DNA from: a virus
Taxonomy: Duplodnaviria; Caudoviricetes
Virus record (IMG/VR): IMGVR_UViG_2927713021_000002
Span: 3,647 to 67,646 of that record
DNA length: 64,000 nt
Strand: one strand, 5' to 3'
In this document: in pieces, positions 1 through 64,000 of the stretch
How the letters are laid out: the number at the start of each line of letters is the position of its first letter
Numbering within the stretch: position 1 is the first letter of the stretch
The notes under the pieces: model-generated
The model's database searches: none
What the model saw: only the letters and a program-made list of their open reading frames with translations
Told to the model about the DNA's origin: nothing
Translations under genes and position numbers: made by a program

Positions 1-1868
1 CCCATGCTCCCAAGCACGCCGCCAACCAGCCCGCCGATGGCGGTGCCGATCACTGGCACCACCGAGCCGATTGCAGCGCCCGCTGCAGCGCCGGCCAAGC
101 CTCCGCCCAAGCCGCCCAGAGCAGTGCCATAGCCCTCGAGCTTCTGCTCAGGCGTGGCATTACTGCTGTAGGTGTCGGCGAGTTGAAGGGTGGTGCCCAG
201 CAGCGCCAGGCCTGGCAGCTTTTTCAAGACTGTCTGTGGCAGGCCGAGAGGTGAGCTGGTGCCGACCTTGGCAGCGCCACGTCGCGACCGGCCTGGCGCA
301 GTACCTGAAGCACTTTTCCGGCCACGCTTTTTGTTTGAACGAGCAGGTGTTACAGCGGGCCGATCTTTGACTGGCATCACACTGAATGCTGTTGCTGCCG
401 CAAGACTGAGCGCCCGACCAAGTCCAGCTGCTCGCGGCCGGGCGGACGAACGGCCAAATGTAACGGCAGTAGGAACAACTGCAGACTGACCCAGGCGGCC
501 TAGACAACTGCAGTCAAGTTTCGGTGACGTCGTATTCCTCTCAACTTTCTTATCGTGTGGCTCCTGTCCCTGTTGCCCTGCAACTGCGGGGTTTGCTTCA
601 TCTGCTTGCGCGGCTGCTTGGGCTTTGGCAGCAGCCGACTTTGGCTGGTCCTGGAAAGAATCGAGCACGTCGCCGCCTACCAGTCGACCTAACACCTCAC
701 CTATGGTGCTACCGATCGCCGCGGAGCGCTGTTGAACTCGCTCTTTCTTGGAAAAGAGGACTCCCAATGCTGTTCCGATTAATTTCCCGCCGAACCCTCC
801 CGCAACTGCACCAACCTCTTCGGCTTGCTCCTTGCCATCCTCGCCTGTGGCCAATGCCTTGCCAATATCGAGCAAAGCGCCAAACCAGTTTTCCTTGGCA
901 AATTTTCCTCCGGCCTTTGCCGCCCGCTGTTGGTCTTTTGCGGGAGCTTGTTGGCTCAATACATGGCCCACGCCGGCAACAATGGTGGCGACTGCCGCAT
1001 ACACTGGCAGCGTATTGGCTTGTTCAGCCTTTCCCGCCGCAGCCGCTGCGAGTTCCTCCGCTCCCGCAGCGGAGCGCTGCTTCGGCTTGGATGAGTCATC
1101 CGCCGCCGCGCTGGATGTCCGCTGATCGACCAAAGCCAGTCCAGAAATTGCCTGGTTCAGCCGGGTCAGGTTTTGATGCAAACGACCCAGCTGATCGTTC
1201 AGAGGAGCTAGTGTCAGACGCTGTGCGCCTGCCCCCTGCAAATGATCCGGCTCGGTCGAATTGCCGATTAGATGCCCCGGTTCAAGCACAGGCCGGACAC
1301 CGGTCCATGCACCGAGAATCAGACCGAGCCGGGTGGTATCCATTTGCTTGCGTAACAGATCGATGCTGATGCGCAGCGCTTCGATTGCGGCCCCCAGCGG
1401 CGGGCTGAAAGACCCACTTACTTTAGGCGTTTCGAGATTCGGCGCCCCCTTAGCGGAGCGCTGCTCTGGCACGGGTGAGGCACTCTTCTCAGGGGAATAT
1501 TTCAAAGGCGCGCGCCACTGCGCTGGCTGATCCTGCCGCTTGACCCAGATCAGGCCGGATATCACCTGGTCCAGCCGGGCCAAGTTTTGATGCAGACGAC
1601 CCAGCTGATCGTTCACAGGCGCTAGTGTCAGACGCTGTGCGCCTCGCCCCTGCAAATGATTCGGCTCGGTCGAATTGCCGATTAGATGCCCCGGTTCAAG
1701 CACAGGCCTGACACCGGTCCATGCACCGATGATCAGACCGAGCCGGGTGGTATTCATTTGCTTGCGTAACAGATCGATGCTGATGCGCAGTGCGTCAAGC
1801 GCAGCCCCCAACGGCGGGCTGAAGTTGACACTGAGCCCCAGGTTGAATGGCCCTAATGTCTCTGCCAT
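1..1868 (-). CDS. Tailocin tape measure protein (3' end beyond window; missing from ORF track because there is no stop)
   Basis: Manual translation from ATG at 1868 (SD CAGGAG upstream): MAETLGPFNLGLSVNFSPPLGAALDALRISIDLLRKQ... open to position 1, ending in Gly/Ala-rich GGLGGGLAGAAAGAAIGSVVPVIGTAIGGLVGG. Follows the tail chaperone gene. Confidence 0.8.
   Translation of the reverse strand, partial: MAETLGPFNLGLSVNFSPPLGAALDALRISIDLLRKQMNTTRLGLIIGAWTGVRPVLEPGHLIGNSTEPNHLQGRGAQRLTLAPVNDQLGRLHQNLARLDQVISGLIWVKRQDQPAQWRAPLKYSPEKSASPVPEQRSAKGAPNLETPKVSGSFSPPLGAAIEALRISIDLLRKQMDTTRLGLILGAWTGVRPVLEPGHLIGNSTEPDHLQGAGAQRLTLAPLNDQLGRLHQNLTRLNQAISGLALVDQRTSSAAADDSSKPKQRSAAGAEELAAAAAGKAEQANTLPVYAAVATIVAGVGHVLSQQAPAKDQQRAAKAGGKFAKENWFGALLDIGKALATGEDGKEQAEEVGAVAGGFGGKLIGTALGVLFSKKERVQQRSAAIGSTIGEVLGRLVGGDVLDSFQDQPKSAAAKAQAAAQADEANPAVAGQQGQEPHDKKVERNTTSPKLDCSCLGRLGQSAVVPTAVTFGRSSARPRAAGLGRALSLAAATAFSVMPVKDRPAVTPARSNKKRGRKSASGTAPGRSRRGAAKVGTSSPLGLPQTVLKKLPGLALLGTTLQLADTYSSNATPEQKLEGYGTALGGLGGGLAGAAAGAAIGSVVPVIGTAIGGLVGGVLGSM
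1151..1823. repeat. Imperfect direct repeat, two ~259-bp copies (1151-1409, 1565-1823), 414-bp period, in frame within the tape measure
   Basis: e.g. GGCTCGGTCGAATTGCCGATTAGATGCCCCGGTTCAAGCACAGGCC occurs in both copies; 414/3 = 138 codons. Confidence 0.95.
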
Positions 1869-1881
1869 GGCTTACTCCTGC

Positions 1882-2026
1882 TCATTCCGAAAGCCACCAG
1901 ACCATGTCGCTGTACGACATGGTCATGATTTCGCTCGCGGAAAAGTTCAGCTCCTTGGCCAGCCGCTTGGCAGCGGCCTTGTGCCGGGCCGGGTCAAAGT
2001 TCGTCGTCCTGCACCAGGCGAAAATA
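1882..2026 (-). other. Frameshift extension of tail assembly chaperone (gpE+E'-like)
   Basis: Start-less +1 frame ORF ...TNFDPARHKAAAKRLAKELNFSASEIMTMSYSDMVWWLSE* overlapping the chaperone 3' end. Confidence 0.65.
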
Positions 2027-2296
2027 GCCCGCCTGCAGACGGCTGTAGTCCTTCAGGGCCAGGCCTTCGAGGTCCTTGATACCGACCTCGGCCAGCGAGG
2101 CGAACAGGTTCAGCTCACGCTGTTCGTCATCATTGGCGCCGCCCGCCTGGGCGTTGCGGATATCGCGCACGGTGGGTGCGCGCAACGACAGGCTATCGAC
2201 CTGGACGCCGTTGGCCTGGCTGGGCCGGGACAGCTGCACGCTGACGCGTTCAGCGCTCAGGGTCAGCCATTGCGGCAGTTTTTTCGCTTGAGCCAT
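1994..2296 (-). CDS. Tail assembly chaperone (gpE/gp41-like)
   Basis: LSLRAPTVRD...ELNLFASLAEV...LEGLALKDYSRLQ motif; lies between tube and tape measure. Confidence 0.85.
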   Translation of the reverse strand: MAQAKKLPQWLTLSAERVSVQLSRPSQANGVQVDSLSLRAPTVRDIRNAQAGGANDDEQRELNLFASLAEVGIKDLEGLALKDYSRLQAGYFRLVQDDEL

Positions 2297-2306
2297 GGGC
2301 TTCTCC

Positions 2307-2816
2307 TTAAAGGCCGAGCGCAATGCGTTGCGCAGTCAGTTGATCGACACCATTGATCACGCGCTTCATACCCAGCGCATCGATCTCGTAGACCAGCCGG
2401 CCATCGACTTCGAGCTTGTAGTAGGTCACGGCCACGCTGTGCTTGATTTCAGCTTTGTCACCGGACTTCCAGTCGCCCATATCGACTTCCTTGAGGGCGC
2501 CGCGCAGGGTCACTACCACCGGATTGATCTTGCCCTTGAGGCCTTTGAAGGCGCCGCGGAAGGTGCCGTTGAAGCCACTGCCATCGGCCAGGCCGAAGAA
2601 CTTCAGGGCGTCGCGGCGCACGCCGGTGGTGGTGAACGCCGCCTCCTGTTTCTCCATGCCTTGGTCCATTTCGACCGGCATGTCCATGCCGCCTGGGCGG
2701 TGCTCTTCCATTTTCAGGGTGAGCTTGGGCAGGGTCAGGCTGGGTACATCGCCCTGGAAGCTGACGCCATCGACGAACAGGTTCAGGTTGGCCAGGGTTT
2801 CGGGAATCATTGCCAT
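2307..2816 (-). CDS. Major tail tube protein (P2 FII-like)
   Basis: LFVDGVSFQG...LPKLTLKMEEHRPGGMD...YYKLEVDG...EIDALGMKRVINGVD. Confidence 0.92.
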   Translation of the reverse strand: MAMIPETLANLNLFVDGVSFQGDVPSLTLPKLTLKMEEHRPGGMDMPVEMDQGMEKQEAAFTTTGVRRDALKFFGLADGSGFNGTFRGAFKGLKGKINPVVVTLRGALKEVDMGDWKSGDKAEIKHSVAVTYYKLEVDGRLVYEIDALGMKRVINGVDQLTAQRIALGL

Positions 2817-2829
2817 GTAAATGCGCTCC

Positions 2830-3996
2830 TTAAGCGACGGAATCGAGGACTTCGGTCAGCCACTGATTGGTGACTTCAACGCGGAAGTTGGGGTTTTCAG
2901 CAGGTGGGACGTCGGTGAAGCGGATGTTCCAGTACACCTTGCCCTGCTCGAGCTGGCTGGCAGTGTTCAGCTCAGGGTCGGCGAACACCTCGAAATTGAT
3001 GATCGCGCCCTGGTTCTTCAGGTCGCGCATGAACGCCTGCAGGCCCTCGGTTACATCTTTGACGTAGGTCGCGGTAATGGCGCGATCGACCGCCCATTTG
3101 TGGCCATAGAGGATCGCGTCCATGACGATATCCATGGTCCGCACACGGGTGACGAAGGCCCACTTCGCGTCGGCCGACAAGGTGCGGTTGCCCCACAGGC
3201 GGAAGCCGTCGTCGCGAATGATGGTGGCGATGTTGGCGTTGTTGAGCAGGTTGGCTCGGCAGGTTTCGTCACCGTCGAGGAATTCGATCGGGCGACCGGT
3301 GCCAGTGATACCGACGAATTCCTTGTTCGATGGCGAGGCCCAGAAGCCGTACTCCGCGTCAGTCCAGGCAAACAGCCCGGCCACATACGCCGAGCCAGGC
3401 GCGTCGACCGTGGCGTTTTTGCTGGTGTCCCAGTACTGCACACCCGGATCGACCATATAGGCGCGCTTGGCGCCGAACTCGCCAGCGTAGGCGATGACCG
3501 CTTCATCGGTGGTGTTGGGGCCGTCGATGATGGCAATTGCGCGCAGCTTGTCAGCCAGCGCCACCAGGGCGGTAGCGACCGCCTGGGTCGCGCTGTGCTT
3601 GGGGCTAACCAGCAGACGCGGCTGGGCGTTGAAGCGGCTTTTTCCGTCGAGAAGTGCCTGCAGGCCGGTCCGCTTGCCGTCCGCCAAGGTGCCGCCGATG
3701 ATCGCCGAGGTCTGCTCGGCAGCGTCCTCGAGCTTGGCCACGCCGCAGGCGACAATCACCGCCTTGGCACGGGTGAAGACAGCTTGGCAAGCCTTGGTGA
3801 TTGCCGCGTCAGGGCCGAACGCGGCAATCGCCTCGCGCTCGCTGGTGATCAGCATCAGGTCATTGGGCTGCGCGGTAAGCGCTGGCGCCGGGGTGAAGGT
3901 ATCGACCAAACCAATGATCGAGGACGACGGCAAGGCAATAGTACGCGCGCCGGTGTCGACGTTTGTTACGGTAACGCCGTGAAAGAAGCCAGACAT
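2830..3996 (-). CDS. Contractile tail sheath protein (P2 FI-like)
   Basis: MSGFFHGVTV..., FWASPSNK, GFRLWGNRT, FTDVPPAENPNF. True ATG at 3996 with GGAG SD. Confidence 0.93.
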   Translation of the reverse strand: MSGFFHGVTVTNVDTGARTIALPSSSIIGLVDTFTPAPALTAQPNDLMLITSEREAIAAFGPDAAITKACQAVFTRAKAVIVACGVAKLEDAAEQTSAIIGGTLADGKRTGLQALLDGKSRFNAQPRLLVSPKHSATQAVATALVALADKLRAIAIIDGPNTTDEAVIAYAGEFGAKRAYMVDPGVQYWDTSKNATVDAPGSAYVAGLFAWTDAEYGFWASPSNKEFVGITGTGRPIEFLDGDETCRANLLNNANIATIIRDDGFRLWGNRTLSADAKWAFVTRVRTMDIVMDAILYGHKWAVDRAITATYVKDVTEGLQAFMRDLKNQGAIINFEVFADPELNTASQLEQGKVYWNIRFTDVPPAENPNFRVEVTNQWLTEVLDSVA

Positions 3997-4081
3997 AGAT
4001 TCTCCAGATATGAAAAGGCCCCGCGTCAGCGAGGCCATTAGGGGTACAGCAGAAAAGAAAACGCCCCGTCGGTGCGGGGCG

Positions 4082-4510
4082 TTATTGGGATTGGTCGGCG
4101 ATCCAGGGCGGGGCAACCGGCCTGTGCTCGACGACGGGAAATTGATCTGACTGGGGCCAGTCGCGCAGATCCTGCAGGTAGGCCAGCAGCTCGGCGAACT
4201 GGTCGGCTGACAGGGTGGTTTCGCGCTCAAGGTCCTGCTCGTCGCGATGACGGTCACGCAGCCACTGCCGTGCCGACAGCTCGCCGTCACGCCATGCGCG
4301 CTCCCGCGCAGCAATATCGTCCGAGCCAAGGGCCGGTGGATCGATCAGAATGGGCAAACACTTATCGTCGTGAGCACGCACTTTGCCCGGCTCGGGATTA
4401 CCAATGACCGCATTCCAGCGATCCTCGGAAATCTCCACCGCGTCGGGAGGCATCACTGAATGGATTGCCTCCAAATAGCAGCATCCCGTTGTCTGACTGT
4501 AATAGTGCAT
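4082..4510 (-). CDS. Tail fiber assembly chaperone
   Basis: MHYYSQTTGCCY...ERAWRDGEL...YLQDLRDWPQSDQFP...RPVAPPW; directly follows the fiber gene. Confidence 0.8.
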   Translation of the reverse strand: MHYYSQTTGCCYLEAIHSVMPPDAVEISEDRWNAVIGNPEPGKVRAHDDKCLPILIDPPALGSDDIAARERAWRDGELSARQWLRDRHRDEQDLERETTLSADQFAELLAYLQDLRDWPQSDQFPVVEHRPVAPPWIADQSQ

Positions 4511-4513
4511 TTC

Positions 4514-6430
4514 TTATTTCCCCATGCAGAAGAACGTATAACCGACGATGCTAGGCGGCACCGCGCCATTGGTAGCAGATCGGGCATTGATGTCGATGCC
4601 TGTTGACGAAGCGTTCTGCCCAGTCACCACCACGCCAGTCGCGGATGTCCCGATGGAATACACCACCAGACTTGAATTGAACTCAAGTGGCAGCCTGACT
4701 CTGACCGTACCAGCACCTGCGTTGATTTGACCGTTCGCCCACTGGATGATCAGCCCGCCGAGCCAGGTGGGAAATACAAAGTAGCCGTTGGACGTATAGC
4801 TGAACGCAAAGCCCCAGCGCATTTTCTTGGGCGATACCGCGACCGTGTCCAGGGTGCCGGAGTCGGTCTCTGCCTGGGTCGCAAGACGTAACACCCCGTA
4901 GAAGACTTCCGTTGCCTGCGCCGCAGCGCTTCGCATCGCCTGAAAGACTCTCAGCGGCGTCATGAGCTTGTTGTCGACCTCCCCGGCCTCTGCCTCAACC
5001 TGGCTGGCTTGGGCATTCCTGAGCTTTTTCGGCGTCACCATGGTGGCGTCGTCGGCGCCGTTGCTGACCTGCGTCTGAGTCGCCACCTTTGCCCAGCCAA
5101 GTACTGCCTCAGTGGATTGAACAACCTTTTTGGCCAACAGCTGCGCGACCCGACGCGGAGACATCCATACAGACGCCGAGACACCTGTTTCAGCCTCTTC
5201 CTGGGTCGCTTCAACCATGTTCCCGGTGTGCAGCATTTCTACCCACGACTCCCAGTCAGCAGAAGCCTCAGTAGGGAACGTCTTATTGGCCGCCCGGTAG
5301 AAGAAACGGTTTTGATAAATCCGCTTCAACTCTTGATGCGGGTAGGCAGCGGCTCCGCGAACAATCAAATGACTCGCTCCCAGGATGGGCGCGTTCTTCA
5401 AAGGCTCGCCTGATGTATAGGCATACACGCCATCGAGCAGCATGGTGTTCAGGTCGGTACTCGCTGGCAGTGGCAGCGGCGTACCTATTCCGTACTGACC
5501 TATTTTGACTGCATCGACAATCCCATAGCCGGCCAGGCTGGTCGGATTGGAACCAGCAACCACACGACCGTACTTATCAACGGTTACGCTTTTATAAGTA
5601 CCTACGGTGACGCCAGATGGCCCGGCGAGCATTTCAAAAGCAAGCGCCGTGACGCCCAGCGTGATCGGCGCGTCCGTAACCAGTTGCCAAATGCTGTCGC
5701 CGTTGGCTGTACCCTTCTCCACCGCCACCATCAGGCCAGGCGTGACCTCTGCGCTTAGATCCGCATCGGCGCTGCGCTTCCAGGCACCACCGGCTACCAC
5801 CGCATAGATACCGTTGTCCTTGCCCGCATTCTGGTTCTTCACCAGCACCCGTGCTCCGGCAGTCAACGCTACGCCATCAATGCTCTGCAGGCCGCTCAGG
5901 GCAATGTTGGCCGTAGTGGCTACCAGCACCGATGGCTTTGTGTCCTGCTCGGCAAGCCTGCCCTCTACCCACTCGCGGGTCGCCAGCACCACGCTCGGGT
6001 CAATCTTGAGCTGCACATTGCTGGCACTGCTGACCACCAGGTTCATACGTACAACTTGCGTTCGGCCCGACCCCTGAGTGAGCAAAGGCTTATAGGTCGG
6101 CGGGCAGTTGGCGATTGCCACAAGGTCGCCGTCAGCGTCATACAGGCCGATCTCACGAATCCAGCGCCCACCGCTATCGGCCGGAATAACCTGCTCAGCC
6201 ACGATGATAGAGGCGTCTTTATCGTCGACCTTGAGTTGATTGAGTGGCGCGCGGCGCCACTCATTGATCAGCGCACGTTGCGTTGCATTTGGCGTCGACT
6301 CGGCGCCGCCGGCATCGCCGATGCCCATCTGGGTAATCTTCCACGGGATGCCCAAGGCATCCGCGTTGGCCTGCTTTGCCGCGCCCACATTGGTCAGGAT
6401 CGCGTAATACTGTGAATTCTGGTCAGCCAT
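4514..6430 (-). CDS. Tailocin tail fiber protein (gpH-like N-terminus, internal repeats, gp53-like C-terminus)
   Basis: N-terminal ILTNVGAAKQANA...WIREIGLYDADG...KPLLTQGSGR; four ATQxE...G...xTP/SP repeats; C-terminal NGYFVFPTWLGGLIIQW. Confidence 0.9.
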   Translation of the reverse strand: MADQNSQYYAILTNVGAAKQANADALGIPWKITQMGIGDAGGAESTPNATQRALINEWRRAPLNQLKVDDKDASIIVAEQVIPADSGGRWIREIGLYDADGDLVAIANCPPTYKPLLTQGSGRTQVVRMNLVVSSASNVQLKIDPSVVLATREWVEGRLAEQDTKPSVLVATTANIALSGLQSIDGVALTAGARVLVKNQNAGKDNGIYAVVAGGAWKRSADADLSAEVTPGLMVAVEKGTANGDSIWQLVTDAPITLGVTALAFEMLAGPSGVTVGTYKSVTVDKYGRVVAGSNPTSLAGYGIVDAVKIGQYGIGTPLPLPASTDLNTMLLDGVYAYTSGEPLKNAPILGASHLIVRGAAAYPHQELKRIYQNRFFYRAANKTFPTEASADWESWVEMLHTGNMVEATQEEAETGVSASVWMSPRRVAQLLAKKVVQSTEAVLGWAKVATQTQVSNGADDATMVTPKKLRNAQASQVEAEAGEVDNKLMTPLRVFQAMRSAAAQATEVFYGVLRLATQAETDSGTLDTVAVSPKKMRWGFAFSYTSNGYFVFPTWLGGLIIQWANGQINAGAGTVRVRLPLEFNSSLVVYSIGTSATGVVVTGQNASSTGIDINARSATNGAVPPSIVGYTFFCMGK

Positions 6431-7031
6431 GTGCAATGTCCAAGGTATCTATTGTGTGTTCGCGGCCGCCGCGACCTATAGCGCCTGTGACCGCAATAAT
6501 CGATGAGGCAGGCGGGTAGACATCCAGCTCGTCGCCCTCCTGCAGGGCGCAGCCCACATACAGTGCGCCGCGGGTTTCCAGACTTATCACCAACCCCGTC
6601 ATATGCCGACTGACCGGCCGAGCGTCATCAATCAGCGCCGACAACTCGGCATACGTCTGCTCACTGATGCCCGCATCGGAAACGCCAATCTTCAAAGCGA
6701 AGGTTCCAGGCACAGCAGCCGGCTTGGCCTGCCACCACTCCTCCACTTCAATCAGGTAGCCAAACGGCTCGACCACACGCCGAAGTGCGCCAAGGGTGCC
6801 TTTGTGGGCATGTACGAAGAACGACGAGCGAATCACCGAGCGCTTGATCGCGTCGCTCCAACTGTCGTCCCAGCGGTCGACCGACCAGGCCCAGGCAAGT
6901 TGATAGAGCAAGTGCGGCGGGCAGTTTTCGGGGCTGTAGAGCAGGCGTAAGTCGACCTTGAGGTCTTCATCGCCTGCGGCTTCGATGGCGCATTCCAGCG
7001 CGGTGCGGTTGAGCGGCAGCAGGCTGTCCAT
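6423..7031 (-). CDS. Phage tail protein I (baseplate wedge)
   Basis: SLLPLNRTALE...LAWAWSVDRWD...HAHKGTLGALRR...ARPVSRH. Confidence 0.9.
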   Translation of the reverse strand: MDSLLPLNRTALECAIEAAGDEDLKVDLRLLYSPENCPPHLLYQLAWAWSVDRWDDSWSDAIKRSVIRSSFFVHAHKGTLGALRRVVEPFGYLIEVEEWWQAKPAAVPGTFALKIGVSDAGISEQTYAELSALIDDARPVSRHMTGLVISLETRGALYVGCALQEGDELDVYPPASSIIAVTGAIGRGGREHTIDTLDIAHG

Positions 7032-7032
7032 A

Positions 7033-7914
7033 TCAGCCGCCCCGCTTCAGATCGAAGCCCGTGCACCACGCAGCCTGGGACTTGCTCGGGCGGATGTCGG
7101 CCCAGCCGCTGAGCTCAACCCGACTGACCCCGCCAATGTGCAGCTGTGCATCGATCCCGGAACGTGCAACTTCGACGCCCAGGCGTCGACGCGGGTTGAT
7201 CCAGGCTTGCAGCCGACGACGGCACTCGGCGAGCACCGCCTCCGACTCAGGGCCGCTGTCAGCGATGTAAAGGGTGGCATCAATGCGGTAGGGCAAGACC
7301 TCGGCGCTACGCACGCTGACGCGGTCGGCTACCGGGCGAATGTCATCGTCATTGAGGTACGCGGCCACCTGGGCCAGCAACTGCGCATCTGCTACACCGT
7401 TGCCCTCCAGGCTCAACACAGTGACATCGACGACCGCGGGCGACGGGCTCTCGGCGGTTGCGTCAGCGACCAGTCCCGAGGCGTTGCGAGCGTGCAGGAT
7501 GTAACTGTTGCGCGGCCCGGCAGTGGTGAGCCCCTCGTAGACCAACTGCACCCGCTCGCGCAGTGCCGCGTCAGACTCGAACAGTGCCTCGAGCGGCGGT
7601 ACCTGAGTCCGGTCTTCAGCCTGGATGAGCAAACGCTGCAGGCTGACATTGGCCGCTAATTGGTCGAGGTCGCTGCCTTGAGCGTAAGCCAACAGCAGTG
7701 CCTTGGCCGCGTCGTTGATGCGTGCCCGGTTGAGCAATTTGCGGTAGGCCCCGACTTCCAGCAGCTTGCAGACCGGGTCACTTTCAAGCTGTGCGGTCCA
7801 AGCGTCCCCCAGATGCGCGCGAAAGGTCTGCAGATCAGCCTGATACAAGGCCTCGTAATCGAGGTCTTCGAGCAACTGAGGTGCTGGCAACTGGGCCAGG
7901 TCGACTTGGCTCAT
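7033..7914 (-). CDS. Baseplate J-like protein
   Basis: DLAQLPAPQLLEDLDYE...LESDP...GLTTAGP...IRPVADRV. Confidence 0.92.
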   Translation of the reverse strand: MSQVDLAQLPAPQLLEDLDYEALYQADLQTFRAHLGDAWTAQLESDPVCKLLEVGAYRKLLNRARINDAAKALLLAYAQGSDLDQLAANVSLQRLLIQAEDRTQVPPLEALFESDAALRERVQLVYEGLTTAGPRNSYILHARNASGLVADATAESPSPAVVDVTVLSLEGNGVADAQLLAQVAAYLNDDDIRPVADRVSVRSAEVLPYRIDATLYIADSGPESEAVLAECRRRLQAWINPRRRLGVEVARSGIDAQLHIGGVSRVELSGWADIRPSKSQAAWCTGFDLKRGG

Positions 7915-8237
7915 ACCTGCACCTCGAGCATGGCTTCAGTGCCCAGGTAGCGGCCACGCAGGCTCATGCTGACCTGACCGCCGATTACCGCAATCACCTT
8001 GACTCGCTCCAATTGCAAACGCGGTTCCCAACGTCCCAGAGCACGGGCGACTTCAGCTTGTACGGCGCTTTTCCAACCTTCGTTGACCGGCAGGTCGACG
8101 TAGCGGCGCAGTTGGCTGCCGTATTCCGGGCGCATGCGGCGGCTGCCGAGGGGGGTAGAAAGGATGTCTTCAATCGATTGACGCAGGTGGGCGATGCCGG
8201 CCAACGGCTGGCCGGTGCGCCGGTCCATACCGATCAT
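7911..8237 (-). CDS. Baseplate W / gp25-like protein
   Basis: MIGMDRRTG...HLRQSIEDILSTPLGSRRMRPEYGS...WEPR. Confidence 0.9.
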   Translation of the reverse strand: MIGMDRRTGQPLAGIAHLRQSIEDILSTPLGSRRMRPEYGSQLRRYVDLPVNEGWKSAVQAEVARALGRWEPRLQLERVKVIAVIGGQVSMSLRGRYLGTEAMLEVQV

Positions 8238-8337
8238 GGCGCACCTCCAGGCGAGGGCCGGACAGCAATGGTCGAGCCCCATGGGCAGGTTTGCATAGCA
8301 GTCTCCTGACAGAAAAAAACCCGCATCGGCGGGTCTG

Positions 8338-8898
8338 TTAATGTTTGTGATTGGCCGTGTTGCCGGCCGTGTCGATGATCTGGCCGCCACCATTGATGTC
8401 GCCGCTGACCACCAGCGGGCCCTTGATCGAGACGCTACCGGTGAGGGTGATCGCCGCTGCGTCAAGGCTGATGGCGCCGTCGCTGACCTGCAGCGTGCTG
8501 CCCCCGACCCGGATGCTGGCGTTGCCGGTCGGCAAGTGGATGTCGTAGCGCCGTGCTTGCCAGTCGTAGGCCAGTGAGCCGCCATCGGCGAAATGCCACA
8601 CTTCAAGATGGTCACGGTTATCTGGTGGGCTCCCCGCATTGCCATACAGTCCCGGGAAGAACGTACCCTGGGCTGGCTCGCCGCTGGGACTCAACAGGAC
8701 GCCCTGCTCGCCAATACTTGGCGCGCGCCAGTGGCGGGCCTGGCCTGCCGCCAGTGCATGCCAGCGCAACCAGGCGCTGCTCCAGCCGCTGCCATCCGAG
8801 ACCCGTACCCGCGCAGCGGCAGGATCCACCGCCACTACGCGGCAAGGGATGACCAGGCAGGCCAACATGCGGTCGTGCATTGAACTTGAGTAACTCAT
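8338..8898 (-). CDS. Baseplate assembly V / spike protein
   Basis: WRAPSIGEQGVLLSPSGE, FADGGSLAYD, C-terminal H-x-H (NHKH). Confidence 0.9.
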   Translation of the reverse strand: MSYSSSMHDRMLACLVIPCRVVAVDPAAARVRVSDGSGWSSAWLRWHALAAGQARHWRAPSIGEQGVLLSPSGEPAQGTFFPGLYGNAGSPPDNRDHLEVWHFADGGSLAYDWQARRYDIHLPTGNASIRVGGSTLQVSDGAISLDAAAITLTGSVSIKGPLVVSGDINGGGQIIDTAGNTANHKH

Positions 8899-9395
8899 GA
8901 CAGATCCTGTGCAGGGAAGTAATTGCCCTCGTTGCCAGGGCCGGTTTCCGGGCTGATCCCCAGCATCAACTGCCCAGGCGGCTGGTCGGGCCAATCCCAG
9001 CGTGGCTCGCCGAGCAGCACCGGCTGGTCCCAGCGCACCGTCCAGCCACTACCGTCGAACTGAGCCTCGACATTGCGGCTCGCTTCGACGAAATCCAGCT
9101 CCCAGAACTGCTGGCGCAGCACGTCGATCAATTGCGCTGCCAGGAGGCTGCCTTGCAGGCGCGCCTCGGCCTGGGCGCTATCCGCGGCGGTAATGTCCGC
9201 CTCGAAACTGGCGAGCAGCACCGAGCGTCCATCGCGGGGGGCAGGGTCGGCCGTCATGCGCACCACGCCATGGCGCAGTGCGGGTAATGCCGTGCTATTT
9301 CCTACAGATGAATATGCATCGACTGACGCAAGTTCCGGGATCGCCTCACGAATGGTTGCGGTTACTGCCGCGTGTAAGGTTGTCAGTTCGCTCAT
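8895..9395 (-). CDS. Conserved tailocin protein between holin and spike (collar/tail-completion-like)
   Basis: Position and translational coupling to V; MSELTTLHAAV...WTVRWDQPVLLGE. Confidence 0.6.
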   Translation of the reverse strand: MSELTTLHAAVTATIREAIPELASVDAYSSVGNSTALPALRHGVVRMTADPAPRDGRSVLLASFEADITAADSAQAEARLQGSLLAAQLIDVLRQQFWELDFVEASRNVEAQFDGSGWTVRWDQPVLLGEPRWDWPDQPPGQLMLGISPETGPGNEGNYFPAQDLS

Positions 9396-9397
9396 GT

Positions 9398-9745
9398 TCA
9401 GGGCTCCTCTCGCACATCTGCCCGCGCGCCGTCGCGCAGCCCAAGCCGCTTGGCTGCCCAGCGTTCATAAAGGCCGATGGCAACATCGGCTCCCGCCATC
9501 GCAGTCAGACAGCCAAAGGCGCTGGCGCTCCAGATCGACATGCCGCTGGCGTACAGCAGCATCACCGTCGACACGCCACAGATCATGCATGCCCCGGAAC
9601 GCAGCGCCAGCCGGCGCACCAGCGACCAGCCTTTTGCTCCAGCCTTGTCGGCCCGCCACATTTCGCCGGAAACACCGCCCAGCAACGCCAGGACGATTAC
9701 CAGCCAGAGCGGCATTTCCAGTAACGCTTGTTGCTCGTTCGTCAC
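9398..9745 (-). CDS. Tailocin holin
   Basis: 115 aa with three hydrophobic segments and a basic C-terminus (MTNEQQALLEMPLW...GEMWRADKAG); first gene of the tail operon. Confidence 0.85.
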   Translation of the reverse strand: MTNEQQALLEMPLWLVIVLALLGGVSGEMWRADKAGAKGWSLVRRLALRSGACMICGVSTVMLLYASGMSIWSASAFGCLTAMAGADVAIGLYERWAAKRLGLRDGARADVREEP

Positions 9746-9808
9746 TGCCCTGTCTCCTGTGTGATGCCCGCCGACGACTGTCGACAGGTCGGTTTACGCT
9801 TAAACTCG

Positions 9809-10045
9809 GCATTCCAAAAAGCCCGCCATCGCCGGCTTTTCAGTAATGCGTGGTCAACCGCAGGCCACTACTGGTGACACCTGCGGTCATGTCCAAAACT
9901 GTTAACTCCGACCGCGGCCGCCTGCCCGCCGGAAAACTGTTCGTGGTGCTTTACGCTGCACACCCGGGCCAGTTGCCAACCCTCTGAACAGTTGAGGCCT
10001 GTTCATCGCTGCCTTTGCAACAACCGGTTTCTACCCGGCTTGAGA
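9809..10045 (-). ncRNA. Highly structured 5' leader of the tailocin operon ending in a long hairpin
   Basis: Consecutive stems: AGCCGG/CCGGTT, TGAACAG/CTGTTCA, GGGTTGG/CTGGCCC, ACCGCAGG/CCTGCGGT, GCATTACTGAAAAGCC/GGCTTTTTGGAATGC. Confidence 0.55.
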
Positions 10046-10048
10046 AAC

Positions 10049-10077
10049 ACGTTATGCGCATATGCATATGCAGTCAA
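10049..10077 (-). promoter_or_regulatory. Sigma70 promoter of the tailocin operon with operator in the spacer
   Basis: TTGACT-17 bp-TAACGT. Spacer contains TGCGCATATGCA (10055-10066), repeated with one mismatch at 10110-10121 and 10969-10980. Confidence 0.6.
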
Positions 10078-10165
10078 TGCATTTATTCATAGAATTTCAC
10101 ATGAGGATTTGCGGATATGCATGAAGGCCATGCATCACGCTGGCTGTAGGATTTTTCTGCAGGCG

Positions 10166-10190
10166 AAAAAAAACCCGCCGAAGCGGGTTT
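10166..10190 (-). terminator. Intrinsic terminator after the repressor gene
   Basis: AAACCCGC-TTCG-GCGGGTTTTTTTT on the minus strand. Confidence 0.85.
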
Positions 10191-10207
10191 GTTCTGACGA
10201 TGTTCAC

Positions 10208-10945
10208 TCAGCGGGCGTACATCCCCCACCAGAAGACGTGGCCCAGCAGGCTGATCTGCTCATCCTGCATCTGCTGGAAAGTGTAGTCCTCGTCGGGGTG
10301 CTCATCGCGGTTGAAGCTGCGCAGGCGGATGCCGGTTGGCAAGCGATACACCTGCTTTACACGCAACTGGCCGTTGTGATTGATGGCATAGAGGTCGCCA
10401 TCGACGATATCGCCGATCGCACATTTACCGGTATTGACCCCTACCGTGGCGCCATCACGCAGCACCGGCAGCATGCTGTTGCCGCGCACGGTCACGCACT
10501 TGGCGTTGTCGAACTGGACGCCATTGTGGCGCAGGCTGCGCTTGCCGAAACGCAGGCGCGCACGCTCGCTCTCTTCGATGACGAATCTTCCTGATCCTGC
10601 TGCCAACTCGACCTCGCGAAGAAAGGGCACGCTAACCTCGTCGTCCTCGACGGGTGTTTCATCGTCCCACAGGCTGATATCGCTCATGTCGGCATGACCA
10701 TGAGCCGGCTGCGCCGCTTCACGCGACTCGCCGAGTTCGGCGCGGCCACGTAACTGGTCGGTGCTGACGGCGAAATACTCGGCGATTTTGGAGACGTGTT
10801 TGTCTGACGGATCAACGATCTTTTCGCTGAGAATCCGCGAAAGCGTGGATTGAGGAACGCCCGTGCGCCGGTGCAGCTCCGTCGGAGACAGGCCGTGGCG
10901 GTCGAGCAAGGTCTTGAGTACGGAGGCTACGTTGCGTTTTTGCAT
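10208..10945 (-). CDS. prtR: PrtR-like XRE/S24 repressor of the tailocin
   Basis: N-terminal HTH (PTELHRRTGVPQSTLSRIL), autocleavage LAAGSG, catalytic GNSM and RVKQ. Confidence 0.85.
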   Translation of the reverse strand: MQKRNVASVLKTLLDRHGLSPTELHRRTGVPQSTLSRILSEKIVDPSDKHVSKIAEYFAVSTDQLRGRAELGESREAAQPAHGHADMSDISLWDDETPVEDDEVSVPFLREVELAAGSGRFVIEESERARLRFGKRSLRHNGVQFDNAKCVTVRGNSMLPVLRDGATVGVNTGKCAIGDIVDGDLYAINHNGQLRVKQVYRLPTGIRLRSFNRDEHPDEDYTFQQMQDEQISLLGHVFWWGMYAR

Positions 10946-11121
10946 AAGCCGCATAATGCAACGAGTTGTGCGCAAATGCAATTGATGCGGCAGCGCACCG
11001 GCCAGCCTGCGCTTGGCAGAGCGCGGCAATCCAATGGCGTATCGTCCCTGCATCGCCGGGCAAAAGTCTGTAACATTGCCGGTTTCAAAATCGCCCACCG
11101 AATCACGCTGTAAGGCCCCGA

Positions 11122-11163
11122 ATGTCTGACCTCTCCGCGCACACTCCAATGATGCAACAGTAG
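11122..11163 (+). pseudogene. mutS': Stranded native 5' end of mutS (MSDLSAHTPMMQQ*)
   Basis: Matches the MutS N-terminus HTPMMQQY; truncated by TAG at the att junction; preceded by GCTGTAAGGCC SD region. Confidence 0.9.
11146..11162 (+). repeat. attL core CCAATGATGCAACAGTA
   Basis: Identical 17-mer at 61448-61464 (23 bp with one mismatch if extended to CACAC). Confidence 0.92.
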
Positions 11164-11211
11164 ATGCTTGATCAGTGCATAGGGCGCGCCGTTACTGGGC
11201 TGCGCGGCCAT

Positions 11212-11289
11212 GCTGTCTAATACAGATTGCGAGCTTTCCGCGAGTTTCGACCAGTAAAGTCGCGAAGCTATCGAGCAGTATTAGACAGC
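11212..11289. repeat. Imperfect 78-bp palindrome containing putative integrase arm sites (TGTCTAATA)
   Basis: GCTGTCTAATAC (11212-11223) / GTATTAGACAGC (11278-11289); TGTCTAATA recurs at 61392-61400 near attR. Confidence 0.7.
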
Positions 11290-11336
11290 TAAACCCCCCT
11301 CCTCCGGCGTCCTGCCGACCGAATCCCCAACCAAAA

Positions 11337-11630
11337 CTACAACGTCCGACACCACCACGACTGCGCATACAGCACGCCGTCAACCTCCTCCACACCATTG
11401 ATGTTGATGCCGAGCTGGGCCATGCCATTCACCTTCGCATCGTGCAGACGCGGGATGACGTCGGCGCCGGGCGAATGGGTGAAGACCCAGGCCTGCGTGG
11501 ACACCCTGCCCAACGGCGCGCTGTGGTGATCGCCGATGTGGATGTCTGCCTTTAGGGCCTGGATCTTCCCCAGCTGATCAGTCGGGATGGCCACGCCCAG
11601 CTTGCGCCGCCGGACGATCAGGAAGTACAT
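11337..11630 (-). CDS. Hypothetical protein coupled to the UmuD-like gene
   Basis: 97-aa ORF overlapping the end of the upstream S24 gene. Confidence 0.7.
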   Translation of the reverse strand: MYFLIVRRRKLGVAIPTDQLGKIQALKADIHIGDHHSAPLGRVSTQAWVFTHSPGADVIPRLHDAKVNGMAQLGININGVEEVDGVLYAQSWWCRTL

Positions 11631-11992
11631 GACATCGGCCCGTGGCTGCGCAGGCTGTAGGTAACCACGCCCCAGACAGAGAACTCGTCACCCTCCATGA
11701 TGAACCGCGGCGCGTACCGAGGATTCTCCGAGCGCAGCACGATCTGCCGGCCAACATAGTCGAGCCGCTTGCAGACTGGCTCGCCGTTCACCGCCGCGAT
11801 GACGATGTGGCCGGCCCGCGCATCAATCGCCTTGTCGACGATCGCCACGTCCTCGTCGAAGATCCCCGCACCCTGCATGCTGTCGCCGTCGATCCTGACC
11901 AGATACACATTGGGCGCATGCACCTGCATCAGTTCGTCGAGGGATATGGCCTGCAGGTCTTCGACGTATTCGAATGGGTTGGCGGCTGTCAT
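11618..11992 (-). CDS. UmuD'-like (HumD-like) S24 peptidase
   Basis: GDSMQGAGIFDED, VNGEPVCKRL, WGVVTY. No N-terminal arm or cleavage dipeptide; starts near the YVE motif. Confidence 0.8.
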   Translation of the reverse strand: MTAANPFEYVEDLQAISLDELMQVHAPNVYLVRIDGDSMQGAGIFDEDVAIVDKAIDARAGHIVIAAVNGEPVCKRLDYVGRQIVLRSENPRYAPRFIMEGDEFSVWGVVTYSLRSHGPMSCTS

Positions 11993-12005
11993 GCTTGGCT
12001 CAATA

Positions 12006-12021
12006 CTGTATATAGATACAG
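12006..12021. promoter_or_regulatory. LexA (SOS) box
   Basis: CTGTATATAGATACAG (CTGT-N8-ACAG), 13 bp upstream of the UmuD-like ATG. Confidence 0.88.
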
Positions 12022-12051
12022 TATCTTATGGCAGATTGTGGCTTACGACAA

Positions 12052-12594
12052 TTACCGGTCAGCGGGCGCGCTCATCCCGCCCATGATCGACTCGCACGCC
12101 AGCCCAGCTATTCGACTTCGCTCAAGCGCTTCCGCGAGGCTTCCCGCCATTCGGTCAGCGTCTTCAAGCAATCCCCCGAGCACCATGACGGGAGAGGTTC
12201 CTGTCGCGCGCTGCTGGGCAGCGATGGTACTGCAGGTTGCTGCTCGACCGTCGCGCAGTCGGGCGATTTCCCCGCGCAGGCCGACAGAGCCAGACTCAGC
12301 AGTAGCAGCGCGGTCTTTGAGTTTCGCGATAAGCTCGTCACTTTCCCTTCCCTTTTCGTCTGCCAGCGCTTGCCGGCGCTGCTCTTCGGTTCTGGCCTGC
12401 GCCGCGGCACGCCGGTCGCGCTCGGAGACCTCCAGCCGGTAACTGGCCAGGCCCTGCTCTGCTTCGGCGGTCGCGGCCCGGGCATCTGCCGCCGCTCCCT
12501 CGGCAATCACCACCCGGTACTGCTGGCCACCGGCAACCAGCACCAGCGCGATCAGCCACCAGCACCAGGCCGGCGCCGAGCCGAGCCAGGTCAT
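12052..12594 (-). CDS. Rz-like i-spanin
   Basis: N-terminal TM, coiled-coil, C-terminal AGLACE; follows endolysin. Confidence 0.82.
   Translation of the reverse strand: MTWLGSAPAWCWWLIALVLVAGGQQYRVVIAEGAAADARAATAEAEQGLASYRLEVSERDRRAAAQARTEEQRRQALADEKGRESDELIAKLKDRAATAESGSVGLRGEIARLRDGRAATCSTIAAQQRATGTSPVMVLGGLLEDADRMAGSLAEALERSRIAGLACESIMGGMSAPADR
12108..12341 (-). CDS. Rz1-like o-spanin lipoprotein embedded in Rz
   Basis: GTG start, signal KTALLLLSLALSA-C lipobox, Pro-rich; nested out of frame in Rz. Confidence 0.72.
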   Translation of the reverse strand: MTSLSRNSKTALLLLSLALSACAGKSPDCATVEQQPAVPSLPSSARQEPLPSWCSGDCLKTLTEWREASRKRLSEVE

Positions 12595-13217
12595 GCCAGC
12601 ACCCGCACGGCGATGTCGTACAGCGCTTTTCGCTCAGCAGCGCCATGCGGCACGCGCCCAGGCTTGCCGGTATTGATGATGCTGCCGATGTCCTGGATGC
12701 GGCCGGCGTCTGCCAGCTCGTTAAGCCCGTGCTTCGCCCACCACCACGCAGCGGACTGCGCAGCGTGCTCGGCCTGCTCGAGCAGTTCCGGCTGATCCTC
12801 TAGCGGCAGCCCCAGCGCGGCGCCGGCTGCCTGGTAGTTGTCGCGCCCGGTGAGCTGGATCAGCCCGCGACCCCGGTACCGCCAGCCATCCCCCGATGAT
12901 TCGGGACCATTACCCATGCGCCCGCTGTAGACACGATTGGCGATTTTCTCCGGCTGGCGGGCATATGCCGGCGCAGTCTGGGCGGTGAACCTGCTGGGCC
13001 AGGTACGAACCAGCGCGTCGGCGCTGTAGTTGAGGTTCTCGACCAAAACGCGCAGCTGCCCAGATTCGTGGCCGATCTGCGCCAAGAAGGCGGCGGCGCG
13101 CAACCGGCTGTCGATCTTCCAGCGGACCATGGCTCGGTTTAGCGCAGGCAAAAAAATGCCCGCTACGGTGCGGGCTTTTGGCAGAACCTGCAGCAGCTGC
13201 TGCTCGGTGATGGGCAT
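12591..13217 (-). CDS. Endolysin, glycoside hydrolase family 19
   Basis: AAFLAQIGHESG, ENLNYS, YRGRGLIQLTGRDNY, SAAWWW. Confidence 0.92.
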   Translation of the reverse strand: MPITEQQLLQVLPKARTVAGIFLPALNRAMVRWKIDSRLRAAAFLAQIGHESGQLRVLVENLNYSADALVRTWPSRFTAQTAPAYARQPEKIANRVYSGRMGNGPESSGDGWRYRGRGLIQLTGRDNYQAAGAALGLPLEDQPELLEQAEHAAQSAAWWWAKHGLNELADAGRIQDIGSIINTGKPGRVPHGAAERKALYDIAVRVLA

Positions 13218-13455
13218 GAGATCGTTCTCCAGGCAAAAAATACCTCCAGGCGGCGGTATGCGTGATGGTCTAGGCGCTGCCCCTCAGCGCCCAAGCTGTC
13301 GAATGAGGCGATAAACCCACAGATCGGAGCATGATTACGCCTCCGTACTGGGTTTCGGTGGACCCACCCATGCTTTCTCCAAGGCGAACATTCCGCACTT
13401 CCTAGCGCTAGGGTGTAGGAATCATGCCAAAAAATCCTTGGTTCTTTCAGGTGAA

Positions 13456-13484
13456 TTGAGGCGGAAATTTCAAAATGCTATGAT
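13456..13484 (+). promoter_or_regulatory. Sigma70 promoter of the Sel1/acetyltransferase moron
   Basis: TTGAGG-17 bp-TATGAT with extended -10 TG. Confidence 0.6.
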
Positions 13485-13536
13485 TCCGAGATTTTGAAAA
13501 CTTTTGAGCATTGCAACGCATACAAGGATTGCCAGC

Positions 13537-14127
13537 GTGACAAAGAGAAGCAACCTATTTGTTCTACTGGCTTCTGTAACCGCGATAGCATTTGTTGTGC
13601 TGCTTGGTGAATGGAAGCTAAACAAGAAAAGCATTTGGGACGAAATAGCTGAGAATTCGCCATTGGATGCACAAAGAGCAGCCGTATTTATGGCGAAAGA
13701 GTCAAGATTACTAACTGATGCCGAGCTTTCTAATCTAGCAAGAACCATCGTCAGCTCCAGAGAGATAAAGTTTTCTCAAGCAATCACAAATGAACTCATA
13801 TACAAAACACAAAACAGTGAAGCCAAGAAGCTGGCAGTATACATAGCTGAACAAGGATTTATCGCCAAAGGCGACATATTGCTCTCTAATCGGGCCGCCC
13901 TAGAGTACAAAATTGGTAGATTTGTTCCAAGAAACCTTGAAAAAGCGACTATCATTTTTTCAAGCCCAACACTGAAAAACGTCCCAATATCCAAGTTCTA
14001 CTTGGCTGAGATTCTGCTAGACAATGACAACCCAAAAAAAGACCCAAAGACAGCAAAAGAGCTGCTGACAGAATCTGCAAATTCAGGGATAGAAGCAGCA
14101 AAGCAAAAACTTAAGGAACTACAGTGA
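13537..14127 (+). CDS. Membrane-anchored protein with C-terminal Sel1-like repeats
   Basis: GTG start after AAGGA; N-terminal TM; GRFVPRNLEKA and KDPKTAKELLTESANSGIEAA resemble Sel1; AT-rich. Confidence 0.65.
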   Translation: MTKRSNLFVLLASVTAIAFVVLLGEWKLNKKSIWDEIAENSPLDAQRAAVFMAKESRLLTDAELSNLARTIVSSREIKFSQAITNELIYKTQNSEAKKLAVYIAEQGFIAKGDILLSNRAALEYKIGRFVPRNLEKATIIFSSPTLKNVPISKFYLAEILLDNDNPKKDPKTAKELLTESANSGIEAAKQKLKELQ

Positions 14128-16160
14128 ACGCTACAAAGTATAGGCCGGACATCGACGGACTCCGCACAATAGCCGTTATGGGCGTAATCCTATTCCACAT
14201 GAGCTTATCGTTCATCCCGGGCGGCTTTGTAGGAGTAGACGTTTTCTTTGTTATTTCTGGATTTCTAATCACCGGCTTGATCAAGGATGCCGTTGATAAA
14301 GACAGGTTCAGCCTCTCTAACTTCTACATCCGAAGAATCAGAAGACTGATCCCGGCAGCAGCCTGCACAATCACAGTATCTTTCGTTTTTTCCACGCTGT
14401 TATTCTCCAGTGAGCACCTTAAGAGCTCAGCAGCCTCTTCAATCGCCGCACTGTTTTCATTATCGAATGTCTGGTTTTGGCTGGAGAGCGGGTACTTCGA
14501 CTCGTCCGCACTGACCAAGCCGCTTTTACATACCTGGACGCTCAGCGTTGAAGAGCAGTTCTATTTCGTATGGCCAGCCGCATTGGTTTTCTTATTATCA
14601 GCAAGGAGTCGTCTCGTTGCTCCACTGATGTTATTCGCCGCCGGCTGTGTGAGTCTATACTTTGCCTGGGCATGGATTAGACTAGACCCAACATCGCCAT
14701 TCTTCTTGATGCCGTTCCGCATCTACGAATTTGCGATCGGTGCGTTAATGACCTGGGCTCCGCGCAACGGGCTGAAGAACTTCCTGAATGAGTTAATTCT
14801 GCTATCAGGTCTTGTGATCGTCGGGTGGTGCATGCTGACCTACACCGAGAACACGCCCTTCCCATCATACTATGCTCTGCTTCCATGCCTGGGCACAGCC
14901 ATGATCATTTACTCTGGCGAGGCGAGGTTCTCAGGCTTACTTCTGCGAAACAGGGCTATGACATGGGTTGGCGAGCGCTCCTACTCACTATACCTGACGC
15001 ACTGGCCGGCTATTGTTTTTTACACATACTACGTGCTTTCTCAGCCTACGGCGTTAGACCTTGCCATAATCGGCCTAATCACTCTGGCCACGGCCCAATT
15101 TCAATACAAATATATTGAGGTCCCTTTCCGGCTAAACCACGCCGTCGCGAAAAATTTTAGCAACCGTAAATTCGCCGCATACCTGGCTATTCCAGTTTGC
15201 CTGTTGGTATATGTCGGGACAATGGCATACGTACAGGACGGCTGGAAATGGCGAATTGCCAGCTATGGAAAGACTGATTCCCCAGTCACACAGAGCATCG
15301 ACCTTCGTCGCAATGAATGGCAAACATCGCTAATTTCAACGTATGCGAATGCTCAGGACGTTGGCTCCCGAAAGTTGGACGCAAAAACCGCGCTAATCAT
15401 CGGCGATAGTCACGCTGCCCATATACGTAGCGCATTCGACTACATAGGCAAAAAATATAATATTCGCGTCACTCTATGGTATTACGTTGGTTGCAATCCT
15501 CTGTTCGGAACAACTCATGTGTTCGCCGCTCCCGACCCGAGAGAGGAAGGGTGCAAGATCCAGAACAATGCATGGGAGAACCACCTAAAGTCGAACAGGT
15601 ACGACTACATCGTAATTTCATCACGCTGGGCGTGGGCAGTTGAGCCAAGCGAGTATGGACAGTACAAGGTCCCTCAGCAGTATATAGTTGATGTGAGCAA
15701 CCCAATAAAAACCTTGGAGGAGTCAAGGAAGGTATTTGCACAAAGCCTAGACAGGACAGTGAAAGCGGCACTACAAGCATCTGGACAGGTGATTCTTTTT
15801 GCTCAGTCACCAAACATAGGAAAGTCGCTAGATGGCTGCGACAACGTTCCTCGATATATCCTCTCGGAAGAGCAAGTAATCGAAAGATGCAAAACCATCG
15901 ACAAAGGATTAATCCTGAAGAGACAGCAATTCACCAATAGCGTGATACGCACTGTAGCACAACAAAGCAACAGGATTCACGCGGTGATACCAACCGAATT
16001 ATTCTGCAAAAGCAGTGAGCCTAACTGCATTACCTCGTATGACGGATACCGACTTTTCCAGGACGAAACACATTTCACGGTTGAAGGAGCAAAATACTTG
16101 GCGCTCGAGTGGGAAAAATCTGTAGATTTCCCATTCACAAAAGCAGTATCCGATAAATGA
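14124..16160 (+). CDS. O-acetyltransferase, acyltransferase-3 + SGNH (OafA/OatA-like)
   Basis: YRPDIDGLRTIA, GFVGVDVFFVISG, RRIRRL, HTWTLSVEEQFY, SYSLYLTHWP; periplasmic IGDSHA and DETH. Confidence 0.92.
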   Translation: MNATKYRPDIDGLRTIAVMGVILFHMSLSFIPGGFVGVDVFFVISGFLITGLIKDAVDKDRFSLSNFYIRRIRRLIPAAACTITVSFVFSTLLFSSEHLKSSAASSIAALFSLSNVWFWLESGYFDSSALTKPLLHTWTLSVEEQFYFVWPAALVFLLSARSRLVAPLMLFAAGCVSLYFAWAWIRLDPTSPFFLMPFRIYEFAIGALMTWAPRNGLKNFLNELILLSGLVIVGWCMLTYTENTPFPSYYALLPCLGTAMIIYSGEARFSGLLLRNRAMTWVGERSYSLYLTHWPAIVFYTYYVLSQPTALDLAIIGLITLATAQFQYKYIEVPFRLNHAVAKNFSNRKFAAYLAIPVCLLVYVGTMAYVQDGWKWRIASYGKTDSPVTQSIDLRRNEWQTSLISTYANAQDVGSRKLDAKTALIIGDSHAAHIRSAFDYIGKKYNIRVTLWYYVGCNPLFGTTHVFAAPDPREEGCKIQNNAWENHLKSNRYDYIVISSRWAWAVEPSEYGQYKVPQQYIVDVSNPIKTLEESRKVFAQSLDRTVKAALQASGQVILFAQSPNIGKSLDGCDNVPRYILSEEQVIERCKTIDKGLILKRQQFTNSVIRTVAQQSNRIHAVIPTELFCKSSEPNCITSYDGYRLFQDETHFTVEGAKYLALEWEKSVDFPFTKAVSDK

Positions 16161-16193
16161 TAGAAAATGGCGCGCACTGAAGCGCGCCGAATT

Positions 16194-18389
16194 CTAAAAG
16201 TTTCGCCCCACCTCAAGCCAGACGCCATTCTCCCTACGCAGCGTAATAAAGTTGTTAGTGCTGGACGGCACTACGTTGGCATTACCCTTGAGCCGCATTA
16301 CGGCTGAGTTGTGGACCAGGGTGGTGAATCCGTCGAGCCTAACCCGAATGTCCCTCCTGTCAGTTGCATCGTCGAATGTGGTAACGGATACCGCCGAAGT
16401 GTTCGCCAGATTGTTCTCCTTCCACAGGCCTACGCTAGGGGTTGTGTCACCTGTCGGCAAAGAGTTAACTGACCAGCCACTATCGAACGGCATGTTTCCT
16501 TCCACCTCGATGAAGTGGTTGAGGAAGCGCGGCAGGGAGAAGCTTGCAGCTGTAGAGGTGCGCTCAAATACCTGCTTTTTAAGAACGTTATTTGCGAACG
16601 ACCCGCTGTTCATCTCTATTACCTTCATCTGCCAAGCATGCTTGCTGGAATAGACAGTATTGCCGTCAACTACTAGGCCGGTGAGCGAGTGAACGCCTTT
16701 ATTGTCGTTGATCTGACCGAAGTACATAGCCGTAGGGACAGTGGCCTTGGTCGATACCGCACGAATATCATTGTTTCGCACGGTGACGTTGTTCATGTTT
16801 GCAACGGAAAGATCGTTCAGGGACGATCCCTTGCCTTGAGCGAAGTGCTCAACTGCTGTTTGCGTCGAGTTCCATGCGCTTTCCACGCCGATAAAGGCAC
16901 GGTAGCAGTCTCCGACGAGGTCGTTGTCTTCGATCAGGCAGTCAGATGAGTCGCAGTGAACATAAATGTGATAATCGCCAGTGACAACGTTGTTCGACGT
17001 CTTGGTCTTGTTGTTGGTGATCTTGCAGTTCGGCGAACTGAGGCCGACCTTGATCAACGCTTCGCCGATCCACTGGTCCTCTGGGTATATTCGGTTGTTG
17101 TCGATGGTCAGCTCGCGGCAGCCATAGCCAGCCAAGATGCCGGCCGATACGTTGCGGCGAATCTGATTCATAGCTAACAAGCCTTCGCTGGAGGTCCACT
17201 CCATAGCAATGCCACGGATGTTATTGCGGCACCAGTTGCCCACGATCTCCGAATATAGCGCACTGATGTTGGTAATTCCGTAATAGCCACCATCTAGTTC
17301 GTTGAATGCTATGGTGTTCCGGGTGGCAAGAATTGTTCCAGATGGTGCAACGCCAAGCGCAACGTAGTAGGCAACCGCATCCGCATAAGGGGCGATATTC
17401 AGGTCGCAGGCGATAGAGATCGGATACCAGCGGATACCAGTGTTGTCCTTTGTGATGCCTGGAATACCGCGAATATTGTTGAATGCGATAGTGTTGCCCG
17501 ACACCTGCTCAACGCCGGTAGCGAAAGCAAACAGAAGAATGCCGTAGCCATGAACCATGTTGATGATTCGGTTGCCAATGAACTTACAATCTTGGCAGTT
17601 CTCCCCCTCGAAAACGCGCAGACCGCTACCGCCCTCAAGATTGTTGGCATCGAACCTACCAAAATTGCAGACAAAGTTCTTGACGTTTTCGGTTTCCCCG
17701 CTACGAATCCCGCGAAGCCTAAAGCCAGCCGAGGGCGAGGTAAACTTGATCGAGCCGCCATTCCACTGGAACCCCCTAAGCCCGTTGCGGATGTCCACTT
17801 TCCCCGCCTGCTCGTATACGCCCGGAGGAAATACTACGTATCCGCCAACTGCTCTGGCAGCTTCGACAGCGGCCTGAATGGCGCCGGTGTTATCGATCCC
17901 TGGAGTTGGCTCGGCGCCGTGGGCGGTGATACTCACAGGAACTCCACTGAGAGCTTGCGCGACAGTTATGTCCCCGTAACCAACCATTTTTGCGCCAGCA
18001 GAAGAAGCAAGAGCCTGTCGTAGCGCAGCATCCCCTACGGCCTGCAGCTTGGGCGCGTCAGTGGCCCAGGTTCCGGTGAGGGTAAGCGGTATATCAGCTG
18101 CGTTCGTAACCCGGTACAGCTCGCCAGCGCGCTGCACGAGCTGGGTCTGGCGATCGACAACGACGCCAGCGCCATAGGTAAGGTAGACCGACTCATAGCC
18201 CTGTGCGATCAGGTAGTCCGTTACCTGCTGCATGATGCCGACCCAGGACTTGAGAGGCACACCAAGGCGGTTCAGATATTCCCCAAGTTGCCCCGTGAGC
18301 AGCAGATCGATGATGGCAGTATTATCGTAAAGGTCGCGCGGATCGCTCGAGCCATCGGTTCCAACCGGGTTGCCAGTGTTGTAGCGCAT
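16194..18389 (-). CDS. Tailspike / receptor-binding protein with parallel beta-helix (putative depolymerase)
   Basis: MRYNTGNPVG...DPRDLYDN anchor, DNTGAIQAA...VVFPPGVY pectate-lyase-like start, Asn/Ile-rich repeats. Confidence 0.85.
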   Translation of the reverse strand: MRYNTGNPVGTDGSSDPRDLYDNTAIIDLLLTGQLGEYLNRLGVPLKSWVGIMQQVTDYLIAQGYESVYLTYGAGVVVDRQTQLVQRAGELYRVTNAADIPLTLTGTWATDAPKLQAVGDAALRQALASSAGAKMVGYGDITVAQALSGVPVSITAHGAEPTPGIDNTGAIQAAVEAARAVGGYVVFPPGVYEQAGKVDIRNGLRGFQWNGGSIKFTSPSAGFRLRGIRSGETENVKNFVCNFGRFDANNLEGGSGLRVFEGENCQDCKFIGNRIINMVHGYGILLFAFATGVEQVSGNTIAFNNIRGIPGITKDNTGIRWYPISIACDLNIAPYADAVAYYVALGVAPSGTILATRNTIAFNELDGGYYGITNISALYSEIVGNWCRNNIRGIAMEWTSSEGLLAMNQIRRNVSAGILAGYGCRELTIDNNRIYPEDQWIGEALIKVGLSSPNCKITNNKTKTSNNVVTGDYHIYVHCDSSDCLIEDNDLVGDCYRAFIGVESAWNSTQTAVEHFAQGKGSSLNDLSVANMNNVTVRNNDIRAVSTKATVPTAMYFGQINDNKGVHSLTGLVVDGNTVYSSKHAWQMKVIEMNSGSFANNVLKKQVFERTSTAASFSLPRFLNHFIEVEGNMPFDSGWSVNSLPTGDTTPSVGLWKENNLANTSAVSVTTFDDATDRRDIRVRLDGFTTLVHNSAVMRLKGNANVVPSSTNNFITLRRENGVWLEVGRNF

Positions 18390-18446
18390 ATTTTCTCCGG
18401 GCATGAAAAAGCCCGCTCAAGGCGGGCATGCTCGTTAAGGGTCCGG

Positions 18447-21161
18447 TCAAGCCGGTGGGAAGTTGTCGTCGTCCAGGTAGACGCGCTCGTCGTAGTTCAC
18501 AGCGGTGACGTTGCAGCTCACGGTCCCGCTCGGATTGACCTCTTTGATCAGGGCCGGGTAGCAGAACTTGGCCTTAGGCCCGAACTGGATAACAGGCGCG
18601 TCCATTGCGCTATCCAGAACCGGCACGAAGTCCAGCTCAGGGATGGTCAGGCGGTAGTCATCGATGCGGGTGGCGACATAGGGGCCAGAGGCGCTGCCAT
18701 CCCGCCGGCGCAGGGCAATCCAGTGTTCGCCCCCGGCAGACCAGTTGAGCGGCTCGGTAGAAACCAACATGTGCAGGCTTCCCAGCTTCGCGTAGCCTTT
18801 GAGCATCGCGCTCTGCCCATAGCCTGGCGTGGTATCACCCAGTAGCGCGTAATCGAGGTAGCCGCTGTTGAGCGCATCCAACTCTGTCGAGAAGCTGTAG
18901 CGCTTGCGCTGGTAGACCTGCTGCCGCCGGCGACGCATGCCGATACGCCATGCTCGATGCTCATCACCAACGCCATCGATCTTCACCTTCTCGGTGCGCA
19001 GACCCAGATCCCCGGGCAGTCGGCACTCGACGGTCTCAACCTGCCAGGTTGCGGAGCTGAGGTATTCGACGTCCACGCCATCGAAGTCATCCTCGGTGAC
19101 GTGCTCGGCCTCTCGTTTGAGGGGCTTGGTCATGATTTGCGGGTTGTACATGTGGTCAAAGTCCGGCCCGCGCGGCTCGTCACGAACCGGTCGGATCAGA
19201 CCTCTATCGATGGTCAGTTCCGAGAATCCGGCTTGCAGCGCCTCGATCATGCAGGCCTTGACAGTGCTGGCCGACTCGATGGTGCGGTCGTAGAAGTCGC
19301 CGCGGGCCGTCCACAGCGCTTGCAGGCGATCCAGTTCGTCCAAGTCGAGATCTGAGTTGCCGTCCTCGACCGAATAGCCAACGCTTTGCGCAATGTAGCC
19401 GATCCAGGCTGCGATATCTCTGGTTGGCTCGGGCGAAGTCCATGCCCCACCGCGCCTGGTGCGCAGCTTGCGCGTGGCGATGACCGATACCTGGCTTTCA
19501 GACTGGGATGCGATCCGGTTGCCGCCCTTTACCCGCAGGGCCAGCAGCGTGACACCGGCATAGCTGGTCGGCGCGGGGAGGTTGGCGCGCAGGCCGTACC
19601 ACTGGACGGTGTTGGCGTCCTGGGTGCTGGTGGACTTGGCGCCGATGCGGCGCATCCGCACCTCTGGCCGGATGCTCCCTGGAATATCAACCATGAATTC
19701 AGTGAACCCGAGCTGATCCAAGGTCTTCTGGGTGTAGGTCTTCTTGAACGAGGTCCAGGCGCCAGCCAGGGTTATGTCTCGATACTGCATCTCGACGGTC
19801 ACCGACAGGTTGTTCAGGTCACCCTTCCCACCCACATGCACAAGGCCTTGCGGGAAGAAGATGTCCCAGGCGATACGCGAAGTAGTGGTGCCCGCTGGGC
19901 AGGCTGGGAATGGCCCGGACCAGTCACCCTCTTGCGTAGAACCGTCCAGAGTCAATACGGCCGCCGAGGTGGTCAATGTGTCAAACCCAGGCCATGTGGT
20001 GTCGTTGTCGCCTGCGGCGTTCATGCGCTCAACCGATATCGCGGCCGTGCTGGCTGCCGTGATGCGGTATCGCAGGCCGCGGAATCCAATGCCCATGACC
20101 AGACCAGTTCCGACTGCCAAGCCGGTGGCAGCGCCACCGGCTGCCCAGTCCAGGGTCATCTCATCCGGCGCGGAACCGACACCAGGTGTATAGGTGGCGA
20201 CCGTGTAGTTACCCGCGTTCGCCCCGACGATCTCAATTTGCATCCCTGCAGTCAGAGCGAACTGGTCGAGGCTTCCCCGAATGATGTCGCGCCCGGACCC
20301 GCCGTCAATGACGTCCAATGGGTAGCCCACCTCAATCCTCACGATCATGCCGGCGGCCCAACCAGCAGGAAACTGCCCGGCACCGGTAGGCACCGTGATT
20401 GTCTTGCTGGCGAATTGGTATGACTGTGCGTCAGGAACAGGCGTTACGGCGTAGGTCGCCTTCAGTTCGATACCAGCTGTACCGGTGGAGGTTGCGCCCA
20501 CTTCCGGCGCCGAATGCCACCACTGCGCAGCCGGCTCATTGGAAAGGTCGGCACCAGGCTCGTAGATTGTAAATTCGGCATCGGCACCCAGCGAGATCAC
20601 AGGGGTTTCGCCAATCAGGATGCTGCTGACTGGAATGTCATAGCTGCCCTTGCCCACCACCAGCAGCATCTCGATCCACTGAGAGCGCGGGTCTTCAAAG
20701 TAGCGGTTTGGCGGGAGCGCATAGTCCGGGTATGGGCGCTGACGGCCGGCGATCTCGCGAATGACCGCGTTCAGCTTCACCTGGTTGCCCTTCACGGTGG
20801 CCAAGCCAAGGTCGTTCCCACGCTTGGTGTTGCCGCCACTGTTCAGGGAAGGCATCTTCGGCATGAGAGCGCTCATGACCGCCTTGGCTCCGAACACGAG
20901 CGCGAAGGTGATCGAGAACGGATCTGTACCCTTTGGCTCTCGGTATATTTGGACGCTATCTTCGGGTCCGAACTCAATAGACGCCCACTGCGTCGGCAGA
21001 GCCCGCTCACCGTTGACGAACACGCTCATCGGCAGCGCTGCAGGCTCGACCTCTTCCGGCAAACCGTCCGCGCGGAACCATGCCAGCAGGCTCTGGCGTT
21101 TTTTGACCGCGCAGAACTCCGCTGGCCCGGCAGCGAGCTTGTTGGGGTAGATTTCGATCAT
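18447..21161 (-). CDS. Tail tip / host-specificity (TipJ-like) protein
   Basis: 904 aa; IREIAGRQRPYPDY, FDGVDVEY, C-terminal VNYDERVY; last gene of the tip cluster. Confidence 0.82.
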   Translation of the reverse strand: MIEIYPNKLAAGPAEFCAVKKRQSLLAWFRADGLPEEVEPAALPMSVFVNGERALPTQWASIEFGPEDSVQIYREPKGTDPFSITFALVFGAKAVMSALMPKMPSLNSGGNTKRGNDLGLATVKGNQVKLNAVIREIAGRQRPYPDYALPPNRYFEDPRSQWIEMLLVVGKGSYDIPVSSILIGETPVISLGADAEFTIYEPGADLSNEPAAQWWHSAPEVGATSTGTAGIELKATYAVTPVPDAQSYQFASKTITVPTGAGQFPAGWAAGMIVRIEVGYPLDVIDGGSGRDIIRGSLDQFALTAGMQIEIVGANAGNYTVATYTPGVGSAPDEMTLDWAAGGAATGLAVGTGLVMGIGFRGLRYRITAASTAAISVERMNAAGDNDTTWPGFDTLTTSAAVLTLDGSTQEGDWSGPFPACPAGTTTSRIAWDIFFPQGLVHVGGKGDLNNLSVTVEMQYRDITLAGAWTSFKKTYTQKTLDQLGFTEFMVDIPGSIRPEVRMRRIGAKSTSTQDANTVQWYGLRANLPAPTSYAGVTLLALRVKGGNRIASQSESQVSVIATRKLRTRRGGAWTSPEPTRDIAAWIGYIAQSVGYSVEDGNSDLDLDELDRLQALWTARGDFYDRTIESASTVKACMIEALQAGFSELTIDRGLIRPVRDEPRGPDFDHMYNPQIMTKPLKREAEHVTEDDFDGVDVEYLSSATWQVETVECRLPGDLGLRTEKVKIDGVGDEHRAWRIGMRRRRQQVYQRKRYSFSTELDALNSGYLDYALLGDTTPGYGQSAMLKGYAKLGSLHMLVSTEPLNWSAGGEHWIALRRRDGSASGPYVATRIDDYRLTIPELDFVPVLDSAMDAPVIQFGPKAKFCYPALIKEVNPSGTVSCNVTAVNYDERVYLDDDNFPPA

Positions 21162-21553
21162 TGCCGATCTCGGTAGTAGATGATGGTGTTGTGGTCGCGC
21201 TCCCACTGGTGCAGCGGTAGGCAGCGAGCACCACGGGCGGGGTTGATCTCAAGTACCTTGAGCCGCCCGCCAGCATTAACCACCAGGGCAACATGAACGC
21301 AGAGAGCGCCGCGCATTACGGCAGCAATGGCCCCAGGCTCTGGCCCGCACACCTCCATGTGCTCTGCCTCGGCCCGGTATGCCCGGGTGAACTCCTTCGG
21401 CTCGTTGTTGCGAACATGGCCCCAGTTCGGCAGCAGCCGTTGTCCTAGGTGCAGGTGACGCGCCTCCCTGCAGAGCCCCCAGCAGTCATACCTTTCTGGA
21501 CCGCGAGCGCCGTCCTCATACCTGCAGGACAGGTATCTGTTGATCCATTCCAT
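21158..21553 (-). CDS. NlpC/P60-like tail tip protein
   Basis: GARGPERYDCWGL, HVALV. Confidence 0.8.
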   Translation of the reverse strand: MEWINRYLSCRYEDGARGPERYDCWGLCREARHLHLGQRLLPNWGHVRNNEPKEFTRAYRAEAEHMEVCGPEPGAIAAVMRGALCVHVALVVNAGGRLKVLEINPARGARCLPLHQWERDHNTIIYYRDRQ

Positions 21554-21563
21554 AGGTGATGCC

Positions 21564-22070
21564 TCAGAGGTATTTCAGGGCAGGGAAACGCTTGGTATTT
21601 GCAACGTCGCGGGGGAATCCGGTGCCGATCAGGTCGAAGAAACCACATGGCAAATTGGCGTTGTTGCTTTCGAATGAGTCACTCTGCACGGTCATGCGGC
21701 ATGGCTTCTCGCAGGGCGCAGACAAGTCGCTGGCCAGGTAAACCCTGTAGACGGCGGTCACCCGGGCGCTGGCATCAAGGGCTTGGTCGGCATAATGCCT
21801 CACCCTGCCGGTAGTGTTATCCACTCCAAAGGCCAATGCCTGGTTGCCCTTATTGTTCTTGGCGGCCAGCGCAATGCCGATGTTGGCCGCCTCGAATGTC
21901 ACCAGCCTGCCATCCTCGGTCCCGCAGATCCGATCCTTGAATCCGTTGCAGATGAGAACAGGCGCCGACCACGCGGGGCAGGTGATCTCAAGCGTCCGCA
22001 CAAAGGCTTCCTTGCCTCCAGACGCAACCGCCTCCCGATAGATCTGCTCAAGAATGGCTGAGTCGGTCAT
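21564..22070 (-). CDS. Minor tail protein (DUF1833-like)
   Basis: TLEITCPAW...YRVYLASDLSAP...FPALKY. Confidence 0.75.
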   Translation of the reverse strand: MTDSAILEQIYREAVASGGKEAFVRTLEITCPAWSAPVLICNGFKDRICGTEDGRLVTFEAANIGIALAAKNNKGNQALAFGVDNTTGRVRHYADQALDASARVTAVYRVYLASDLSAPCEKPCRMTVQSDSFESNNANLPCGFFDLIGTGFPRDVANTKRFPALKYL

Positions 22071-22522
22071 GCTTCGGGCCACTCCCTGTTAACAGCCATG
22101 TCGATGATGTTCATCATGAACCAGAACTGCGGGAAGTCCTCCCAGCCAGGCTGGATCAGCGAAGGCTCGCGCAGCTCGAGAGTCGCCGACATCTCCCATC
22201 TGGTGATTTGCACTAGCCGTGGCCCATCCGGCTTACCAGTGAATCGGCACTCGAAATTCTGAAATCCTTCCGGAAGCTGCAGCGGCATGCTGAACCACTC
22301 GACGCCGTAGTTCAGATTCCGCGCATACCAGCCCCTGAAGAATGCCGCCTGGTTCGTGTCGAAGTTCCAGGTGAAGCTCACAGTTTCTGGAGCGCTCTCG
22401 AAGTTCAGCCTCTGCCGCGCCCGTCCGGACTCCATGGGTGTTCGAATCATGGGATCTACCGGGGTGCGCAGCTCGTAACCGTTTTGTAGTGGCAGAGGCA
22501 GCTCTGCTGGATATTCGATCAT
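22067..22522 (-). CDS. Distal tail protein
   Basis: YPAELPLP...RTPMESGRARQR; directly after the tape measure. Confidence 0.75.
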   Translation of the reverse strand: MIEYPAELPLPLQNGYELRTPVDPMIRTPMESGRARQRLNFESAPETVSFTWNFDTNQAAFFRGWYARNLNYGVEWFSMPLQLPEGFQNFECRFTGKPDGPRLVQITRWEMSATLELREPSLIQPGWEDFPQFWFMMNIIDMAVNREWPEA

Positions 22523-25500
22523 GATCCCACCGCCTGAAGTCCGTATTTAGCTTGCAGAGCCTGATGCGCCTCATCGTCACCCATGACGCTCGCAACCCAG
22601 ACCTTGATGAAATCCTGATTACCTTGGCGGGTCGTCTGGGATGTGCCAGCCTTCGAAGCGTCTTCGAATATCTGCACGATCGGTTGGGGCATCTGGCTGC
22701 CGACCTGGGTGCCACTGGTATTCTGCGCAGAGGCACTGCTGTTCGATCCCCGGATTGGGGTGACATTTCCCTTGCGCAGCGCCTCGACTGAAGCGACTCC
22801 ACCGAAACGACTGATGTCAGCCTGACTCCAGACCACTTCACCCTTGTGGACGACGCCGGCGGGCTCGTACTTGCCGCCCGAGCCGGTGTAGCCACCCTCA
22901 GAGAAGCCGCCGCTGATGCCGCGGATCAGAGCGTATGCGGCAATCAGTGCGGTGCCGCCAACCGCGGCGGCGGCGCCAAACGAACCGATAGAAGCAACCA
23001 GCGCAGCAGGAGCCCAGGAGGCCAATGTCTCGACAGCGGCCGCCACATTTGCGGCCAGCGTGGTTGCAATCGTCGATAGCGATGAAGCCTCGGCGATGCC
23101 GTCCGCTGCAACTTTTGCGGCAGCCTTGGTCCCCTCGGCCGACACAACGGCAGTTGTTTCAGCGGTGATACCGGCCATTTTTAGGGCCTGCGTTACAAGC
23201 CACTGCGCAGTTATATCGGACAGCGCCCCGAGTACGGACCCTGCCATCGTGGTGCCGAGATTGACGAAGGCATCGCCCAGGCTCATGGTCTGAGTGATCA
23301 CGCCCTGGATGCTGCTGGATATAGATGAAGTTGTGTCGCTCAGGATTGACGCCGTTGCATCCCGCGCCTGCTGGTTATAGTCAGTCGCCATGTCGACGTA
23401 GTTCTGCCATGAGCCGGACACCCCAAGCAGCCACTGCCCGCGCATTTCGTCTTGCTGGGTGTAATAGTCCTGCTGGTATCCAATGCGAACTGCGAGCGCG
23501 GCCTGCAATGCAGCGGTCTCGCTCTCGTAGAGAGATGTGTCGTTGTCGGTAGGGTTCTGGATCTTGTTGTAGTCGCGGCTCAGCTTGTCGAGCTGCTTTT
23601 GGTAGTCCTGACGAATTTTCAGATCGTCCTGCAGCCGCTGTCTGCCTTTATCCCCGAGACCTACACCAGCCAGGGAGCTGTCCAACCCCTCCTTCGCCAA
23701 ATCGTTCTGCGATGTCAGATTTTCCCGGAATGCCTTCAGCTTGGCTTCGTTTTCGTACCGTTCCTTGGTCAGCTGATTCGCTTTCTCAAGCTCGGCGTTC
23801 TGCTTCTGCTGTGCCAAATTCAGCTCAGCCATCGCCAGGACTTGCTTCTGCGAGGTGGTGAGGGTCTTTTTCTCCTTGAGGTTGGCGATCTCAGTCTCGA
23901 GTTCGATCAACTTCCGGGCCTCGGCGCCGAGCTTCTGGGTTTGCTCAACCTCACCAGCAATTACGCTGCTCTGCTGCTGCAGAACGGCATATCGCTGGCG
24001 AGCCTCATCCAGCATGCGCTGGCCTGCATCCTCGCGATACTGCGGGCCTTTTGGAGTGCGCGCATCCTTGTACTTCTCGTTAATGGCAGCAATGTCTTTG
24101 GCCTGCTGCTCTGCAGTTATCAGGATCGAATTGTCACCAGAAGCGCGCGCCTGGGTAACGCGCCGCTCAACCAAAAGCCTGTATTCGGCAAGCTCTCTGG
24201 CACGCTTGTCGGCGTTGCTCTCGGTCTCCTTGCGCATCCGATCAAGAGAAACCTGATCATCAAGCGCCTGCTGCTGTTGTTGCTGAGCAAATCCTTTGGC
24301 TGCTGCTCGGCGATCGTCCTCGGCTTTTTTGATTAAAAGCTGAGTTTTTTGGGCCTCAAGTGACTCTTGGCGAAAGGTATCACTGGGTGTCAAATTACTG
24401 AGAGGGTCAGCTTGGGCCCCTCTCGGGTTGCGCTGCTTCTTTCTGGATGCGCTTTCCGCGATGGCATTCAGCTGCTCATCAAGAGCGCGCAACTGATCAT
24501 CAAGGCTCTTCTCGCGACCGACATTCAGGGCCGCGTCCCATGCCGCCTTTGCAGCACCAGCGACCGCTTTCCAGCTCGACTCGATATAGCCGAGGTTGTC
24601 ACGTACGCCTTTAGAGGTACGGTTGAGGCCCTGCTCGTATGCGTCGTTGGCAATCTGCGCCGCCGCCTGAGTATTGCCCTGCTCCTGAAGTGCTTTGATT
24701 TGCTCATAGGTAGACGCGGTCAGGAAGTTCATCGACTCATTGAGCCTGAGGATCTCGGCAACTGGATCCTTCGCGATCTTCTTGAAGTTGCTTACCGTTT
24801 CCTCTGCGGCCTGGCCGGTTGCCGATTCGAAGTCAATCGCCGCGCGGGTGATCGACTCGAACGCGGATACCGGAATGCGTGCAGATGCAGCGAGCTGAGC
24901 AAGCACTGCAGCAGCCTTGCCGACCGTGCCGCCAGCCGCAGAGACTTGCTGAGCCATCCCAGCAAGCTGCGCCGTGGTTGTTCCTGCAGTGTTTCCAGTC
25001 ATAGCTAGAGAGGCATTGAATGCGCTGGACTCATCGCTCCCCTGCTTGTACGCCAAGGCGAGAACTGCAGCTGCAGCCGCAGCCACAGTGAATGGATTGA
25101 CCAGCCCAAGAACGTATCCACTCAAGGCTTTCGCAGCAGGAACAATTCCTCCAAACGAGTCTTTCAGCTGCCCACCCTGCTGAAGCGCGACCATCATAAT
25201 TGGTTGCCCGGCAGCTATGGACGTGAAAATGTCCGTGAACTGCATTGGCACCATTCGTAGTGCTTGCGCGTTCTGCTTGGCGGAAATACCGGTACGCTTG
25301 AGACCGTCATCGAAGCCAGCCAGTGCGGCCCGCGCCTGATCGATCTTTCCCTGGTACTGGGCGAATGTGTCGGCATCGATGGCACCGATTTTCTTTTTCT
25401 GAGCGAGCTTGCGCTCTTGCTCATCCAGCCGGTTCAGAGCCCGCGTGGTCGGGTCGATGCTCTCCAGCAGATCCTGCAGGCCATCCGACTGCTTCCTTGT

Positions 25501-26175
25501 GGCTGATTCTGCCTGCCGGGCAGCAACTGCAACTTTCTGCGTTGTCTCGGCTACGCGGCCCTGATTGGAGGCAAGGATCATGTTCCCCGAAAGCAGGCCT
25601 TGCTCTGCTTCGGACAGCCCAATCGCTGCGCTGGCAAGGTTGCGCTGATCTTGTGCGGCTTTTACGGACGCCTCAGCAACTGCGAGGATTCTCACGCGAG
25701 CCTGCTCAGCGCTCTCGCCAACAGCCTTTTGAGCGGTTGATACACCTGTCAACGAGGTAAGTGACTCCTGCAACTTTCGGCTGTAGGAGTCGAAAGCCGT
25801 GGCATTGATCTGCCCAGAGTTGCGGGCCTGGACCAGCGCAGCTTCCTGCGCGGCCAAGTCGTTCAGCTTCTTGGTCAAGGGATCAATCTTGCCAAGCAGG
25901 CTATCCAGCTCCTTTCGCTGGGAGGCTGCGGCTTTGGCGGCTGCGTCTGCGCTTTTGGCGGCAGCGTCGTTGGATGAGGTGACCTTGTCGTTAGCGGCCT
26001 GGACCTTGGACAGAGCCATAGCCAGGTTGGCGTAGTCGCCTCCAGACTTTCTAAGCGTCGAGCTTGCTCGCACGCCAGCCTGTTCAAGGGCCTCAAGAGC
26101 TGCCCGAATGTCATTGACTTGCTGCTCGGCACTTCGTCCGTCGACTTCAAGCTCGAGCCGAGATTTCAGCGCCAT
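22519..26175 (-). CDS. Prophage tape measure protein
   Basis: 1218 aa Ala/Gln-rich; QFTDIFTSIAAGQ...LQQGGQLKD; C-terminal GFSEGGYTGSGGKYEPAGVVHKGE. Confidence 0.92.
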   Translation of the reverse strand: MALKSRLELEVDGRSAEQQVNDIRAALEALEQAGVRASSTLRKSGGDYANLAMALSKVQAANDKVTSSNDAAAKSADAAAKAAASQRKELDSLLGKIDPLTKKLNDLAAQEAALVQARNSGQINATAFDSYSRKLQESLTSLTGVSTAQKAVGESAEQARVRILAVAEASVKAAQDQRNLASAAIGLSEAEQGLLSGNMILASNQGRVAETTQKVAVAARQAESATRKQSDGLQDLLESIDPTTRALNRLDEQERKLAQKKKIGAIDADTFAQYQGKIDQARAALAGFDDGLKRTGISAKQNAQALRMVPMQFTDIFTSIAAGQPIMMVALQQGGQLKDSFGGIVPAAKALSGYVLGLVNPFTVAAAAAAVLALAYKQGSDESSAFNASLAMTGNTAGTTTAQLAGMAQQVSAAGGTVGKAAAVLAQLAASARIPVSAFESITRAAIDFESATGQAAEETVSNFKKIAKDPVAEILRLNESMNFLTASTYEQIKALQEQGNTQAAAQIANDAYEQGLNRTSKGVRDNLGYIESSWKAVAGAAKAAWDAALNVGREKSLDDQLRALDEQLNAIAESASRKKQRNPRGAQADPLSNLTPSDTFRQESLEAQKTQLLIKKAEDDRRAAAKGFAQQQQQQALDDQVSLDRMRKETESNADKRARELAEYRLLVERRVTQARASGDNSILITAEQQAKDIAAINEKYKDARTPKGPQYREDAGQRMLDEARQRYAVLQQQSSVIAGEVEQTQKLGAEARKLIELETEIANLKEKKTLTTSQKQVLAMAELNLAQQKQNAELEKANQLTKERYENEAKLKAFRENLTSQNDLAKEGLDSSLAGVGLGDKGRQRLQDDLKIRQDYQKQLDKLSRDYNKIQNPTDNDTSLYESETAALQAALAVRIGYQQDYYTQQDEMRGQWLLGVSGSWQNYVDMATDYNQQARDATASILSDTTSSISSSIQGVITQTMSLGDAFVNLGTTMAGSVLGALSDITAQWLVTQALKMAGITAETTAVVSAEGTKAAAKVAADGIAEASSLSTIATTLAANVAAAVETLASWAPAALVASIGSFGAAAAVGGTALIAAYALIRGISGGFSEGGYTGSGGKYEPAGVVHKGEVVWSQADISRFGGVASVEALRKGNVTPIRGSNSSASAQNTSGTQVGSQMPQPIVQIFEDASKAGTSQTTRQGNQDFIKVWVASVMGDDEAHQALQAKYGLQAVGS

Positions 26176-26229
26176 GGCTTTCTCCGGGCATAAAAAAACC
26201 CGCCGAAGCGGGTCGTTGTTCTGTAGGTG

Positions 26230-26526
26230 TCAATTGAACGCTTGGTAGCACTCGGCGAACGCCTCGTTCCTGAAATCTGATACAGCTTTGTCTTTCAGCC
26301 TCGTAACCGGAGCCACTGGCGCTCCGTAGGCCCTGAGGACGATGGCGTTTGAAAGCTTGCTCTGGTCGCCTACCGATGCCATCGCGTCTTCCAGAAGATC
26401 ACCTTTCTGGCGTGCTGCCATGGCTTCTCCGGCCATAGCTGAGATCTTCTTGCACTTGCTCTGGCTATCATCGGCATGTACAGGCAAAACGACAGCCATG
26501 AGGGCTGCAATAAATAGGCTCTTCAC
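26230..26526 (-). CDS. Small exported protein (moron in tail module)
   Basis: Signal peptide (...LPVHA), two Cys, own SD AAGGAGG and downstream terminator 26190-26213. Confidence 0.7.
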   Translation of the reverse strand: MKSLFIAALMAVVLPVHADDSQSKCKKISAMAGEAMAARQKGDLLEDAMASVGDQSKLSNAIVLRAYGAPVAPVTRLKDKAVSDFRNEAFAECYQAFN

Positions 26527-26584
26527 GTTGACCCTCCTTGTGCTGAGGTGAATCTAACACCCCGGAACCATCCACTGCGAGTGC

Positions 26585-26914
26585 CTATTCGCCCTCCTCA
26601 TCCGACGCAAGTGCAAGCTCGTCGAGTGCAAACAGAACCTCGTCGACCATCGATCTAGGCAGCGGCAGGGGATGAGCATCCAGCCAGTCGGTGATCTCCC
26701 TGGCAGAAAGCCTTAAAGGCTGCACTGCCGCCATACCAACGAGGTATCTACGACCTCTCGCAGCATTACGGAAGGCATTCAGCAGGCTGCCTGTTACGAC
26801 ATCTAAGGACGGCTCGTCAGGGACGGCAATGCGCAGCTTCTGATAAATCAGGCTACGCTTTTGCGTCCCCTGCCCCCACTCGGCTTCCCACTGGAATCGG
26901 GCAAGGACTTTCCC
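26585..26914 (-). other. -1 frameshift extension (gpGT-like) of tail chaperone
   Basis: In-frame G GGA AAG slippery heptamer at 26908-26914; -1 frame is open for ~108 codons to TAG at 26585. Confidence 0.8.
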
Positions 26915-27321
26915 TTGATTTCGTCCAGCTCCTGCCGATTTTCAGCGGCGATGGTCGAGGCTCGGCGCAGGGCAAAGTAGAAGAAATCTGAATCGCCTCG
27001 CAGCATTTCAGCGCCGATAGCTTCGTTGTAGGCCAGTGCCTTTCCGTTTTCGTCTTCGGCGCCTTGCCAGTCCTTGATGATGAACGAGGCCAGGAGCTGG
27101 CAATGATTGTCGTGTTCAGACTTCTCGCCCTCAAGCACGCCAACCTGGCCTTCTAAAAACTGGGCATCATTTCGAGCCAAGCGACGTCGCATCCGCTCCA
27201 GGGCGATCTGGTACTGCTGATTATCCAAGGGCATCAGCAATACCTTGGTGTCTTTGTCGAACTCTTCCCAGCGCGCTTCGCCATTCTTGCTGGATTCAGT
27301 TTTTTTCAGCTTAAGAGCCAT
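26848..27321 (-). CDS. Tail assembly chaperone (gpG-like)
   Basis: Between tube and tape measure; IIKDWQG motif; slippery site near 3' end. Confidence 0.8.
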   Translation of the reverse strand: MALKLKKTESSKNGEARWEEFDKDTKVLLMPLDNQQYQIALERMRRRLARNDAQFLEGQVGVLEGEKSEHDNHCQLLASFIIKDWQGAEDENGKALAYNEAIGAEMLRGDSDFFYFALRRASTIAAENRQELDEIKGKSLPDSSGKPSGGRGRKSVA

Positions 27322-27393
27322 GAATAATCCTCACGCCACGCCATAAAAAAAGGCCGCGCCGGCCGGCGTCATTGCCGGAGCGACCAAAAAGAG

Positions 27394-28554
27394 TCAGGAG
27401 ACGGTGATAACCGCGGTGTCGGTCTTGGTGCCGTCGGCAACACTGGCCGCCGTGATGGTCGCAGTGCCAGCGCTGATACCGGTGACCAGGCCGCCGATGC
27501 TCACGGACGCTACGCCAGGCGCACTGGATGTCCAGGTGACGTTCTGCGGAGCGCCAGATGGGGTGACGGTCTTGGTCATCTGCTGGGTATCACCCACATC
27601 CAGCGTGGCGGTGGCCGGCGAGACATCGACAGCGGCTACGGCAACCACAGGAACGCGGGTCACGGTCGGAGCGACCTTGGCCACTGTGTAGTTCAGCGTC
27701 ACCTCGATCAGATCACGCTTGCCGCCGTTCGGCAGATCACCGTCAATCTCAATGGCCGGGAAGTCGAAGACGTACTGGTTGCCCAGGCTGTCCTCGATCG
27801 GGAACGAAAGCGCGATCGGCAGGCGGGTGAAAGTGTTCTTCCAGATCTGCCAAGCGCGGTTCGACCAGGCCATAGTGATGGTGCCGGTGATGGCCGCCTC
27901 GGTGGCGATCTGGGCGCCCGGACCGAGCTTGCTATTGCCGATGCAGCGCTGAGCTTGCAGGCTGTTGTCCAGGTTGACGGTAAGCGCCGAGACGCACGCC
28001 ACGCCCTCCAGCGACTGACCGTCGACGGTCAGGGTGCCGACGTTGATGTTCGACATGAATGGTGTAGTGGTCGGCGGGTTCACCGGGGTGACGCTATTGG
28101 TGTCGCCGTCCGCGTAATCCAGGCCCACCATGGTGAAGGTGGTGGTGATCTTGCCATCGGACGGGATGTCCAAGGCAAAAACCGACGCATGCATTCCCTT
28201 GAAGAGGGTGAACACGCTCACGTCGTTGAAGTTCTTGGCGATGGTGAAGGTTCGGCGGGTGTCGCCAACCGTCAGAATGTTGCCGGCCCAGGTACCGTAG
28301 AAGGCAGCCTCCAGCAACTTGTCGAACGAGCCGAAGGAAAGCTCGCCAACCAGATCGCCTTGAATATCGGCACTGGTGGCCACCGAGCCCTGGCTGATGC
28401 GTGATTCGGTGATTTCGTCGCTGACCTGAGTGCTCACGGTCGGAGACAAGGTGTTGCTGGTCAGGCGCAGGGTATCCCAGTTGCCTGTGGTCGGGGTGAT
28501 GCCGGGGGTGACCTCGGGGATGAGGTAACTGGTAACGCGGGCGCCAGACGACAT
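27394..28554 (-). CDS. Major tail tube protein with C-terminal Ig-like (Big_2) domain
   Basis: MSSGARVTSYLIPEVTPG; C-terminal VTWTSSAPGVASVSIGGLVTGISAGTATIT. Confidence 0.88.
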   Translation of the reverse strand: MSSGARVTSYLIPEVTPGITPTTGNWDTLRLTSNTLSPTVSTQVSDEITESRISQGSVATSADIQGDLVGELSFGSFDKLLEAAFYGTWAGNILTVGDTRRTFTIAKNFNDVSVFTLFKGMHASVFALDIPSDGKITTTFTMVGLDYADGDTNSVTPVNPPTTTPFMSNINVGTLTVDGQSLEGVACVSALTVNLDNSLQAQRCIGNSKLGPGAQIATEAAITGTITMAWSNRAWQIWKNTFTRLPIALSFPIEDSLGNQYVFDFPAIEIDGDLPNGGKRDLIEVTLNYTVAKVAPTVTRVPVVAVAAVDVSPATATLDVGDTQQMTKTVTPSGAPQNVTWTSSAPGVASVSIGGLVTGISAGTATITAASVADGTKTDTAVITVS

Positions 28555-28621
28555 GCGAATGTCTCCTTTATGCGGGCATAAAAAAACCCGCTCAAGGCGG
28601 GCAGGATCAGGGTCTTGCAGG

Positions 28622-29035
28622 TCAGCCGGCGCGGAACCGGACGTTCACGTTGATCTGGTAGTAGTCCTCGAAGTCGCCCACCACCTGCTGGGAAACCTCT
28701 AGGCATTCGATATGGCCGTCCTGCCAGGACTGGAAGTGGTCGGACAGGGCATCAGCCAGCTTGTTGATGGCGGACAGCCCGGTTGATCGACGGCAGAAGC
28801 ACTGGATCACTACCTGGCCAGGCCGGCGATAGTGCGGCTTGTCTGCCATGCCAGCGAACGACGCCGTGGCATACAGGATCTCGAATGCACACCAGACTCC
28901 GGCGGCGGGCGGCTTGAAGACACCACCGCCTGGGTTCGGACTGTTGGCATACTCAATCCGCGCCTGCTCAATACCAGTGAATGACGCCATCCGGGCAGTG
29001 AGCGTCTTGCGGACTGTCTCAAAAGGTACGGTCAT
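28622..29035 (-). CDS. Tail terminator-like protein
   Basis: Position before tube; YRRPGQVVIQCF, YQINVNVRF. Confidence 0.7.
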   Translation of the reverse strand: MTVPFETVRKTLTARMASFTGIEQARIEYANSPNPGGGVFKPPAAGVWCAFEILYATASFAGMADKPHYRRPGQVVIQCFCRRSTGLSAINKLADALSDHFQSWQDGHIECLEVSQQVVGDFEDYYQINVNVRFRAG

Positions 29036-29448
29036 GTCCACTTCTCGGTAACTGCGATGAAGGAAATGCCGTAGACGCCCATGGGCGACATTCGGCTGTA
29101 TCCCGCGAAGGTGACCTTCTCGGACGGCCCGTTGTATCCGCCGAACTCAAGCAGCTCACCGTATGGCTCGTTGTTCTGCACGTACACGGTACTGAAAGGC
29201 TTGAGGTCCGAAAGCGCTGAGGTAGCCGCTGCGAATGTTGGCTGCCCTGAGATGTCGACGGCCTGACTGATGTCGTACGAAGGAGATCCTATGGTGACGA
29301 TGTTGTTCGCCATGTACGCGCCGCTGTCGACTGGCGCATTACTGATGATCTCGCCGACCAACTCGATGACGATGTGTCGCTGCATCTCGACCAGGTCTTT
29401 TTCCACCTGATCAGCGAACAGCGCCGGCGACAGAGACCAGCCAGCCAT
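29032..29448 (-). CDS. HK97 gp10-like tail completion protein
   Basis: APVDSGAY, NNEPYGELLEFG. Confidence 0.75.
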   Translation of the reverse strand: MAGWSLSPALFADQVEKDLVEMQRHIVIELVGEIISNAPVDSGAYMANNIVTIGSPSYDISQAVDISGQPTFAAATSALSDLKPFSTVYVQNNEPYGELLEFGGYNGPSEKVTFAGYSRMSPMGVYGISFIAVTEKWT

Positions 29449-29834
29449 CAGGTGGCCCTCAACTGGATTTGATAGTGCACGCCCACGGGGTCGATGGTTA
29501 CCGGATGGATCACCAGGTGTTCTTTGAGCTCGCCGGTGATCAGATCTGGAGCAATTATCCTGTGTCCAGGGGTTGGCTTGTCGCTCACCTCATTGACCAA
29601 GGCGATCAGCTTCACGTCGGTCGCCAGTATGCGCAGCCCGTCGATCTGCTCAGACTTGTAGCGAGTCAGAACGCCGCGGCCGGTATAGGCGACCGGCTGG
29701 GCGGTGGTCACTTCCTCAACCGGATCCCAGACACCTTCGCCCGGGTAGGTGCCGGTGAAGTCGTGAACCGCCTCAGCAAACGCTTTATCGAACAGGCGCC
29801 CGAACGACGACTGCATGGTGCTCTTGATCGGCAT
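29448..29834 (-). CDS. Head closure / head-tail joining protein
   Basis: GVWDP...YTGRGV...IDGLRILATDVKL...DPVGVHYQIQLR. Confidence 0.7.
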   Translation of the reverse strand: MPIKSTMQSSFGRLFDKAFAEAVHDFTGTYPGEGVWDPVEEVTTAQPVAYTGRGVLTRYKSEQIDGLRILATDVKLIALVNEVSDKPTPGHRIIAPDLITGELKEHLVIHPVTIDPVGVHYQIQLRAT

Positions 29835-29835
29835 G

Positions 29836-30837
29836 TCACACCGCCTGACTGGTCTTCCGGAGGGTATATTCGGCAACACACCTGCAGCGGATACGCTCAC
29901 TGAGCGGAGCGCCAAGCGATGTGTCACACGGAAACATCAGCATGGCGCCGGCCGGAGAGATGAATGCCTGGCCTGCCATTACGGTCTGTCCGTTCATCTC
30001 GCCGTGGGTGCGCCGCTCTCGGCCATCCATCGTGGTCTTCCACTTCTTGGCGAAGGTGTATTGCCCATTGCTGCGCGCCGTGAGCTGCTGCCACCCCTCC
30101 TCTCGGCCCTTGTTGTAGGCCTCGGCAGTGTTGGTCTGTGCCAAAGCATCGGCGTAGGTGCTGAGCAGGCGCTGCGCATATGCCGTGGTGGCGCGGTCGA
30201 TGGTTGTCTTGGCGAGCGACTTTCCCGCCTCTATCGCCTCGCGAACCGCTGCATCAAACGCTGGGTCGCGGCGCACCCTGGTCAGGTAGTTGCGCATATT
30301 GCCCGGGTCGCCACTGGCGAGCTGGTCGCGCGCACGCTCGATTGCTTCGGCAGAAGCGCCGCTGAGACCAACGACCCCGCCAGTGCGGCGCCCGGTCTGC
30401 CGGCTCAGCCGTCCTGCCAAGTTCAGCGCTACGGTGCGCGCCGAGTCGCCACGGTCGCGACCCATCGACAACACTACACGCACCGCATCCGCCTGGTCAC
30501 GAGCCACCTGTTCCCGCAGCGCAGAAGCTTGGGCGCTCAGGAATTCACTCACGCTGCGATCGCTCATGTCGATCTCGCGGCGAACAACAGGGATGATGAT
30601 CGCCACCAGTTCCTTGCTGGCCCCGCGGGCATACGCGGCGCGCAGGCGTTCCAGCAGCACGGCCAGCAGGCCCAGCGATAGGATTTCAGCGATGCGATCC
30701 TCGTCATTGTCGTCTACGGCCTGCTCAAGCTGCGCGAGGCTGATGTAGCGAACGGTCTGGGCTACCTGCTCGAGGTAGGCCTGCTTGGCCTCGCCCTCCA
30801 GCCGCTTGATCTCGTCCTCTACCTCGGAGGCCTTCAT
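29836..30837 (-). CDS. Head morphogenesis / minor head protein (Mu gpF / SPP1 gp7-like)
   Basis: KKWKTTMDGRERRTH, MLMFPCD, IRCRC. Confidence 0.8.
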   Translation of the reverse strand: MKASEVEDEIKRLEGEAKQAYLEQVAQTVRYISLAQLEQAVDDNDEDRIAEILSLGLLAVLLERLRAAYARGASKELVAIIIPVVRREIDMSDRSVSEFLSAQASALREQVARDQADAVRVVLSMGRDRGDSARTVALNLAGRLSRQTGRRTGGVVGLSGASAEAIERARDQLASGDPGNMRNYLTRVRRDPAFDAAVREAIEAGKSLAKTTIDRATTAYAQRLLSTYADALAQTNTAEAYNKGREEGWQQLTARSNGQYTFAKKWKTTMDGRERRTHGEMNGQTVMAGQAFISPAGAMLMFPCDTSLGAPLSERIRCRCVAEYTLRKTSQAV

Positions 30838-31358
30838 ACGACGAACACCGCCACACCGCACAACCTGTTACTGCGCAGGAGCGGGGCCACCAACTCATCC
30901 ACTACGGTCAACACCGGGCGCGTCGGGACGCCGCCATCAGGCGTGGCCGTGGCCTGGTATTCGATCTCCAGCACGTCGACCTTCTGCCGCTTTATGGCCT
31001 CGGCGGCTACGTAGTCAGGGCTCAGGCTGCCAGGGTTCACCAGTTCGCGCAGAGCCGCCTCGTAGGTGGCCCGCTCAATCTCCGCTGGCACCTCGTCAGG
31101 CGGGATGGCCGCGCCTTCGTTGTCCGTTGCGCCGGTGCGGGGCCACTGGAGTTCCTGCGCCCGTCCACCGGTCTTCACGCCGGAGAACATCGACTCCCAA
31201 CGCCCGCAGCTGTTCTGCTGCTGGTACTTGCCGTCGATGTAGGCCGATGCCCTGATCAGCGCCGCCTGCTTCGCTTCGTCACTGCCGGCCCAGGCAGCAT
31301 TCGCCCGGGCAGAGTGGTAGGCGTCGGCGCCTGCGACGGATCCGTAGAATTCTGGCAT
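30834..31358 (-). CDS. Head-tail adaptor (DnaT-like family)
   Basis: YGSVAGADAYH...ALIRASAYID...QELQWPR...KVDVLEIEY. Confidence 0.75.
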   Translation of the reverse strand: MPEFYGSVAGADAYHSARANAAWAGSDEAKQAALIRASAYIDGKYQQQNSCGRWESMFSGVKTGGRAQELQWPRTGATDNEGAAIPPDEVPAEIERATYEAALRELVNPGSLSPDYVAAEAIKRQKVDVLEIEYQATATPDGGVPTRPVLTVVDELVAPLLRSNRLCGVAVFVV

Positions 31359-31400
31359 CGGGATGTCTCGAATAAGTGGGCGGCGAACCGCCCGGGGTTG

Positions 31401-31781
31401 TTACGGGTGCTTGGCCAGTTCGGCCTGCAGCTCTTCCAGGGTGACGTCGTCGCCGACTTCAACGCCCTTTTCCTTGAGCTTGGCGATGGCCTCTTCCTTG
31501 GCCTTGGATTCAGCCTCGACCAGGCGCTCTTGCAGAGTTTTCAGGCTGGAGTTCTTGCCAGCCTCGACACCCAGCGCCTTCAGCTTGGCGAACAGCGCCT
31601 CCTTGTCGCCTTCGTCGGCCTTCGGCGCAGTGCCGGAGACCTTCAGGAAGTCCAGGCGCGATGCCAGCTTGTGGCCGGACTCGCTCAGCTCTACCTCGCG
31701 AGACTCGCCCGGACCGACGAAAACCACGCCGGTTGCGGTGTGCACACCCTGCGGCGCCTTGGAGTTGTTGGTCACTTTCAT
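31401..31781 (-). CDS. Hypothetical head-associated protein
   Basis: Follows capsid gene with GGAG SD; repeated AKLKxxGVE helices. Confidence 0.7.
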   Translation of the reverse strand: MKVTNNSKAPQGVHTATGVVFVGPGESREVELSESGHKLASRLDFLKVSGTAPKADEGDKEALFAKLKALGVEAGKNSSLKTLQERLVEAESKAKEEAIAKLKEKGVEVGDDVTLEELQAELAKHP

Positions 31782-31793
31782 GGTGATCTCCTG

Positions 31794-32753
31794 TCAGGCA
31801 GCCGGGGCGGTGATTTCATCGAGGTACGCGAAAGCGCCGGGCAGGCGAATCTCGGTACCGCCAGTGCGGGCGATGATGCCGGTCTCGAAGCCCATGATGG
31901 ACTTCTGGCGCGGCGCCAGGACGCGGCGAGGCATCGGCAGGTGGAAGCGAACCACCTCCGGGTCCTTGCGGTAGGCAACCAGACGACCACCGCCGTCCTG
32001 GGAGGCGTTGCGGGCCTCGCGCAGCGGCTGAATGTCCAGCGCCTGGCCGGTCTCGGCGGTGTAGATGTTGTTGCGGCGGATGAACTCCAGCACTGTCATG
32101 AAGCCGTCACCAGCCCCCATGCGGCGGGTGGCCAAGTCACGGAAGGCGTCTGGCGGCATGCGCAGGGTGTCCGCCCATTCCACCTCGCCGGTATTGGTGC
32201 GGACGCTGCTCAGCACGCCGTTGATGTCAGCCAGGATCTGGTCAACGGTCTTGCTCGCCCAGAAAGTCGAACTTCCGGTGCCGGTTGCGGCCGCATCAGT
32301 GCGGGCAACGATGGTGCTGTTCAGGAGGCCGGTCCAGTTCTTCTCGGTCGAGCCGCGCATGGCGATGTCGTTCAGCAGGCGCTCAACCTTGTCCGCGGCG
32401 CTCATGGCCTTGGTGTCGTTCAGGTTGACGCCATACAGAGCGGCTTGGTTGATTTCTTCCAGGTTCCACTCCCAGCCGGAGCCGATCATGGCGAAGTCGT
32501 GCGACGCCTGATCGCGGGTCACCTGGTTGAACGGCATGTCGGTACCGGCGCCGCTGAGGAACTTGGCCTCGCCGGCGGTATCGACGGTGAAGAAGGTGGT
32601 GCCGATAGCCCACGGCTGGCCTTCGGTCACGACCGGCACGTGCGCGGCGTAGTTGAAGGCTGGGTAGCGGCGTTGGTAGACGCGGGTCTCGATGTTACGG
32701 CCTTGGGCGATAACGAACGGGAGCGCCGCCTGAGCGTCTTCGAAGCGAGTCAT
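31794..32753 (-). CDS. Major capsid protein (DUF2184 family)
   Basis: GWEWNLEEI, TGLLNS, RTGGTEIRLP. Confidence 0.85.
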   Translation of the reverse strand: MTRFEDAQAALPFVIAQGRNIETRVYQRRYPAFNYAAHVPVVTEGQPWAIGTTFFTVDTAGEAKFLSGAGTDMPFNQVTRDQASHDFAMIGSGWEWNLEEINQAALYGVNLNDTKAMSAADKVERLLNDIAMRGSTEKNWTGLLNSTIVARTDAAATGTGSSTFWASKTVDQILADINGVLSSVRTNTGEVEWADTLRMPPDAFRDLATRRMGAGDGFMTVLEFIRRNNIYTAETGQALDIQPLREARNASQDGGGRLVAYRKDPEVVRFHLPMPRRVLAPRQKSIMGFETGIIARTGGTEIRLPGAFAYLDEITAPAA

Positions 32754-32771
32754 GTGGTAGTTCCCTCGGCC

Positions 32772-33257
32772 TTAGGCGGAAGCAATTGGGCGCAGGCCCA
32801 TGGAGATTTCGACGATGTCGCCGTTCGCGCCGGAGGTGTCGAACACGACATCAGGCAGCGGGCCGACGATGCCAGCGCCGGTGGCAGCGACGTAGCGGTT
32901 GGTGGTCGGGTTGTAGAACACCTCGCCGCCATCCACGACAGCGCCGCCAGCCTGGACCTTCATCGGACCCATGGTCATGAAGGCGCCGGTGAAGTACTGC
33001 GGGTAACCGTCGACCAGCTGGGAGCCCTGGGCAACCGGAGGAACGGCTGGGTTCAGCACCGCGAAGCCGATGAACACGCCAGCGGAGAACGGCACGACGC
33101 CATGGTCGCCCGAGCCGCGCTGGACCGGCGCACCAAAGCGGATGCCCTCAGCGTTCTCGACGGTGCGGGAGATCTTGTTGCACTTCTCCTCGCTGGCGAT
33201 CTGGCCGACCAGGCCCTTGGCCGGGGCATTGGTATAAGTGTTTTGGTAGGTAGCCAT
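32772..33257 (-). CDS. Capsid decoration/cement protein
   Basis: MATYQNTYTNAPAKGLVGQIA; lies between protease/scaffold and capsid genes. Confidence 0.75.
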   Translation of the reverse strand: MATYQNTYTNAPAKGLVGQIASEEKCNKISRTVENAEGIRFGAPVQRGSGDHGVVPFSAGVFIGFAVLNPAVPPVAQGSQLVDGYPQYFTGAFMTMGPMKVQAGGAVVDGGEVFYNPTTNRYVAATGAGIVGPLPDVVFDTSGANGDIVEISMGLRPIASA

Positions 33258-33269
33258 CGCTGGTTCTCC

Positions 33270-34403
33270 TTAGGCCTGGGCCGGGCGGTGGGCGGTTTGC
33301 ATGTCAGCGATCATCTGCAGGCGAGCCTTTTCAGCGTCGTCGCCGGTGGTCTTGCTGTCCTGCTGGATCATGTGCTGGCGGAAAGGGTCGCCGGCCGGGT
33401 TCTTCGCGGCGTCCTCGACCAGAAGGTCGAAGCGAGCGTCGATGTAGGCCTCGGTCTTGCCAGCAATGGCGGCGTCGCCCAGCTTGGCGATGACCACGGC
33501 CTTGCGGATCTCGGCATCGCCCTTGCCGGTGTAGTCAGCGTCAGCGATGGACTTGGCCTTGGTGACCAGGTCAGCGCGCGCCTGAACGCGCTTGTCGAGA
33601 TCCGCATCGCTGAGAACAGCTGCTTTCAGCTTGGTGATCTCGTCGTCCTTCTTGGCCAGCTCGCTGTCCTTGGCCGCCAGGGCCACAGCGTGCGCGTCGG
33701 TCAGGGTTTTGATGTTGACGCCCGCGTCGGCCAGCTGCTTGGTCAGCTTGTCGATCGCCTGGGCGCCCTGGTCGGTGGTTTGAACGGACAGGCCATCAAC
33801 AATGACCGTGCGCAGGGAATCAGCCATTTGATGGCCTCCTTTTGGGGGTTTGGGGTCGTTGTCACCGATGCGAAGCTTTTCGCCGCCTCGAGCGCGATGC
33901 TCCAGGCTGAGGTGATTCATTTTCATGGGCCCGAGGTAGACATCGAAGTGCTCGCCCTCGGGGGTTTGCCCATCCTGGAACACGACTTCAGCGCCGTACC
34001 CCATGGAGAGCTCGCGTTTGCCGGCCTCGTAGTCCTCGATGGCCTTGGCGTCCATCAGCACCAGCGGCACCTTGACGAACTCGCCATCGCGGACGACTTC
34101 GCCGCCGGTCTGGCCGATGGCGTGGTCTTTCCAGTTCTTGGCGTTGACGCCCTCGCCGCCAGGGTGGCCGTTGGTCATGGGCCGGTAGGCGTAGGACTGC
34201 ATGGCGTCCTTGTGGAAAACCGAGCTCTCCGGCCGGTACACCTTGACGATGGGCTTGTCGCGCAGGCCGTGCTCGTTGTCCGGGTCGATCTCGGTGCCCA
34301 GGTAGTCCTGAATGCCGGTGCGGGCGACCCTGGCCTCGGCCACCAGGTAACCGTCAGCCGTCCGCCGCACATTGGAAGCGGTGACAGAGTCTTGAAGGAT
34401 CAT
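33270..34403 (-). CDS. DUF2213 prohead protease/scaffold
   Basis: TADGYL, ARTGIQDY, GKRELSMGY, NHLSL..RARGG; C-terminal coiled scaffold. Confidence 0.85.
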   Translation of the reverse strand: MILQDSVTASNVRRTADGYLVAEARVARTGIQDYLGTEIDPDNEHGLRDKPIVKVYRPESSVFHKDAMQSYAYRPMTNGHPGGEGVNAKNWKDHAIGQTGGEVVRDGEFVKVPLVLMDAKAIEDYEAGKRELSMGYGAEVVFQDGQTPEGEHFDVYLGPMKMNHLSLEHRARGGEKLRIGDNDPKPPKGGHQMADSLRTVIVDGLSVQTTDQGAQAIDKLTKQLADAGVNIKTLTDAHAVALAAKDSELAKKDDEITKLKAAVLSDADLDKRVQARADLVTKAKSIADADYTGKGDAEIRKAVVIAKLGDAAIAGKTEAYIDARFDLLVEDAAKNPAGDPFRQHMIQQDSKTTGDDAEKARLQMIADMQTAHRPAQA

Positions 34404-34418
34404 GTTTGCCTCGAGCGG

Positions 34419-36212
34419 TTACTGCAGGTCTTCGAAGATCTCCGGCCCGAACTCGATCTTGCCGCGGTACGGCTCGACTTTGCTCAGGTCCAGCTCGCCG
34501 GCCTGGTAGGTGATGGTTACGTGCGGCTGGTACTCTTCGAAGTCCCAAGACGCCCCAGCCTCGCGGATCTGCATGTGTCGCCAGGCCAGTTCGGACGAGT
34601 TGAACAGCAGCACGACAGCGCCGTCGCTGCCCAGCGGCTCGACCAGGCGTGCGCCGCCAGGGGCGACGGTTAACCCGCCGTCCTGCCGACTGCCCCAGTC
34701 ACCGCCAACCTTCATCCAGTCCAGCGCCTGCCGGCTGTATGCGATGGTGACGTGCAAGTCTTCGGCCGGGACGGTGGTGTCGAAGCCTTGGGACTTTGCC
34801 CATGCCAGGATGTCGGCGCCGTTGGTGACCTTGCGCTGCACGTACAACGGCCGCGGGGCTGCGTCGCCGAGGGAGGCGGTGCGCGACGGGAGCTTGTTGC
34901 CCTCCTCGTCGATTTCCGGATCCTCCTCATCCGGCAGTTCGGCGCCGAACTTCTTGATGGCCGCCTCCAGCCCGGGCATGACGCTCTGCTCGACAAGCAA
35001 GTTGACCGAGGCTTGCGACAGGGCATCCTCAGGGAAGAGCCCCGCATCCTTGAGCACCTTGATCGTGTCCGCCGTGGTCTTGCCGATATCGGCGCGCTCT
35101 TTGGCGGTCGGTTGCCAGAGCGGCGCCCAGGTGTAATGGATCTCTTTCGGGCGATCACCCAGAGCCGAGCGGATGAGGCACTCGTCAAGCACACCCATGG
35201 CAGGCTTGATGTCCAGCTTCTGCCGGGAGGCGACGTTGTCGTAGTAATTTCGGGTGTTCTCTTCTCCGTTCGAGCCCAATCCGGTCGACGACTGTCCAAA
35301 CATACGGGTGATCGGGACATCGAACGCCCCGGCCACGCCCTGCTCTGTCTTGGCGATGACATCAGGAAGCGTGCTGAAGCTGGCCGACTTGGAGGTGTGG
35401 GTCTCCTGCCCGTCCAGTATCAGCGTGCCGTTGATGCCCTTGGCAGTTGCCGCCAAGCGCAGACGCTCGAGCAGCTGACGCTCGTAATTCTTGTCCTGCA
35501 TGCTCGTCATCAGGTTCGGGATATTGATGACGTCGATCTTTGCCTCGTAGACCAGGCTGACCACGTTGGCCACGGTCTCGTCGTAGCGACGCACGGCAGG
35601 CAGCGCAGCCAGCAGCACCGAATCACCCCAGCCGAAGCCGGCACCCATGGCTAGCTCTGGATCGGGGTGTGGCACGCCTACGAAGATGACCAGCCGGGAT
35701 GGGTGAATCTCAAGCTCAGAGCCTGGCAGCCGGTAAGCCTTGGGCTTTCCGTATCGTGGGCTTTGCGGGTCTTGCTCGATCTCAGTAGCCGATAGCTGTC
35801 GGCGAGTCATCACGGTCAAGTACTTGATACCACCTTGACGGATTGAGTCAGGCTTTAGCTCGGTTGAAGTGTTTCGGTCGCCGGTACCGATGAATAACGC
35901 AGCGCCGCCGAACAAGCGAGACTTCAGCAGAGCCTCAAGGATCTTGCCCTTTACATTCAGCCGCTCTTCCTCGGCCTCGATGAGCTCAATCTGCTCTTTG
36001 TTGGCCTGCCAGCTGCGCCAGTTCCGGCACGCATCGATCGCTGGAATACTCACACCTTTCTGCGCAGTCCACGAACCTCGGAATGCGTTCAGCAGTTGCT
36101 GGTCGTCCATCTCCGGCACGGTGTAGTGCGAGTGGGATGACTTGTCGCGCGCAGTACCCAGTCCAGCGACAAGGTTCTGCAGGCTGTCCTTGATGAAGGT
36201 GTATGCGCTCAT
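34419..36212 (-). CDS. Portal protein (DUF1073 family) fused to C-terminal Acb1-like 2H phosphoesterase
   Basis: Portal motifs RLFGGA, IHPSRL, PITRMFGQSSTGLGS, NYYD; C-terminal ~147 aa with LHVTIAYS and PHVTITY. Confidence 0.88.
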   Translation of the reverse strand: MSAYTFIKDSLQNLVAGLGTARDKSSHSHYTVPEMDDQQLLNAFRGSWTAQKGVSIPAIDACRNWRSWQANKEQIELIEAEEERLNVKGKILEALLKSRLFGGAALFIGTGDRNTSTELKPDSIRQGGIKYLTVMTRRQLSATEIEQDPQSPRYGKPKAYRLPGSELEIHPSRLVIFVGVPHPDPELAMGAGFGWGDSVLLAALPAVRRYDETVANVVSLVYEAKIDVINIPNLMTSMQDKNYERQLLERLRLAATAKGINGTLILDGQETHTSKSASFSTLPDVIAKTEQGVAGAFDVPITRMFGQSSTGLGSNGEENTRNYYDNVASRQKLDIKPAMGVLDECLIRSALGDRPKEIHYTWAPLWQPTAKERADIGKTTADTIKVLKDAGLFPEDALSQASVNLLVEQSVMPGLEAAIKKFGAELPDEEDPEIDEEGNKLPSRTASLGDAAPRPLYVQRKVTNGADILAWAKSQGFDTTVPAEDLHVTIAYSRQALDWMKVGGDWGSRQDGGLTVAPGGARLVEPLGSDGAVVLLFNSSELAWRHMQIREAGASWDFEEYQPHVTITYQAGELDLSKVEPYRGKIEFGPEIFEDLQ

Positions 36213-37489
36213 GGATTGCTCACGTTTGCGAGTGTGTAGCCGCCCGCAATCGGGAAGCGCTGAACAATGAAGTAGCCGAGTGCGTCGACCGGGTCTTCAG
36301 TGCCGTCTTTGTTTGGTTCGCCCTTGTCGGTGTAGGCCTGCTGCTCGAGCACCCCGGTAGTGACCGGGCAATTGTCGGTGTTCACCAGATAGCGCCTGTG
36401 AGCCTCTCCGTTGAGGAGCATTGCGTTGACTGCCAGCACCCTGTCCCGAACCTCAGGGTTCGACGGGTTGACCATCACAGGGAATCCTGCGGCCCGGAGC
36501 AACGTGTGGTCGGACTCGCTACCGTTGACGCTCTTGCGGTTCTTTCCGCTGGCGTCGGGATAGACGGTGATGCTGTGTCCGGGGAAGCGCCGCTTAAGCT
36601 CTTTGATCATCGCCGGCGTATCGAACAGGCTTGTGGCCTCCTCGAGCAGCATGGGCAACCCGTCGCGGATGACGTGAATAGTTGCCGCCATCCGGTTGAT
36701 GTTGAAGTCCATGCCGACATGGAGCTGTTCGCCTGGGCGAATCGTGGCGTTGGTGTGGTTCTTGTGCCGGCAGAAGTTCGGGTAGACGCTGCCCGACGTC
36801 AGGTTGACGAACAGGCCGTCGATGTAGGCATCCACCAGGTTGGCCGGGTATGACTTGCGCAGAGAGGGAATGTAGTCCTTTGGCAGGTTCTTGGCGTTCT
36901 GCCGCGTGGACGCATGCACGATGCCGTAGAACTGGCGCTGCGTTGGATCGGCGGCCAGCTCCTTGACGAACTTGCGGTAGACCCAGTTGAAGCCCTCAGG
37001 CGTTGTCGTCACGTCGATGGTGTTCGTGTCACGGCCAGGCCATACCGTCGACATACGCGCAATGATCTTCTTCCAGGCACTGTCCGCCTTCTTGATCGGC
37101 ATGCAGTCGATCTCATCGACCAGGGCGTGCGCGATGTTGAAGCCGACGATCCGGTGCGGGTGCTCCATGCTCTTGCAGACAATGGTGCTCAGGCAGCGTC
37201 CCTTGCTGTCTCGCAGGTAAACGCGCTTGTTGCTGGCAACGATGTCAGCGAACAAGCCAAACGCCTCAGCAACGCCCGGCAGCGTGTCGTAGAAGATGTC
37301 CGTGATCTGCGGGTAGGTCGGCGCGAAGTAGCCCTGAGGAATGCCAGGGAACTCCAAGGCGTTGATGCACATCCGCACGCAGCCCACGAAGGTCTTTCCG
37401 CTGCGGTAGCCGCCCACGAACGCCATGAACTTGTTGTGCGACTTGATGAACTCAAACTGCGGCTTGTTCAGCATCAGGACAGGACGCAT
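36209..37489 (-). CDS. Terminase large subunit
   Basis: Walker A GGYRSGKT, Walker B LVDE, TTTPEG, nuclease GMDFN, YPDASG, DALGY. Confidence 0.93.
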   Translation of the reverse strand: MRPVLMLNKPQFEFIKSHNKFMAFVGGYRSGKTFVGCVRMCINALEFPGIPQGYFAPTYPQITDIFYDTLPGVAEAFGLFADIVASNKRVYLRDSKGRCLSTIVCKSMEHPHRIVGFNIAHALVDEIDCMPIKKADSAWKKIIARMSTVWPGRDTNTIDVTTTPEGFNWVYRKFVKELAADPTQRQFYGIVHASTRQNAKNLPKDYIPSLRKSYPANLVDAYIDGLFVNLTSGSVYPNFCRHKNHTNATIRPGEQLHVGMDFNINRMAATIHVIRDGLPMLLEEATSLFDTPAMIKELKRRFPGHSITVYPDASGKNRKSVNGSESDHTLLRAAGFPVMVNPSNPEVRDRVLAVNAMLLNGEAHRRYLVNTDNCPVTTGVLEQQAYTDKGEPNKDGTEDPVDALGYFIVQRFPIAGGYTLANVSNP

Positions 37490-37985
37490 CTTCTACCCCG
37501 ATTATTACTTGCTTCGGCTCGGGCAGGCCCTGATTCGGGTCCTCCAGTTCACGCTGCAGCTTTTGGATGTTCAGCCGCTTGATCTCGTCGTCCAGCGACT
37601 TGTCAGGCTCGACCTTGCGATTCACGTACACGTCGCCGACTTCCTTGGCGGCCTGCTCCAGCAGCTGAGCGGTCAAAGCCATGTTCTTCATGGATTCCGC
37701 CTTCTCAGCCATCCTCCCCAAGGCGCGGAGTCTGTAGGCGCGGTTGGCAATCGGGATCTCGGCAGTCTCCTCGCGGAAACGCTTGCGGGTGTCCTCGAAC
37801 AGCACCACCCAACGCCTGGCCAGGTTGCGTCCCTGCCGCTTGGTGGGGTCGTGACTTTCAGCCGTCTGGCGACTGATCTCAATGCCGAACTCTTTGTTGA
37901 CGGCCTCGGCCACCTGAGACGGTGTATCGAAGCAGGCCAGCGCCTGAACGATAAAGGCCTTCACCTCGTTGCTCAGGGCTGCCAT
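37452..37985 (-). CDS. Terminase small subunit (DUF2280-like)
   Basis: MAALSNEVKAFIVQALACFDTPSQV, IPIANRAYRL, LEQAAKEVG. Confidence 0.8.
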   Translation of the reverse strand: MAALSNEVKAFIVQALACFDTPSQVAEAVNKEFGIEISRQTAESHDPTKRQGRNLARRWVVLFEDTRKRFREETAEIPIANRAYRLRALGRMAEKAESMKNMALTAQLLEQAAKEVGDVYVNRKVEPDKSLDDEIKRLNIQKLQRELEDPNQGLPEPKQVIIGVEDASCPDAEQAAV

Positions 37986-38016
37986 AAATTGGGTTCCGTC
38001 AAGCGCCTGTCAAATA

Positions 38017-38625
38017 TCAAGCCGACTTAAGCAGGCAGGTACCACAGGCCCTCGCAATATTGATCTTGGCCACCTCAGGCGGCCGGCTTGCAGCGTCGAT
38101 GAGCTGCTGTACGTCGTTGCTCGCACCATAGCGGCGTACCACTCCGACGAACTCTTCGACGTCATGGCCGCGCATCTCAAGCTTGGGCAGCCCGTCTTGG
38201 GTGAATGCCGGGGCGCCGTACTTATCGAGCTTGTGCGCTATGTGGTAGAGCTCGTGCTCGACCAGGGCGCAGAACTCAGCCTCGGTGCACTGGGCGCAGT
38301 AGTCGGCGGCAAGGGTGATGAGGAACTCAGGCTCTTCACCGAACCAGTCCCGCATCTGCTGCTCTTGCCGGGCTTTCTGCCAGCCACCGGCGCGAATCAT
38401 CAGTTGCTCGGCCTGGCCCAGTACTGTCCTGCCCTTCTTCTCGAACGCAGAGGACGCCCACAGCACGCCGACATTGGCGTCAACTAGATGAGTGTGCTCT
38501 TCGTTGTAGATGCTACCGGTCGTGGCGAGGATCTCTGCCTGTATCCAATCCCAGACCTCAGGAGCAGGTCGAAGAGTGAGCCACAGTGCATCGAGCAGGT
38601 CGGCAGGGGGGTTCAGTCTGCTCAT
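38017..38625 (-). CDS. Putative phage metallopeptidase
   Basis: LVEHELYH (HExxH) and GHDVEEFVGVVRRYG. Confidence 0.75.
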   Translation of the reverse strand: MSRLNPPADLLDALWLTLRPAPEVWDWIQAEILATTGSIYNEEHTHLVDANVGVLWASSAFEKKGRTVLGQAEQLMIRAGGWQKARQEQQMRDWFGEEPEFLITLAADYCAQCTEAEFCALVEHELYHIAHKLDKYGAPAFTQDGLPKLEMRGHDVEEFVGVVRRYGASNDVQQLIDAASRPPEVAKINIARACGTCLLKSA

Positions 38626-38738
38626 ACATCCCCCTCAGGTACGGTTATGCGGAAATCAAAAAAAACGCCTCCCTGGCTGATATCCAGGAGAGGCGCCGAG
38701 CTTGTAGCACTGAGGCTTTCACTGGAAAACCCTAGCAA

Positions 38739-38921
38739 TCACTCTACCTTTTCAAGCATCTCCGGGCCGAAATTGTGGTACTGCGTGGTTTCTGCCTTGT
38801 CGAACCATGCGCAACGAACCAGCGGCTCGCCAGTCTGGAAGTCGTTATGCAGACGTTCAACGGTCATTGCTGGGCCGCCGCTTTTCAGCGTGACCACATC
38901 ACCTTTTACAAAGTTGGGCAT
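38739..38921 (-). CDS. YodC/DUF2158-like small protein
   Basis: FVKGDVVTLKSGGPAMTV...CAWF. Confidence 0.75.
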   Translation of the reverse strand: MPNFVKGDVVTLKSGGPAMTVERLHNDFQTGEPLVRCAWFDKAETTQYHNFGPEMLEKVE

Positions 38922-39062
38922 CTCATGTCTCCTATGTTGTTGAGTGCACCACATAGATGAGATCGTTTCGCCATCATTTCAACCAATGCTTGAAAAAATT
39001 TGCGCCAAATCCATCTCACGGTTGTGCGCCACGAAACGGCGTACTTCTGTTTTGTGGAGCGC

Positions 39063-39374
39063 TCAGCTCGACCGCTTGCACAGGTCGCAGTCCAGGCGCC
39101 GGCAGATCCAGCGCTTCACCCGCGGCCAGTAGGTCAGCATGAACATGTGCCGGAGACCTGCCAGGAACAGGGCAACATGCATGGTCACGCCAGCAGTGTT
39201 CGGCGTGAAGAACATCCGATCCGACCTGGCAAGGATGGCGTAGCCGCTCATGGCGATGACCGCGTACAGGAACTTGCCAATAACGCCGTCTCGGACCTTC
39301 CCGCTGAAGATCGACCACGTCGCCCAGAAGGCGATGCCCCCTGCGGAGAACGCGTTGATGTATTCGAGGATCAT
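39063..39374 (-). CDS. Small membrane protein (holin-associated)
   Basis: Three hydrophobic segments; coupled to the holin-like gene. Confidence 0.65.
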   Translation of the reverse strand: MILEYINAFSAGGIAFWATWSIFSGKVRDGVIGKFLYAVIAMSGYAILARSDRMFFTPNTAGVTMHVALFLAGLRHMFMLTYWPRVKRWICRRLDCDLCKRSS

Positions 39375-39697
39375 GAGCTAGGCCCTCCGAACTTGGACCT
39401 GATGACAGACCAGAGATCGGCAGCCTTGATCGCCCGGTTGATGGCGGCAATGAGTGAGCCGCCGAATGTGCCGAGAAGAAAGCCTACGCCTGCGACGCTA
39501 CGCGGCTCAGTGATCCCGAAATAGGCGCTGACCATGCCGGTAAGGTAGTGGGCGCAGGCCATGCCGGTGAACAGGAAGAGCAACCAGGCCTTGCGGTCGG
39601 TCAGGTCGTCCTTGTGCCAGCGCGTAGCGACCAGGGCCCCCAATAGGCCCGCGATCATCCAGTCGAACTTCTCGAGCAGGCGGTGGAATAGATCCAT
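39371..39697 (-). CDS. Putative holin
   Basis: Three TM segments, IAGLLGALVA...GFLLGTFGGSL; first gene after the late promoter. Confidence 0.65.
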   Translation of the reverse strand: MDLFHRLLEKFDWMIAGLLGALVATRWHKDDLTDRKAWLLFLFTGMACAHYLTGMVSAYFGITEPRSVAGVGFLLGTFGGSLIAAINRAIKAADLWSVIRSKFGGPSS

Positions 39698-39769
39698 GCT
39701 CGACCTCTTGCTGTGCATGAACGAGGCGCGCTCAGTGGCGGGCACTCTTGAGGCCCTCTTGCGGGCAAT

Positions 39770-39869
39770 AAAAAACCCGGCACAGTGGCCGGGCTTTGGT
39801 TCGTCATTCTTAACACGCAAGAAGGACAAGATAGAGGTAAATGTATGCCACTCTGCCACTAATCGTCAA
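39770..39869 (-). promoter_or_regulatory. pR'-like late promoter, tandem Q-binding-like repeat and tR'-like terminator
   Basis: TTGACG-18 bp-TACATT; spacer holds AGTGGCA twice at 8-bp period; terminator GCCCGGC...GCCGGGTTTTTT at 39770-39794. Confidence 0.6.
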
Positions 39870-40411
39870 GCGGCAATTTTCTGAATCAAGCCCTCCGCAT
39901 CAAGAATCTCCTGAGCCTCTGTGAGCGCCAGATCTACGCGGCGACGCAGCTCCTTGCAGAGGCCTGCCTTCCACCGGTACTGAGTGCGCTCGGCGACCGG
40001 CTCATCCAGCCAGTTATCCATGCAGTACCAGGCGGCAGGCAGAACGTTGGTCGATCGCTTCCCATCTTGTCCTGGCAGCTTCGGCATGGCCCAGGTCACC
40101 ACCGCGGCGTGACGGAATCGCTCCGGAGCCGGTGAGCGGATGGCCTTGGCAATTGCGATGATCGCTTCGTGTTTGCGCTCGGCGTGCGTGGAGTACTGCG
40201 CAACCAGCACCAGCCAGTGCTCGGCGGCCAGCTGGGTGCGCAGCCTGGCGTGCACCATGCAATCGATCAGGAATGCGGCTTCCTTGCCCACAATGGCGCC
40301 CTTCTGCTTGGTGGCCTGAACCTTCGGCTCGAAGTCGCACCCGCCAGCGCTGTTGATCGTCTCTGCCGCCAGGGCGCGGACTACCGCTGATACCACGTTC
40401 TGATAGTTCAC
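39866..40411 (-). CDS. Late-gene regulator at the Q position (antiterminator-like)
   Basis: Last gene of the nin region, immediately before late promoter and terminator; C-terminal ERTQYRW helix. Confidence 0.55.
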   Translation of the reverse strand: MNYQNVVSAVVRALAAETINSAGGCDFEPKVQATKQKGAIVGKEAAFLIDCMVHARLRTQLAAEHWLVLVAQYSTHAERKHEAIIAIAKAIRSPAPERFRHAAVVTWAMPKLPGQDGKRSTNVLPAAWYCMDNWLDEPVAERTQYRWKAGLCKELRRRVDLALTEAQEILDAEGLIQKIAA

Positions 40412-40530
40412 AGGCCCTGCTCCTTTTTCAAGCGACTCGAGATACGCATGCCCCGCACGATGCAGTAGGCGCCAAAGATGGCCATGGCCAACAGCAGGAG
40501 CTGGCCGGTGTCGGTTGGTGTCCAGTTCAT
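40408..40530 (-). CDS. 40-aa membrane peptide
   Basis: MNWTPTDTGQLLLLAMAIFGAYCIVRGMRISSRLKKEQGL; overlaps both neighbours by 4 nt. Confidence 0.55.
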   Translation of the reverse strand: MNWTPTDTGQLLLLAMAIFGAYCIVRGMRISSRLKKEQGL

Positions 40531-40883
40531 GCTGCCTCCCATCGTGGCTCTACGCGGACGAGCACGGCGCCGCCCTTGGTGGTTTCCTTGCTCACCCTGA
40601 TCTGAGTGGCGAACACGTTGTCGTCGATGCCGAGGGCGTCCGCCAGACCGTCACGGCCCGCCTTGAACATCGCCAGCAGGTTGTCGTCATCGCGCCGGCG
40701 ACGGTCGGGCGGCACGAACTCGAGCATGAGCAGCGCTTCACCTTCCGGCGCAGTGATGCCGGCCTGCTTCGCCAGCAGGTGGCAGGCTGCCCGGTAGGAC
40801 TTGGCCGCCCTGCTCTTCTTGGTCCAGTGCACACGGGCATTTGGGCTGCATGCGGCCGGTGGCCACGGTAGGATTAAGTCCAT
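40527..40883 (-). CDS. RusA-like Holliday junction resolvase
   Basis: LPWPP..SPN, PPDRRRRDDDN, DGLADALGIDD. Confidence 0.82.
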   Translation of the reverse strand: MDLILPWPPAACSPNARVHWTKKSRAAKSYRAACHLLAKQAGITAPEGEALLMLEFVPPDRRRRDDDNLLAMFKAGRDGLADALGIDDNVFATQIRVSKETTKGGAVLVRVEPRWEAA

Positions 40884-41185
40884 CAGGCGGCTCCTTTCAC
40901 GGTCATCAGCCCAGCCCGGATCAGGGCCTCGTGCGTCTCGGCGATCGCCCGAGGCATATCGGACCAGTCCACTTCACCCTTACCGCGCCCGTCGAGCACG
41001 TCGTGGCAGGCACTGCAGGCGTATACCGCCACGGTGTCGAAGCCCTTCATGCCCATGCCCTTCTGCCCGCATGGCAGGTGCGCCAGAACGGTCGTGTCTG
41101 GGTTGAAATTGCAGGTGCCGGGGATGCGGACTGTGCAGTCCTGGTCCCGGGCGCTGTCGCGGACCTTCTTGCTGACTACGCGCAT
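40883..41185 (-). CDS. DUF1364 (YbcO-like) nuclease
   Basis: ARDQDCTVRIPGTC..PDTTVLAH, ACSACHD. Confidence 0.8.
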   Translation of the reverse strand: MRVVSKKVRDSARDQDCTVRIPGTCNFNPDTTVLAHLPCGQKGMGMKGFDTVAVYACSACHDVLDGRGKGEVDWSDMPRAIAETHEALIRAGLMTVKGAA

Positions 41186-41448
41186 GGCTCGGCCTCCTTG
41201 GCTTTCTGCTGCTCGGGGGCTAAGTCTCCGCGCAGGGGTATCAGCTGATGCGGGTGGTAGCTGTACTTAGAGCCGTCGCGCATGACTAACACCTGGGGCT
41301 TGGCGATTTCTCGACGCTCCCCGCGATAGCGCACGATGTCACCGGGGCGAAGAATTGACTCAACCTCGACGGCGGCGCCAGACTCGATGTGTCCAGGAAT
41401 TCCGACCAGAGTCATAGCCAGGTCGCCTGGCTTGAATTGATGGCTCAT
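41176..41448 (-). CDS. Hypothetical phage protein
   Basis: MSHQFKPGDLA...LIPLRGD; coupled within nin operon. Confidence 0.65.
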   Translation of the reverse strand: MSHQFKPGDLAMTLVGIPGHIESGAAVEVESILRPGDIVRYRGERREIAKPQVLVMRDGSKYSYHPHQLIPLRGDLAPEQQKAKEAEPCA

Positions 41449-41864
41449 CAGTAACGCCCCTCCCACAGATCCTTCTGGCTCCAGCGCACCTGGTGCTCCG
41501 CGCCGAACGCCTGAATCCACTCCAGCAAGCTTGCGCACTGCTTCACGCTGAGCTGGCTTGTGCGCTCGTACACGACGTCGAAGCCGTTGCCGTCGAGCGC
41601 TGGTATCAGCCGAGGCTGTTCGCCGCTCTCACGCAGCCAGGCGGCCGTCAGGAGGCGCTTCCAGATCAGGACGTCCCACTTCTTGCCAGCGTGCTCGACC
41701 TGCTTCGCGATATCGCTCAGGCAGGCGTGGAGCTTCTTGTTCTGCTCGCCGCTGCGGTCCTGGTCCTTGATGACGATCTTCTTGGGCCGGGTGAAGTCCT
41801 GGGCCTGCAGGATGCCGAAGAGACGATTGACGTCTGCCATGCTGTGCATCACGAAGTCAGTCAT
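41448..41864 (-). CDS. ninB: NinB/YbcN-like recombination protein
   Basis: RSGEQNKKLHACLSDIAKQV, WKRLLTA, RTSQLSVKQ, FGAEHQVRW. Confidence 0.8.
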   Translation of the reverse strand: MTDFVMHSMADVNRLFGILQAQDFTRPKKIVIKDQDRSGEQNKKLHACLSDIAKQVEHAGKKWDVLIWKRLLTAAWLRESGEQPRLIPALDGNGFDVVYERTSQLSVKQCASLLEWIQAFGAEHQVRWSQKDLWEGRY

Positions 41865-42026
41865 GATCGTCCTCCTCGCAGTGCAGGCGGCGGAACTCTT
41901 CCCAGAGAAGCCGAGAAATTTCAAAACTGGCGGACTGGATCTGGTAGGCGGCGATAGGCACCCCAACCAGAACCAAAAGAATAATGATTGAGGCGAGCAG
42001 GCCGGCGGCGGCGAACAGTAACTCGG

Positions 42027-42338
42027 TCATGGCGCCACCTTCAGGCCCTGGACCTCGATTGCCTCAGCCGCTTCCCGGCGATTGATTACCGAGCACCGCT
42101 CTGGCGCCCAATCATGGAGATCGAATCCTTCAGGCAGTTCCACCAACACGGCCTCGCGGGAGGCCTGCCAGCCCTCCCACCGCCAGTTGCGCTCACCTAT
42201 CTGGAGAGTGCTAACCAGCTTCCAAACATCAACCACCTCATACATACCTATGCTCTCATTCCAATCAATACCGGCAGGGGTTGGGAATCTCGCCTCGAAC
42301 TGCTCGCGGCTGATGTCGCGCATCTTGTTGGTGTCCAT
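42027..42338 (-). CDS. Hypothetical phage protein
   Basis: MDTNKMRDISREQFEA...GWQASRE...GLKVAP. Confidence 0.65.
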   Translation of the reverse strand: MDTNKMRDISREQFEARFPTPAGIDWNESIGMYEVVDVWKLVSTLQIGERNWRWEGWQASREAVLVELPEGFDLHDWAPERCSVINRREAAEAIEVQGLKVAP

Positions 42339-42535
42339 CAGTGCTTCTCCCAAGGCAGGAAGATCGCTTCGCAGGCGCGCGCAATCTCCGAAAATTCGCT
42401 GCGGTTCTGCCAGAGCACGGCTACAGCGAAGATCAGCGGCATAACAGGCAGGAGCGACAGCAGGAACAGGCGCGCCAGCCATGGTCGACGCAGCATCCAC
42501 GGCTTAATGCCGCGCGGATTGAACGTACGCATCAC
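42338..42535 (-). CDS. Small membrane protein
   Basis: 65 aa with one TM; coupled to P. Confidence 0.55.
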   Translation of the reverse strand: MMRTFNPRGIKPWMLRRPWLARLFLLSLLPVMPLIFAVAVLWQNRSEFSEIARACEAIFLPWEKH

Positions 42536-43257
42536 ACCCCCTCCCCGGCCGGCTGCCCGGCGCGCTTGATGTTCAACTTGGCCATCAGCTGCGCACGGCA
42601 GGCTGCGGCGGTGGTTGGGATCTGCTGGATCTCAAGCAGGCGGGCCTGGCGCTGTTTGGCGTGCTCGTCTGCGAGCTCCAGCAGGCTTTTCTGGCTGTCG
42701 TGGCCGATGCCGGTGGCAATCCTCCCGTCGAGCGGTTCGCCCTCCTGAGCGCGGCGCAGGACGATCTGGTAGGCACGGTCGAAACGAGCCTGCAGGCCCT
42801 TGTCGTTCTGCTGGGCTGAGCGAAGGTCGAACAGGCCGGTGGCCACGGCGGCGATCTTCACGCCCTCGTGGCTGTACACGCCCATCAGCGCCTCGATCCA
42901 GGCATCTGCAGGTGCAGGCATGCCGAAGTCCTCGGGCGTCGGCTGGCACATCGCAATGAACTCGCCCACGCTCGGCGCGAAAGGCTTCTTGAGCTTGCGG
43001 CACTTCTCGATGCCGAACTCAATCTGCTCGAGCGTGCGGATGCCCTCGGAGGCGAACTCCTTGATCCACTCCTCCTTGGCTGCGGCCAGGGCTTCGGTGG
43101 ACGGCCAAGCCTGACGCCAGGCTGGGAAGATCCCGCGCAGGCGGCGGAACAGGTCGTTGACCACCTCGGCAGTCTCCAGCGAGACAACCACGGGGCCGCC
43201 GTGAAGCTCTGGCGGACGGTTGGCCATAGCGGCCATCAGTTGGTTGGCTGATTTCAT
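42532..43257 (-). CDS. Replication protein P (helicase loader)
   Basis: IFPAWRQAW, EGIRTLEQIEFG, PFAPSVGEFIAMC. Confidence 0.82.
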   Translation of the reverse strand: MKSANQLMAAMANRPPELHGGPVVVSLETAEVVNDLFRRLRGIFPAWRQAWPSTEALAAAKEEWIKEFASEGIRTLEQIEFGIEKCRKLKKPFAPSVGEFIAMCQPTPEDFGMPAPADAWIEALMGVYSHEGVKIAAVATGLFDLRSAQQNDKGLQARFDRAYQIVLRRAQEGEPLDGRIATGIGHDSQKSLLELADEHAKQRQARLLEIQQIPTTAAACRAQLMAKLNIKRAGQPAGEGV

Positions 43258-44048
43258 GGGCGCACCACCAGGTTTCGAGCCCACTCGGTGTCGTTGAAAT
43301 CAGGCTCGTTGCGGCGCACTGGCAACTGGTGGACGTTGGCCGCGACCTCTGGCACTTCGTCCTCCCAGCGCTTCCCGTTGAGCCAAGTCGACGCATGCGG
43401 GATGAACTGGCCGTTGTCCTTGGTCCAGCCCGGGGTGACAGAGTGCTTGGCCAGCGCAGCGATGATCTCGTCGAACAGTGGCTGGGTGAGCTTGATCTTC
43501 GCCCAGGCCTTCTCGGCTTTGTCCTTGCCAACCTTGCGGGGGTACAGCTTCCAGAACCTCGAAAACAGCTCGGCAGAGTCAGGAGCCGCAGGCGACGGAG
43601 TGAGGGAATCAGGAATCAGGAATCCGGAATCAAAAGAGAGGGAATCAGCCGGGAAAGAACCATGCGAGTCTGGTGCTTGCACCGTGCTTGCACCAGACTC
43701 AACCTGCGACCCCTCTAACCCGGGCATTTCAGGGATGGTGCTCTTCGCCTCTTTGACGTGCGGGTTCTGGTGTTTGGCCCAGTTGATCACCTGGATCGCT
43801 TTCACATCGCCCACGGTGTAGCGCTTGATGAACCCCAAATGATCCAAGTCATCCAGCATGCGATTGATGTCGACGTTGTCAGCCGGGAACAGGGCCATTT
43901 TCAGGCGGCGCGGACGATCCTCTAAGCGCCCTTCCCGGTCAGCCTCGGTCCACATGCCGATGAACAGCAGGCGAGTGGCGAAGTCCAGCTCTGCCAGGTG
44001 TTCGTTCGAGAAGAACCCTGGCTTGATGTTTCTTGACCTGGCCATCAT
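43254..44048 (-). CDS. Replication initiator (O-like)
   Basis: MARSRNIKPGFF, FWKLYPRKVGK, PHASTWLNGKRWEDE; internal repeats. Confidence 0.82.
   Translation of the reverse strand: MMARSRNIKPGFFSNEHLAELDFATRLLFIGMWTEADREGRLEDRPRRLKMALFPADNVDINRMLDDLDHLGFIKRYTVGDVKAIQVINWAKHQNPHVKEAKSTIPEMPGLEGSQVESGASTVQAPDSHGSFPADSLSFDSGFLIPDSLTPSPAAPDSAELFSRFWKLYPRKVGKDKAEKAWAKIKLTQPLFDEIIAALAKHSVTPGWTKDNGQFIPHASTWLNGKRWEDEVPEVAANVHQLPVRRNEPDFNDTEWARNLVVRP
43605..43700. repeat. Candidate replication origin repeats within O
   Basis: Several GGAATC 7-bp-period repeats, plus GTGCTTGCACC x2 inside the inverted repeat GAGTCTGGTGC/GCACCAGACTC. Confidence 0.5.
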
Positions 44049-44854
44049 TGACGTCCTTTGCCGATAAGCTCGGCAAGCTCAGCGAACCGCTCAACATACC
44101 AATGAGGCTGGGTTTCGCGGGGGGATTGGGGACTGGTGAGGTTCTTGCCGAAGCACAGACCCTTGTCGGTGATGGCCCAGAACGTGACGGTCTCCTGCTT
44201 GGAGTTCTTACGCTGCATGACCTTGATCAGCCCAGCCTGTTGCAGGGACTTGTTGAACGAAGCGGGCGACATACGGATTCCGTTGTCCTTGAGCAAGGCG
44301 GTCAGGGCCTTGGTCGGCAGCGAGCTGCCACCAGCTGCGTCCGCCGGAGCATCCACGGCATAGCTGGGCAGAAATTTCGGATCGAGGCCGTTGTTCTCGG
44401 CGATCCTGGCGAGCATCTGCATCTGGCAGGACGCGGCAGGCTTCAGGAGGCGCGTGAAGCACTCCATGATGGCGATCTCGCCAATGACCTTGGTGCCGTT
44501 TGCCATGACAGCCTGGCGCGCCTCGGACTGGCCTTCGAGCTCTCGCCAGCGGCGGATAACCTTCATGCGCAATGCCGGGCTGTAGCCGGTTAACAGGCAG
44601 TCGGTGTGCTCGCGGTCGAGCAAGTACTGAACTTGCTCGCGGTTCTGCCCGTCCAGGTAGATGTGCTCAAAACTGAGCACATCTTCTTTGAGGTCAGCGA
44701 GCATGGTGGCGATGTCTCGCTTCACGTTGTTGTGACGCTTGCCAGTCAGGCTGGCGATTTCGCGAGAAGACATCGTGCGCGCCACGAAATCGTGGCTCGC
44801 ATTTTGTGGCGCGGGCCGTTTGAGGGCCTGTACACTTTGGGTCTGCATATGCAT
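44045..44854 (-). CDS. Rha-family regulatory protein
   Basis: TMSSREIASLTGKRHNNVKRDI, LLTGYS, VIRRWRELE. Confidence 0.8.
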   Translation of the reverse strand: MHMQTQSVQALKRPAPQNASHDFVARTMSSREIASLTGKRHNNVKRDIATMLADLKEDVLSFEHIYLDGQNREQVQYLLDREHTDCLLTGYSPALRMKVIRRWRELEGQSEARQAVMANGTKVIGEIAIMECFTRLLKPAASCQMQMLARIAENNGLDPKFLPSYAVDAPADAAGGSSLPTKALTALLKDNGIRMSPASFNKSLQQAGLIKVMQRKNSKQETVTFWAITDKGLCFGKNLTSPQSPRETQPHWYVERFAELAELIGKGRQ

Positions 44855-44942
44855 AATTCCCTTACAGAGTTTTGTGTTGCAGAGAGCCGGGCCTTCACCC
44901 CCGGCTTTTTTGTGCCCGCAATTCGGGCTTATCAGGGCCTGT

Positions 44943-45122
44943 TCAGGCCTTGCGCTGGAACGGAAGAACCGCCCCCCTCGCGTTTCGAGGTTTCGTTCGG
45001 CTGGCCAGCTCTCGATCAATCAACTCGGCTGCTAGCGCTTCCGGGGTAATCCCCCGCTTTCGCGCCTCTCGCTCAAGCAAATCCATCGATCCCGGGTCCA
45101 GACCGAATTGTTCGGTCGGCAT
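44943..45122 (-). CDS. Small DNA-binding-like protein (59 aa)
   Basis: Manual translation MPTEQFGLDPGSMDLLEREARKRGITPEALAAELIDREL...; SD GAGGAGG. Confidence 0.6.
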   Translation of the reverse strand: MPTEQFGLDPGSMDLLEREARKRGITPEALAAELIDRELASRTKPRNARGAVLPFQRKA

Positions 45123-45140
45123 AGGGCCTCCTCGCGGCCT

Positions 45141-45329
45141 TCAGGCTGCGGTTTGATCGCCGGTATTCTCCGAGGCCAGGGCAGCCAGCTGCGCTTCCAG
45201 CAGTTCGCGGCACAGCACGGCGCGCTGGGTGCGGTGATACGCGGCCAAGGCCTGTATCAGGTTGAAAGTGTCCTCATCGACCCGGACCTTGATCTCACGG
45301 TCATGCAGGTGCTTGGGGTTGGCGTACAT
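45141..45329 (-). CDS. Small ribbon-helix-helix-like protein
   Basis: REIKVRVDEDTFNLIQALA...RAVLCRELL; follows cro. Confidence 0.6.
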   Translation of the reverse strand: MYANPKHLHDREIKVRVDEDTFNLIQALAAYHRTQRAVLCRELLEAQLAALASENTGDQTAA

Positions 45330-45359
45330 GCGGGGACGGCTCCTTGTGATTGAAAGTGG

Positions 45360-45554
45360 TTAAGCGGCGGACTTTTGCGACGGGAATGGGCGCTGCTCTT
45401 GGGCACTCACCGTTCCGTCTTCATCAACGGTCACGTAAACGTCACGACCGACGCGGATTGCCTTGCTAAGGCCACCCTGCGTGCAGCCAAGTATCTGAGC
45501 GGCCTTCGTATGGCCGTGCTCTTTGGCAAATTCGGAAAGCGGGATTCGGCGCAT
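45360..45554 (-). CDS. cro: Cro repressor
   Basis: MRRIPLSEFAKEHGHTKAAQILGCTQGGLSKAIRVGR...RPFPS, collinear with lambda Cro. Confidence 0.88.
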   Translation of the reverse strand: MRRIPLSEFAKEHGHTKAAQILGCTQGGLSKAIRVGRDVYVTVDEDGTVSAQEQRPFPSQKSAA

Positions 45555-45588
45555 AGCGACGTCCTCAACAGTGGTTCTACGCGCCCAG

Positions 45589-45654
45589 TATGACCGGCGG
45601 TATTGTTGCTCGTCAATACCGCCGCTATTGGTAGCGCCAATACCGGTGGTCATA
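45589..45654. promoter_or_regulatory. OR region: three 17-bp operators with divergent pR/pRM
   Basis: TATGACCGGCGGTATTG (45589-605), CAATACCGCCGCTATTG (45614-630), CAATACCGGTGGTCATA (45638-654). Confidence 0.85.
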
Positions 45655-45664
45655 TCATTCGCAC

Positions 45665-46495
45665 ATGACGAAAAACTCTCGAAAGGTCCCGCTTGCTGAT
45701 TGGCAGGTGGAGGACAGCCAGCGCTTGAAGGCGCTATACAATGCGAAGCGTGCAGAGCTCGGTCTGACTCAGGACCGTATCGCTGCAGAGCTTGGCGAGG
45801 GCGTCACTCAAGGCGCAGTTAGCCATTTCATGAATGGGCGGACCGCCTTAAGCCTTCGCGCCGCCGTCGTATTCGCAAAGGCCCTCCAGGTTCCTGTCTC
45901 TGAGTTCAGTCCCAGGCTGGCGAGCGAGCTTGATCTGATGCGCGCTGTGCCGGGCGTTGGCGCTGCCGTCATTGGCGCAGCTGCGGCGATCACTGCAGCG
46001 CAGCGAGGCAACGATCATGTTTCCGCCGAAACTCCTCTTCCGGAGGGCTCAGACGAAGACGCTCTGGATGGTAAATACGCCTACATCCCTCAGTACGATG
46101 CCAGAGCAGCAGCAGGACTTGGCAGCGAAAACCCGCATGTGGAGATCCGCTCCACCCTCGCCTTCAAGCGCGAATGGCTGAGAGCCAAAGGGGCCAAGGA
46201 TGATCAACTGATCGTCATCTATGCCGAGGGTCAGAGCATGTGGCCGACCATCAATGACAGAGACGTCCTGCTCATCGATCGCTCTCGGTTTGAGCCTGTC
46301 GATGGCCAGGTATTCGTGCTGGCTGGCGGCGACGGCGCCATCGTGAAGAGGCTTGTTCAGGGCCCGGTTGGGCAGTGGCTATTGCGCAGCGACAATGAGG
46401 ACAAGGGCCAGCATCCGGATCGCTTCTTCTTCCGTAGCGAGGACAATGAGCACCGGATCATCGGTCAAGTGATCTGGCGAGGTGGAGACCTGTAG
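45665..46495 (+). CDS. cI: CI-like repressor (HTH + S24)
   Basis: LTQDRIAAELG..TQGAVSHFMNG, AAAG cleavage site, GQSM, IVKRL. Confidence 0.9.
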   Translation: MTKNSRKVPLADWQVEDSQRLKALYNAKRAELGLTQDRIAAELGEGVTQGAVSHFMNGRTALSLRAAVVFAKALQVPVSEFSPRLASELDLMRAVPGVGAAVIGAAAAITAAQRGNDHVSAETPLPEGSDEDALDGKYAYIPQYDARAAAGLGSENPHVEIRSTLAFKREWLRAKGAKDDQLIVIYAEGQSMWPTINDRDVLLIDRSRFEPVDGQVFVLAGGDGAIVKRLVQGPVGQWLLRSDNEDKGQHPDRFFFRSEDNEHRIIGQVIWRGGDL

Positions 46496-46546
46496 CCATG
46501 CCCCTAACTAAGCCAAACCATTTACCCTCAATCATGGAATAGGCCC

Positions 46547-46837
46547 GTGTCCGACGAAGAAGCTACCGTTGTACGTGATGAGCACCCTGCTCCTGCTCAT
46601 CTGTCAGATCTTATTCACGCGATTGAGCCAGTAATGGAAACCATGGTTGCTCTCACAAAAGCCGTTATGGAACTTTCCATTGCCGGCAGGCAATCGGAAG
46701 ATCAAGACATAAAACGAGCGTCTCTAAAGGCTTTCAGTTGTGTCGGAGACGCGCTGAAGAGCCTTAATGAACTAAAGTTCGAGATCGGGCTACTGAAGGG
46801 CGCCCCACCTGAAGATGAGGGTTCGGTTGATGATTGA
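46547..46837 (+). CDS. Hypothetical helical protein downstream of cI
   Basis: 96-aa ORF overlapping the next gene. Confidence 0.55.
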   Translation: MSDEEATVVRDEHPAPAHLSDLIHAIEPVMETMVALTKAVMELSIAGRQSEDQDIKRASLKAFSCVGDALKSLNELKFEIGLLKGAPPEDEGSVDD

Positions 46838-47174
46838 CTCCATCAGCAACCTCCAAGACAGATGGAATGCAATTGAGCTTGCCGAAGCTCTGGATCGGCA
46901 TGACAGGAACCTAAAAGATCTCCATAATCCTGCTGGAGGACCACCAGGAGGCGGAGACTTGGATACTAGGCTAACGAACCTCGAGCGGGACATGACCGAT
47001 GTGAAGGTGGCTATCGGTAAGGTAGAGACACGCATCGAGCATATTGAAAGGCACATGCTGACTAAGGGTCAGACGGCTGCCTATGCGCTGGTTGCTGGTA
47101 TCGCAGTCTTTGGTGCCGGTTGGTGGGTTGTCCAGCAGTACCTGGCGCCGCTGGTTGCAGGCTTGCCAAAGTAA
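46830..47174 (+). CDS. Coiled-coil protein with C-terminal membrane anchor
   Basis: GGPPGGGDLDTRLTNLERD coiled-coil; TM AAYALVAGIAVFGAGWWVV; terminator at 47191-47216. Confidence 0.65.
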   Translation: MIDSISNLQDRWNAIELAEALDRHDRNLKDLHNPAGGPPGGGDLDTRLTNLERDMTDVKVAIGKVETRIEHIERHMLTKGQTAAYALVAGIAVFGAGWWVVQQYLAPLVAGLPK

Positions 47175-47278
47175 CAAAGCTACCGCTTCGAAAAGCCCGC
47201 CTCGGCGGGCTTTTTCATGCCTGCATGATGGTTGATGGCCAGAGTGGTAGAATTCGCTCTTCTATCGGGAGGGATACC

Positions 47279-47680
47279 ATGTTCACTCAGCTCTATCGCT
47301 TCATAGCGGTCATATCGTTCGCATTTTTGGCCGGGTGCGCGTCAGGGCCCACGCCTCAGCAGATTGCCGCTGCTGACTACGGCACTGCCATTGACCAGGA
47401 TCAGGCCGAGGAGCGCATCAAGCAATATTTCAACGGGACGCTCAAAGACCCCTATTCGGCTCAGTACCAGTTCGGCGCCATCCAGAAAGGTTACGTCATT
47501 GGTAGCGCCATCGAGGGTAAGCAGCTCTACGCCGGCTACCTGATTACTGCCAACGTGAATGCCAAGAACAGTTACGGCGGATACACCGGTAACCAGGGCT
47601 ATCAGTTCCTGTTCCAGAATGGAGCGCTCGTTAAGGGGCTCAAGATGAGTCCTGGTGGCATGATGATGCCTTTGTTCTAG
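47279..47680 (+). CDS. Lipoprotein moron
   Basis: LAG-C lipobox, LKDPYSA and NAKNSYGGYTG; extended -10 TGGTAGAAT upstream; terminator 47697-47722. Confidence 0.8.
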   Translation: MFTQLYRFIAVISFAFLAGCASGPTPQQIAAADYGTAIDQDQAEERIKQYFNGTLKDPYSAQYQFGAIQKGYVIGSAIEGKQLYAGYLITANVNAKNSYGGYTGNQGYQFLFQNGALVKGLKMSPGGMMMPLF

Positions 47681-47738
47681 ATCTGCACGCTCCATAGAGC
47701 CCGCCACTGAGCGGGCTTTTTTGTGGACGACGGAAAAA

Positions 47739-47781
47739 TATGACCGGAGGTATTGACCATATGAAATACCGGCGGTATTGT
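47739..47781 (+). promoter_or_regulatory. OL operators and pL promoter
   Basis: TATGACCGGAGGTATTG (47739-755), AAATACCGGCGGTATTG (47764-780); TTGACC-17 bp-TATTGT. Confidence 0.85.
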
Positions 47782-47789
47782 TCACTCCA

Positions 47790-48135
47790 TCGAGGCGCTA
47801 CACAGCCCCTCGGGAGGCCCTCAAGCCTCACCGCTCTTTCACATTGATGGGAACCTCGCGGATCGATCCCGGCAACGGTACAGCGCGAGCAATAAATTCG
47901 ATCCCCATGCCAGCTCTGGAACTGGTGAACAGACCGCATTGCCTCTACCGGCGACCGGCGATCAGACAGCCCCGAAAGGCTGCCCACGACAGGGACCACC
48001 CTGTACGGCTGACGAAGGTGAAACGCCTAAACCGAGAGAACGACCCGGGCATGCAATGCGCCCCGCCACCCCGGCGGTAATGGGACATAACGATTCACTG
48101 ATGCCGCTTCGACGAGGCGGCATTGGGAATCGAGC
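47790..48135 (+). ncRNA. Structured pL leader with boxA-like element and pseudoknot candidate
   Basis: CGCTCTTTCACA at 47832; crossed helices at 47847-47908; many GNRA-type hairpins. Confidence 0.5.
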
Positions 48136-48175
48136 ATGCAATACTGCGCACATCGAAAACAGGTAGGAGGTAAAG

Positions 48176-48415
48176 GTGGAAGCCAGCGAATTCATGGAGC
48201 GCCTGATCGCCACGGCTGGCGAGTTTGGCCAGTGGCAGATTGTGCGGATTGTTGAAGAGCATCGCGGCACTGAGGTCGTACCAGGCTTCTGCTGGAACGA
48301 GGTGCGCAACTCAGACGATGATCCAGGCCTCAAGGCAGGCTGGCTTTACTTCGCAATGGGCGACGACAGGTATGTTTTTGTCAGTTACCTGGATATCCCC
48401 AGCAGCAGGCGATAA
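48176..48415 (+). CDS. Hypothetical early protein
   Basis: SD AGGAGG, GTG start; followed by terminator 48435-48458. Confidence 0.65.
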   Translation: MEASEFMERLIATAGEFGQWQIVRIVEEHRGTEVVPGFCWNEVRNSDDDPGLKAGWLYFAMGDDRYVFVSYLDIPSSRR

Positions 48416-48523
48416 AGCTCATCGCTGAAAACACAGCCCGATAACTTCGGGCTTTTTTGTGCCTGACGATTCACTGAAGCACCTGGGCGACCGGGTGCTT
48501 TGGGAATCCACTGGAGAAAGACC

Positions 48524-48775
48524 ATGAGCGTGAAGATGGTTGTTGAAAGCCACATCCGTACGGCCCGAATCTGCCGGGAGCGTTACTCGACCATGAGCCA
48601 AGTTGATTGGCTGGTAGGTGGAGTTCTGCACTCGCTGAAGCATTCGATGGACGTCATAAAGGACAGGCCTCTGTTCATCCACGAAGCCCGCACCTATGTG
48701 CAAGAGCTGGAAAATGCAGGCCAGCGTGACGCTGCGGAGAAAGTGGCCGCCTGGATCGAAGAACAGCGGGCATGA
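48524..48775 (+). CDS. Hypothetical early protein
   Basis: SD GGAG; MSVKMVVESH... Confidence 0.65.
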   Translation: MSVKMVVESHIRTARICRERYSTMSQVDWLVGGVLHSLKHSMDVIKDRPLFIHEARTYVQELENAGQRDAAEKVAAWIEEQRA

Positions 48776-48853
48776 GCAGACGATTCCCCGGTGCGCCTCA
48801 AGCGGGCGCATCAGGGGGAATCCACTGAATCAACCGCCCTGGAGGGCAAGACG

Positions 48854-49003
48854 ATGACTGGAGTATCCAAACAGGGCTGCGTGCACCACGCCCGCTATCA
48901 AAACCGGGAGCTGGTTCGGGCTCGAAAGAGCGGCCAGTGGAGCCTGGTCCTTCATAGCCGAATCAGCCGCGACGACTGGATGGCAGAGGCTCGCGCCAAG
49001 TAG
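48854..49003 (+). CDS. Small basic early protein
   Basis: SD GGAGG; 49 aa Arg-rich. Confidence 0.5.
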   Translation: MTGVSKQGCVHHARYQNRELVRARKSGQWSLVLHSRISRDDWMAEARAK

Positions 49004-49064
49004 ACAGCCAGCGCCACGTCAGCCTGACGTTAACTGCCCGATGCCCTGCTCCCCATCGCAGGCT

Positions 49065-49204
49065 GCATCGGAGTGTGATCTGAATACGCAGGCTGAGGCG
49101 AAAAGACTCCGGGCTTGCCCCGGGCCTACGGCGACCGAAAGGCAGTCTACGCATGTACGCATGCTGTGCCGGAGATCAGCACCGGCCAGATCACACCTCG
49201 ATGC
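49065..49204 (+). ncRNA. C4-like cloverleaf antisense RNA candidate
   Basis: Closing stem GCATCG..GTGTGATCTG/CAGATCACAC..CGATGC; arms CGCAGGCTGAGGCG and GCCGGAGATCAGCACCGGC. Confidence 0.6.
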
Positions 49205-49330
49205 GTCCCGCATCCCCTTCCCTTCACATACGACCGCATTGGCAGGCGCCAGGCCACCTTTCACGGTGGGTTTGGTCACCTTAGCCTGGCTCCTGGCCAA
49301 TGCGGCCGCACAACCAACCTGGAGGACGCC

Positions 49331-49597
49331 ATGGCTTCGACTGTGGAGGTCAGTTGCGCCTGGTGCGCAGGAAGATTCACGGCAAGGACGGCCGACCGCA
49401 AGCGCGGTTGGGCGCGCTTCTGCTCCAAGTCATGCAAGGCGAGCAAGCAAGAGTTCGGCGGCACCAAGGCTGAGTGGGAAAAGTTCAACCCCAACAACCG
49501 CATTTCCCCGATCAAGAAATACGCCAATCGCCTTCTCGAAAACGACGACTGGGGCCATCCGCTGGCCTCTGGTTTCGAAGGTCACGGCCAAAACTAA
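49331..49597 (+). CDS. Zinc-finger small protein
   Basis: CAWC...FCSKSC; SD GGAGG. Confidence 0.7.
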   Translation: MASTVEVSCAWCAGRFTARTADRKRGWARFCSKSCKASKQEFGGTKAEWEKFNPNNRISPIKKYANRLLENDDWGHPLASGFEGHGQN

Positions 49598-49616
49598 CCG
49601 ATACCTGGAGGCGACC

Positions 49617-50045
49617 ATGGGCGCACTTCGAGCAGCACAGTTTGAGTACGACAACCGGATGCCGCCGGCGGTGAGCGACGATGACGCCGCCCAGGCGGAG
49701 TGGATCGAAACGAACGCGGCTCGGCTGGTTCTTGGCTACCGCATCATCTGGGGTTATCGCGGCGAACTCGGCGAGGTCACTCAGGCCGATATGGCGAGGT
49801 CTGTTCAAGATCACCTGAACAACCGCCAGATTGAGGGCCTGGATACAAAAGACGCATTCGGCCAGCTGGTAATGGCGGGCACCGGTACCGGCAGCGCTGG
49901 CTTAATTTTGGGCCTGTGCACTTACCTTCTCGGCGGACCGAATGCGCTCACTGAGATCGCAGCCGACCTGCTGCGACCGCACGCCGCCAAAGCAGTGGCC
50001 GCTGAGCGCGAACGCGAGCGCGATGAGCAGGAGTGCGGATTTTGA
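49617..50045 (+). CDS. Hypothetical early protein
   Basis: MGALRAAQFEYDNRMPPAV; SD GGAGG. Confidence 0.7.
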   Translation: MGALRAAQFEYDNRMPPAVSDDDAAQAEWIETNAARLVLGYRIIWGYRGELGEVTQADMARSVQDHLNNRQIEGLDTKDAFGQLVMAGTGTGSAGLILGLCTYLLGGPNALTEIAADLLRPHAAKAVAAERERERDEQECGF

Positions 50046-50269
50046 AGACCGCTGCCCAGATGCACGCCCTGGCGATCGGCGAGGTGATGTCCCAGCTTGA
50101 ACAGCTCGCCAAGTCGCCCACCCCTGTACCTGATCAGACCTTCGTCTTCGGCATGCTTGAGGGCTTCGAGAAGATCGGCCTATTCGATCTTCAGACCCTG
50201 ACCCGCATCCGGACAAAGGTCGTCGACACCACCACTCAACGCGTTGAGCAATTGAGGGAGCCAGCATGA
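50033..50269 (+). CDS. Hypothetical early protein
   Basis: Overlapping chain of coupled ORFs. Confidence 0.6.
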   Translation: MRILKTAAQMHALAIGEVMSQLEQLAKSPTPVPDQTFVFGMLEGFEKIGLFDLQTLTRIRTKVVDTTTQRVEQLREPA

Positions 50270-50487
50270 CCACGCCACTGATCACAACGCTCATCGACGA
50301 GCAGATCGCTGAATTGCCCGAGGCTCAGGCCATGCCGGCCGACCGTGTGCTGATGCTGTTCAAGGGGCCGACATTCGCCGCCGCAGTGAATGAGGCGGCG
50401 CTTGCCAGCATCGAGAACCCCGCTGCCTGGAAGTGCCGCGCCTGCATCTGCGGGGAGTGGACGGTCGGGTATGAGGTGCGGGCGTGA
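50266..50487 (+). CDS. Hypothetical early protein
   Basis: MTTPLITTLIDEQ...CICGEWTVGYEV; ATGA coupling. Confidence 0.65.
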   Translation: MTTPLITTLIDEQIAELPEAQAMPADRVLMLFKGPTFAAAVNEAALASIENPAAWKCRACICGEWTVGYEVRA

Positions 50488-50720
50488 GCCACATGCACGA
50501 TCCAGCGCCGAGCGATCGGGCACGGCAGTTCATCCGCTGGTGCGCTGAGCACATTCTCGAATGGCCAGAGCAGTACGTGAGTTGCGCAAGGTTCATTGGC
50601 AGCAAGAACAAATGGTGGCGCAAAAACATCGATTGGCGCGAACACCATAAGTCGCTGTCGCCCAACCTCTGGGTCGTGTGCACCAAGCGCCAGTGGCTTG
50701 AGGCAAGGGGCACGCGATGA
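50484..50720 (+). CDS. Hypothetical early protein
   Basis: GTGA coupling; Trp-rich. Confidence 0.55.
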   Translation: MSHMHDPAPSDRARQFIRWCAEHILEWPEQYVSCARFIGSKNKWWRKNIDWREHHKSLSPNLWVVCTKRQWLEARGTR

Positions 50721-51008
50721 CCCGCTACCAGCGCGCCCGCCGCCTGGTCATCTGGCGCGGCTCCTTCTCTGCCCTCTTCACCTGCACCGTATTCATGCTG
50801 GCCAGCGCACTGGCTGGCTCCATCACTTCCTGATCACACATCCGGCGCACGGCGGACCTTCGGGATAACCGTACCCCTTCGGGAGCGTAAGCGGCGAGAG
50901 CGCGCAACCATCCACCGCAGCCAGGGCCTGGGTCTTACCTCCGTGCTCGGGTGACCTGGCATTTCCTATTTCAACTGACGGCGCCGGCCTGGCGCGAGGT
51001 GTATCCCA

Positions 51009-51443
51009 ATGTCCGAATTAACCATCAACGTCGACGACTACCTGAGCGAGTCTGATAAGCGTCGGATCGTGACCGACGCCTTCAGCGCTGCCGCAGCCGC
51101 CCATGCTCAGAAAGACTTCGAGCGCATCATCAGCAACTCAGCCTACTACCTGGTTGGCGAGATCGTCGACCAGCACTTCGACGGCAACATGGTGGCCACG
51201 CTCAAAGACAAGGCCATAAGCGTCATCAACAACCTGTCTTCGACTACCGTGTTCAGCCCGCCCAACGCTTGGGATCGAGAAGCCAGCAAAGGCTGGCAGC
51301 AGGTGCAGCAGGCGATTGAAGACCTAAAGCCAATGATCCACCAGCGCGTCAGCGACATCATCGCCGACTACGACCATAGCGCCCTGCGCAACCTGATCGA
51401 AACTCAGGTCGGCGAGGCCATTCTCAAGAAGCTGACGGCATAA
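51009..51443 (+). CDS. Hypothetical early protein
   Basis: SD GAGGT; 144 aa with phage-like codon use. Confidence 0.7.
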   Translation: MSELTINVDDYLSESDKRRIVTDAFSAAAAAHAQKDFERIISNSAYYLVGEIVDQHFDGNMVATLKDKAISVINNLSSTTVFSPPNAWDREASKGWQQVQQAIEDLKPMIHQRVSDIIADYDHSALRNLIETQVGEAILKKLTA

Positions 51444-51459
51444 GCTGCTGGAGCCTGAA

Positions 51460-52188
51460 ATGACCAACAACATGAGCATCTGGGAGAAGGTCCAGACGAC
51501 CGACACCCGCTACACCAAGGACGCCAAGGTCGGCGGCCAGCAGATCACCAGCCTGAACGGCACGGCCATGATCATGAAGGCCACCGAGGTATTCGGTCCG
51601 GCCGGCATCGGGTTTGGCTGGAACGTGGTCGAGGAGCGATTCGACAAGGGCGCCGAAATGTTCTCAGGCGAAGGTGACAAGCGCGTCAGCCTTGGCTTCG
51701 AGCTGAACCACACCATCAAGATCACCTTCTGGTTCATGCTGGACGGTAAGCGCGGCGAGATCGAGCAGTATGGGTGCACGCAGTACCTCTACAAGTCGAA
51801 GTACGGCACCACCACTGATGGCGAGGCGCCGAAGAAGTCGCTGACCGACGCCATCAAGAAGGCCCTGTCGATGCTGGGCTTCAGCGCCGACGTGTTCCTG
51901 GGGATGTTCGACGACCAGAACTACGTCCAGCAGCTGCAGGCCGAGCAGGCAATCGAGCAGGCCGAAGATAGAGAGGCAGAGATCGAGCGCCAGAAGCAGG
52001 AACGCTTGGGCTTCATCAAAGGAACAGTTGATGCGATGAAGGGCGCCCAGAGCTTGCGTGAGCTGAAGAAGATCCATGACGCCGCAGTCCGCAGGCTTGG
52101 CGCTCGCAATGATCCCGCCGGCGTTCAGCGCGTGGCCAAAGAGCTTGCCGACCTCTCTCCAAAATTCACCCAGGAGACCGCCGCATGA
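51460..52188 (+). CDS. Rad52/Sak-like single-strand annealing protein
   Basis: ATEVFGPAGIGFGW and EAPKKSLTDAIKKALSMLGF; recombination-module position. Confidence 0.65.
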   Translation: MTNNMSIWEKVQTTDTRYTKDAKVGGQQITSLNGTAMIMKATEVFGPAGIGFGWNVVEERFDKGAEMFSGEGDKRVSLGFELNHTIKITFWFMLDGKRGEIEQYGCTQYLYKSKYGTTTDGEAPKKSLTDAIKKALSMLGFSADVFLGMFDDQNYVQQLQAEQAIEQAEDREAEIERQKQERLGFIKGTVDAMKGAQSLRELKKIHDAAVRRLGARNDPAGVQRVAKELADLSPKFTQETAA

Positions 52189-52748
52189 GCAGCCTCTACC
52201 CGCTCACGAAGCAGATGATGGAGTTGGCCGCGATGGCCGACACCGACGACGAAGGCCTCAAGCAGGCCATCCAAGACACCATGGATGGCATCGCGGGCGA
52301 GTTCGGCGACAAGGCCGACAACATCGTCATGCTGCGCCGCAACATCGACGGCGAGGTACTGGCGATCGACGCCGAAATTGAGCGGCTGAACGAGCTCAAG
52401 CGCGTCAAGAAGAACGCGGTAACGCAGATCGGCGATTACCTGCGCCGCAACATGGAGGCAGCCAACCTAAAGTCGATCAAGCGTCCACTGTTCAATATCA
52501 CCCTGGCCGCCGCGCCAGAGAAGGTGATCGTAGACAACCTGGAAGACGTACCGATCGATCTGGTCCGCGTGGTTGTAACCCAGGACCCAGACAAAAAGGC
52601 GATCGCCGCCAAGCTCAAGGCCGACCGCGAGCACAACGAAGCAGTGCGCAAGCGCATGGCCGCCGGCGAAGACTGCGAACACGAACTGATCCCTAACGCG
52701 CCCTGGGCTCACCTTGAGCGCGGCGAAAGCTCGATTCGAATCAAGTGA
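52185..52748 (+). CDS. Siphovirus Gp157-family protein
   Basis: SLYPLT, KADNI, IDAEIERL, PDKKAIAAKLK, AHLERGESSIRIK. Confidence 0.8.
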   Translation: MSSLYPLTKQMMELAAMADTDDEGLKQAIQDTMDGIAGEFGDKADNIVMLRRNIDGEVLAIDAEIERLNELKRVKKNAVTQIGDYLRRNMEAANLKSIKRPLFNITLAAAPEKVIVDNLEDVPIDLVRVVVTQDPDKKAIAAKLKADREHNEAVRKRMAAGEDCEHELIPNAPWAHLERGESSIRIK

Positions 52749-52754
52749 GGCAGC

Positions 52755-53273
52755 ATGAACCCATCAATCGACTTGGAGGCAGCGAAAGCTGCCTTTCTCT
52801 CATCTGGGGGAAGCATTGTTGTGCTTGAGGGCTTCCAGTATGTGCCGCCTCGCCCGCACCGCGATGTCGAAAAGGTGCAGCCCCCCAAGCCAAAGCCACA
52901 GAGCGCAAAGAAGAAGCGGCGCCACAAGCAGCTTGTCTACCTGCGTTCGCTGGCCAAGACCATGACCTGCGCAGAGGCGCGTGAGCGAACCGGGCTATGC
53001 CGGACCACTCTGTACCTGGCAGCCGTCGAAGGTGGTTTCTCATTCCAGCCCGAGCCGCGCACTTCGCGCTCAACAGGTGAACGACAGTACGCCAGCCCCG
53101 AAGCCGACAAGGCACTGGCCCAGCAGATCACCGAGCTGCGCGACGCCGGGCTAAACCGGACCCAGGCCAAGGCCAAGCTCGGAATCTCCGACCGCAAGTT
53201 CTGCCGCGTCATCCATCTGTTCGGCGTCGACTACCCCAAGGTTGAGGGCAAGCGATGCGACGGACCAATCTGA
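52755..53273 (+). CDS. Hypothetical HTH-containing protein
   Basis: AKAAFLSSGGSIVVL; two HTH-like segments. Confidence 0.65.
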   Translation: MNPSIDLEAAKAAFLSSGGSIVVLEGFQYVPPRPHRDVEKVQPPKPKPQSAKKKRRHKQLVYLRSLAKTMTCAEARERTGLCRTTLYLAAVEGGFSFQPEPRTSRSTGERQYASPEADKALAQQITELRDAGLNRTQAKAKLGISDRKFCRVIHLFGVDYPKVEGKRCDGPI

Positions 53274-53347
53274 AGGTTCGCCAGCGCCGCCGGCAAGAAC
53301 AGTTGCACCTGCCGTCCAGCGGACTTATTTCAGAACCCAAAGAAGCT

Positions 53348-53581
53348 TCAACCTTTGCTGTGCTCTGGGGATGTAGGCCCTGCACCAGGCTTGATGCCAC
53401 GTGGTCCGGCGATCCCCCATACAACCAGCCCGACTACGGGGAAAACCACGATACCCAAGAACCAGGCTACCTTGACGCCATCGGACTTGTCGCTTCGGAA
53501 AACACTCACGATGGCCCACAGGTCTACCAAAATGACGATCACCGCAACGGCAATCCAGAAATAGCTGACAGGATCTGACAT
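53348..53581 (-). CDS. PLD nuclease N-terminal (PLDc_N)-like small membrane protein
   Basis: DLWAIVSVFRS...KVAWFLGIVVFPVVGLVVW; SD GAGGAGG; counter-oriented. Confidence 0.75.
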   Translation of the reverse strand: MSDPVSYFWIAVAVIVILVDLWAIVSVFRSDKSDGVKVAWFLGIVVFPVVGLVVWGIAGPRGIKPGAGPTSPEHSKG

Positions 53582-53701
53582 GACTGCTTCCTCCTCGTTT
53601 GATAAAGGGTTGGCAGCGTGCCGGATACAGGGTTCAAAAGATCGGAGCGTCAGACGACAGCATCCAGAGCAGGACGTGGAGAGGTTTGAAGGAGTTGCCG
53701 T

Positions 53702-54055
53702 ATGGCTATGACACAGCAAGTGCGGGACGAGAAACGCCGGACCAAGGCAGCCAAGCTGCAGGAAGAAGACCTTCGCCTAAAGGTTCGACCAGGGACTAAG
53801 CAGGCCCTGCTGGAACTGATGGAGTGGGCCGGTATCGAAGAACAGGGCGAGGCGCTGACGCTGATGATTCATCACCTGCATGCGCTTGGCCCGGGCGGAG
53901 CATTGCCGCTACTTGAGCCTCCGCGCCACGAAATCACTGTGTCACCTGATGTGGCGCGGAGGCTTGAAGTGGCTTATCAAAGGGCAGCCGTCCGTGCTGA
54001 ATCAAGAGAGGAATGTGATCAGTTGCTCGCCGAGGGCTGTTGTCCTTTTAGCTAG
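53702..54055 (+). CDS. Hypothetical early protein
   Basis: EEDLRLKVRPGTKQALLELMEWAGIEEQGEALTLMIH; SD AAGGAG. Confidence 0.7.
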   Translation: MAMTQQVRDEKRRTKAAKLQEEDLRLKVRPGTKQALLELMEWAGIEEQGEALTLMIHHLHALGPGGALPLLEPPRHEITVSPDVARRLEVAYQRAAVRAESREECDQLLAEGCCPFS

Positions 54056-54697
54056 CATCCCATCAGAGCTTAAGCTGGAATTCAGGCTATCGGTACTTAC
54101 TAAGCCTCGCTGGTACATATCCTTCCAAATCGATTCACGAATTTCTTTATGTCCCTTCAGTTCTGGTAGCGCTAGATCGATGACTGAGGAAAGTGATCCA
54201 GACATCCAGTTAGGGGTCTTTATGCCTACCTTATCGAGCCAGGCCCTCGGATGATTGAAAACCGTGAGCAGCTTGATATGGGAGACAGTGCACACATCGA
54301 CAAAGTTTAGGAAAAGCTGACGGTAATCGTCTGCAGGGCATGATGGTAGCGCTGAGTTTTTGACAGCGTTTTTCAGTGCTTCAAGTTTTTCTGTCTGATG
54401 ATTCCTCAGAGAGATTGAGCAGACCTCAGCCACTGTACTGATGAACGCTTCATTCTGCTGTAGGTTTTCCTCAGTAACTATGCCTTGGTCCAGCAGGTCA
54501 TTAATGACCTCACCGATGTCCCGGACGGTGTCCCAGCGCCGCTTAGTCAGAGGGGATTCAACTACCGAATTGAACACCTCCACTAGGGCGCCACCCGCTA
54601 CAGGAATCAGCGATAAAGCGATACGAGTACCCCGGTGCGCCTTCTCTCCTAGGGGTTCGACCTGGGGGTCTAGTCCTTCGACATCGATTTTCTTCAC
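54002..54697 (-). CDS. Abi-alpha/DUF4393-like protein
   Basis: ALSLIPVAGGAL N-terminus, EKLEALKNAV, C-terminal winged-helix-like GLV...TTALGEQLITFL; SD AAGGAGG; counter-oriented, lower GC. Confidence 0.6.
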   Translation of the reverse strand: MKKIDVEGLDPQVEPLGEKAHRGTRIALSLIPVAGGALVEVFNSVVESPLTKRRWDTVRDIGEVINDLLDQGIVTEENLQQNEAFISTVAEVCSISLRNHQTEKLEALKNAVKNSALPSCPADDYRQLFLNFVDVCTVSHIKLLTVFNHPRAWLDKVGIKTPNWMSGSLSSVIDLALPELKGHKEIRESIWKDMYQRGLVSTDSLNSSLSSDGMLAKRTTALGEQLITFLS

Positions 54698-54844
54698 GCT
54701 TCCTCCTTCGGCCGGCCCTATGCCGGTCATCTGTAATAGCCCAAAGCCAGACAGTTTGCCACCCGCGCTGCCCGCCAGCGCCTTCCCCTATTCAACGATA
54801 ACGCCTCCCCGGCGAGGGCGGCGCCTGCACGCAAGGATAACGAC

Positions 54845-55768
54845 GTGACCACAGCAATCGACCTGTTCGCCGGCCTCGGCGGATGGAGCACCGGCGCGCG
54901 CGCCGCAGGCGTCCAGGTTCTCTGGGCGGCAAACCATTGGCCGGTAGCCGTTGAATGGCACAGCGCCAACCACCCCGACACGCAGCACGTTTGCCAGGAC
55001 CTGCACCAGGCCCGCTGGGAGCAAGTGCCAGCGCATGACATCTTGCTTGCCTCCCCCTGCTGCCAGGGCCACGCCAAGGCGCGCGGCAAGAAGTCGGGCA
55101 ACCCTGAACACGACGCATCGCGCTCGACGGCCTGGGCGCCGGTGTCGGCCCTCGAGTTCCACCGGCCGCAGGCGGCAGTGATCGAAAACGTTCCAGAGTT
55201 CACCGACTGGGTGCTCTATCCGGCCTGGCTGCAAGCGGTTCAGGCTCTGGGGTATCAGGCGGCGCCGCACATCGTCGACTGTGCCGACCTCGGAGTGCCG
55301 CAGCACCGGGTGCGCCTGTTCATGGTGCTGACGCGCAGCAAGGCGCCACTGATGTTGCAGCTGCCCCGCGAGCGGCACGTGCCGGCCGCTAGCTTCCTCG
55401 ACTTCGACGCTGGCCGCTGGTCGACCATCGACAAGCCCGGCCGGGCCCAGGCCACGCTCGACCGGGTACGCAACGGCCGCCAGCGCTTCGGCGACCGATT
55501 CATCATGCCCTACTACGGCAAAGGCTCTGGCACCACCGGGCGCGACATCAACCGGCCGATCGGCACCATTACCACCTTGGATCGATGGGCCCTGGTCGAC
55601 GGCGACCGCATGCGGATGCTCAGCGCCAGCGAGGCCCTGGCAGCAATGTCGTTCCCGGCTGAAACCCTGCGCCCGGATAACCACCGATTGACCATGCACA
55701 TGGCCGGTAACGCGGTGCCGCCACTGGCCGGCCAGAGAGTGATTGAAGCATTGATGGAGGCCGCATGA
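54845..55768 (+). CDS. DNA (cytosine-5) methyltransferase, orphan
   Basis: Motif I DLFAGLGG, IV SPCCQG, VI ENV, VIII QHRVR, X GNAV. Confidence 0.92.
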   Translation: MTTAIDLFAGLGGWSTGARAAGVQVLWAANHWPVAVEWHSANHPDTQHVCQDLHQARWEQVPAHDILLASPCCQGHAKARGKKSGNPEHDASRSTAWAPVSALEFHRPQAAVIENVPEFTDWVLYPAWLQAVQALGYQAAPHIVDCADLGVPQHRVRLFMVLTRSKAPLMLQLPRERHVPAASFLDFDAGRWSTIDKPGRAQATLDRVRNGRQRFGDRFIMPYYGKGSGTTGRDINRPIGTITTLDRWALVDGDRMRMLSASEALAAMSFPAETLRPDNHRLTMHMAGNAVPPLAGQRVIEALMEAA

Positions 55769-55922
55769 AGCCCATCCGCCGTTCCTACTCCCGGCCCCGA
55801 GTCGGCATGCCCCAGTTCCAGCTCTCAAATACGTGCGACGAGTGCGGCGGTAGTCGCGCCCACGGCAACCACAAGGCCTGCTCGAAGAAGCGACAGGCAA
55901 GGTATCAATCGGAGAATCTTGC

Positions 55923-56753
55923 ATGAGCAATAACCAGATGATCAGCGTGCCCGAAGGGTTCATGCTGGCTGAGCGCAGTATTTGGACGGAGCAGCAGGTC
56001 GACTCTGCTGCCGCGTGCATCACGCTCCTGAAGGGCGTGCCAGGCATGACTGACCGCGATTTGGCCATGGCAGCGATGGACGCGGCTCAGTGCAAAGCGC
56101 CAGATATCACCCTGGCAGACATATTGCCAGCCGAGCAGCCCCAGGGCGATCCGGTGGCGGTTGTGAATGAGGCCGACGATGGCCTGTTCGTCGAGTTGAT
56201 CTATGGCGACAACGGCAACCCGCTGCGCCGTGGCGACAAGCTCTATACCCGCCCGGCGCATGGTGAGCCGGTCTGGTACATGATCGAGAGCGGACTGAGC
56301 GTCATGCACGCAAAGGCAAAGGCCTTGAGCGAGAGGAACGGCTGGGACGCCAGCGCTTACAGCATCCCGCTCTACACCCACGCCGACCCTGCCGAGGTTG
56401 AGCGGCTGCGCGATGAAAACCGGAGGCTGCACGAAGCTGGCGAGTTTCTAGACGGTGTAAACCAGGGAATCGAGGACAAGCTTCGCGCCCAGCTGGCCGA
56501 GCGTGATGCGCTGCTCGGCGCAATTGCAGGCTGGACCACCGAAACCCGGGCAGCCGTGCTTGAAGCATTCCAAGACGAGCTGAACGAGAGCGCCAGTTAC
56601 GCCTGGTACGACGCAGCGATAGCCGACCTGATGAAGCTGGTCGAAGCCCTATCCGCCAGCGCAGAGCCGAGACCCGTGATCGCTGGGAGCGTAATCGAAA
56701 CGCCCCCGTCCGAATCGCCTGCGATCCAGACCACTATCTCGCTGCAGCGCTAA
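55923..56753 (+). CDS. Mosaic early protein (Ea22/Eaa-like)
   Basis: AEQPQGDPVA, LYTHADPAEVERLR, LRAQLAERDALL, ALSASAEP modules. Confidence 0.6.
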   Translation: MSNNQMISVPEGFMLAERSIWTEQQVDSAAACITLLKGVPGMTDRDLAMAAMDAAQCKAPDITLADILPAEQPQGDPVAVVNEADDGLFVELIYGDNGNPLRRGDKLYTRPAHGEPVWYMIESGLSVMHAKAKALSERNGWDASAYSIPLYTHADPAEVERLRDENRRLHEAGEFLDGVNQGIEDKLRAQLAERDALLGAIAGWTTETRAAVLEAFQDELNESASYAWYDAAIADLMKLVEALSASAEPRPVIAGSVIETPPSESPAIQTTISLQR

Positions 56754-57033
56754 GCTTGGCAGTCGGTGCACCGTCCAAGGCTATCTGACGGGCTCGGCCT
56801 ACTCCCCAAACAAGGGCCCGAGTCATCGACTCGTGGGGCCTTGATTCGTATGCCTCTTCGTAGATTGGCATGCCAGAAGCCGCGTACACGCCAACAAACA
56901 ACTGCGTATTACCGGTACGAGACAAGCGAACCTGGACGTCAATGACCGTCCCGTCATCGAGTATTTCATCGTGCACTCGATGGTGGAGGTTCGGATCAGC
57001 CCAAGTCCAAAATACATTCCCTCGAATCCTCAT
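56734..57033 (-). CDS. Hypothetical protein, counter-oriented insert
   Basis: 99 aa; SD AAGGAGGG; AT-rich upstream promoter region. Confidence 0.7.
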   Translation of the reverse strand: MRIRGNVFWTWADPNLHHRVHDEILDDGTVIDVQVRLSRTGNTQLFVGVYAASGMPIYEEAYESRPHESMTRALVWGVGRARQIALDGAPTAKLSAAAR

Positions 57034-57211
57034 GTCGCCCTCCTTCGACTCGCTTAATGGTTGTGCCCCTCAGCAACTTTATCTAACAAACGACGACAGA
57101 CAACCTTTTATGGCCGATATGCGGACTGCGTCTGACAACCGGCAACTTTTCTTATACCGAATAAATAATTTGTACAACTTATTGCCGCGATATGGCGGCC
57201 AAGGAATCCGT

Positions 57212-57721
57212 ATGCCCAGCGCACAAACGGCCGCACGATGGTGCCCGGACGAATGCCCGATCACCGGCCGCAAGTTCTTCATGTGGATCGAGCATCCCGA
57301 TGGCGGGATGGTGCCGACCTATGGCGGTCCTTTCGACAGCTACACAATCCCGACCCGCGACGGCGACGAAGGCTTCTGCTGCGAGCGGTACGACCACGAT
57401 TACGGTGGTTGGCGCGATGACGAAATGGTGGGCCTCAAGCTGATTGACGACCAAAGCGACGAATGCGAGCACGGCCAGGTTGCCGAGCTACAGGCTGAGA
57501 TTGAACGGCTGAAGGGCCAGAGCCGAGTCATCACGCTATCTGGATGCGAGTTCACCGAAGACGATCTACTCGCCCGCGCGGTTCGTGGTGTGAGTGGCAC
57601 TGGAAGGCAGAAGAGACCGCGCTGGGCACTGATGACCGATGTCTTCCTCTGCGGTTCTGGCGTCGCACATGCGCTGTGCCGGCGGTTCGGCGTTGATCCC
57701 AACGAGGACCTGCGCAAATGA
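57212..57721 (+). CDS. Hypothetical early protein
   Basis: PDECPITGRKFFMWIEHP..GMVPTYGGPFDSYTIP. Confidence 0.65.
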   Translation: MPSAQTAARWCPDECPITGRKFFMWIEHPDGGMVPTYGGPFDSYTIPTRDGDEGFCCERYDHDYGGWRDDEMVGLKLIDDQSDECEHGQVAELQAEIERLKGQSRVITLSGCEFTEDDLLARAVRGVSGTGRQKRPRWALMTDVFLCGSGVAHALCRRFGVDPNEDLRK

Positions 57722-57990
57722 CCCGCCTCGCCCTCTGCCTCCTGCTGCTGGCCACCGGCGCCAGCGCAGAACAACTTACCGACGACATCGTGGTGGTGCA
57801 CGACCAGAAGCGCGGCGCCACCTGCTGGGTGCCGTACAACGGCTATGGCACACCGCAGGCGATTTTCTGCATCCCCGACAGCCAGCTGCAGACCGGCAAC
57901 GAGCGCCAGCTCTCCCCGCACGAAAAAGATTCAGGACCTACACCCGCACTGGCGCCTGGGCGCTGGATTGATGAGAGGTATGAGCTGTGA
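57718..57990 (+). CDS. Small exported protein
   Basis: Signal MTRLALCLLLLATGASA; HDQKRGATCW. Confidence 0.65.
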   Translation: MTRLALCLLLLATGASAEQLTDDIVVVHDQKRGATCWVPYNGYGTPQAIFCIPDSQLQTGNERQLSPHEKDSGPTPALAPGRWIDERYEL

Positions 57991-58442
57991 ACGATAGTTG
58001 GCACGGTAAAGCCATCCCGCCCGAAGGTACCGTTTGTGAGTACAACTCAAACTGGGCGCACGCGGCGAACTTCGAGAGCTGGCACAAGGTGCGCGTCGTC
58101 TTCTTATCCGATTGCACCTACGTGGTACGACGTGAAGACCAAGTAGCTGGAGAACTCACAGAGCTGTGCGGAATGGCATCGATTTTCGAGGCAAAGCGTT
58201 TCCGCCCCTTCATCACACCCGAGCAAATTGCGGCCAATGAAATAGAAACGATCTTCAACTGGATGGTTAACAGAGACAGCGAGCAAGGGCTTCTCGGCAT
58301 CGCCGAGGACCTCCACGCTGATGGGTACCGCAGGAAGTCTCCGCAGCCCCACGACGAGAAAGTGTGTTCCTGCCCTACTGGCGACGGCTCGCTGCGCTGG
58401 CCGTGCCCGGTTCATCCGCCCGAGGACCCCAAAAATGATTGA
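57987..58442 (+). CDS. Hypothetical early protein
   Basis: WHGKAIPPEGTVCE; C-terminal CSCPTGDGSLRWPCPVH. Confidence 0.65.
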   Translation: MNDSWHGKAIPPEGTVCEYNSNWAHAANFESWHKVRVVFLSDCTYVVRREDQVAGELTELCGMASIFEAKRFRPFITPEQIAANEIETIFNWMVNRDSEQGLLGIAEDLHADGYRRKSPQPHDEKVCSCPTGDGSLRWPCPVHPPEDPKND

Positions 58443-58623
58443 GCAATTCACCCTGATCGAGCTGGAGGCAGCGCTGAAGGGCCGAGCCATCCCGGGCGAC
58501 CTGCGCTGCGGCGAATCCATCGCCCAGTACCTGCACCGAGAGATCCAGAGCCTGGCCAAGGAGCGAGACAATCTCCGCGAAGACCGCGATGCCATGCTCG
58601 AAGCCGGCGCCCACCTGCTCTAA
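58435..58623 (+). CDS. Hypothetical early protein
   Basis: 62 aa, coupled; ends LEAGAHLL. Confidence 0.55.
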   Translation: MIEQFTLIELEAALKGRAIPGDLRCGESIAQYLHREIQSLAKERDNLREDRDAMLEAGAHLL

Positions 58624-58689
58624 CCGAACTCCTCCCATCACCCTATAACTCAAGCCCGCCGACATGCGCGGGCATGGAGAGCTATTCCC

Positions 58690-59106
58690 ATGACGAAAGA
58701 AGAATTGGCCGCCCAACTGACCGGTCTCGAGTACCCCACCCGCATACCTGGCTCGCTGATCGTCGCGGCACAGAGCGCCGGCCTGGTGATTCTCTGCGGG
58801 GCCAGTGACGACCTGATGGAGTTCTACGGCGCCCGCCGCGAGGAGATCGGCTGCTACGACGGCGGTACTGCCTTCGTTGACGCAGATGGCGTACTGCCCG
58901 ACCGGGACTGCTTGGATGGTGATGAAGAAATTGCCGAGTACGTGCAGCGCCAGAAATCAGCCAAGGCGATCGAGGCGCTGTGGTGTAAGGAGGACGGCTA
59001 TAGCTGGACCTACAAGACCGACATCCCACACGCGACCTTCGAAGTCGTTGAAGACGGACAGCCCTACTGCCGCGGGATCGTGTTCGCGCTGGCGGAGCTG
59101 GCCTGA
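58690..59106 (+). CDS. Conserved hypothetical phage protein
   Basis: GASDDLMEF, WTYKTDIPHATF, YCRGIVF. Confidence 0.75.
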   Translation: MTKEELAAQLTGLEYPTRIPGSLIVAAQSAGLVILCGASDDLMEFYGARREEIGCYDGGTAFVDADGVLPDRDCLDGDEEIAEYVQRQKSAKAIEALWCKEDGYSWTYKTDIPHATFEVVEDGQPYCRGIVFALAELA

Positions 59107-59144
59107 TCACCAACCTGCCGCCACCGGCGGCGTGGAGAGTAACC

Positions 59145-59336
59145 ATGTTCATGACACCGGATGAGGTAGCCGACATGACGGGCTACCTCCGGCCCAGAGA
59201 CCAAGTACGCTGGTTGAAGGAATGGAATTTCGGGTATGTGATAGGCGCCGACGGCAAGCCGAAGGTGCTCAGGCAGGTAGTGCTCGCCCGCTTGGGCGGG
59301 CAGGCCGAGAAGAAAGGACCGGAACTCCGGTTTTGA
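59145..59336 (+). CDS. Excisionase-like protein (DUF4224-like)
   Basis: FMTPDEVADMTGY...Q.RWL...DGKPKVLR; immediately before int. Confidence 0.75.
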   Translation: MFMTPDEVADMTGYLRPRDQVRWLKEWNFGYVIGADGKPKVLRQVVLARLGGQAEKKGPELRF

Positions 59337-59351
59337 TAGAAGGGACGACCG

Positions 59352-60365
59352 ATGAGGCCGCGAAAGAAGGACAGGCATCTGCCGCCGTGCATGTACATCA
59401 AGCACGGCGCCTATTACCTGGTGAGGAAGGGAAAGTGGGAGCGCCTCGACAAGGATTACCAAGGCGCGCTCCTCGCCTACGCAAAGATCATGGGCGGAAA
59501 AGGCCAGGGCGCGATGCCCAAGCTAATCGACGACGCTCTTGACTCAATGCGCAAGCGGCTGGCGGAGAACACGGTCAAGCAGTACGAGGCTGCGTCAGCC
59601 AAGCTGAAGCACCACTTGGCCGAGTTCGAGCCGCGCCAGGTGCTGCCGAGGCATGTGGCGGCTTTGAAGATGCACATGGCCGATACGCCGAACATGGCAA
59701 ACCGTGTGATCTCGTTCCTTCGGATGGTCTTTGCATATGCCCTGGAGCAGCAGCTTGTTGATTCCAATCCTTGCACAGGCATCAAGAGACACACAGAAAA
59801 GAAGCGCGACCGCTATATCACGGACGAAGAGTTTGCCGCGATCTGCGGCGCCTGCTCCCCTTACATCCGATCCATCCTTCAGATGTGCTACCTGACCGGC
59901 CAGCGCATCGGCGACGTGCTGGCAATCAAGCTTGCTGACATCAGCGACAATGGCATCGCTTTCGAACAGCAAAAAACTGGCGCAAAGCTGGTAGTGGCAA
60001 TGACGCCAGATCTGAAAAAGCTGATAGCTAGGGCGAATTCACTGCCGAGGAAGGTGCGCGGCGTCACCCTATTCTGCACGCGTGGTGGCGGCCGTCCGGT
60101 GTCCTACTCGACAGTGAAAGACGCCTTCAGAAAGGCTTGCGAAGAAATCGGTGTAGCCAGCGCGACAATTCATGACCTTAGGGCGAAGTCGTTGACAGAC
60201 ACTGACAAGCAGGGCAATGACGCACAAAAGCTGGGTGGGCATACAGATGCTAGGATGACTCAGCGCTATCTTCGGCTTCGGGAAATGAAGGTCGCTATCG
60301 GGCCTACGCTGGGGGACGAGGGGTCTGCAAGGCAAATGCGGGAAATGAAAAAGCCCCTCGAATGA
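59352..60365 (+). CDS. int: Tyrosine integrase
   Basis: TGQRIGD (R), QQKTG (K), HDLR, GH, TQRY (Y). Confidence 0.93.
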   Translation: MRPRKKDRHLPPCMYIKHGAYYLVRKGKWERLDKDYQGALLAYAKIMGGKGQGAMPKLIDDALDSMRKRLAENTVKQYEAASAKLKHHLAEFEPRQVLPRHVAALKMHMADTPNMANRVISFLRMVFAYALEQQLVDSNPCTGIKRHTEKKRDRYITDEEFAAICGACSPYIRSILQMCYLTGQRIGDVLAIKLADISDNGIAFEQQKTGAKLVVAMTPDLKKLIARANSLPRKVRGVTLFCTRGGGRPVSYSTVKDAFRKACEEIGVASATIHDLRAKSLTDTDKQGNDAQKLGGHTDARMTQRYLRLREMKVAIGPTLGDEGSARQMREMKKPLE

Positions 60366-60375
60366 GGGGCTTTTT
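60348..60375. terminator. Bidirectional intrinsic terminator
   Basis: AAAAAGCCCCTC-GAAT-GAGGGGCTTTTT between convergent genes. Confidence 0.85.
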
Positions 60376-60389
60376 CTCCAATCCGCCAG

Positions 60390-60560
60390 TCAAGCGACTA
60401 GGACTGGCTCAGCCAAACCGTTGGCTGCACAGATCTGATGGATATCACGCGAAGCCTGCTTGAAATCCGCAACCGACTTTCGAGATTTCTCAAGGTTTTC
60501 ATTTCGCGCACCCTGCGACATGGGCTTAAGATTTCGCAACGATTTCCCAACCATCTGCAT
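60390..60560 (-). CDS. Small basic protein downstream of the ClpP-like gene
   Basis: GGAG SD then ATG; 56 aa; ends just before the terminator. Confidence 0.5.
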   Translation of the reverse strand: MQMVGKSLRNLKPMSQGARNENLEKSRKSVADFKQASRDIHQICAANGLAEPVLVA

Positions 60561-60604
60561 ATCTCCCATTCCTTTTCTCACTTTCTTTCAGTTCTATCAT
60601 GTTT

Positions 60605-61237
60605 TCAGACGGGAATCAGTACGTCCTGGTTCCCTAGATATGCTTCTTGAAGTCGGGCCAACCAATGACGATACGTTAGCCCGTCCTCCTCACAAATCAA
60701 GCTTTCGGCCGGCGCATCTCTTTCTTTACCGTCGAGCCCCTGCAACAGCAGCGCTCTGTGCACATCGTTAAACAGATCATCGAACAACTTGAACTGCTGC
60801 TCCAAGGGTTCCTTGAGCGGATGCCCAGGCTCAACCTCATCAGCGAAACAGATGTACTCACCCGCTTGAACCCTCCTAGGCCTGTGGTACATGACCACGC
60901 CAGGCTTCAGGGGAGGCAAAGATTGAACATTAGGCGTGCCTCTGACCATAAACCATAGCCAGATAGTAGCTGCTGCACTCATCACATAACGACCGAACGT
61001 GATTTCGACCATGCCTTTGGTCTCGTTCAGCGCCACAATCAGATCAATCATCGTGTTGACGCAACCGCCGCCATTGTGGCGAAGGTGTAGCTCAAAGCTA
61101 CTGCCAGCCTGTGCAGCGTGCAGTTGATCGATTACAGGCTGAACCGATGCCCGCGATATCTCGTTAGGAAGCTCCAGCCTAATTTTGACAGGAACCCTTA
61201 CGATTGCGTCCAGCTGATCATTTGCTGCAGCTTCCAA
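60605..61237 (-). CDS. ClpP/crotonase-like serine peptidase
   Basis: NGGG-28 aa-S(AAA) spacing as in ClpP GG...S; VMYHRP matches VMIHQP; candidate Asp in NQDVLI. Confidence 0.65.
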   Translation of the reverse strand: MEAAANDQLDAIVRVPVKIRLELPNEISRASVQPVIDQLHAAQAGSSFELHLRHNGGGCVNTMIDLIVALNETKGMVEITFGRYVMSAAATIWLWFMVRGTPNVQSLPPLKPGVVMYHRPRRVQAGEYICFADEVEPGHPLKEPLEQQFKLFDDLFNDVHRALLLQGLDGKERDAPAESLICEEDGLTYRHWLARLQEAYLGNQDVLIPV

Positions 61238-61423
61238 TGCTTTCGCCTACCAACCCTTGATTTGGACGCGAATAGTACATTGCCGCATGACCAGTGCCAA
61301 TATGCAATCACGTAGCTGATGAGCAATTCTTTGCCCCGCAAGCGGGGGAATCTTGGCAGAATACCCGCCTCAGTTTTAGACGAATCCCATATGTCTAATA
61401 GACAAGCAGCTGTAAGGCCTTGA

Positions 61424-64000
61424 ATGTCCAGCATTTCTGAACACACCCCAATGATGCAACAGTACTGGCGGCTGAAAAATCAGCACCCGGACCAGTTGAT
61501 GTTCTACCGCATGGGCGATTTCTACGAGATCTTCTACGAAGACGCGAAGAAAGCCGCCAAGCTGCTGGACATCACCTTGACCGCGCGCGGCCAGTCGGCC
61601 GGCCAGTCGATCCCGATGTGCGGGATACCGTTCCATTCGGCAGAGGGCTACCTGGCCAAGCTGGTCAAGCTCGGCGAGTCGGTGGTGATCTGCGAGCAGA
61701 TCGGTGATCCGGCCACCAGCAAGGGCCCGGTCGAGCGTCAGGTGGTGCGTATCATCACTCCTGGCACGGTGAGCGACGAGGCGCTGCTCGATGAGCGCCG
61801 CGACAACCTGATTGCCGCCGTGCTCGGCGATGAGCGGCTGTTCGGCTTGGCCGTGCTGGACATTACCAGCGGCAACTTCAGCGTGCAGGAAATCAAAGGC
61901 TGGGAAAATCTGCTGGCCGAGCTTGAGCGGATCAACCCGGTCGAGCTGCTGATCCCGGATGACTGGCCACGCGACCTGCCGGCTGAGAAGCGCCGCGGTT
62001 GCCGGCGCCGTGCCCCGTGGGACTTCGACCGCGATTCGGCGCGTAAGGGCCTGTGCCAGCAGTTCGCGACCAAGGACCTCAAGGGCTTTGGTTGCGACAA
62101 GCTGACCCTGGCGATCGGTGCCGCAGGCTGCCTGCTGACCTACGCCAAGGAAACCCAGCGCACCACCCTGCCGCACTTGCGCAGCCTGCGCCACGAGCGC
62201 ATGGACGACACGGTGATCCTCGATGGCGCCAGCCGGCGCAATCTGGAGCTGGACATCAACCTGGCCGGTGGCCGCGACAACACTCTGCAATCGGTCATCG
62301 ACCGTTGCCAGACCGCCATGGCCAGCCGCCTGCTGAGCCGTTGGCTGAACCGCCCGCTGCGCGACCAGAAGGTGCTGCAAGCGCGTCAGGAATCGATCCG
62401 CTGCCTGCTCGACGGCTATCGCTATGAAAAGCTGCAGCCGCAACTCAAAGAGATTGGCGACCTGGAGCGGATCCTGGCCCGGATCGGCCTGCGTAACGCC
62501 CGTCCGCGCGACCTGGCGCGACTGCGCGACGCCCTCGCCGCCCTGCCTGAGCTGCAAAATGCCATGGCAGACCTGGAGGCGCCGCACCTGGCCCGCCTGG
62601 CGGCCATCACCGGCACTTACCCGGAGCTGGCCAGCCTGCTCGAGCGAGCCATTATCGACAACCCGCCCGCAGTTATCCGCGACGGTGGTGTGCTCAAGAC
62701 CGGCTACGACAGCGAGCTCGACGAGTTGCTGGCCATGAGCGAAAACGCCGGCCAGTTCCTGATCGACCTGGAAGTGCGAGAAAAAGCCCGCACCGGCCTG
62801 CCCAACCTCAAGGTGGGCTACAACCGGGTGCATGGTTACTTCATCGAGCTGCCCAGCAAGCAGGCCGAACAAGCGCCTGCCGACTACATCCGTCGGCAGA
62901 CCCTCAAGGGCGCCGAGCGCTTCATCACGCCAGAACTGAAAGCCTTCGAAGACAAGGCGCTGTCGGCCAAGAGCCGGGCCCTGGCGCGCGAGAAGATGCT
63001 CTACGATGCGCTGCTGGAAAACTTGATCGGCCACCTTGCGCCGCTGCAGGACAGCGCCGCAGCACTGGCCGAGCTGGACGTGCTGAGCAACCTCGCCGAG
63101 CGCGCTCTGACCCTCGACCTGAACTGCCCAAGCTTTGTTGACGAGCCCTGCCTGCGGATCGAGCAAGGCCGCCACCCCGTGGTCGAGCAGGTGTTGACCA
63201 CGCCGTTCGTGGCCAACGACCTGGGCCTGGACGACAGCACGCGCATGCTGATCATCACCGGCCCGAACATGGGCGGTAAATCGACCTACATGCGCCAGAC
63301 CGCACTGATCGTGCTGATGGCGCACATTGGCAGTTTCGTCCCGGCGGCGCGCTGCGAGCTGTCGCTGGTCGACCGCATCTTCACCCGTATCGGCTCCAGT
63401 GATGATCTGGCCGGCGGCCGTTCGACCTTCATGGTCGAGATGAGCGAGACTGCCAACATCCTGCATAACGCGACCGACCGCAGCCTGGTGCTGATGGATG
63501 AAGTCGGCCGTGGCACCAGCACCTTCGACGGCCTGTCGCTGGCCTGGGCCGCCGCCGAGCGCCTGGCGCAACTGCGCGCCTATACCCTGTTCGCCACGCA
63601 TTACTTCGAATTGACGGTACTGCCCGAGAGCCAGCCGCTGGTGGCCAACGTGCATCTGAACGCCACCGAGCACAACGAACGCATTGTCTTCCTGCACCAC
63701 GTCCTGCCAGGCCCTGCCAGCCAGAGTTACGGCCTGGCGGTGGCGCAACTGGCCGGCGTACCCGGCCCGGTGATTCAACGTGCACGCGAGCACCTGAGCC
63801 GACTGGAAACTGCCAGCCTGCCTGGCGAGGCTGTAACCAGCCCAGGCAAAGCTGTGCATGACCCGCATGTCCCGCACCAGAGCGACCTGTTTGCCAGCCT
63901 GCCGCATCCTGCCATCGAAAAGTTGGGCAAGCTCGACCTGGATGACATGACCCCGCGTCAAGCTATCGAAATGCTATATCAACTGAAGAACCTGTTATAA
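61424..64000 (+). CDS. mutS: DNA mismatch repair protein MutS (first codons phage-derived)
   Basis: [37 protein letters not shown]; 858 aa, intact. Confidence 0.98.
61448..61464 (+). repeat. attR core CCAATGATGCAACAGTA
   Basis: Identical to 11146-11162. Confidence 0.92.

Follow-up and report, generated by a model that had tools for sequence, protein, structure and literature searches.

Results

Genes of the prophage and its host flanks

The window, i.e. the whole 64,000-nt stretch of DNA analyzed here, holds a prophage body at 11163–61447, delimited by its phage genes and by a gap in the alignment to L014, a conspecific genome with an empty site. The host flanks on either side of the prophage share 98% identity with a P. 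shirazensis genome, and the left one carries a host gene for a PrtR/cI-like repressor (10208–10945, minus strand; HTH and S24 peptidase, Pfam HTH_3 and Peptidase_S24), which is the first gene of an R-type tailocin cluster and divergent from the native mutS, with genes for a holin, gp25, baseplate J, Tail_P2_I and tail fibers to its left. The same repressor gene is found 140–450 nt upstream of mutS in most of 80 Pseudomonas loci. The native prtR–mutS intergenic region (10946–11121, plus strand), collinear with the empty site in L014 at 97.9% identity, presumably contains the native mutS promoter, now 50 kb away from the gene; the promoter scan predicts none in this region.

The element belongs to the temperate, lambda-like siphoviruses and is associated with the Pseudomonas putida group. 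Its lambda-like gene set is complete, comprising integrase, cI/Cro-type immunity, terminase, portal, protease, major head, tape measure, non-contractile tail and lysis functions, and the virion, lysis, immunity and integration genes have no obvious breaks. At the prophage end a UmuD-like S24 peptidase gene (11618–11992, minus strand; Pfam Peptidase_S24, PHROG 811) is followed by a phrog_5560 gene (11337–11630), and the lysis region (12052–13217, minus strand) encodes a DUF2514 protein (12052–12594) and a GH19-type lysin (12591–13217). A cargo gene on the plus strand (14124–16160) combines AT3 and SGNH acyltransferase domains (Pfam) and is probably a conversion gene modifying surface polysaccharide; the GC content is 0.485 over 14001–16000 versus about 0.6 elsewhere. 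The virion module, assigned by PHROGs, occupies 16194–37489 on the minus strand and includes the tail fiber (16194–18404), a tail protein with a match to PHROG 469 and a weaker one to the central tail fiber J (18447–21206), the tape measure (22519–26175), a second tail protein (27394–28554), the major head protein (31794–32753), the protease (33270–34403), the portal (34419–36212) and the large terminase (36209–37489). In the immunity region (45360–46495; PHROGs 35 and 4), two divergent repressor-family genes encode a cI-like HTH and S24 repressor (45665–46495, plus strand) and a second protein that is read as Cro-like from its position (45360–45653, minus strand). An exonuclease gene was also identified in the prophage.

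A tyrosine integrase of 337 amino acids (59352–60365, plus strand; PHROG 1, Pfam Phage_integrase) is oriented in the same direction as mutS at a distance of 1,058 nt. The interval contains a gene opposed to both, which encodes 210 amino acids without a Pfam or PADLOC match (60605–61237, minus strand) and has a promoter-like site next to it on the minus strand (61300–61272). This insert is absent from short-form relatives, where the int stop codon lies 50–51 nt from the mutS ATG (4 of 11 loci).

Prophage junctions within mutS

A repeat search in the window identified an imperfect 56-nt direct repeat flanking the prophage, with copies at attL (11107–11162, plus strand) and attR (61409–61464, plus strand) that are identical at 45 of 56 positions (about 80%). 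Each copy ends in an exact 17-bp core, CCAATGATGCAACAGTA, at 11146–11162 and 61448–61464, giving a spacing of 50,302 bp core to core. At both junctions the core encodes P-M-M-Q-Q-Y of MutS (two nucleotides of the Tyr codon), placing the insertion inside the sequence coding for HTPMMQQ.

At attL, GCTGTAAGGCCCCGA (11107–11121) precedes an ATG at 11122 that opens MSDLSAHTPMMQQ and runs into a TAG at 11161–11163; this orphaned native mutS head (11122–11163, plus strand) has exactly the sequence with which mutS begins in L014, where the gene is uninterrupted. At attR, the leader GCTGTAAGGCCTTGA (61409–61423) contains an AAGG at 61414–61417 and is followed by an ATG at 61424, which opens a frame of 858 codons reaching the window end. 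The 11-mer GCTGTAAGGCC has exactly two copies in the window, compared to a mean of 0.05 in shuffled sequences, of which 0 of 100 had two or more. The frame at attR is the working mutS (61424–64000, plus strand, continuing off the window end): phage DNA makes up the eight codons at 61424–61447, the core contains the crossover, and the sequence after it is host DNA. The two heads differ at three of the first eight residues (D3S, L4I, A6E), with MSDLSAHT at attL and MSSISEHT at attR. The attR frame contains all five MutS Pfam domains (I–V), and MutS_I begins at residue 8. Because the replaced residues are N-terminal to domain I, the protein is most likely fully functional, as judged from its domain layout.

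The empty site in L014 aligns to 8122–11162 (97.9%) and 61409–64000 (98.5%) of the window; the two alignments overlap only in the repeat, and nothing is aligned between 11162 and 61409. As the L014 head matches the orphan head at attL, it is the phage that brought the 5' leader at attR together with its AAGG ribosome-binding site and the MSSISEHT head. A preliminary description of this DNA had placed a prophage inside mutS, with a 17-bp shared core, three of eight residues changed, the native start and upstream region moved 50 kb away, and the gene supplied with a new head. Re-reading of both junctions reproduced the quoted sequences, the core and the substitutions, the phage genes and the empty site agree with the insertion, and the collinearity of L014 with both flanks bears out the displacement; the start codon, the ribosome-binding site and residues 1–8 are phage DNA absent from the L014 empty site. 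The same description had named the presence of MSSISEHT in uninfected relatives as evidence to the contrary; this head occurs at none of 80 Pseudomonas mutS loci, and the conspecific empty site has MSDLSAHT.

The motif TWWTAGAC has five matches in the 64-kb window, all within the two att arms (mean in shuffled sequences, 1.32). Two are in the P' arm (11215–11286), at 11215–11222 (minus strand) and 11279–11286 (plus strand), and three in the P arm (61374–61403), at 61374–61381, 61393–61400 (minus strand) and 61396–61403. Based on this placement they are probable arm-type sites of the integrase. The P-arm motif block is kept in 11 of 11 clade-A relatives, and ahead of the ATG the phage arm is conserved over no more than about 60 nt, a stretch occupied by the arm sites and the ribosome-binding site.

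Recurrence of the arrangement and conservation of the head

Integrases related to that of the window at 67–88% identity adjoin a re-headed mutS in other genomes. IMG/VR loci that encode a related integrase have the order int, head, mutS in 11 of 12 cases; the other two stop at the record edge before the site. In three of 80 Pseudomonas species genomes the integrase neighbors mutS, and the head in all three is short and not the native one. For six further lysogens both junctions were read: the attL side has MSDLSAHT, MNKAISDLSSHT or MSKNTSDLSSHT as the host head, whereas the phage head on the attR side is a different one, MSSLSDHT, MSDLSSHT, MTDLSSHT or MESLSSHT. Scanning 401 sampled Pseudomonas genomes for a 23-nt motif gave a single copy in 376, at least two in 19 and none in 6, with 0 matches for the reversed-pattern control; ten of the 19 multi-copy genomes (10 of 401 sampled) have inserts of the window integrase type, with spacings of 16.4–57.0 kb where both motif copies share one contig. 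At 11 loci with distant integrase homologues (29–36% identity; 401 Gammaproteobacteria), the motif was found within about 1.5 kb in none.

The 11 clade-A phage heads vary at six third, one first and no second codon positions; by this sequence measure the phage-borne head is conserved as coding sequence, i.e. under purifying selection. The record of the free phage phiAH14a holds an intact attP with a mutS head mimic. One of its attP arms corresponds to the attR arm of genome G051 (99.9%, 1,125 nt), the other to the attL arm of that genome (98.5%, 206 nt).

Signals for mutS expression

The promoter scan predicted no sigma-70-like site on the plus strand at 60300–61600, covering 1.1 kb upstream of mutS, and the same scan misses the native promoter too. 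No terminator-like site was predicted on the plus strand from 52813 to 61500. Among sequencing runs, a single one contains the junction, possibly that of the source assembly, and the shares in RNA runs are small. In principle mutS could be under-expressed in the lysogen, and the opposed gene with its promoter-like site in the interval between int and mutS could hinder read-through.

Discussion

The favored explanation, which we consider very probably correct, is that of a mutS-resident lambda-like prophage whose attP-borne mimic keeps mutS whole. The tyrosine integrase would recombine attP at a 14–17-bp core, ATGATGCARCAGTA, which encodes the conserved MMQQY part of HTPMMQQY near the MutS start. 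In the P arm of attP, the order is arm sites (TWWTAGAC), ribosome-binding site, ATG and eight codons imitating the mutS 5' end, so that integration leaves an orphan host head of 13 codons by the native upstream region at attL and joins the phage-made leader and head to the remaining mutS at attR, giving a complete, in-frame gene. The mimic would serve primarily to make a very conserved target usable while sparing the host a mutator state. If excised precisely within the core, the element would give back the native gene; because the 17-bp core is exact and the conspecific site is empty, no scar is predicted. The empty site in L014 and the intact attP of phiAH14a, with its arms matching attR and attL of G051, lend indirect support to excision as a circle that regenerates attB and attP. 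In the lysogen, mutS could be transcribed by reading through from the leftward early operon and int or, alternatively, from a promoter that the scan did not recognise within the final 120 nt.

A further possibility, raised in the preliminary description and also by Chu et al. (2017) and regarded here as rather unlikely, is that phage sequences control mutS, such that the MutS level or the mutation rate differs between lysogen and cured strain or changes on induction. The native upstream region is indeed cut off from the gene, and int and the early genes of the cI side are followed directly by mutS in the same orientation, with no plus-strand terminator-like site predicted in between and, in the short-form relatives, with the int stop 50–51 nt from its ATG. 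However, arm sites and the ribosome-binding site already fill the short conserved arm before the ATG, plain preservation of function would account equally well for the purifying selection on the head, and the promoter scan yielded a site for neither the phage side nor the native mutS.

An extended joint reading, in which mutS is the last gene of the phage leftward early unit and, separately, dissimilar integrases have converged on mutS, appears improbable to us. The early unit would comprise the cI-side genes, exo and int, and the ancestral layout would be the one in which just 50 nt, with no predicted terminator, separate the int stop from the start of mutS. Tyrosine integrases of at least three types without pairwise BLASTP similarity reside beside mutS, namely the window type, the type in genome G039 (413 amino acids, Arm-DNA-bind_2) and the E. 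coli 536 type (DUF4102). If true, the supply of MutS would be set by the prophage repressor and the SOS state rather than by the host promoter shared with the tailocin repressor gene, and the integrases would have converged independently on one motif and one head-mimic solution.

That the element is instead a defective remnant that silences or weakens mutS, making the lysogen a mutator as with SpyCI in Streptococcus, is very improbable. The failure of the scan to identify a promoter upstream of mutS and the opposed gene between int and mutS could be read in this way, but the virion, lysis, immunity and integration set is full, mutS is intact with its ribosome-binding site and ATG, the head is conserved as coding sequence, and the same design recurs in the ten sampled genomes and in phiAH14a, described in the available text as an inducible, packaged phage (PMC4936722). 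The reversed polarity, with MSSISEHT native and the MSDLSAHT copy phage-borne, has next to no probability: the two copies look symmetrical when judged from the window alone, but the reading is refuted by the L014 head and the collinear empty site, which joins the attL-side head straight to mutS, and is at odds with the lack of MSSISEHT among the 80 Pseudomonas loci and with the integrase and arm motifs adjoining the attR head in every relative.

Comparison with known systems

The prophage that keeps mutS whole by its mimic is one more mutS-resident mobile element of the class described by Chu et al. (2017, mBio, PMC5296598), and not a new arrangement. According to the accessible text of that paper, mobile elements in the HTPMMQQ motif of mutS bring a new start and promoter and leave mutS functional, they occur in hundreds of Beta- and Gammaproteobacteria, including V. 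splendidus 12B01, E. coli 536, B. multivorans CF2 and P. putida F1, some of them are prophages, and a switch between two mutS regulatory regions was already proposed. The novelty that the preliminary description had claimed, together with its contrast to Vibrio, is thus not upheld. The window prophage shares with these elements the target motif, the orphaned host start upstream, the element-supplied start and the integrase near mutS; here the orphaned head and its upstream sequence match the close relative L014, and the new translation start (leader, AAGG, ATG and eight codons, 61409–61447) is conserved with the integrase across relatives. The predicted scarless excision resembles that shown for the P. 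putida F1 element and is unlike that of the 12B01 element, which leaves a 2-bp deletion (PMC5296598). The screen of Chu et al., as given there, looked within 300 bp of mutS for BLAST homologues (E ≤ 1e-6) of the integrase from V. splendidus 12B01 and would miss the window prophage, whose integrase lies farther away. The strain behind the window may already be listed in their Table S2. The mutS-adjacent ORF of E. coli 536, a 249-aa DUF4102 protein, has no BLASTP similarity to the window integrase (E = 0.30) and is in the opposite orientation. What our analysis adds is modest and concerns the type of integrase, the architecture, the prevalence, and how selection acts on the head carried by the phage.

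Among described phages, phiAH14a (KU708004) is a close counterpart, with an integrase related to that of the window (67% nucleotide identity) and the same attP layout, the head mimic MTDLSSHT starting 51 nt after int; the head sequence and the host group differ. The main text of its description (Dziewit and Radlinska 2016, PMC4936722) does not mention mutS, attP, attB, 'integration site' or 'mismatch'. In Pseudomonas, mutS–cinA is a hot spot for tailocins and prophages (Mavrodi et al. 2009, PMC2647930; Ghequire et al. 2015, PMC4684702), and a prophage flanked by ptbA-side cargo genes and by mutS was noted in P. putida BW11M1 beside an R-tailocin cluster; the available parts of these papers concern the same neighborhood and treat the site as intergenic, without a mutS-internal insertion or head replacement.

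Two systems offer parallels at other genes. The dusA-associated integrases (Farrugia et al. 2015, NAR, PMC4482086) are, in the accessible text, tyrosine integrases that target a conserved 5' stretch of dusA, and their islands are proposed to restore the 5' end of the gene; as in the window prophage, the target is the 5' end of a housekeeping gene, dusA rather than mutS. SpyCI of Streptococcus pyogenes, an element resembling a phage, likewise targets a mismatch-repair gene at its 5' end, inserting into mutL and, as far as the available text describes, conferring a mutator phenotype on its host (PMC4129442). Unlike SpyCI, the window element appears from its sequence to rebuild an intact, translatable mutS, whose complete frame opens with an ATG preceded by a ribosome-binding site.

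Junctions, empty site and polarity

Both mutS junctions quoted in the preliminary description were found in the window exactly as stated there. At the left junction (attL, 11107-11162) the leader GCTGTAAGGCCCCGA precedes an ATG at 11122 on the plus strand, from which the orphan head MSDLSAHTPMMQQ is read up to a TAG at 11161-11163. At the right junction (attR, 61409-61464) the leader GCTGTAAGGCCTTGA precedes an ATG at 61424, also on the plus strand, and the reading frame starting there extends over 858 codons up to the window end and contains all MutS domains I-V (Pfam). A repeat search of the window returned the two junctions as a 56-nt pair with 80% identity and a spacing of 50,302 bp. The 11-mer opening both copies occurs twice in the window, compared with a mean of 0.05 in shuffled sequences and none of 100 shuffles with two occurrences. 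The 17 nt ending both copies are identical, CCAATGATGCAACAGTA, and encode P-M-M-Q-Q-Y of MutS.

The polarity of the exchange is given by the empty site of a conspecific P. shirazensis genome (L014), which aligns to window positions 8122-11162 at 97.9% and to 61409-64000 at 98.5%, with the overlap confined to the repeat. Its uninterrupted mutS begins MSDLSAHT and has the same upstream sequence as attL, indicating that the attL head is native and that the leader and head at attR are phage-derived. None of 80 Pseudomonas mutS loci carries the attR head MSSISEHT, which settles in favor of the preliminary description the question it raised, whether uninfected relatives have this head. Considering that the in-frame L014 sequence would be restored by a crossover within the exact core, scarless excision is predicted.

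Recurrence in Pseudomonas

Twelve loci in IMG/VR have an integrase 67-88% identical to that of the window; in 11, a short head joined to mutS comes next after the integrase gene, and the other two IMG/VR loci stop at the record edge, a few bases past the integrase gene. A window-type integrase adjoins mutS in 3 of 80 Pseudomonas species genomes. Both junctions were read in six lysogens. The host head at attL is MSDLSAHT in G002, MNKAISDLSSHT in G003 and G004, and MSKNTSDLSSHT in G250, G210 and G179, and the phage head at attR is MSSLSDHT in G002, MSDLSSHT in G003 and G210, MTDLSSHT in G004 and G250, and MESLSSHT in G179. Owing to these differences between phage and host heads, MutS of fluorescens-group hosts is four residues shorter in the lysogen. 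The core common to attL and attR across lysogen pairs is 14 nt long, ATGATGCARCAGTA, and its right edge always lies after TA.

The genus was scanned for the 23-nt motif that codes for HTPMMQQY in 401 Pseudomonas genomes, one per species and evenly drawn. The motif is present once in 376 genomes (three of them, G103, G155 and G374, unpublished), at least twice in 19 and not at all in 6, and a reversed-pattern control gave 0 matches. Window-type integrase inserts were found in 10 of the 19 multi-copy genomes (G051, G116, G131, G153, G179, G195, G210, G250, G297 and G399), a prevalence of ~2.5% of the sampled species genomes (10/401), with copies 16.4-57.0 kb apart where both are on one contig. 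The second copies in G256 and G304 look like assembly duplicates. The remaining 7 of the 19 (G018, G039, G209, G211, G259, G359 and G364) have a second exact copy elsewhere without a window-type integrase, and the flanks of these copies contain neither a mutS-like head nor such an integrase; the copies may serve other elements as att sites. The second-copy loci comprised L125, L130-L132, L136, L138, L141, L146, L148 and others. In five of the seven genomes, 0.1-1.8 Mb separate the second copy from mutS, and its strand is often the opposite one; in the other two, G359 and G364, the copies are on separate contigs. Some second copies run on into a decayed mutS-like reading (e.g. YRKMVKNQ). A smaller element, 16.4 kb long, lies in mutS of G116 (L128, L144) with an integrase of the same type at 67% identity. 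Its head, MDLSSHT, apparently has seven residues, and the element may represent a satellite or remnant.

attP arms and the phage-borne head

All five matches to TWWTAGAC in the 64-kb window fall in the att arms (shuffle mean 1.32), three shortly before the phage head and two in the first 140 nt past the attL core. The block is kept across relatives, and the motifs are probably arm-type sites of the integrase. Among the 11 heads of clade A, variable sites comprise six third-codon positions, one first and no second position, the pattern expected if the head is translated under purifying selection and evolves like coding sequence. Because the Pfam domain MutS_I begins at residue 8, the substituted head residues lie outside the folded domain. 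In the lysogen G195 (L134, L150) phage and host heads are identical over 41 nt and their leaders differ, which suggests head exchange or homogenisation between host and phage.

The same arrangement is present in phiAH14a (KU708004), an inducible, packaged Pseudomonas phage, in which 51 nt of spacer containing arm motifs come after the integrase gene, then an ATG with a head, and further phage DNA. The two sides of its attP match the lysogen G051 at 99.9% over 1,125 nt (attR arm) and 98.5% over 206 nt (attL arm), and the att copies of G051 are spaced 55,060 bp apart, exactly the length of the phiAH14a record. In the paper on this phage (PMC4936722), the main text nowhere uses the terms mutS, attP, attB, 'integration site' or 'mismatch'.

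Other integrases and other heads at mutS

Among 401 Gammaproteobacteria, eight genomes gave integrase matches at E ≤ 1e-30 (29-36% identity), and the motif was found within ~1.5 kb at none of the 11 loci, four of which belong to one unpublished genome, G545. In E. coli 536, the neighbor of mutS is an ORF for a divergently oriented 249-aa DUF4102 protein without BLASTP similarity to the window integrase (E = 0.30). In G039, the gene for a 413-aa integrase with an Arm-DNA-bind_2 domain (L132, 179-1420, plus strand) stops 50 nt short of the mutS ATG, and that mutS starts MNKEIFDLSKHT. This integrase gives a weak, off-register BLASTP match to the window integrase (E = 0.023) and no match to the ORF of E. 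coli 536 (E = 16), and the spacer between its gene and mutS has no TWWTAGAC. Since the three types are barely or not alike by BLASTP, a weak test among tyrosine recombinases when done pairwise, more than one integrase lineage may use the mutS target.

Two further ideas concerning the locus were not sustained. Short MSDLS-type heads in the putida group were considered as fossils of phage insertions and rejected, as at L015, L027 and L033-L037 such heads have cinA 170-220 nt upstream and no phage or tailocin genes. Arrival of the tailocin cluster via the mutS att site is unsupported: the 16.8-kb cinA-mutS interval of the uninfected genome G001 has no orphan head-like sequence, the best extra match being 16 nt (E = 0.052). 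Some putida-group loci (L024-L026, L039, L045 and L122) have the long MNKAISD(F/L)SAHT head of fluorescens-group species, and their DNA between cinA or prtR and mutS holds cargo genes (GT25, an S-type pyocin domain, AT3-SGNH, PhyH). Neither an integrase nor a further core copy was seen within 3 kb; the long heads could stem from other elements.

Prophage content and host flank

The interval between the junctions is a complete-looking lambda-like siphovirus prophage. It encodes a tyrosine integrase (59352-60365, plus strand; PHROG/Pfam), a large terminase, a portal, a protease and a major head protein, a tape measure protein of 1,218 aa, tail proteins and a tail fibre, an exonuclease, and a GH19-type lysin and a DUF2514 protein for lysis. 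The 919-aa tail protein corresponds to PHROG 469 and, less strongly, matches central tail fibre J. A cI-like repressor with HTH and S24 domains is encoded at 45665-46495 (plus strand), divergent from a second repressor-family gene whose Cro-like reading rests on position. An AT3 + SGNH acyltransferase gene in a low-GC patch (14124-16160, plus strand, GC 0.485), on the strand opposite to the tail genes, is probably a conversion gene that modifies surface polysaccharide; L045, where there is no prophage, has a similar gene upstream of its mutS. PADLOC gave no match for eight prophage ORFs of unknown function.

The last prophage genes at attL (11337-11992, minus strand) encode a UmuD-like S24 peptidase, with no UmuC-like partner seen beside it, and a conserved protein of unknown function (phrog_5560). 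Between the tail genes, a 42-nt GC-rich element consisting of a hairpin and an A-run occurs in three copies (18392-18433, 26179-26220 and 28567-28608), which are probably bidirectional or minus-strand terminators. The left host flank (window 1-10945) is an R-type tailocin cluster with holin, gp25-like, baseplate J, Tail_P2_I and tail fibre genes and a PrtR/cI-like repressor gene (10208-10945, minus strand) divergent from native mutS, which places the prophage between tailocin and mutS, in the known mutS-cinA hot spot.

Transcription of mutS in the lysogen

The distance from the integrase stop to the mutS ATG is 50-51 nt in four loci (L001, L004, L006 and L009), and near-contiguity of the two genes is the basic layout; the window and six other loci have 997-1,866 nt of DNA inserted between them. 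In the window, a 210-aa ORF of unknown function (60605-61237, minus strand), accompanied by a promoter-like site on the minus strand, lies between the integrase gene and attR, opposed to both, and has no Pfam or PADLOC match. The upstream sequence recurs in L003 and L010, and the short-form relatives are without the insert.

The cI gene, early genes, integrase gene and mutS all have the same orientation. No terminator-like site was predicted on the plus strand at 52813-61500, and no plus-strand promoter was predicted upstream of mutS. As the scan also misses the native promoter, and promoter and terminator counts are no higher than in shuffles, the promoter scan is not decisive; the source of mutS transcription in the lysogen is something we infer rather than observe. 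Among 24 matched sequencing runs, the whole junction is present in X1 only, perhaps the source run, and RNA runs contain 0.08-0.25 of the sampled words.

Interpretation and comparison with known systems

The feature is real and its structural reading in the preliminary description is right; the phenomenon is already known. Target-site restoration is the best explanation: a phage-borne 5' mimic would allow the use of a highly conserved attB while sparing the host a mutator phenotype. An effect on mutation rate through altered regulation may exist, and because mismatch repair sets that rate, an element seizing the mutS start could switch evolvability. That idea and the wide spread of such elements are in print in the relevant passages of Chu et al. 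2017 (PMC5296598), and the regulatory inference of the preliminary description is thus already published, for a Pseudomonas too. What the window contributes is a clean prophage example, bounded on both sides, for which a conspecific genome provides the empty site. The survey adds prevalence, the mimic in the phiAH14a attP, coding-like evolution of the head, the four-residue shortening of MutS and the near-contiguity of integrase gene and mutS, facts by which the question of regulation can be put to a direct test in soil pseudomonads amenable to laboratory work. Among titles and abstracts on insertion into mutS, on the mutS-cinA site, and of papers citing Chu et al. that deal with Pseudomonas and prophages, no study of the regulatory effect in Pseudomonas came up.

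In the passages of Chu et al. on mutS (PMC5296598), V. splendidus mutS has a 27-kb element inserted at its start, inside a conserved motif; the element gives the gene a new translation start and promoter, and the host's own start is left as an orphan upstream. Elements at the HTPMMQQ motif, which include prophages, are reported there for hundreds of Beta- and Gammaproteobacteria, with scarless excision by PCR in E. coli 536, B. multivorans CF2 and P. putida F1, and excision is hypothesized to toggle mutS between two regulatory regions. The screen as described there takes integrases ≤300 bp from mutS, so that the window's, at 1,058 nt, would fail, whereas the short-form relatives would pass if the integrases are homologous; the strain behind the window may already be in Table S2 of that study. 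Pseudomonas tailocin papers (PMC2647930, PMC4684702), in their passages on this locus, place prophages 'between' mutS and the tailocin cluster and treat the site as intergenic. SpyCI, in the corresponding account (PMC4129442), integrates in the 5' end of mutL and makes its host a mutator. The dusA-associated integrases, as outlined in PMC4482086, restore the 5' end of a gene.

Follow-up and report, generated by a model that had tools for sequence, protein, structure and literature searches.

A head protease that cuts after Asp may act twice in the head of the prophage described here, once on the capsid protein and once at the junction between the portal protein and an Acb1-type domain fused to its C terminus. 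We propose that the freed Acb1 is then packaged and delivered to the next host, a reading to which we give an even chance of being correct. The evidence on which it is built consists of the motifs and their conservation, the fold of the protease, and the Asp/Ala cut of the TLS and T1 capsid homologues. From these we infer that the junction is cut, that the product is retained in the capsid and ejected, and that Acb1 acts on CBASS signals. The head genes lie within the window, by which we mean the whole 64,000-nt stretch of DNA that was analyzed (Table 1).

Table 1. Head-module features of the window, with coordinates, strand, and basis of assignment
Feature	Coordinates	Strand	Basis
Portal gene, 597 aa: portal core plus Acb1 domain	34419..36212	-	Pfam, PDB homology
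Portal N-terminal I7-K8-D9-S10	36183..36194	-	Translation and coordinate check
Portal acidic C-terminal tail/linker, residues 424-447	34872..34943	-	Unconserved; ~3.7 bits entropy upstream of motif
Junction motif L448-G449-D450-A451, proposed cut D450/A451	34860..34871	-	Translation, DNA, coordinate check
Acb1-type 2H phosphodiesterase domain, residues 451-597 (147 aa)	34422..34862	-	Pfam PF23474
DUF2213 head protease (N half) plus scaffold (C half), 377 aa	33270..34403	-	Pfam, PHROG
Protease domain, residues 1-180, predicted T4 gp21-like fold	33864..34403	-	AlphaFold2 model
Protease N-terminal L3-Q4-D5-S6	34386..34397	-	Translation and coordinate check
Nested scaffold start: SD 33835-33841, ATG of M193 33825-33827, M-A-D-S 33816-33827	33816..33841	-	
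Cement protein, 161 aa	32772..33257	-	Pfam Phage_cement
Major capsid protein, 319 aa, PF09950	31794..32753	-	Pfam Major_capside
Capsid F4-E5-D6-A7, predicted cut D6/A7	32733..32744	-	Aligned with T1 and TLS sites

The first-pass annotation had reported a shared hydrophobic-x-Asp-(Ala/Ser) motif near the N termini of the portal, protease, nested scaffold, and capsid proteins and again at the portal-Acb1 junction. Translations, the DNA, and a coordinate check placed all five instances where they had been claimed, and L-G-D-A does lie directly after the acidic stretch AELPDEEDPEIDEEGNKLPSRTAS, ahead of the phosphoesterase. The Acb1 domain is also, as stated, without an SD and start codon of its own: the only in-frame start-like codons nearby are a TTG (residue 456) and a GTG (residue 458), neither of which has a purine-rich SD upstream, and the missing SD rules out a separate translation start for this domain. 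The internal ATG of the scaffold (M193) has the SD AAGGAGG 7 nt upstream; anchoring succeeded in 38 of 71 relatives, all 38 retaining SD and ATG, and failed in the other 33. A free-standing copy of the scaffold probably arises from this nested start as well. Among the ATG-initiated open reading frames of at least 80 aa in the window, [LIVMF]-x-D-[AS] occurs at a frequency of 0.0027 per position, and 8 of these 173 frames, including the three head genes, carry it within their first ten residues. The cement protein had no match in the motif scan. These observations on motif placement and on the missing start are therefore confirmed, and the interpretation attached to them, that the head protease frees Acb1 from the portal, is partly supported.

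The candidate protease is the DUF2213 protein, which matches Pfam DUF2213 at residues 14-181 and PHROG 530 (“head maturation protease”) and has the invariant residues D5, H80, S133, and H164. An AlphaFold2 model of its protease domain, built on 37 sequences (pLDDT 88.3), had T4 gp21 (5jbl_A) as its best structural match, with a Z score of 11.6, an rmsd of 2.5 over 137 residues, and a Foldseek E value of 5e-4 (probability, 1.00) at ~10% sequence identity; the next matches were the herpesvirus proteases of VZV (Z score, 7.4), CMV (5.2), and KSHV (4.6). Modeling the whole protein from a single sequence gave nothing usable (pLDDT 39.5), alignment by hhalign of 12 DUF2213 proteins to one S78-bearing protein as a single template gave a probability of 0.4, and an ESM Atlas search returned only unnamed or YonD_N clusters. 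NCBIfam has no entry that covers the protease, the cement protein, or the capsid protein. The modeled fold suggests that the DUF2213 protein combines a serine head protease of the gp21/assemblin fold with a scaffold. T1 and TLS carry DUF2213 proteins as well (E of 1e-16 between the protein here and that of TLS), and the annotation of the T1 and TLS head-gene stretches examined shows no protease-like gene other than DUF2213.

For the capsid protein, an Asp-directed head protease is well grounded. D-A is present in all 70 unique N-regions, and the protein matches Pam3 8hdt and T1 9kzj. According to the available part of the TLS report, Edman sequencing gave ASDMGIW as the N terminus of the mature capsid protein (PMC11447400); in the TLS sequence this peptide corresponds to residues 28-34, directly after ...AKND, i.e., after D27. 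The T1 cryo-EM capsid model, as described in the available part of its report, spans residues 27-319 of 319 (PMC11945409) and thus begins at A27, which is preceded by ...VKQD26. T1 D26-A27 is aligned with D6-A7 here by HMMER, and TLS D27/A28 is aligned with the same pair by BLASTP at a constant offset of 21. The same part of the TLS paper surmised that 45 residues are removed (PMC11447400), which is at odds with the TLS sequence. Both of these experimentally supported sites have Lys at P3, so the hydrophobic P3 residue of the motif as originally described, while common, is dispensable.

The wider claim that an Asp-directed protease trims the head proteins in general fared less evenly. The N-terminal L-Q-D-S of the protease was favored as a cut site by D5, which is present in 65 of 65 unique N termini, with F, L, I, or M at residue 3 in all of them and a following residue that is A in 27, S in 22, K in 6, T in 4, R in 3, and D, V, or H in 1 each. 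It was weakened by the prediction that D5 sits within the first beta-strand of the fold (residues 2-14), a strand that aligns with gp21 from residue 5. Portal D9 is likewise conserved (53 of 56 representatives), but what comes after it is usually Gly (G 30, S 11, T 7, R 4, K 2, N 1), with no instance of A, and a G/S/T-L-x-N-L-V pattern follows; I-K-D-S is correspondingly less convincing as a cut site. The M-A-D-S of the nested scaffold is present at M193 with its SD but is limited to a subset of the family; other members have M-T-L-K-T-V at this position. Thus, a structural role may explain two of the five instances, those at the N termini of the portal and the protease. In Pa193, the first 93 residues of the portal were neither resolved nor detected by LC-MS, and the DUF2213 homologue was visible only at residues 286-326. 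The scaffold half contains 7 motifs, compared to 1.3 expected from shuffles (p ~1e-4), and none of the Glu version, an enrichment that could come from coiled-coil periodicity. Sites resembling the capsid cut site also lie near the C terminus of the DUF2213 protein in T1 (K-N-D-A-A-P) and TLS (K-Q-D-A-A-E).

These mixed results raise the possibility that the shared motif is partly coincidental, with the Asp capping a helix in both the portal and the capsid protein and belonging to the first strand in the protease, so that only the capsid site is truly cleaved. The strand placement of D5, the G/S/T-L-x-N-L-V pattern after portal D9, and the lack of conservation of M-A-D-S all fit this idea, and we rate it a serious contender, a little short of an even chance. 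It does not readily account for the junction motif, which has no such structural excuse: a hypervariable linker precedes it, and it varies with the carrier.

Conservation at the junction is the check that had been proposed for the linker Asp across portal-2H fusions, and the Asp proved to be conserved. Among 143 diverse portal-Acb1 fusion representatives, D is found in 135 (8 lack it) and A in 113, and P3 is V, I, L, A, F, or M in 124; positions upstream of the motif are unconserved (~3.7 bits of entropy). A second set gave D in 56 of 56 and A in 49 of 56, and further loci gave D-A in 59 of 59 unique junctions, with DUF2213 also present in 52 of those loci. The Pam3 junction reads V-T-D-A-T-P-R. 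Stand-alone Acb1 proteins, which start M-K-T-L-Y-V and similarly, lack the motif, as do seven fusions on other carriers (Portal_Mu, PF04860 plus MuF, S78, MuF, and three unknown). Long Acb1 fusions number 1372 in total. Three fusions to PF04860 portals read S-K-A-A-P-R, with K replacing D, yet their Acb1 domain is 73-74% identical. A search of three collections for the genomic context of one of these, P0346, returned only PF06381-type loci.

The domain beyond the junction matches Acb1 (PF23474) at residues 455-597 with an E value of 3e-43 (147.3 bits; cutoff, 27) and Acb1 PDB 7t26 with an E value of 2e-10. Acb1 is an anti-CBASS phosphodiesterase, as in phage T4 57B and Erwinia phage FBB1 (PDB 7t26/7t27). 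Both 2H catalytic motifs are present (H487-V-T and H564-V-T), H487 being invariant and H564 nearly so in 56 sequences. The domain may be active on CBASS signals; if freed, it would be 147 aa (residues 451-597) and 16.2 kDa. The portal core matches Phage_portal_3 (PF06381) at residues 38-385 (E of 7e-94), and the protein matches the Pam3 portal 8hds over its full length (E of 2e-160) as well as the E217 and T1 portals, giving homology to a solved dodecameric portal.

We hypothesize the following cuts in prohead maturation. The DUF2213 protease would cut after Asp in an often hydrophobic residue-x-Asp/Ala (or other small residue) context, trimming the capsid protein at D6/A7. The Asp-Ala-rich scaffold would very likely be chopped up. 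The portal would be cut at D450/A451, a site that would lie within the shell because the portal C terminus faces the capsid interior. The products would be a 49-kDa portal and twelve free 16-kDa copies of Acb1 per particle, which are too large to leak out and so would remain alongside the DNA until they pass into the next host. There, the delivered enzyme would be in place to break down the cyclic-nucleotide signals of CBASS, a route comparable to the delivery by T4 of its processed internal proteins and Alt. Two features may work against this scheme: twelve folded 16-kDa domains may be unable to pass the tail channel, and the action of CBASS may come so late that packaging the enzyme brings no benefit.

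Another explanation is that Acb1 stays tethered and acts in the cytoplasm late in infection, as CBASS signals rise, on free portals or rings, so that the fusion gives only late timing and coexpression and D-A-x-P-R caps or docks the domain. The available part of the Pam3 text mentions neither cleavage nor a protease; the supplement of the Pam3 genome paper gives mass spectrometry data as presence/absence only, and a flexible tethered domain would be as invisible in structures as a cleaved one. P-R-x-L-Y-V is common to the junction block and some stand-alone Acb1 proteins, and part of the block therefore belongs to the fold; the motif could have been passed down in a single portal-Acb1 lineage as an element that marks the boundary or docks the domain. 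Where Acb1 is lacking, the portal terminates inside the acidic tail (24 of 74 Pseudomonas loci). Closely related phages differ in whether the portal is fused (48) or unfused (24), which would make Acb1 an optional add-on whose removal is unnecessary. Against tethering, D-A falls outside the Pfam Acb1 model, which begins at residue 455, and is missing from stand-alone forms; K-A takes its place on another portal family despite a closely similar Acb1; the junction motif is the same as the capsid cut site of this head module, as far as the available T1 and TLS accounts describe it; and a tethered domain inside the prohead would be cut off from cytoplasmic signals. On balance, we consider permanent tethering unlikely. 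If the junction is cut, it might instead be cut only to clear the inner mouth of the portal for packaging, the enzyme having done its work before assembly in the producing cell and the freed copies not being usefully delivered. The evidence for cleavage is identical for this explanation and for ours, and only 12 copies per particle are in keeping with it. However, PF06381 portals also carry ADP-ribosyltransferase or Zeta-kinase domains after Acb1, cargo that is sensible mainly as injected effectors (PMC5512222, from the available part), and other fusion partners of Acb1, namely MuF, S78 and S78_2 proteases, and further portals, likewise belong to the head interior. We regard mouth clearing as the sole purpose as improbable.

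The portal-2H fusion itself was already known (2017; PMC5512222), and what this analysis adds is the proposed rule of cleavage and the site at the junction; the available parts of the literature on Acb1 portals, DUF2213 proteases, and virion anti-CBASS fusions state neither an Asp-Ala rule nor a junction cut. The rule is predicted for DUF2213, a widespread head protease family that is still catalogued without an assigned function, and is anchored on published, previously unconnected T1 and TLS data. The loose idea of packaged portal-2H enzymes becomes a single-residue hypothesis, D450/A451, with predicted products of 49 kDa and 16.2 kDa. If true, it would provide a route by which anti-CBASS enzymes, and possibly other effectors, travel as virion cargo, and mature termini could be annotated more accurately in many capsid and portal proteins. 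More tentatively, and with some doubt, DUF2213 could be a large unrecognized family of Asp-specific (x-x-Asp/Ala) prohead proteases, and PF06381 portals could be polyprotein carriers that, via a conserved Asp-Ala site, release Acb1, and in relatives also ADP-ribosyltransferases and Zeta-type kinases, for injection; enzymes that counter defense would then reach the cell ahead of any phage gene expression.

Among known systems, the architecture here is that of the phage “polyvalent proteins,” in which portal/MuF-2H fusions were described by Iyer, Burroughs, Anand, de Souza, and Aravind in 2017, with an effector domain on a head-interior carrier (portal or MuF). The available part of that paper proposed capsid packaging and degradation of signaling nucleotides, with release by metallopeptidase domains and no mention of a head maturation protease or Asp-Ala site (PMC5512222). 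The Pam3 portal gp3 (8hds) is a full-length homologue that includes the Acb1 domain, in the same head-gene order; its authors name gp5 a scaffold, and the extra portal domain goes unmentioned in the available part of their text. Compared with free Acb1 (T4 57B and FBB1), the domain here shares the PF23474 and 7t26 matches and two H-x-T motifs but is C terminal to a portal and preceded by an Asp-Ala motif that free Acb1 lacks. T4 gp21 cuts after the acidic residue in Leu/Ile-x-Glu, removing targeting peptides from proteins that are later injected, and T4 delivers processed internal proteins and Alt into the host. The DUF2213 domain, for which gp21 is the best structural match, would differ in having Asp rather than Glu at P1 and in acting on a carrier that is the portal itself rather than a short targeting peptide. 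T1 (gp47/gp50) and TLS (gp36/hspA) have portals without Acb1, and their capsid proteins lose 26-27 residues, versus the predicted 6 here; they share the capsid (PF09950), cement, and DUF2213 families with this phage and, in the available accounts, are cut after the aligned Asp.

The window is a provirus record with its head module on the minus strand (see the table). In Pfam searches, the Acb1 domain of the portal scored 147 bits, where the cut-off is 27. The closest named phage was Pseudomonas phage phiPSA1 (76% identity across the entire portal), and at least 80% of the portal was covered in 33 of 2,301 matching phage records. Here the capsid and adaptor genes precede the MuF-like gene, which directly follows the portal gene in Pam3, T1, and the Rhizobium phages.

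Features of the head module and the portal-Acb1 junction
Feature	Position	Strand	Description
Large terminase	36209-37489	-	Head module
Portal, 597 aa	34419-36212	-	Phage_portal_3, residues 38-385; Acb1 (PF23474), residues 455-597 (Pfam)
Junction motif L448-G449-D450-A451	34860-34871	-	Directly after acidic stretch of portal
DUF2213 protein, 377 aa	33270-34403	-	Head maturation protease (PHROGs)
Scaffold half of DUF2213 protein	33270-33827		
Cement protein	32772-33257	-	Head module
Major capsid protein	31794-32753	-	Head module
MuF-like gene	29836-30861	-	Head morphogenesis

The first-pass annotation had proposed that an Asp-directed prohead protease trims the head proteins at a hydrophobic-x-Asp-(Ala/Ser) motif and frees the Acb1 domain from the portal. 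Translations, DNA, and a coordinate check placed all five instances where it had put them (portal I-K-D-S, protease L-Q-D-S, nested scaffold M-A-D-S, capsid F-E-D-A, and junction L-G-D-A). A cut after D450 would leave a product of 147 aa (16.2 kDa) and a 49.3-kDa portal, as computed. No Shine-Dalgarno sequence was found upstream of the Acb1 domain, in agreement with the claim that it lacks such a signal plus a start codon. In the DUF2213 protein, AAGGAGG lies 7 bases upstream of an internal start, Met193, and both were kept in 38 of 38 anchored relatives (71 examined; the 33 unanchored were left out of the count). The frequency of [LIVMF]-x-D-[AS] in window ORFs was 0.0027 per position; three matches in three head-gene N termini are therefore unlikely to reflect chance, and conservation provides the firmer test.

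The capsid D-A pair was present in all 70 unique N-regions from fetched loci (ORFs whose match fell short of the profile start were excluded) and in 8 of 8 PF09950-type capsid proteins from named phages. Window D6-A7 aligned to D26-A27 of the T1 capsid protein (HMMER), which is built for residues 27 to 319 of 319 in the cryo-EM model (PMC11945409). In TLS, a T1-like phage, the capsid protein from virions read ASDMGIW by Edman degradation (PMC11447400). These are residues 28 to 34 of the TLS protein (gene L092:1088-2062), directly after ...G-A-K-N-D27, and D27 falls opposite window D6 (BLASTP). The TLS paper conjectured a loss of 45 residues (PMC11447400), but the sequence indicates 27. A DUF2213 protein adjoins the capsid-module genes in both phages. 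We conclude that capsid D-A is a real cleavage site in these relatives, and the window capsid is very probably cut between D6 and A7.

DUF2213 residues 1 to 192 were modelled from 37 sequences (pLDDT 88.3). Compared with 48,161 solved chains, the model came closest to gp21, the capsid assembly protease of T4 (Z 11.6, rmsd 2.5 Å, 137 residues), which Foldseek also recovered (E 5e-4). Herpesvirus proteases followed (Z 7.4, 5.2, and 4.6), with MCE-domain proteins scattered among them (Z ~5). H80, S133, and H164 were invariant among aligned relatives. The model points to a gp21-like protease. T4 gp21 cleaves after Glu in Leu/Ile-x-Glu, and little change would be needed to reach an Asp-directed relative. 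As a further hint, the DUF2213 proteases carry K-N-D-A-A-P (T1) and K-Q-D-A-A-E (TLS) near their own C termini.

The shared-motif reading was weaker for the portal and protease N termini and the nested scaffold. The portal N-terminal Asp occurred in 53 of 56 sequences, but the next residue was mostly Gly and never Ala. Protease D5 was invariant (65 of 65) but sits in the first strand of the predicted fold, and the residue after it varied (A 27, S 22, K 6, T 4, R 3, others 3). M-A-D-S was limited to one subgroup of the family. Other observations are hints in favor of the proposal. In the Pa193 virion as described, the DUF2213 homologue is visible at residues 286 to 326 only, and the first 93 portal residues are neither visible nor detected by LC-MS. 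The scaffold half held seven motifs versus 1.3 expected from shuffles and no occurrence of the Glu version; coiled-coil periodicity could be an alternative source of this enrichment. This half has an Asp:Glu ratio of 25:6 in 185 residues, unusual for a helical scaffold, and several of its D-A sites are kept in relatives (e.g., K-L-G-D-A-A at 307 to 312).

At the junction, the linker Asp proved conserved across portal-2H fusions, as anticipated. Among the best 150 representatives of 50%-identity clusters, 143 had Acb1; with residues numbered backward from the L-Y-V Leu, position -6 was D in 135, -5 was A in 113 (M 9, S 9, and G 5 among the others), and positions -9 to -14 were unconserved (~3.7 bits each). 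A hydrophobic P3 had mixed support, with V/I/L/A/F/M at -8 in 124 of 143 junctions but Lys at the T1 and TLS capsid sites. D450 was invariant across 56 aligned fusions, and D-A occurred in 59 of 59 unique junctions on PF06381-type portals from further loci, 52 of which also encode DUF2213. The junction block was present in every fused portal of 75 Pseudomonas loci; 24 of 74 Pseudomonas portals terminate in the acidic tail without Acb1. In these prophages, portal cores are 80 to 88% identical, with Acb1 in 48 loci and without it in 24. Portals lacking Acb1 stop inside the acidic tail, which implies frequent gain or loss of the domain.

The Pfam Acb1 model begins downstream of the motif, and the motif tracks the carrier, not the enzyme. 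Free-standing Acb1 proteins on long contigs start M-K-T-L-Y-V or similar; three PF04860-portal fusions, with Acb1 73 to 74% identical to the window's, read S-K-A-A-P-R-T-L-Y-V, and a fourth reads Q-K-S-M-Q-P-R. The motif was absent from seven other fusions (Portal_Mu, PF04860 plus MuF, S78 protease, MuF, and three unknown partners), although a nearby D-T occurs in two. We give cleavage of the junction by the head protease an even chance, and putative delivery of freed Acb1 to the next host would be less probable still.

Several relatives depart from this layout. Two stand-alone Acb1 ORFs, P0050 (Ensifer adhaerens, 171 aa) and P0047, retain a short leader followed by I-T-G-D-A-A-P-R or V-D-D-A-A-P-R and look like detached portal tails. 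The 481-aa portal of Rhizobium phage RHph_N28_2 (L090:5783-7228) lacks Acb1 and retains P-I-G-D-A-T, after which comes a short basic tail, possibly a deletion remnant; its close relative RHph_TM3_3_3 has the complete domain. In Synechococcus phage Yong-M3-232 (L086:1464-1717), an exact 127-nt tandem duplication (99%) in the linker breaks the fusion into two ORFs, a portal of 486 aa and an Acb1 of 183 aa that has its own Met; the fusion is intact in the sister phage Ssp-JY40, and the split could be an assembly artefact or natural. As another hint in favor of the proposal, Acb1 in related portals is preceded or followed by ADP-ribosyltransferase, Zeta-kinase, MuF, or S78 domains. Among representatives, 37 portal-Acb1 proteins have extra C-terminal domains (ADPrib_exo_Tox, Zeta_toxin, unknown), and others have S78 protease, ART, MuF, or FAD oxidoreductase between portal and Acb1. 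A linker motif of the type N-P-x-Q-P-R-D-P-x-G-x-x-x-G-G-Q-W/F recurs after Acb1.

Pam3 speaks against the proposal: its portal, homologous over the full length and including Acb1, has the junction V-T-D-A-T-P-R. The published description divides it into five canonical parts, and the available structure text makes no mention of cleavage; a flexible tethered domain would be as invisible as a cleaved one. NCBI names such portals "anti-CBASS protein Acb1 family protein." Fusions of 2H domains to portal or MuF were reported in 2017 by Iyer et al., who suggested that they are packaged in the capsid and degrade signalling nucleotides (PMC5512222). New here are the connection of the T1/TLS capsid cut with the gp21-like fold predicted for DUF2213 and the carrier-specific Asp-Ala candidate site ahead of the cargo.

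Follow-up and report, generated by a model that had tools for sequence, protein, structure and literature searches.

Introduction

Free-standing Acb1 cleaves 3'3'-cGAMP and cAAA by means of a tetrad formed by two HxT motifs (Hobbs et al. 2022, PMC9117128). In that paper, rings of more than three bases are described as being excluded by steric clashes, E141 is the Glu that contacts N6 of adenine, and the lid of FBB1 Acb1 (residues 145-152) closes over the ligand, with its Trp stacking on a base. Nine further Acb1 homologues tested by the same authors are not named in the available main text, and neither 'portal' nor 'fused' occurs in the text of the paper.

2H phosphoesterase domains fused to MuF or portal domains were described by Iyer et al. 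2017 (PMC5512222), who proposed that these fusions possibly degrade nucleotide signals of host defence. The same work predicted that 'polyvalent proteins' are packaged and injected, and cited the T4 internal proteins and Alt as packaged anti-restriction examples. It was the only publication addressing the portal-Acb1 fusion that our literature search retrieved, and no assay of any portal-fused Acb1 member was found in this search. A portal with the same architecture is present in the cyanophage Pam3. [quoted passage not shown]

The portal-Acb1 fusion is therefore already known, from database names, PHROG 146, the Pam3 portal and Iyer et al. (2017), and because this architecture has been catalogued, the locus described here adds one ordinary member to it. 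What is added here is that the Acb1 cassette is optional and recombines, that in most loci of this lineage it lacks the lid, and that the same clade occurs on three portal families and on prohead proteases.

Results and Discussion

A portal gene that ends in an Acb1 domain

The window, that is the whole stretch of 64,000 nucleotides analysed here, stems from a temperate Pseudomonas-type siphophage. An integrase gene (59352-60365) and a gene for a CI-like repressor (45665-46495) agree with the temperate lifestyle assumed in an earlier note on this DNA, and the tail of the prophage is of the sipho type. On the minus strand the genes are arranged in the order terS, terL, portal, protease, cement, major capsid protein and adaptor, with the portal gene embedded as follows:

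36209-37489, minus strand: large terminase (Pfam Terminase_6N and Terminase_6C), overlapping the portal start
34419-36212, minus strand: whole portal-Acb1 open reading frame, 597 aa, with the TAA stop at 34419-34421
33270-34403, minus strand: head-maturation protease / scaffold gene (DUF2213), beginning 15 nt past the portal stop

The assignment of the downstream protease gene is based on Pfam DUF2213 (E 1.2e-45) and PHROG 530 'head maturation protease' (E 5.5e-100). Within the portal-Acb1 protein, the following parts were distinguished:

35058-36101, minus strand: portal core, residues 38-385 (Phage_portal_3 / DUF1073; Pfam PF06381, E 7.4e-94)
34944-35105, minus strand: C-terminal crown helices of the portal, residues 370-423 (AlphaFold2 helices 370-390, 395-408 and 415-423)
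34866-34937, minus strand: acidic linker, residues 426-449 (LPDEEDPEIDEEGNK...), predicted to be disordered (AlphaFold2 pLDDT <50)
34422-34865, minus strand: Acb1-family 2H phosphoesterase domain, residues 450-597 (Pfam PF23474, E 3.3e-43)

PHROG 146 'portal protein' spans the fusion, matching residues 6-588 with profile positions 22-577 of 587 (E 1.3e-145). The model of the full-length protein matches the Pam3 portal 8hds_A (E 3.7e-33, TMt 0.76, 43% identity) and also the E217 portal 8fvh_O, which points to a portal fold with clip, stem, wing and crown. The linker lies between two confidently predicted modules, and the Acb1 domain is not packed on the portal in this model. Among 68 aligned homologues the linker region is poorly conserved (column identity 0.25 for residues 421-440) and of variable length, since the stretch matching residues 400-455 comprises 34 to 125 residues.

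The PF23474 match covers residues 455-597; the whole protein scores 147.3 bits and the isolated domain 152 bits (cut-off 27). AlphaFold2 modelled the isolated domain with a pLDDT of 93.5, and a Foldseek search with this model returned FBB1 Acb1 7t26 as the top match (E 2.8e-8, TM 0.74/0.79), followed by 7t27; TM values to these two structures range from 0.72 to 0.79, and LigT comes next with about 0.58. Profile and predicted fold together support the assignment of the C-terminal domain to the Acb1 family. The earlier note had read the locus as a portal, an acidic linker and an Acb1-like domain with two HxT motifs, and this reading is borne out by PF06381, PF23474 and the alignment to 7t26, as well as by the structure-prediction and profile comparisons to Acb1; the span it singled out (34419-34862) corresponds to residues 451-597 plus the stop codon, and the peptides quoted there lie within the open reading frame. 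Its supposition that database names may already reflect the fusion was also right: both domains are present in all of the best 120 homologues, several of which are named "anti-CBASS protein Acb1 family protein".

By eye, the DNA contains no Met codon between M412 and the Acb1 domain from which a free domain could start, and no obvious Shine-Dalgarno sequence upstream of TTG (L456) or GTG (V458).

The catalytic residues are kept and the lid is missing

The residues that matter for comparison with FBB1 Acb1 are located as follows:

34839-34847, minus strand: L456-Y457-V458, with Y457 aligned to the LYV-motif Tyr that stacks on a base in free-standing Acb1
34746-34754, minus strand: first HxT motif, H487-V-T489, aligned to the first HxT of 7t26; H487 is invariant
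34515-34523, minus strand: second HxT motif, H564-V-T566, aligned to the second HxT of 7t26
34422-34448, minus strand: truncated C-terminal end GPEIFEDLQ, residues 589-597, in which the lid segment and the stacking Trp are absent

The protein aligns to the FBB1 Acb1 chain 7t26 with E 1.6e-11, and both HxT motifs are matched. Across the 68 fused homologues L456 and Y457 do not vary, H564 is conserved in at least 90%, and the other catalytic His and Thr residues are likewise either invariant or conserved to at least 90%. The pattern LY..HxT..HxT was present in 259 of the 270 collected proteins. Y457, the counterpart of Y12 (FBB1 numbering), aligns with the LYV Tyr in Acb1 proteins of the T4-like type and of Erwinia phages. 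In the T4-like proteins, the residue aligned to E594 is the Glu that lies six positions before the lid Trp, and E594 may correspond to E141; this position is variable among relatives (E, A, Q, K).

Other parts of the ligand site differ. At the mid-domain aromatic stacking site (position 74 in Hobbs et al. 2022) there is no aligned aromatic residue, and a 7-residue insertion, APGGARL, is found there. The invariant G-G-x-R of this insertion (PGGxR) is specific to the portal-fused clade, whereas T4-like proteins have an aromatic residue at this site. The protein ends at Q597, three residues short of the aligned site at which free-standing Acb1 has its lid Trp. Because it stops before the lid, the Pfam match ends at profile position 138 of 144; in the relative P0133 the match extends to 143 of 144. 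No lid-like sequence that could be reached by read-through or frameshift was found downstream, where the TAA is followed by 15 nt and then the ATG of the protease. Among 47 related loci carrying the domain, the lid aromatic is kept in only seven and absent in 40, and most of the distant fused relatives retain the lid Trp. The missing lid, with its GPEIFEDLQ end, had been overlooked in the earlier note.

With lid Trp and aromatic residue absent, affinity or substrate range may differ from those of FBB1 Acb1. The fold could then serve another substrate, such as larger cyclic oligoadenylates, 2'-5'-linked or 2',3'-cyclic phosphate nucleotides, or RNA ends as for LigT. Besides the absent ligand-closing lid and the clade's own G-G-x-R insertion, weak matches to LigT_PEase and 2_5_RNA_ligase2 were obtained, the free-standing form falls into PHROG 755 with its label 'RNA ligase', and the next fold matches are E. 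coli LigT and a phosphodiesterase of Burkholderia phage BCSR5 (9q2y), on the function of which we found no paper. An RNase role or degradation of 2'-5' oligoadenylates was considered by Iyer et al. (2017) as well. We nevertheless regard another substrate as unlikely. The LigT_PEase profile reaches 18.5 bits, below its cut-off of 23.3, compared to 147 bits for Acb1, and the fold is closer to Acb1 (TM 0.74-0.79) than to LigT. The LYV tyrosine is kept, as is a Glu that may match the one in contact with adenine, and no partner gene for an RNA ligase was seen within the head module. Since some of the related loci and most of the distant fused relatives have the lid Trp, the clade overall looks like ordinary Acb1.

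The Acb1 cassette is optional and exchangeable

Linker and Acb1 domain form a cassette that is present in 47 and absent in 24 of 71 related prophage loci, which are not independent of one another, with a clean indel boundary. Portals lacking the cassette are 87-88% identical to that of the window in their N-terminal part and end in a short acidic tail. In the Pseudomonas prophages of this type (L012-L015, L018, L026-L028 and others) the body is up to 88% identical, the acidic tail starts with the same '...LPDEE', the neighbouring genes are the same, and the protein stops after 438-453 aa. In the locus L028, 16 codons take the place of the 166-codon linker and Acb1 domain of L036, and both loci have in common the final EELDP and a stop that overlaps the protease start. 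The cultured phages Kintu, Silvergun, CUB19 and RHph_N28_2 have portals with about 50% identity and a length of 436-481 aa that are devoid of the Acb1 domain.

Portal body and cassette also differ in their relationships. In 59 homologues the portal body is 87% and the Acb1 domain 68% identical, while 40 other homologues show 57% for the body and 93% for Acb1, and the switch in identity is located at about residue 420-426. Judged from these sequence comparisons, the cassette recombines independently of the portal body. Fusion to Acb1 is not obligatory for such phages; the cassette is optional and can be swapped.

These observations bear on a non-enzymatic role, in which the domain would act in structure or assembly (portal oligomerisation, recruitment of scaffold or protease, retention of DNA) or would be an inert remnant. 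The domain is always found at the portal-protease junction, and in 40 of the 47 fused loci the portal stop overlaps the protease start (ATGA), as might be expected of such a role. However, near-invariant catalytic residues would not be needed for it, 24 of the 71 loci and the four cultured phages have working portals of this family that lack the domain, and the domain sits on a disordered tether, unpacked against the portal. We consider a non-enzymatic role highly improbable.

Location of the domain relative to the capsid

In the earlier note, the fusion was proposed to concentrate the enzyme where heads are assembled. No support for this part was obtained; the substrates, being small molecules, diffuse freely. 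The C-terminus of the portal faces the interior of the capsid, a geometry that favours a place inside the head over activity at an assembly site. By analogy with the solved Pam3 homologue, the portal would form a dodecameric ring at one capsid vertex.

Enclosure raises the idea of a packaged effector: twelve Acb1 domains in the head would be cut free by the prohead protease encoded next to the portal and ejected with the DNA, so that the next host receives ready enzyme before phage genes are expressed. We regard this as somewhat doubtful, and it is compatible with our main explanation, action in the producing cell. The location of the portal C-terminus on the interior side of the capsid is taken from the Pam3 paper. 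The Pam3 structure accounts for 442 of 621 portal residues and leaves out the Acb1 part, but flexible tethering would equally explain why a domain is missing from the model of a symmetrised map. The Acb1 domain opens with a near-invariant DAxPR-LYV motif in the 68 fused homologues, and DAxPR at the linker-domain boundary could serve as the cleavage site; it may also simply belong to the fold, of which the first block was modelled with a pLDDT of 92.

Further support for a packaged effector comes from the company that the Acb1 clade keeps. For 48 long or unusual clade members, picked from 150 representatives for a Pfam tally, the domain lies beside three portal families (Phage_portal_3 in 26, Portal_Mu in 5, Phage_portal in 1) and beside prohead proteases (Peptidase_S78_2 in 2, DUF2213 in 1), and it is followed by ADPrib_exo_Tox (7), ART (3), ART-PolyVal (1), Zeta_toxin (2), NUDIX (1) or PBECR3 (1). 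Portals or proteases followed by Acb1 and then by domains of injected effectors correspond to the syntax of polyvalent proteins.

Two physical arguments speak against delivery: a folded domain of 16 kDa must unfold to pass the tail channel, and twelve early molecules may count little if CBASS fires late.

The type of the neighbouring protease was considered as a sign of a functional link as well. The N-domain of the window-type protease is present in all 47 Acb1-bearing loci and in 10 of the 24 loci without the domain. Since the portal and protease genes are adjacent, they may be inherited together through linkage alone, and the loci are not independent; this sign was therefore discounted.

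Proposed function

In the reading that we favour, with a probability of roughly 0.6, the domain counters host defence by hydrolysing cyclic oligonucleotides; it would be expressed late and work mainly in the producing cell. It would act like free-standing Acb1, by metal-independent acid-base cleavage of the 3'-5' bond with the two HxT motifs. The targets would probably be cyclic di- and trinucleotide defence signals (e.g., 3'3'-cGAMP or cAAA), and their cleavage would silence effectors of the CBASS type. On a disordered tether of about 25 residues, the domain is predicted to hang from the crown side of the portal toward the capsid interior. Its main work would be done by unassembled portal subunits and by procapsids, assumed to let small molecules through, in the phase in which virion assembly proteins are produced; enclosure of twelve copies per head would be a by-product.

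As part of the portal polypeptide, the domain would be made with the late head genes and in one copy per portal subunit. Co-timing with the late genes, as the earlier note had it, is plausible. According to the title of a preprint (bioRxiv 10.1101/2023.05.21.541620), type I CBASS can be evaded through mutations in virion assembly proteins. This was counted as support for the timing in the counter-defence reading.

The 67.6-kb IMG/VR provirus record contains no SMODS match. Nor did the Pfam model SMODS (CD-NTase) match any of eight Pseudomonas genomes in which related prophages reside. Pressure from CBASS is therefore not evident locally, although a count from a small sample with a single model is uninformative.

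A more far-reaching version would combine several of these elements: the lidless PGGxR clade would be an enzyme of the capsid interior, cut free at DAxPR by the adjacent prohead protease and ejected with the genome as a counter-defence made in advance. Having lost the lid, which limits ring size in T4-type Acb1, it would also accept larger or different signals such as the cyclic oligoadenylates of type III CRISPR. We give little credence to this combination.

The related prophages offer a natural experiment, since portal bodies 87-88% identical to that of the window occur with or without the cassette, with exact indel boundaries. Such pairs allow a direct test of whether fusion to the portal, and not the mere presence of the enzyme, matters for counter-defence, and also a test of carriage of an anti-CBASS enzyme inside virions. 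If delivery by the virion is true, the set of packaged anti-defence proteins would extend from anti-restriction to anti-signalling.

Comparison with known systems

The domain shares the PF23474 family and the 2H fold with free-standing Acb1 (T4 gp57B; Erwinia phage FBB1 Acb1, PDB 7T26/7T27), and the two align at both HxT motifs, at the LYV tyrosine and at a Glu close to the C-terminus that varies among relatives. It is only 29% identical to FBB1 Acb1, however, has the 7-residue PGGxR insertion and lacks the C-terminal lid. Free-standing Acb1 is a protein of about 150 aa, whereas the domain described here is tethered to a portal.

The polyvalent proteins likewise unite an effector domain and a portal on one polypeptide, of which the protein of the window is a minimal form with one effector. 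The prediction of Iyer et al. (2017) predates the biochemistry of Acb1.

The cyanophage Pam3 portal gp3 (PDB 8HDS) has the same two domains, of which the portal part is 45.7% and the Acb1 part 46.6% identical to the window protein. Both head modules have an E217/Pam3-type cement protein, a PF09950 capsid protein and a DUF2213 protease in common, but Pam3 is a myophage, in contrast to the sipho-type tail of the window prophage. Two-domain portals are also found in the Pseudomonas phages phiPSA1, MR15, psageK9, psageB2 and PSA-2T; in this phiPSA1 group the portal part is 82.1% and the Acb1 part 66.7% identical to that of the window.

Identification of a portal protein with a C-terminal Acb1 domain

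The region 34419-34862, in which the earlier note had seen a portal protein joined to an Acb1-like domain with two HxT motifs, is the 3' end of an ORF with the following features.

34419-36212, minus strand: portal-Acb1 ORF, 597 aa
residues 38-385: Phage_portal_3 / DUF1073 (Pfam, E 7.4e-94)
residues 455-597: Acb1, PF23474 (Pfam, E 3.3e-43, 147 bits, cut-off 27)
H487-V-T489 and H564-V-T566: the two HxT motifs, read from the DNA

The two Pfam domains and both motifs bear out this reading, and the motifs match up with those of the crystallised free-standing FBB1 Acb1 (alignment, E 1.6e-11). The generic 2H families LigT_PEase and 2_5_RNA_ligase2 scored under their own Pfam cut-offs in the protein. 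A whole-protein AlphaFold2 model (mean pLDDT 89), built on a 68-sequence alignment, consists of two confident modules, with residues 426-449 between them at pLDDT <50. For the Acb1 domain modelled alone (pLDDT 93.5), the top PDB matches were FBB1 Acb1 in apo form and in product complexes (TM 0.72-0.79, 28-29% identity); E. coli LigT (TM about 0.58) and a Burkholderia phage phosphodiesterase ranked lower. The comparison to Acb1 proposed earlier, by profile and by predicted structure, favours Acb1 on both counts, and the portal-Acb1 observation is confirmed as real, far beyond chance.

The models predict an Acb1-family fold with the putative catalytic residues intact, held by a predicted disordered tether at the C-terminal end of the portal, which is the capsid-interior side. 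We consider it probable (roughly 0.6) that the domain hydrolyses CBASS-type cyclic nucleotides, chiefly within the cell that produces the virions, during assembly. By analogy with T4 and FBB1 Acb1 the substrates would be cyclic di- or trinucleotides, and activity would coincide with the appearance of virion assembly proteins, a timing on which the accessible text of 10.1101/2023.05.21.541620 bears as our sole source.

Genomic context

The minus-strand head operon comprises, in this order, small terminase (DUF2280), large terminase, portal, protease (DUF2213 / PHROG 530 "head maturation protease"), E217/Pam3-type cement protein, major capsid protein, Ad1-type adaptor and a MuF-like protein. The latter, a head morphogenesis protein (29836-30861, 341 aa, PHROG 3517), lies downstream of the adaptor, not beside the portal, and is without an extra effector domain. 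The fusion is made from this late head operon. Remaining window genes encode a tape measure, lambda-J-like tail proteins, a CI-like repressor, replication proteins, a DNA methyltransferase and an integrase that adjoins a truncated mutS. Because of the tail, repressor, replication and integrase genes and the mutS neighbour, we regard the element as a temperate siphophage integrated beside mutS, and the earlier note was right to call the phage temperate. The mutS gene (61424-64000, all five MutS domains, continuing past the window end) is the right-hand host flank, as the integrase gene of the prophage (59352-60365) closely precedes it. The early-region methyltransferase (54845-55768, PHROG 116) is another possible counter-defence gene.

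The source record is a 67.6-kb IMG/VR provirus. At its mutS-associated site a second, myovirus-type tail cluster (1-13217) lies left of the siphophage:

2830-4329: tail sheath
4514-6436: tail-collar fibre
7033-7914: baseplate J
10208-11149: S24/HTH repressor
12591-13217: chitinase-like lysozyme

It looks like an R-type tailocin cluster, a kind that fluorescent pseudomonads carry at mutS, so that the record may hold two elements.

The architecture is catalogued

That database names might already reflect the fusion proved correct. Each of the 120 best homologues of similar length, which come from Pseudomonas and are 63-93% identical, has both Pfam domains; many are named "anti-CBASS protein Acb1 family protein" or "phage portal protein" by their sources, and the PHROG 146 "portal protein" profile spans the fusion end to end. 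The domain is present in 33 cultured-phage records, where the feature bears a portal or head protein label; carriers are the Pseudomonas phiPSA1 group, 17 Rhizobium phages, Synechococcus phages, cyanophage Pam3, and Sinorhizobium, Aminobacter and Rhodobacter phages. This domain (E 1.8e-36) also lies at the C-terminus of Pam3 portal gp3, a protein solved by cryo-EM (8HDS). In the T4-like Escherichia phage Mizar (L002:293-1067) a free-standing acb1 is located directly upstream of an ipI homologue, whose product is, per the record annotation, internal virion protein I, a packaged and injected nuclease inhibitor.

The accessible text of Iyer et al. (2017, PMC5512222) describes fusions of 2H domains with MuF or portal proteins and proposes that the 2H domains could degrade nucleotides from host defence systems. 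We found no experimental test of a portal-fused member in the literature searched for Acb1/2H-portal fusions. The words "portal" and "fused" are absent from the available text of Hobbs et al. (2022), where nine extra Acb1 homologues were tested that are unnamed in the main text. The feature is real and well supported, but the architecture is already catalogued and the window protein is an unremarkable example of it. New here are the optional cassette (linker plus Acb1 domain) with exact boundaries, its recombination independent of the portal body, the absence of the lid, and the domain syntax.

The cassette is optional and recombines

We collected 75 loci with a window-like portal (8 from species genomes, 67 from IMG/VR) and counted 71, leaving out three with a partial portal and one off the contig end. 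The cassette was present in 47/71 (portal ORF 593-610 aa with Acb1) and absent in 24 (438-453 aa), a clear presence/absence polymorphism; many loci are closely related and hence not independent samples. Portal bodies at least 78% identical to that of the window occur in 43 loci with and 14 without it. DNA of L028 (without) and L036 (with) is homologous as far as ...LPDEE, followed by 16 codons in L028 versus 166 codons (linker and Acb1) in L036; homology returns at a common terminal EELDP, and the TGA overlaps the protease ATG. In the cultured phages Kintu, Silvergun, CUB19 and RHph_N28_2, portals about 50% identical end at 436-481 aa, and the next head gene follows directly. The domain is dispensable for portal function. 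In a Pseudomonas relative (L011:7821-9452) three extra ORFs of about 138, 126 and 340 aa lie between the portal-Acb1 and protease genes, which points to this junction as a favoured insertion site of accessory genes.

Recombination of the cassette is independent of the portal body. In an alignment of the 120 near homologues, one set of 59 matches the window at 87% over residues 1-425, at 20% over the linker and at 68% over Acb1. For a further 40 the corresponding identities are 57%, 81% and 93%; identity switches at about residue 420-426. At locus L010, Acb1 (90%) and the protease N-domain (95%) form a high-identity block, compared with 61% for the portal body and 35% for the capsid protein.

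Domain syntax and possible ejection

A search of 1.84 billion cluster representatives with the Acb1 domain as query yielded 2066 matches (E up to 0.001), and 106 of the best 150 have a window-like portal N-part (BLASTP). Pfam scanning of 48 long or odd members of these 150 found Acb1 in all 48, portal partners (Phage_portal_3 in 26, Portal_Mu in 5, Phage_portal in 1), protease partners (Peptidase_S78_2 in 2, DUF2213 in 1) and downstream domains (ADPrib_exo_Tox 7, ART 3, ART-PolyVal 1, ChaB 3, Zeta_toxin 2, NUDIX 1, PBECR3 1). All portal and protease partners are destined for the prohead interior, and the downstream domains are those of "polyvalent proteins", for which the accessible part of Iyer et al. 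(2017) predicts injection. Three metagenomic proteins (P0130, P0241, P0143) carry Acb1 N-terminally on an XkdF/S78-like prohead protease instead of C-terminally on a portal; thus any gene bordering the portal-protease junction can bear the domain.

This syntax, together with the conserved DAxPR motif at the linker-domain boundary, would fit the main rival scenario, rather unlikely but compatible with action in the producing cell, in which the prohead protease frees twelve enclosed copies that are ejected with the DNA. Lambda and Mu portal proteins are trimmed by their own head proteases, which would be a precedent for such processing. Two DUF2213 protease N-domain types, about 42% identical to each other, exist in this prophage family (window gene 33270-34403; L012-L015, L046, L053, L057, L061, L069-L072, L077, L078). 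The window type accompanies 47/47 cassette loci versus 10/24 loci without, and the cassette was seen with that type only; this association also speaks for ejection, but adjacency and shared ancestry can explain it. The missing density in Pam3 gp3 (442/621 residues modelled) fits a flexible tether equally well.

The window lineage lacks the C-terminal lid of free-standing Acb1

According to the available text of Hobbs et al. (2022), the lid of free-standing Acb1 (residues 145-152) is a flexible C-terminal segment; it shuts over the ligand and contains a Trp that stacks on a base. In our alignment with T4-like proteins this Trp aligns with a conserved Trp of many fused relatives (...EELxxDW...). 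Three residues short of it, the window protein comes to its end (...EDLQ); the Pfam match covers the 144-position profile only as far as position 138, and the lid is likewise missing in 40/47 cassette-bearing loci. Lid absence characterises this lineage and seems to be linked to the place where the cassette joins the portal's own last five residues. Naturally paired loci that differ in cassette or in lid offer a practical way to test the functional meaning of the fusion.

The missing lid, the identity of 29% and an insertion would be in line with a different substrate, which we consider improbable, and hydrolysis of CBASS-type nucleotides remains our preferred reading. The insertion comprises 7 residues with an invariant G-G-x-R in the fused clade, while T4-like Acb1 has an aromatic residue at this site.
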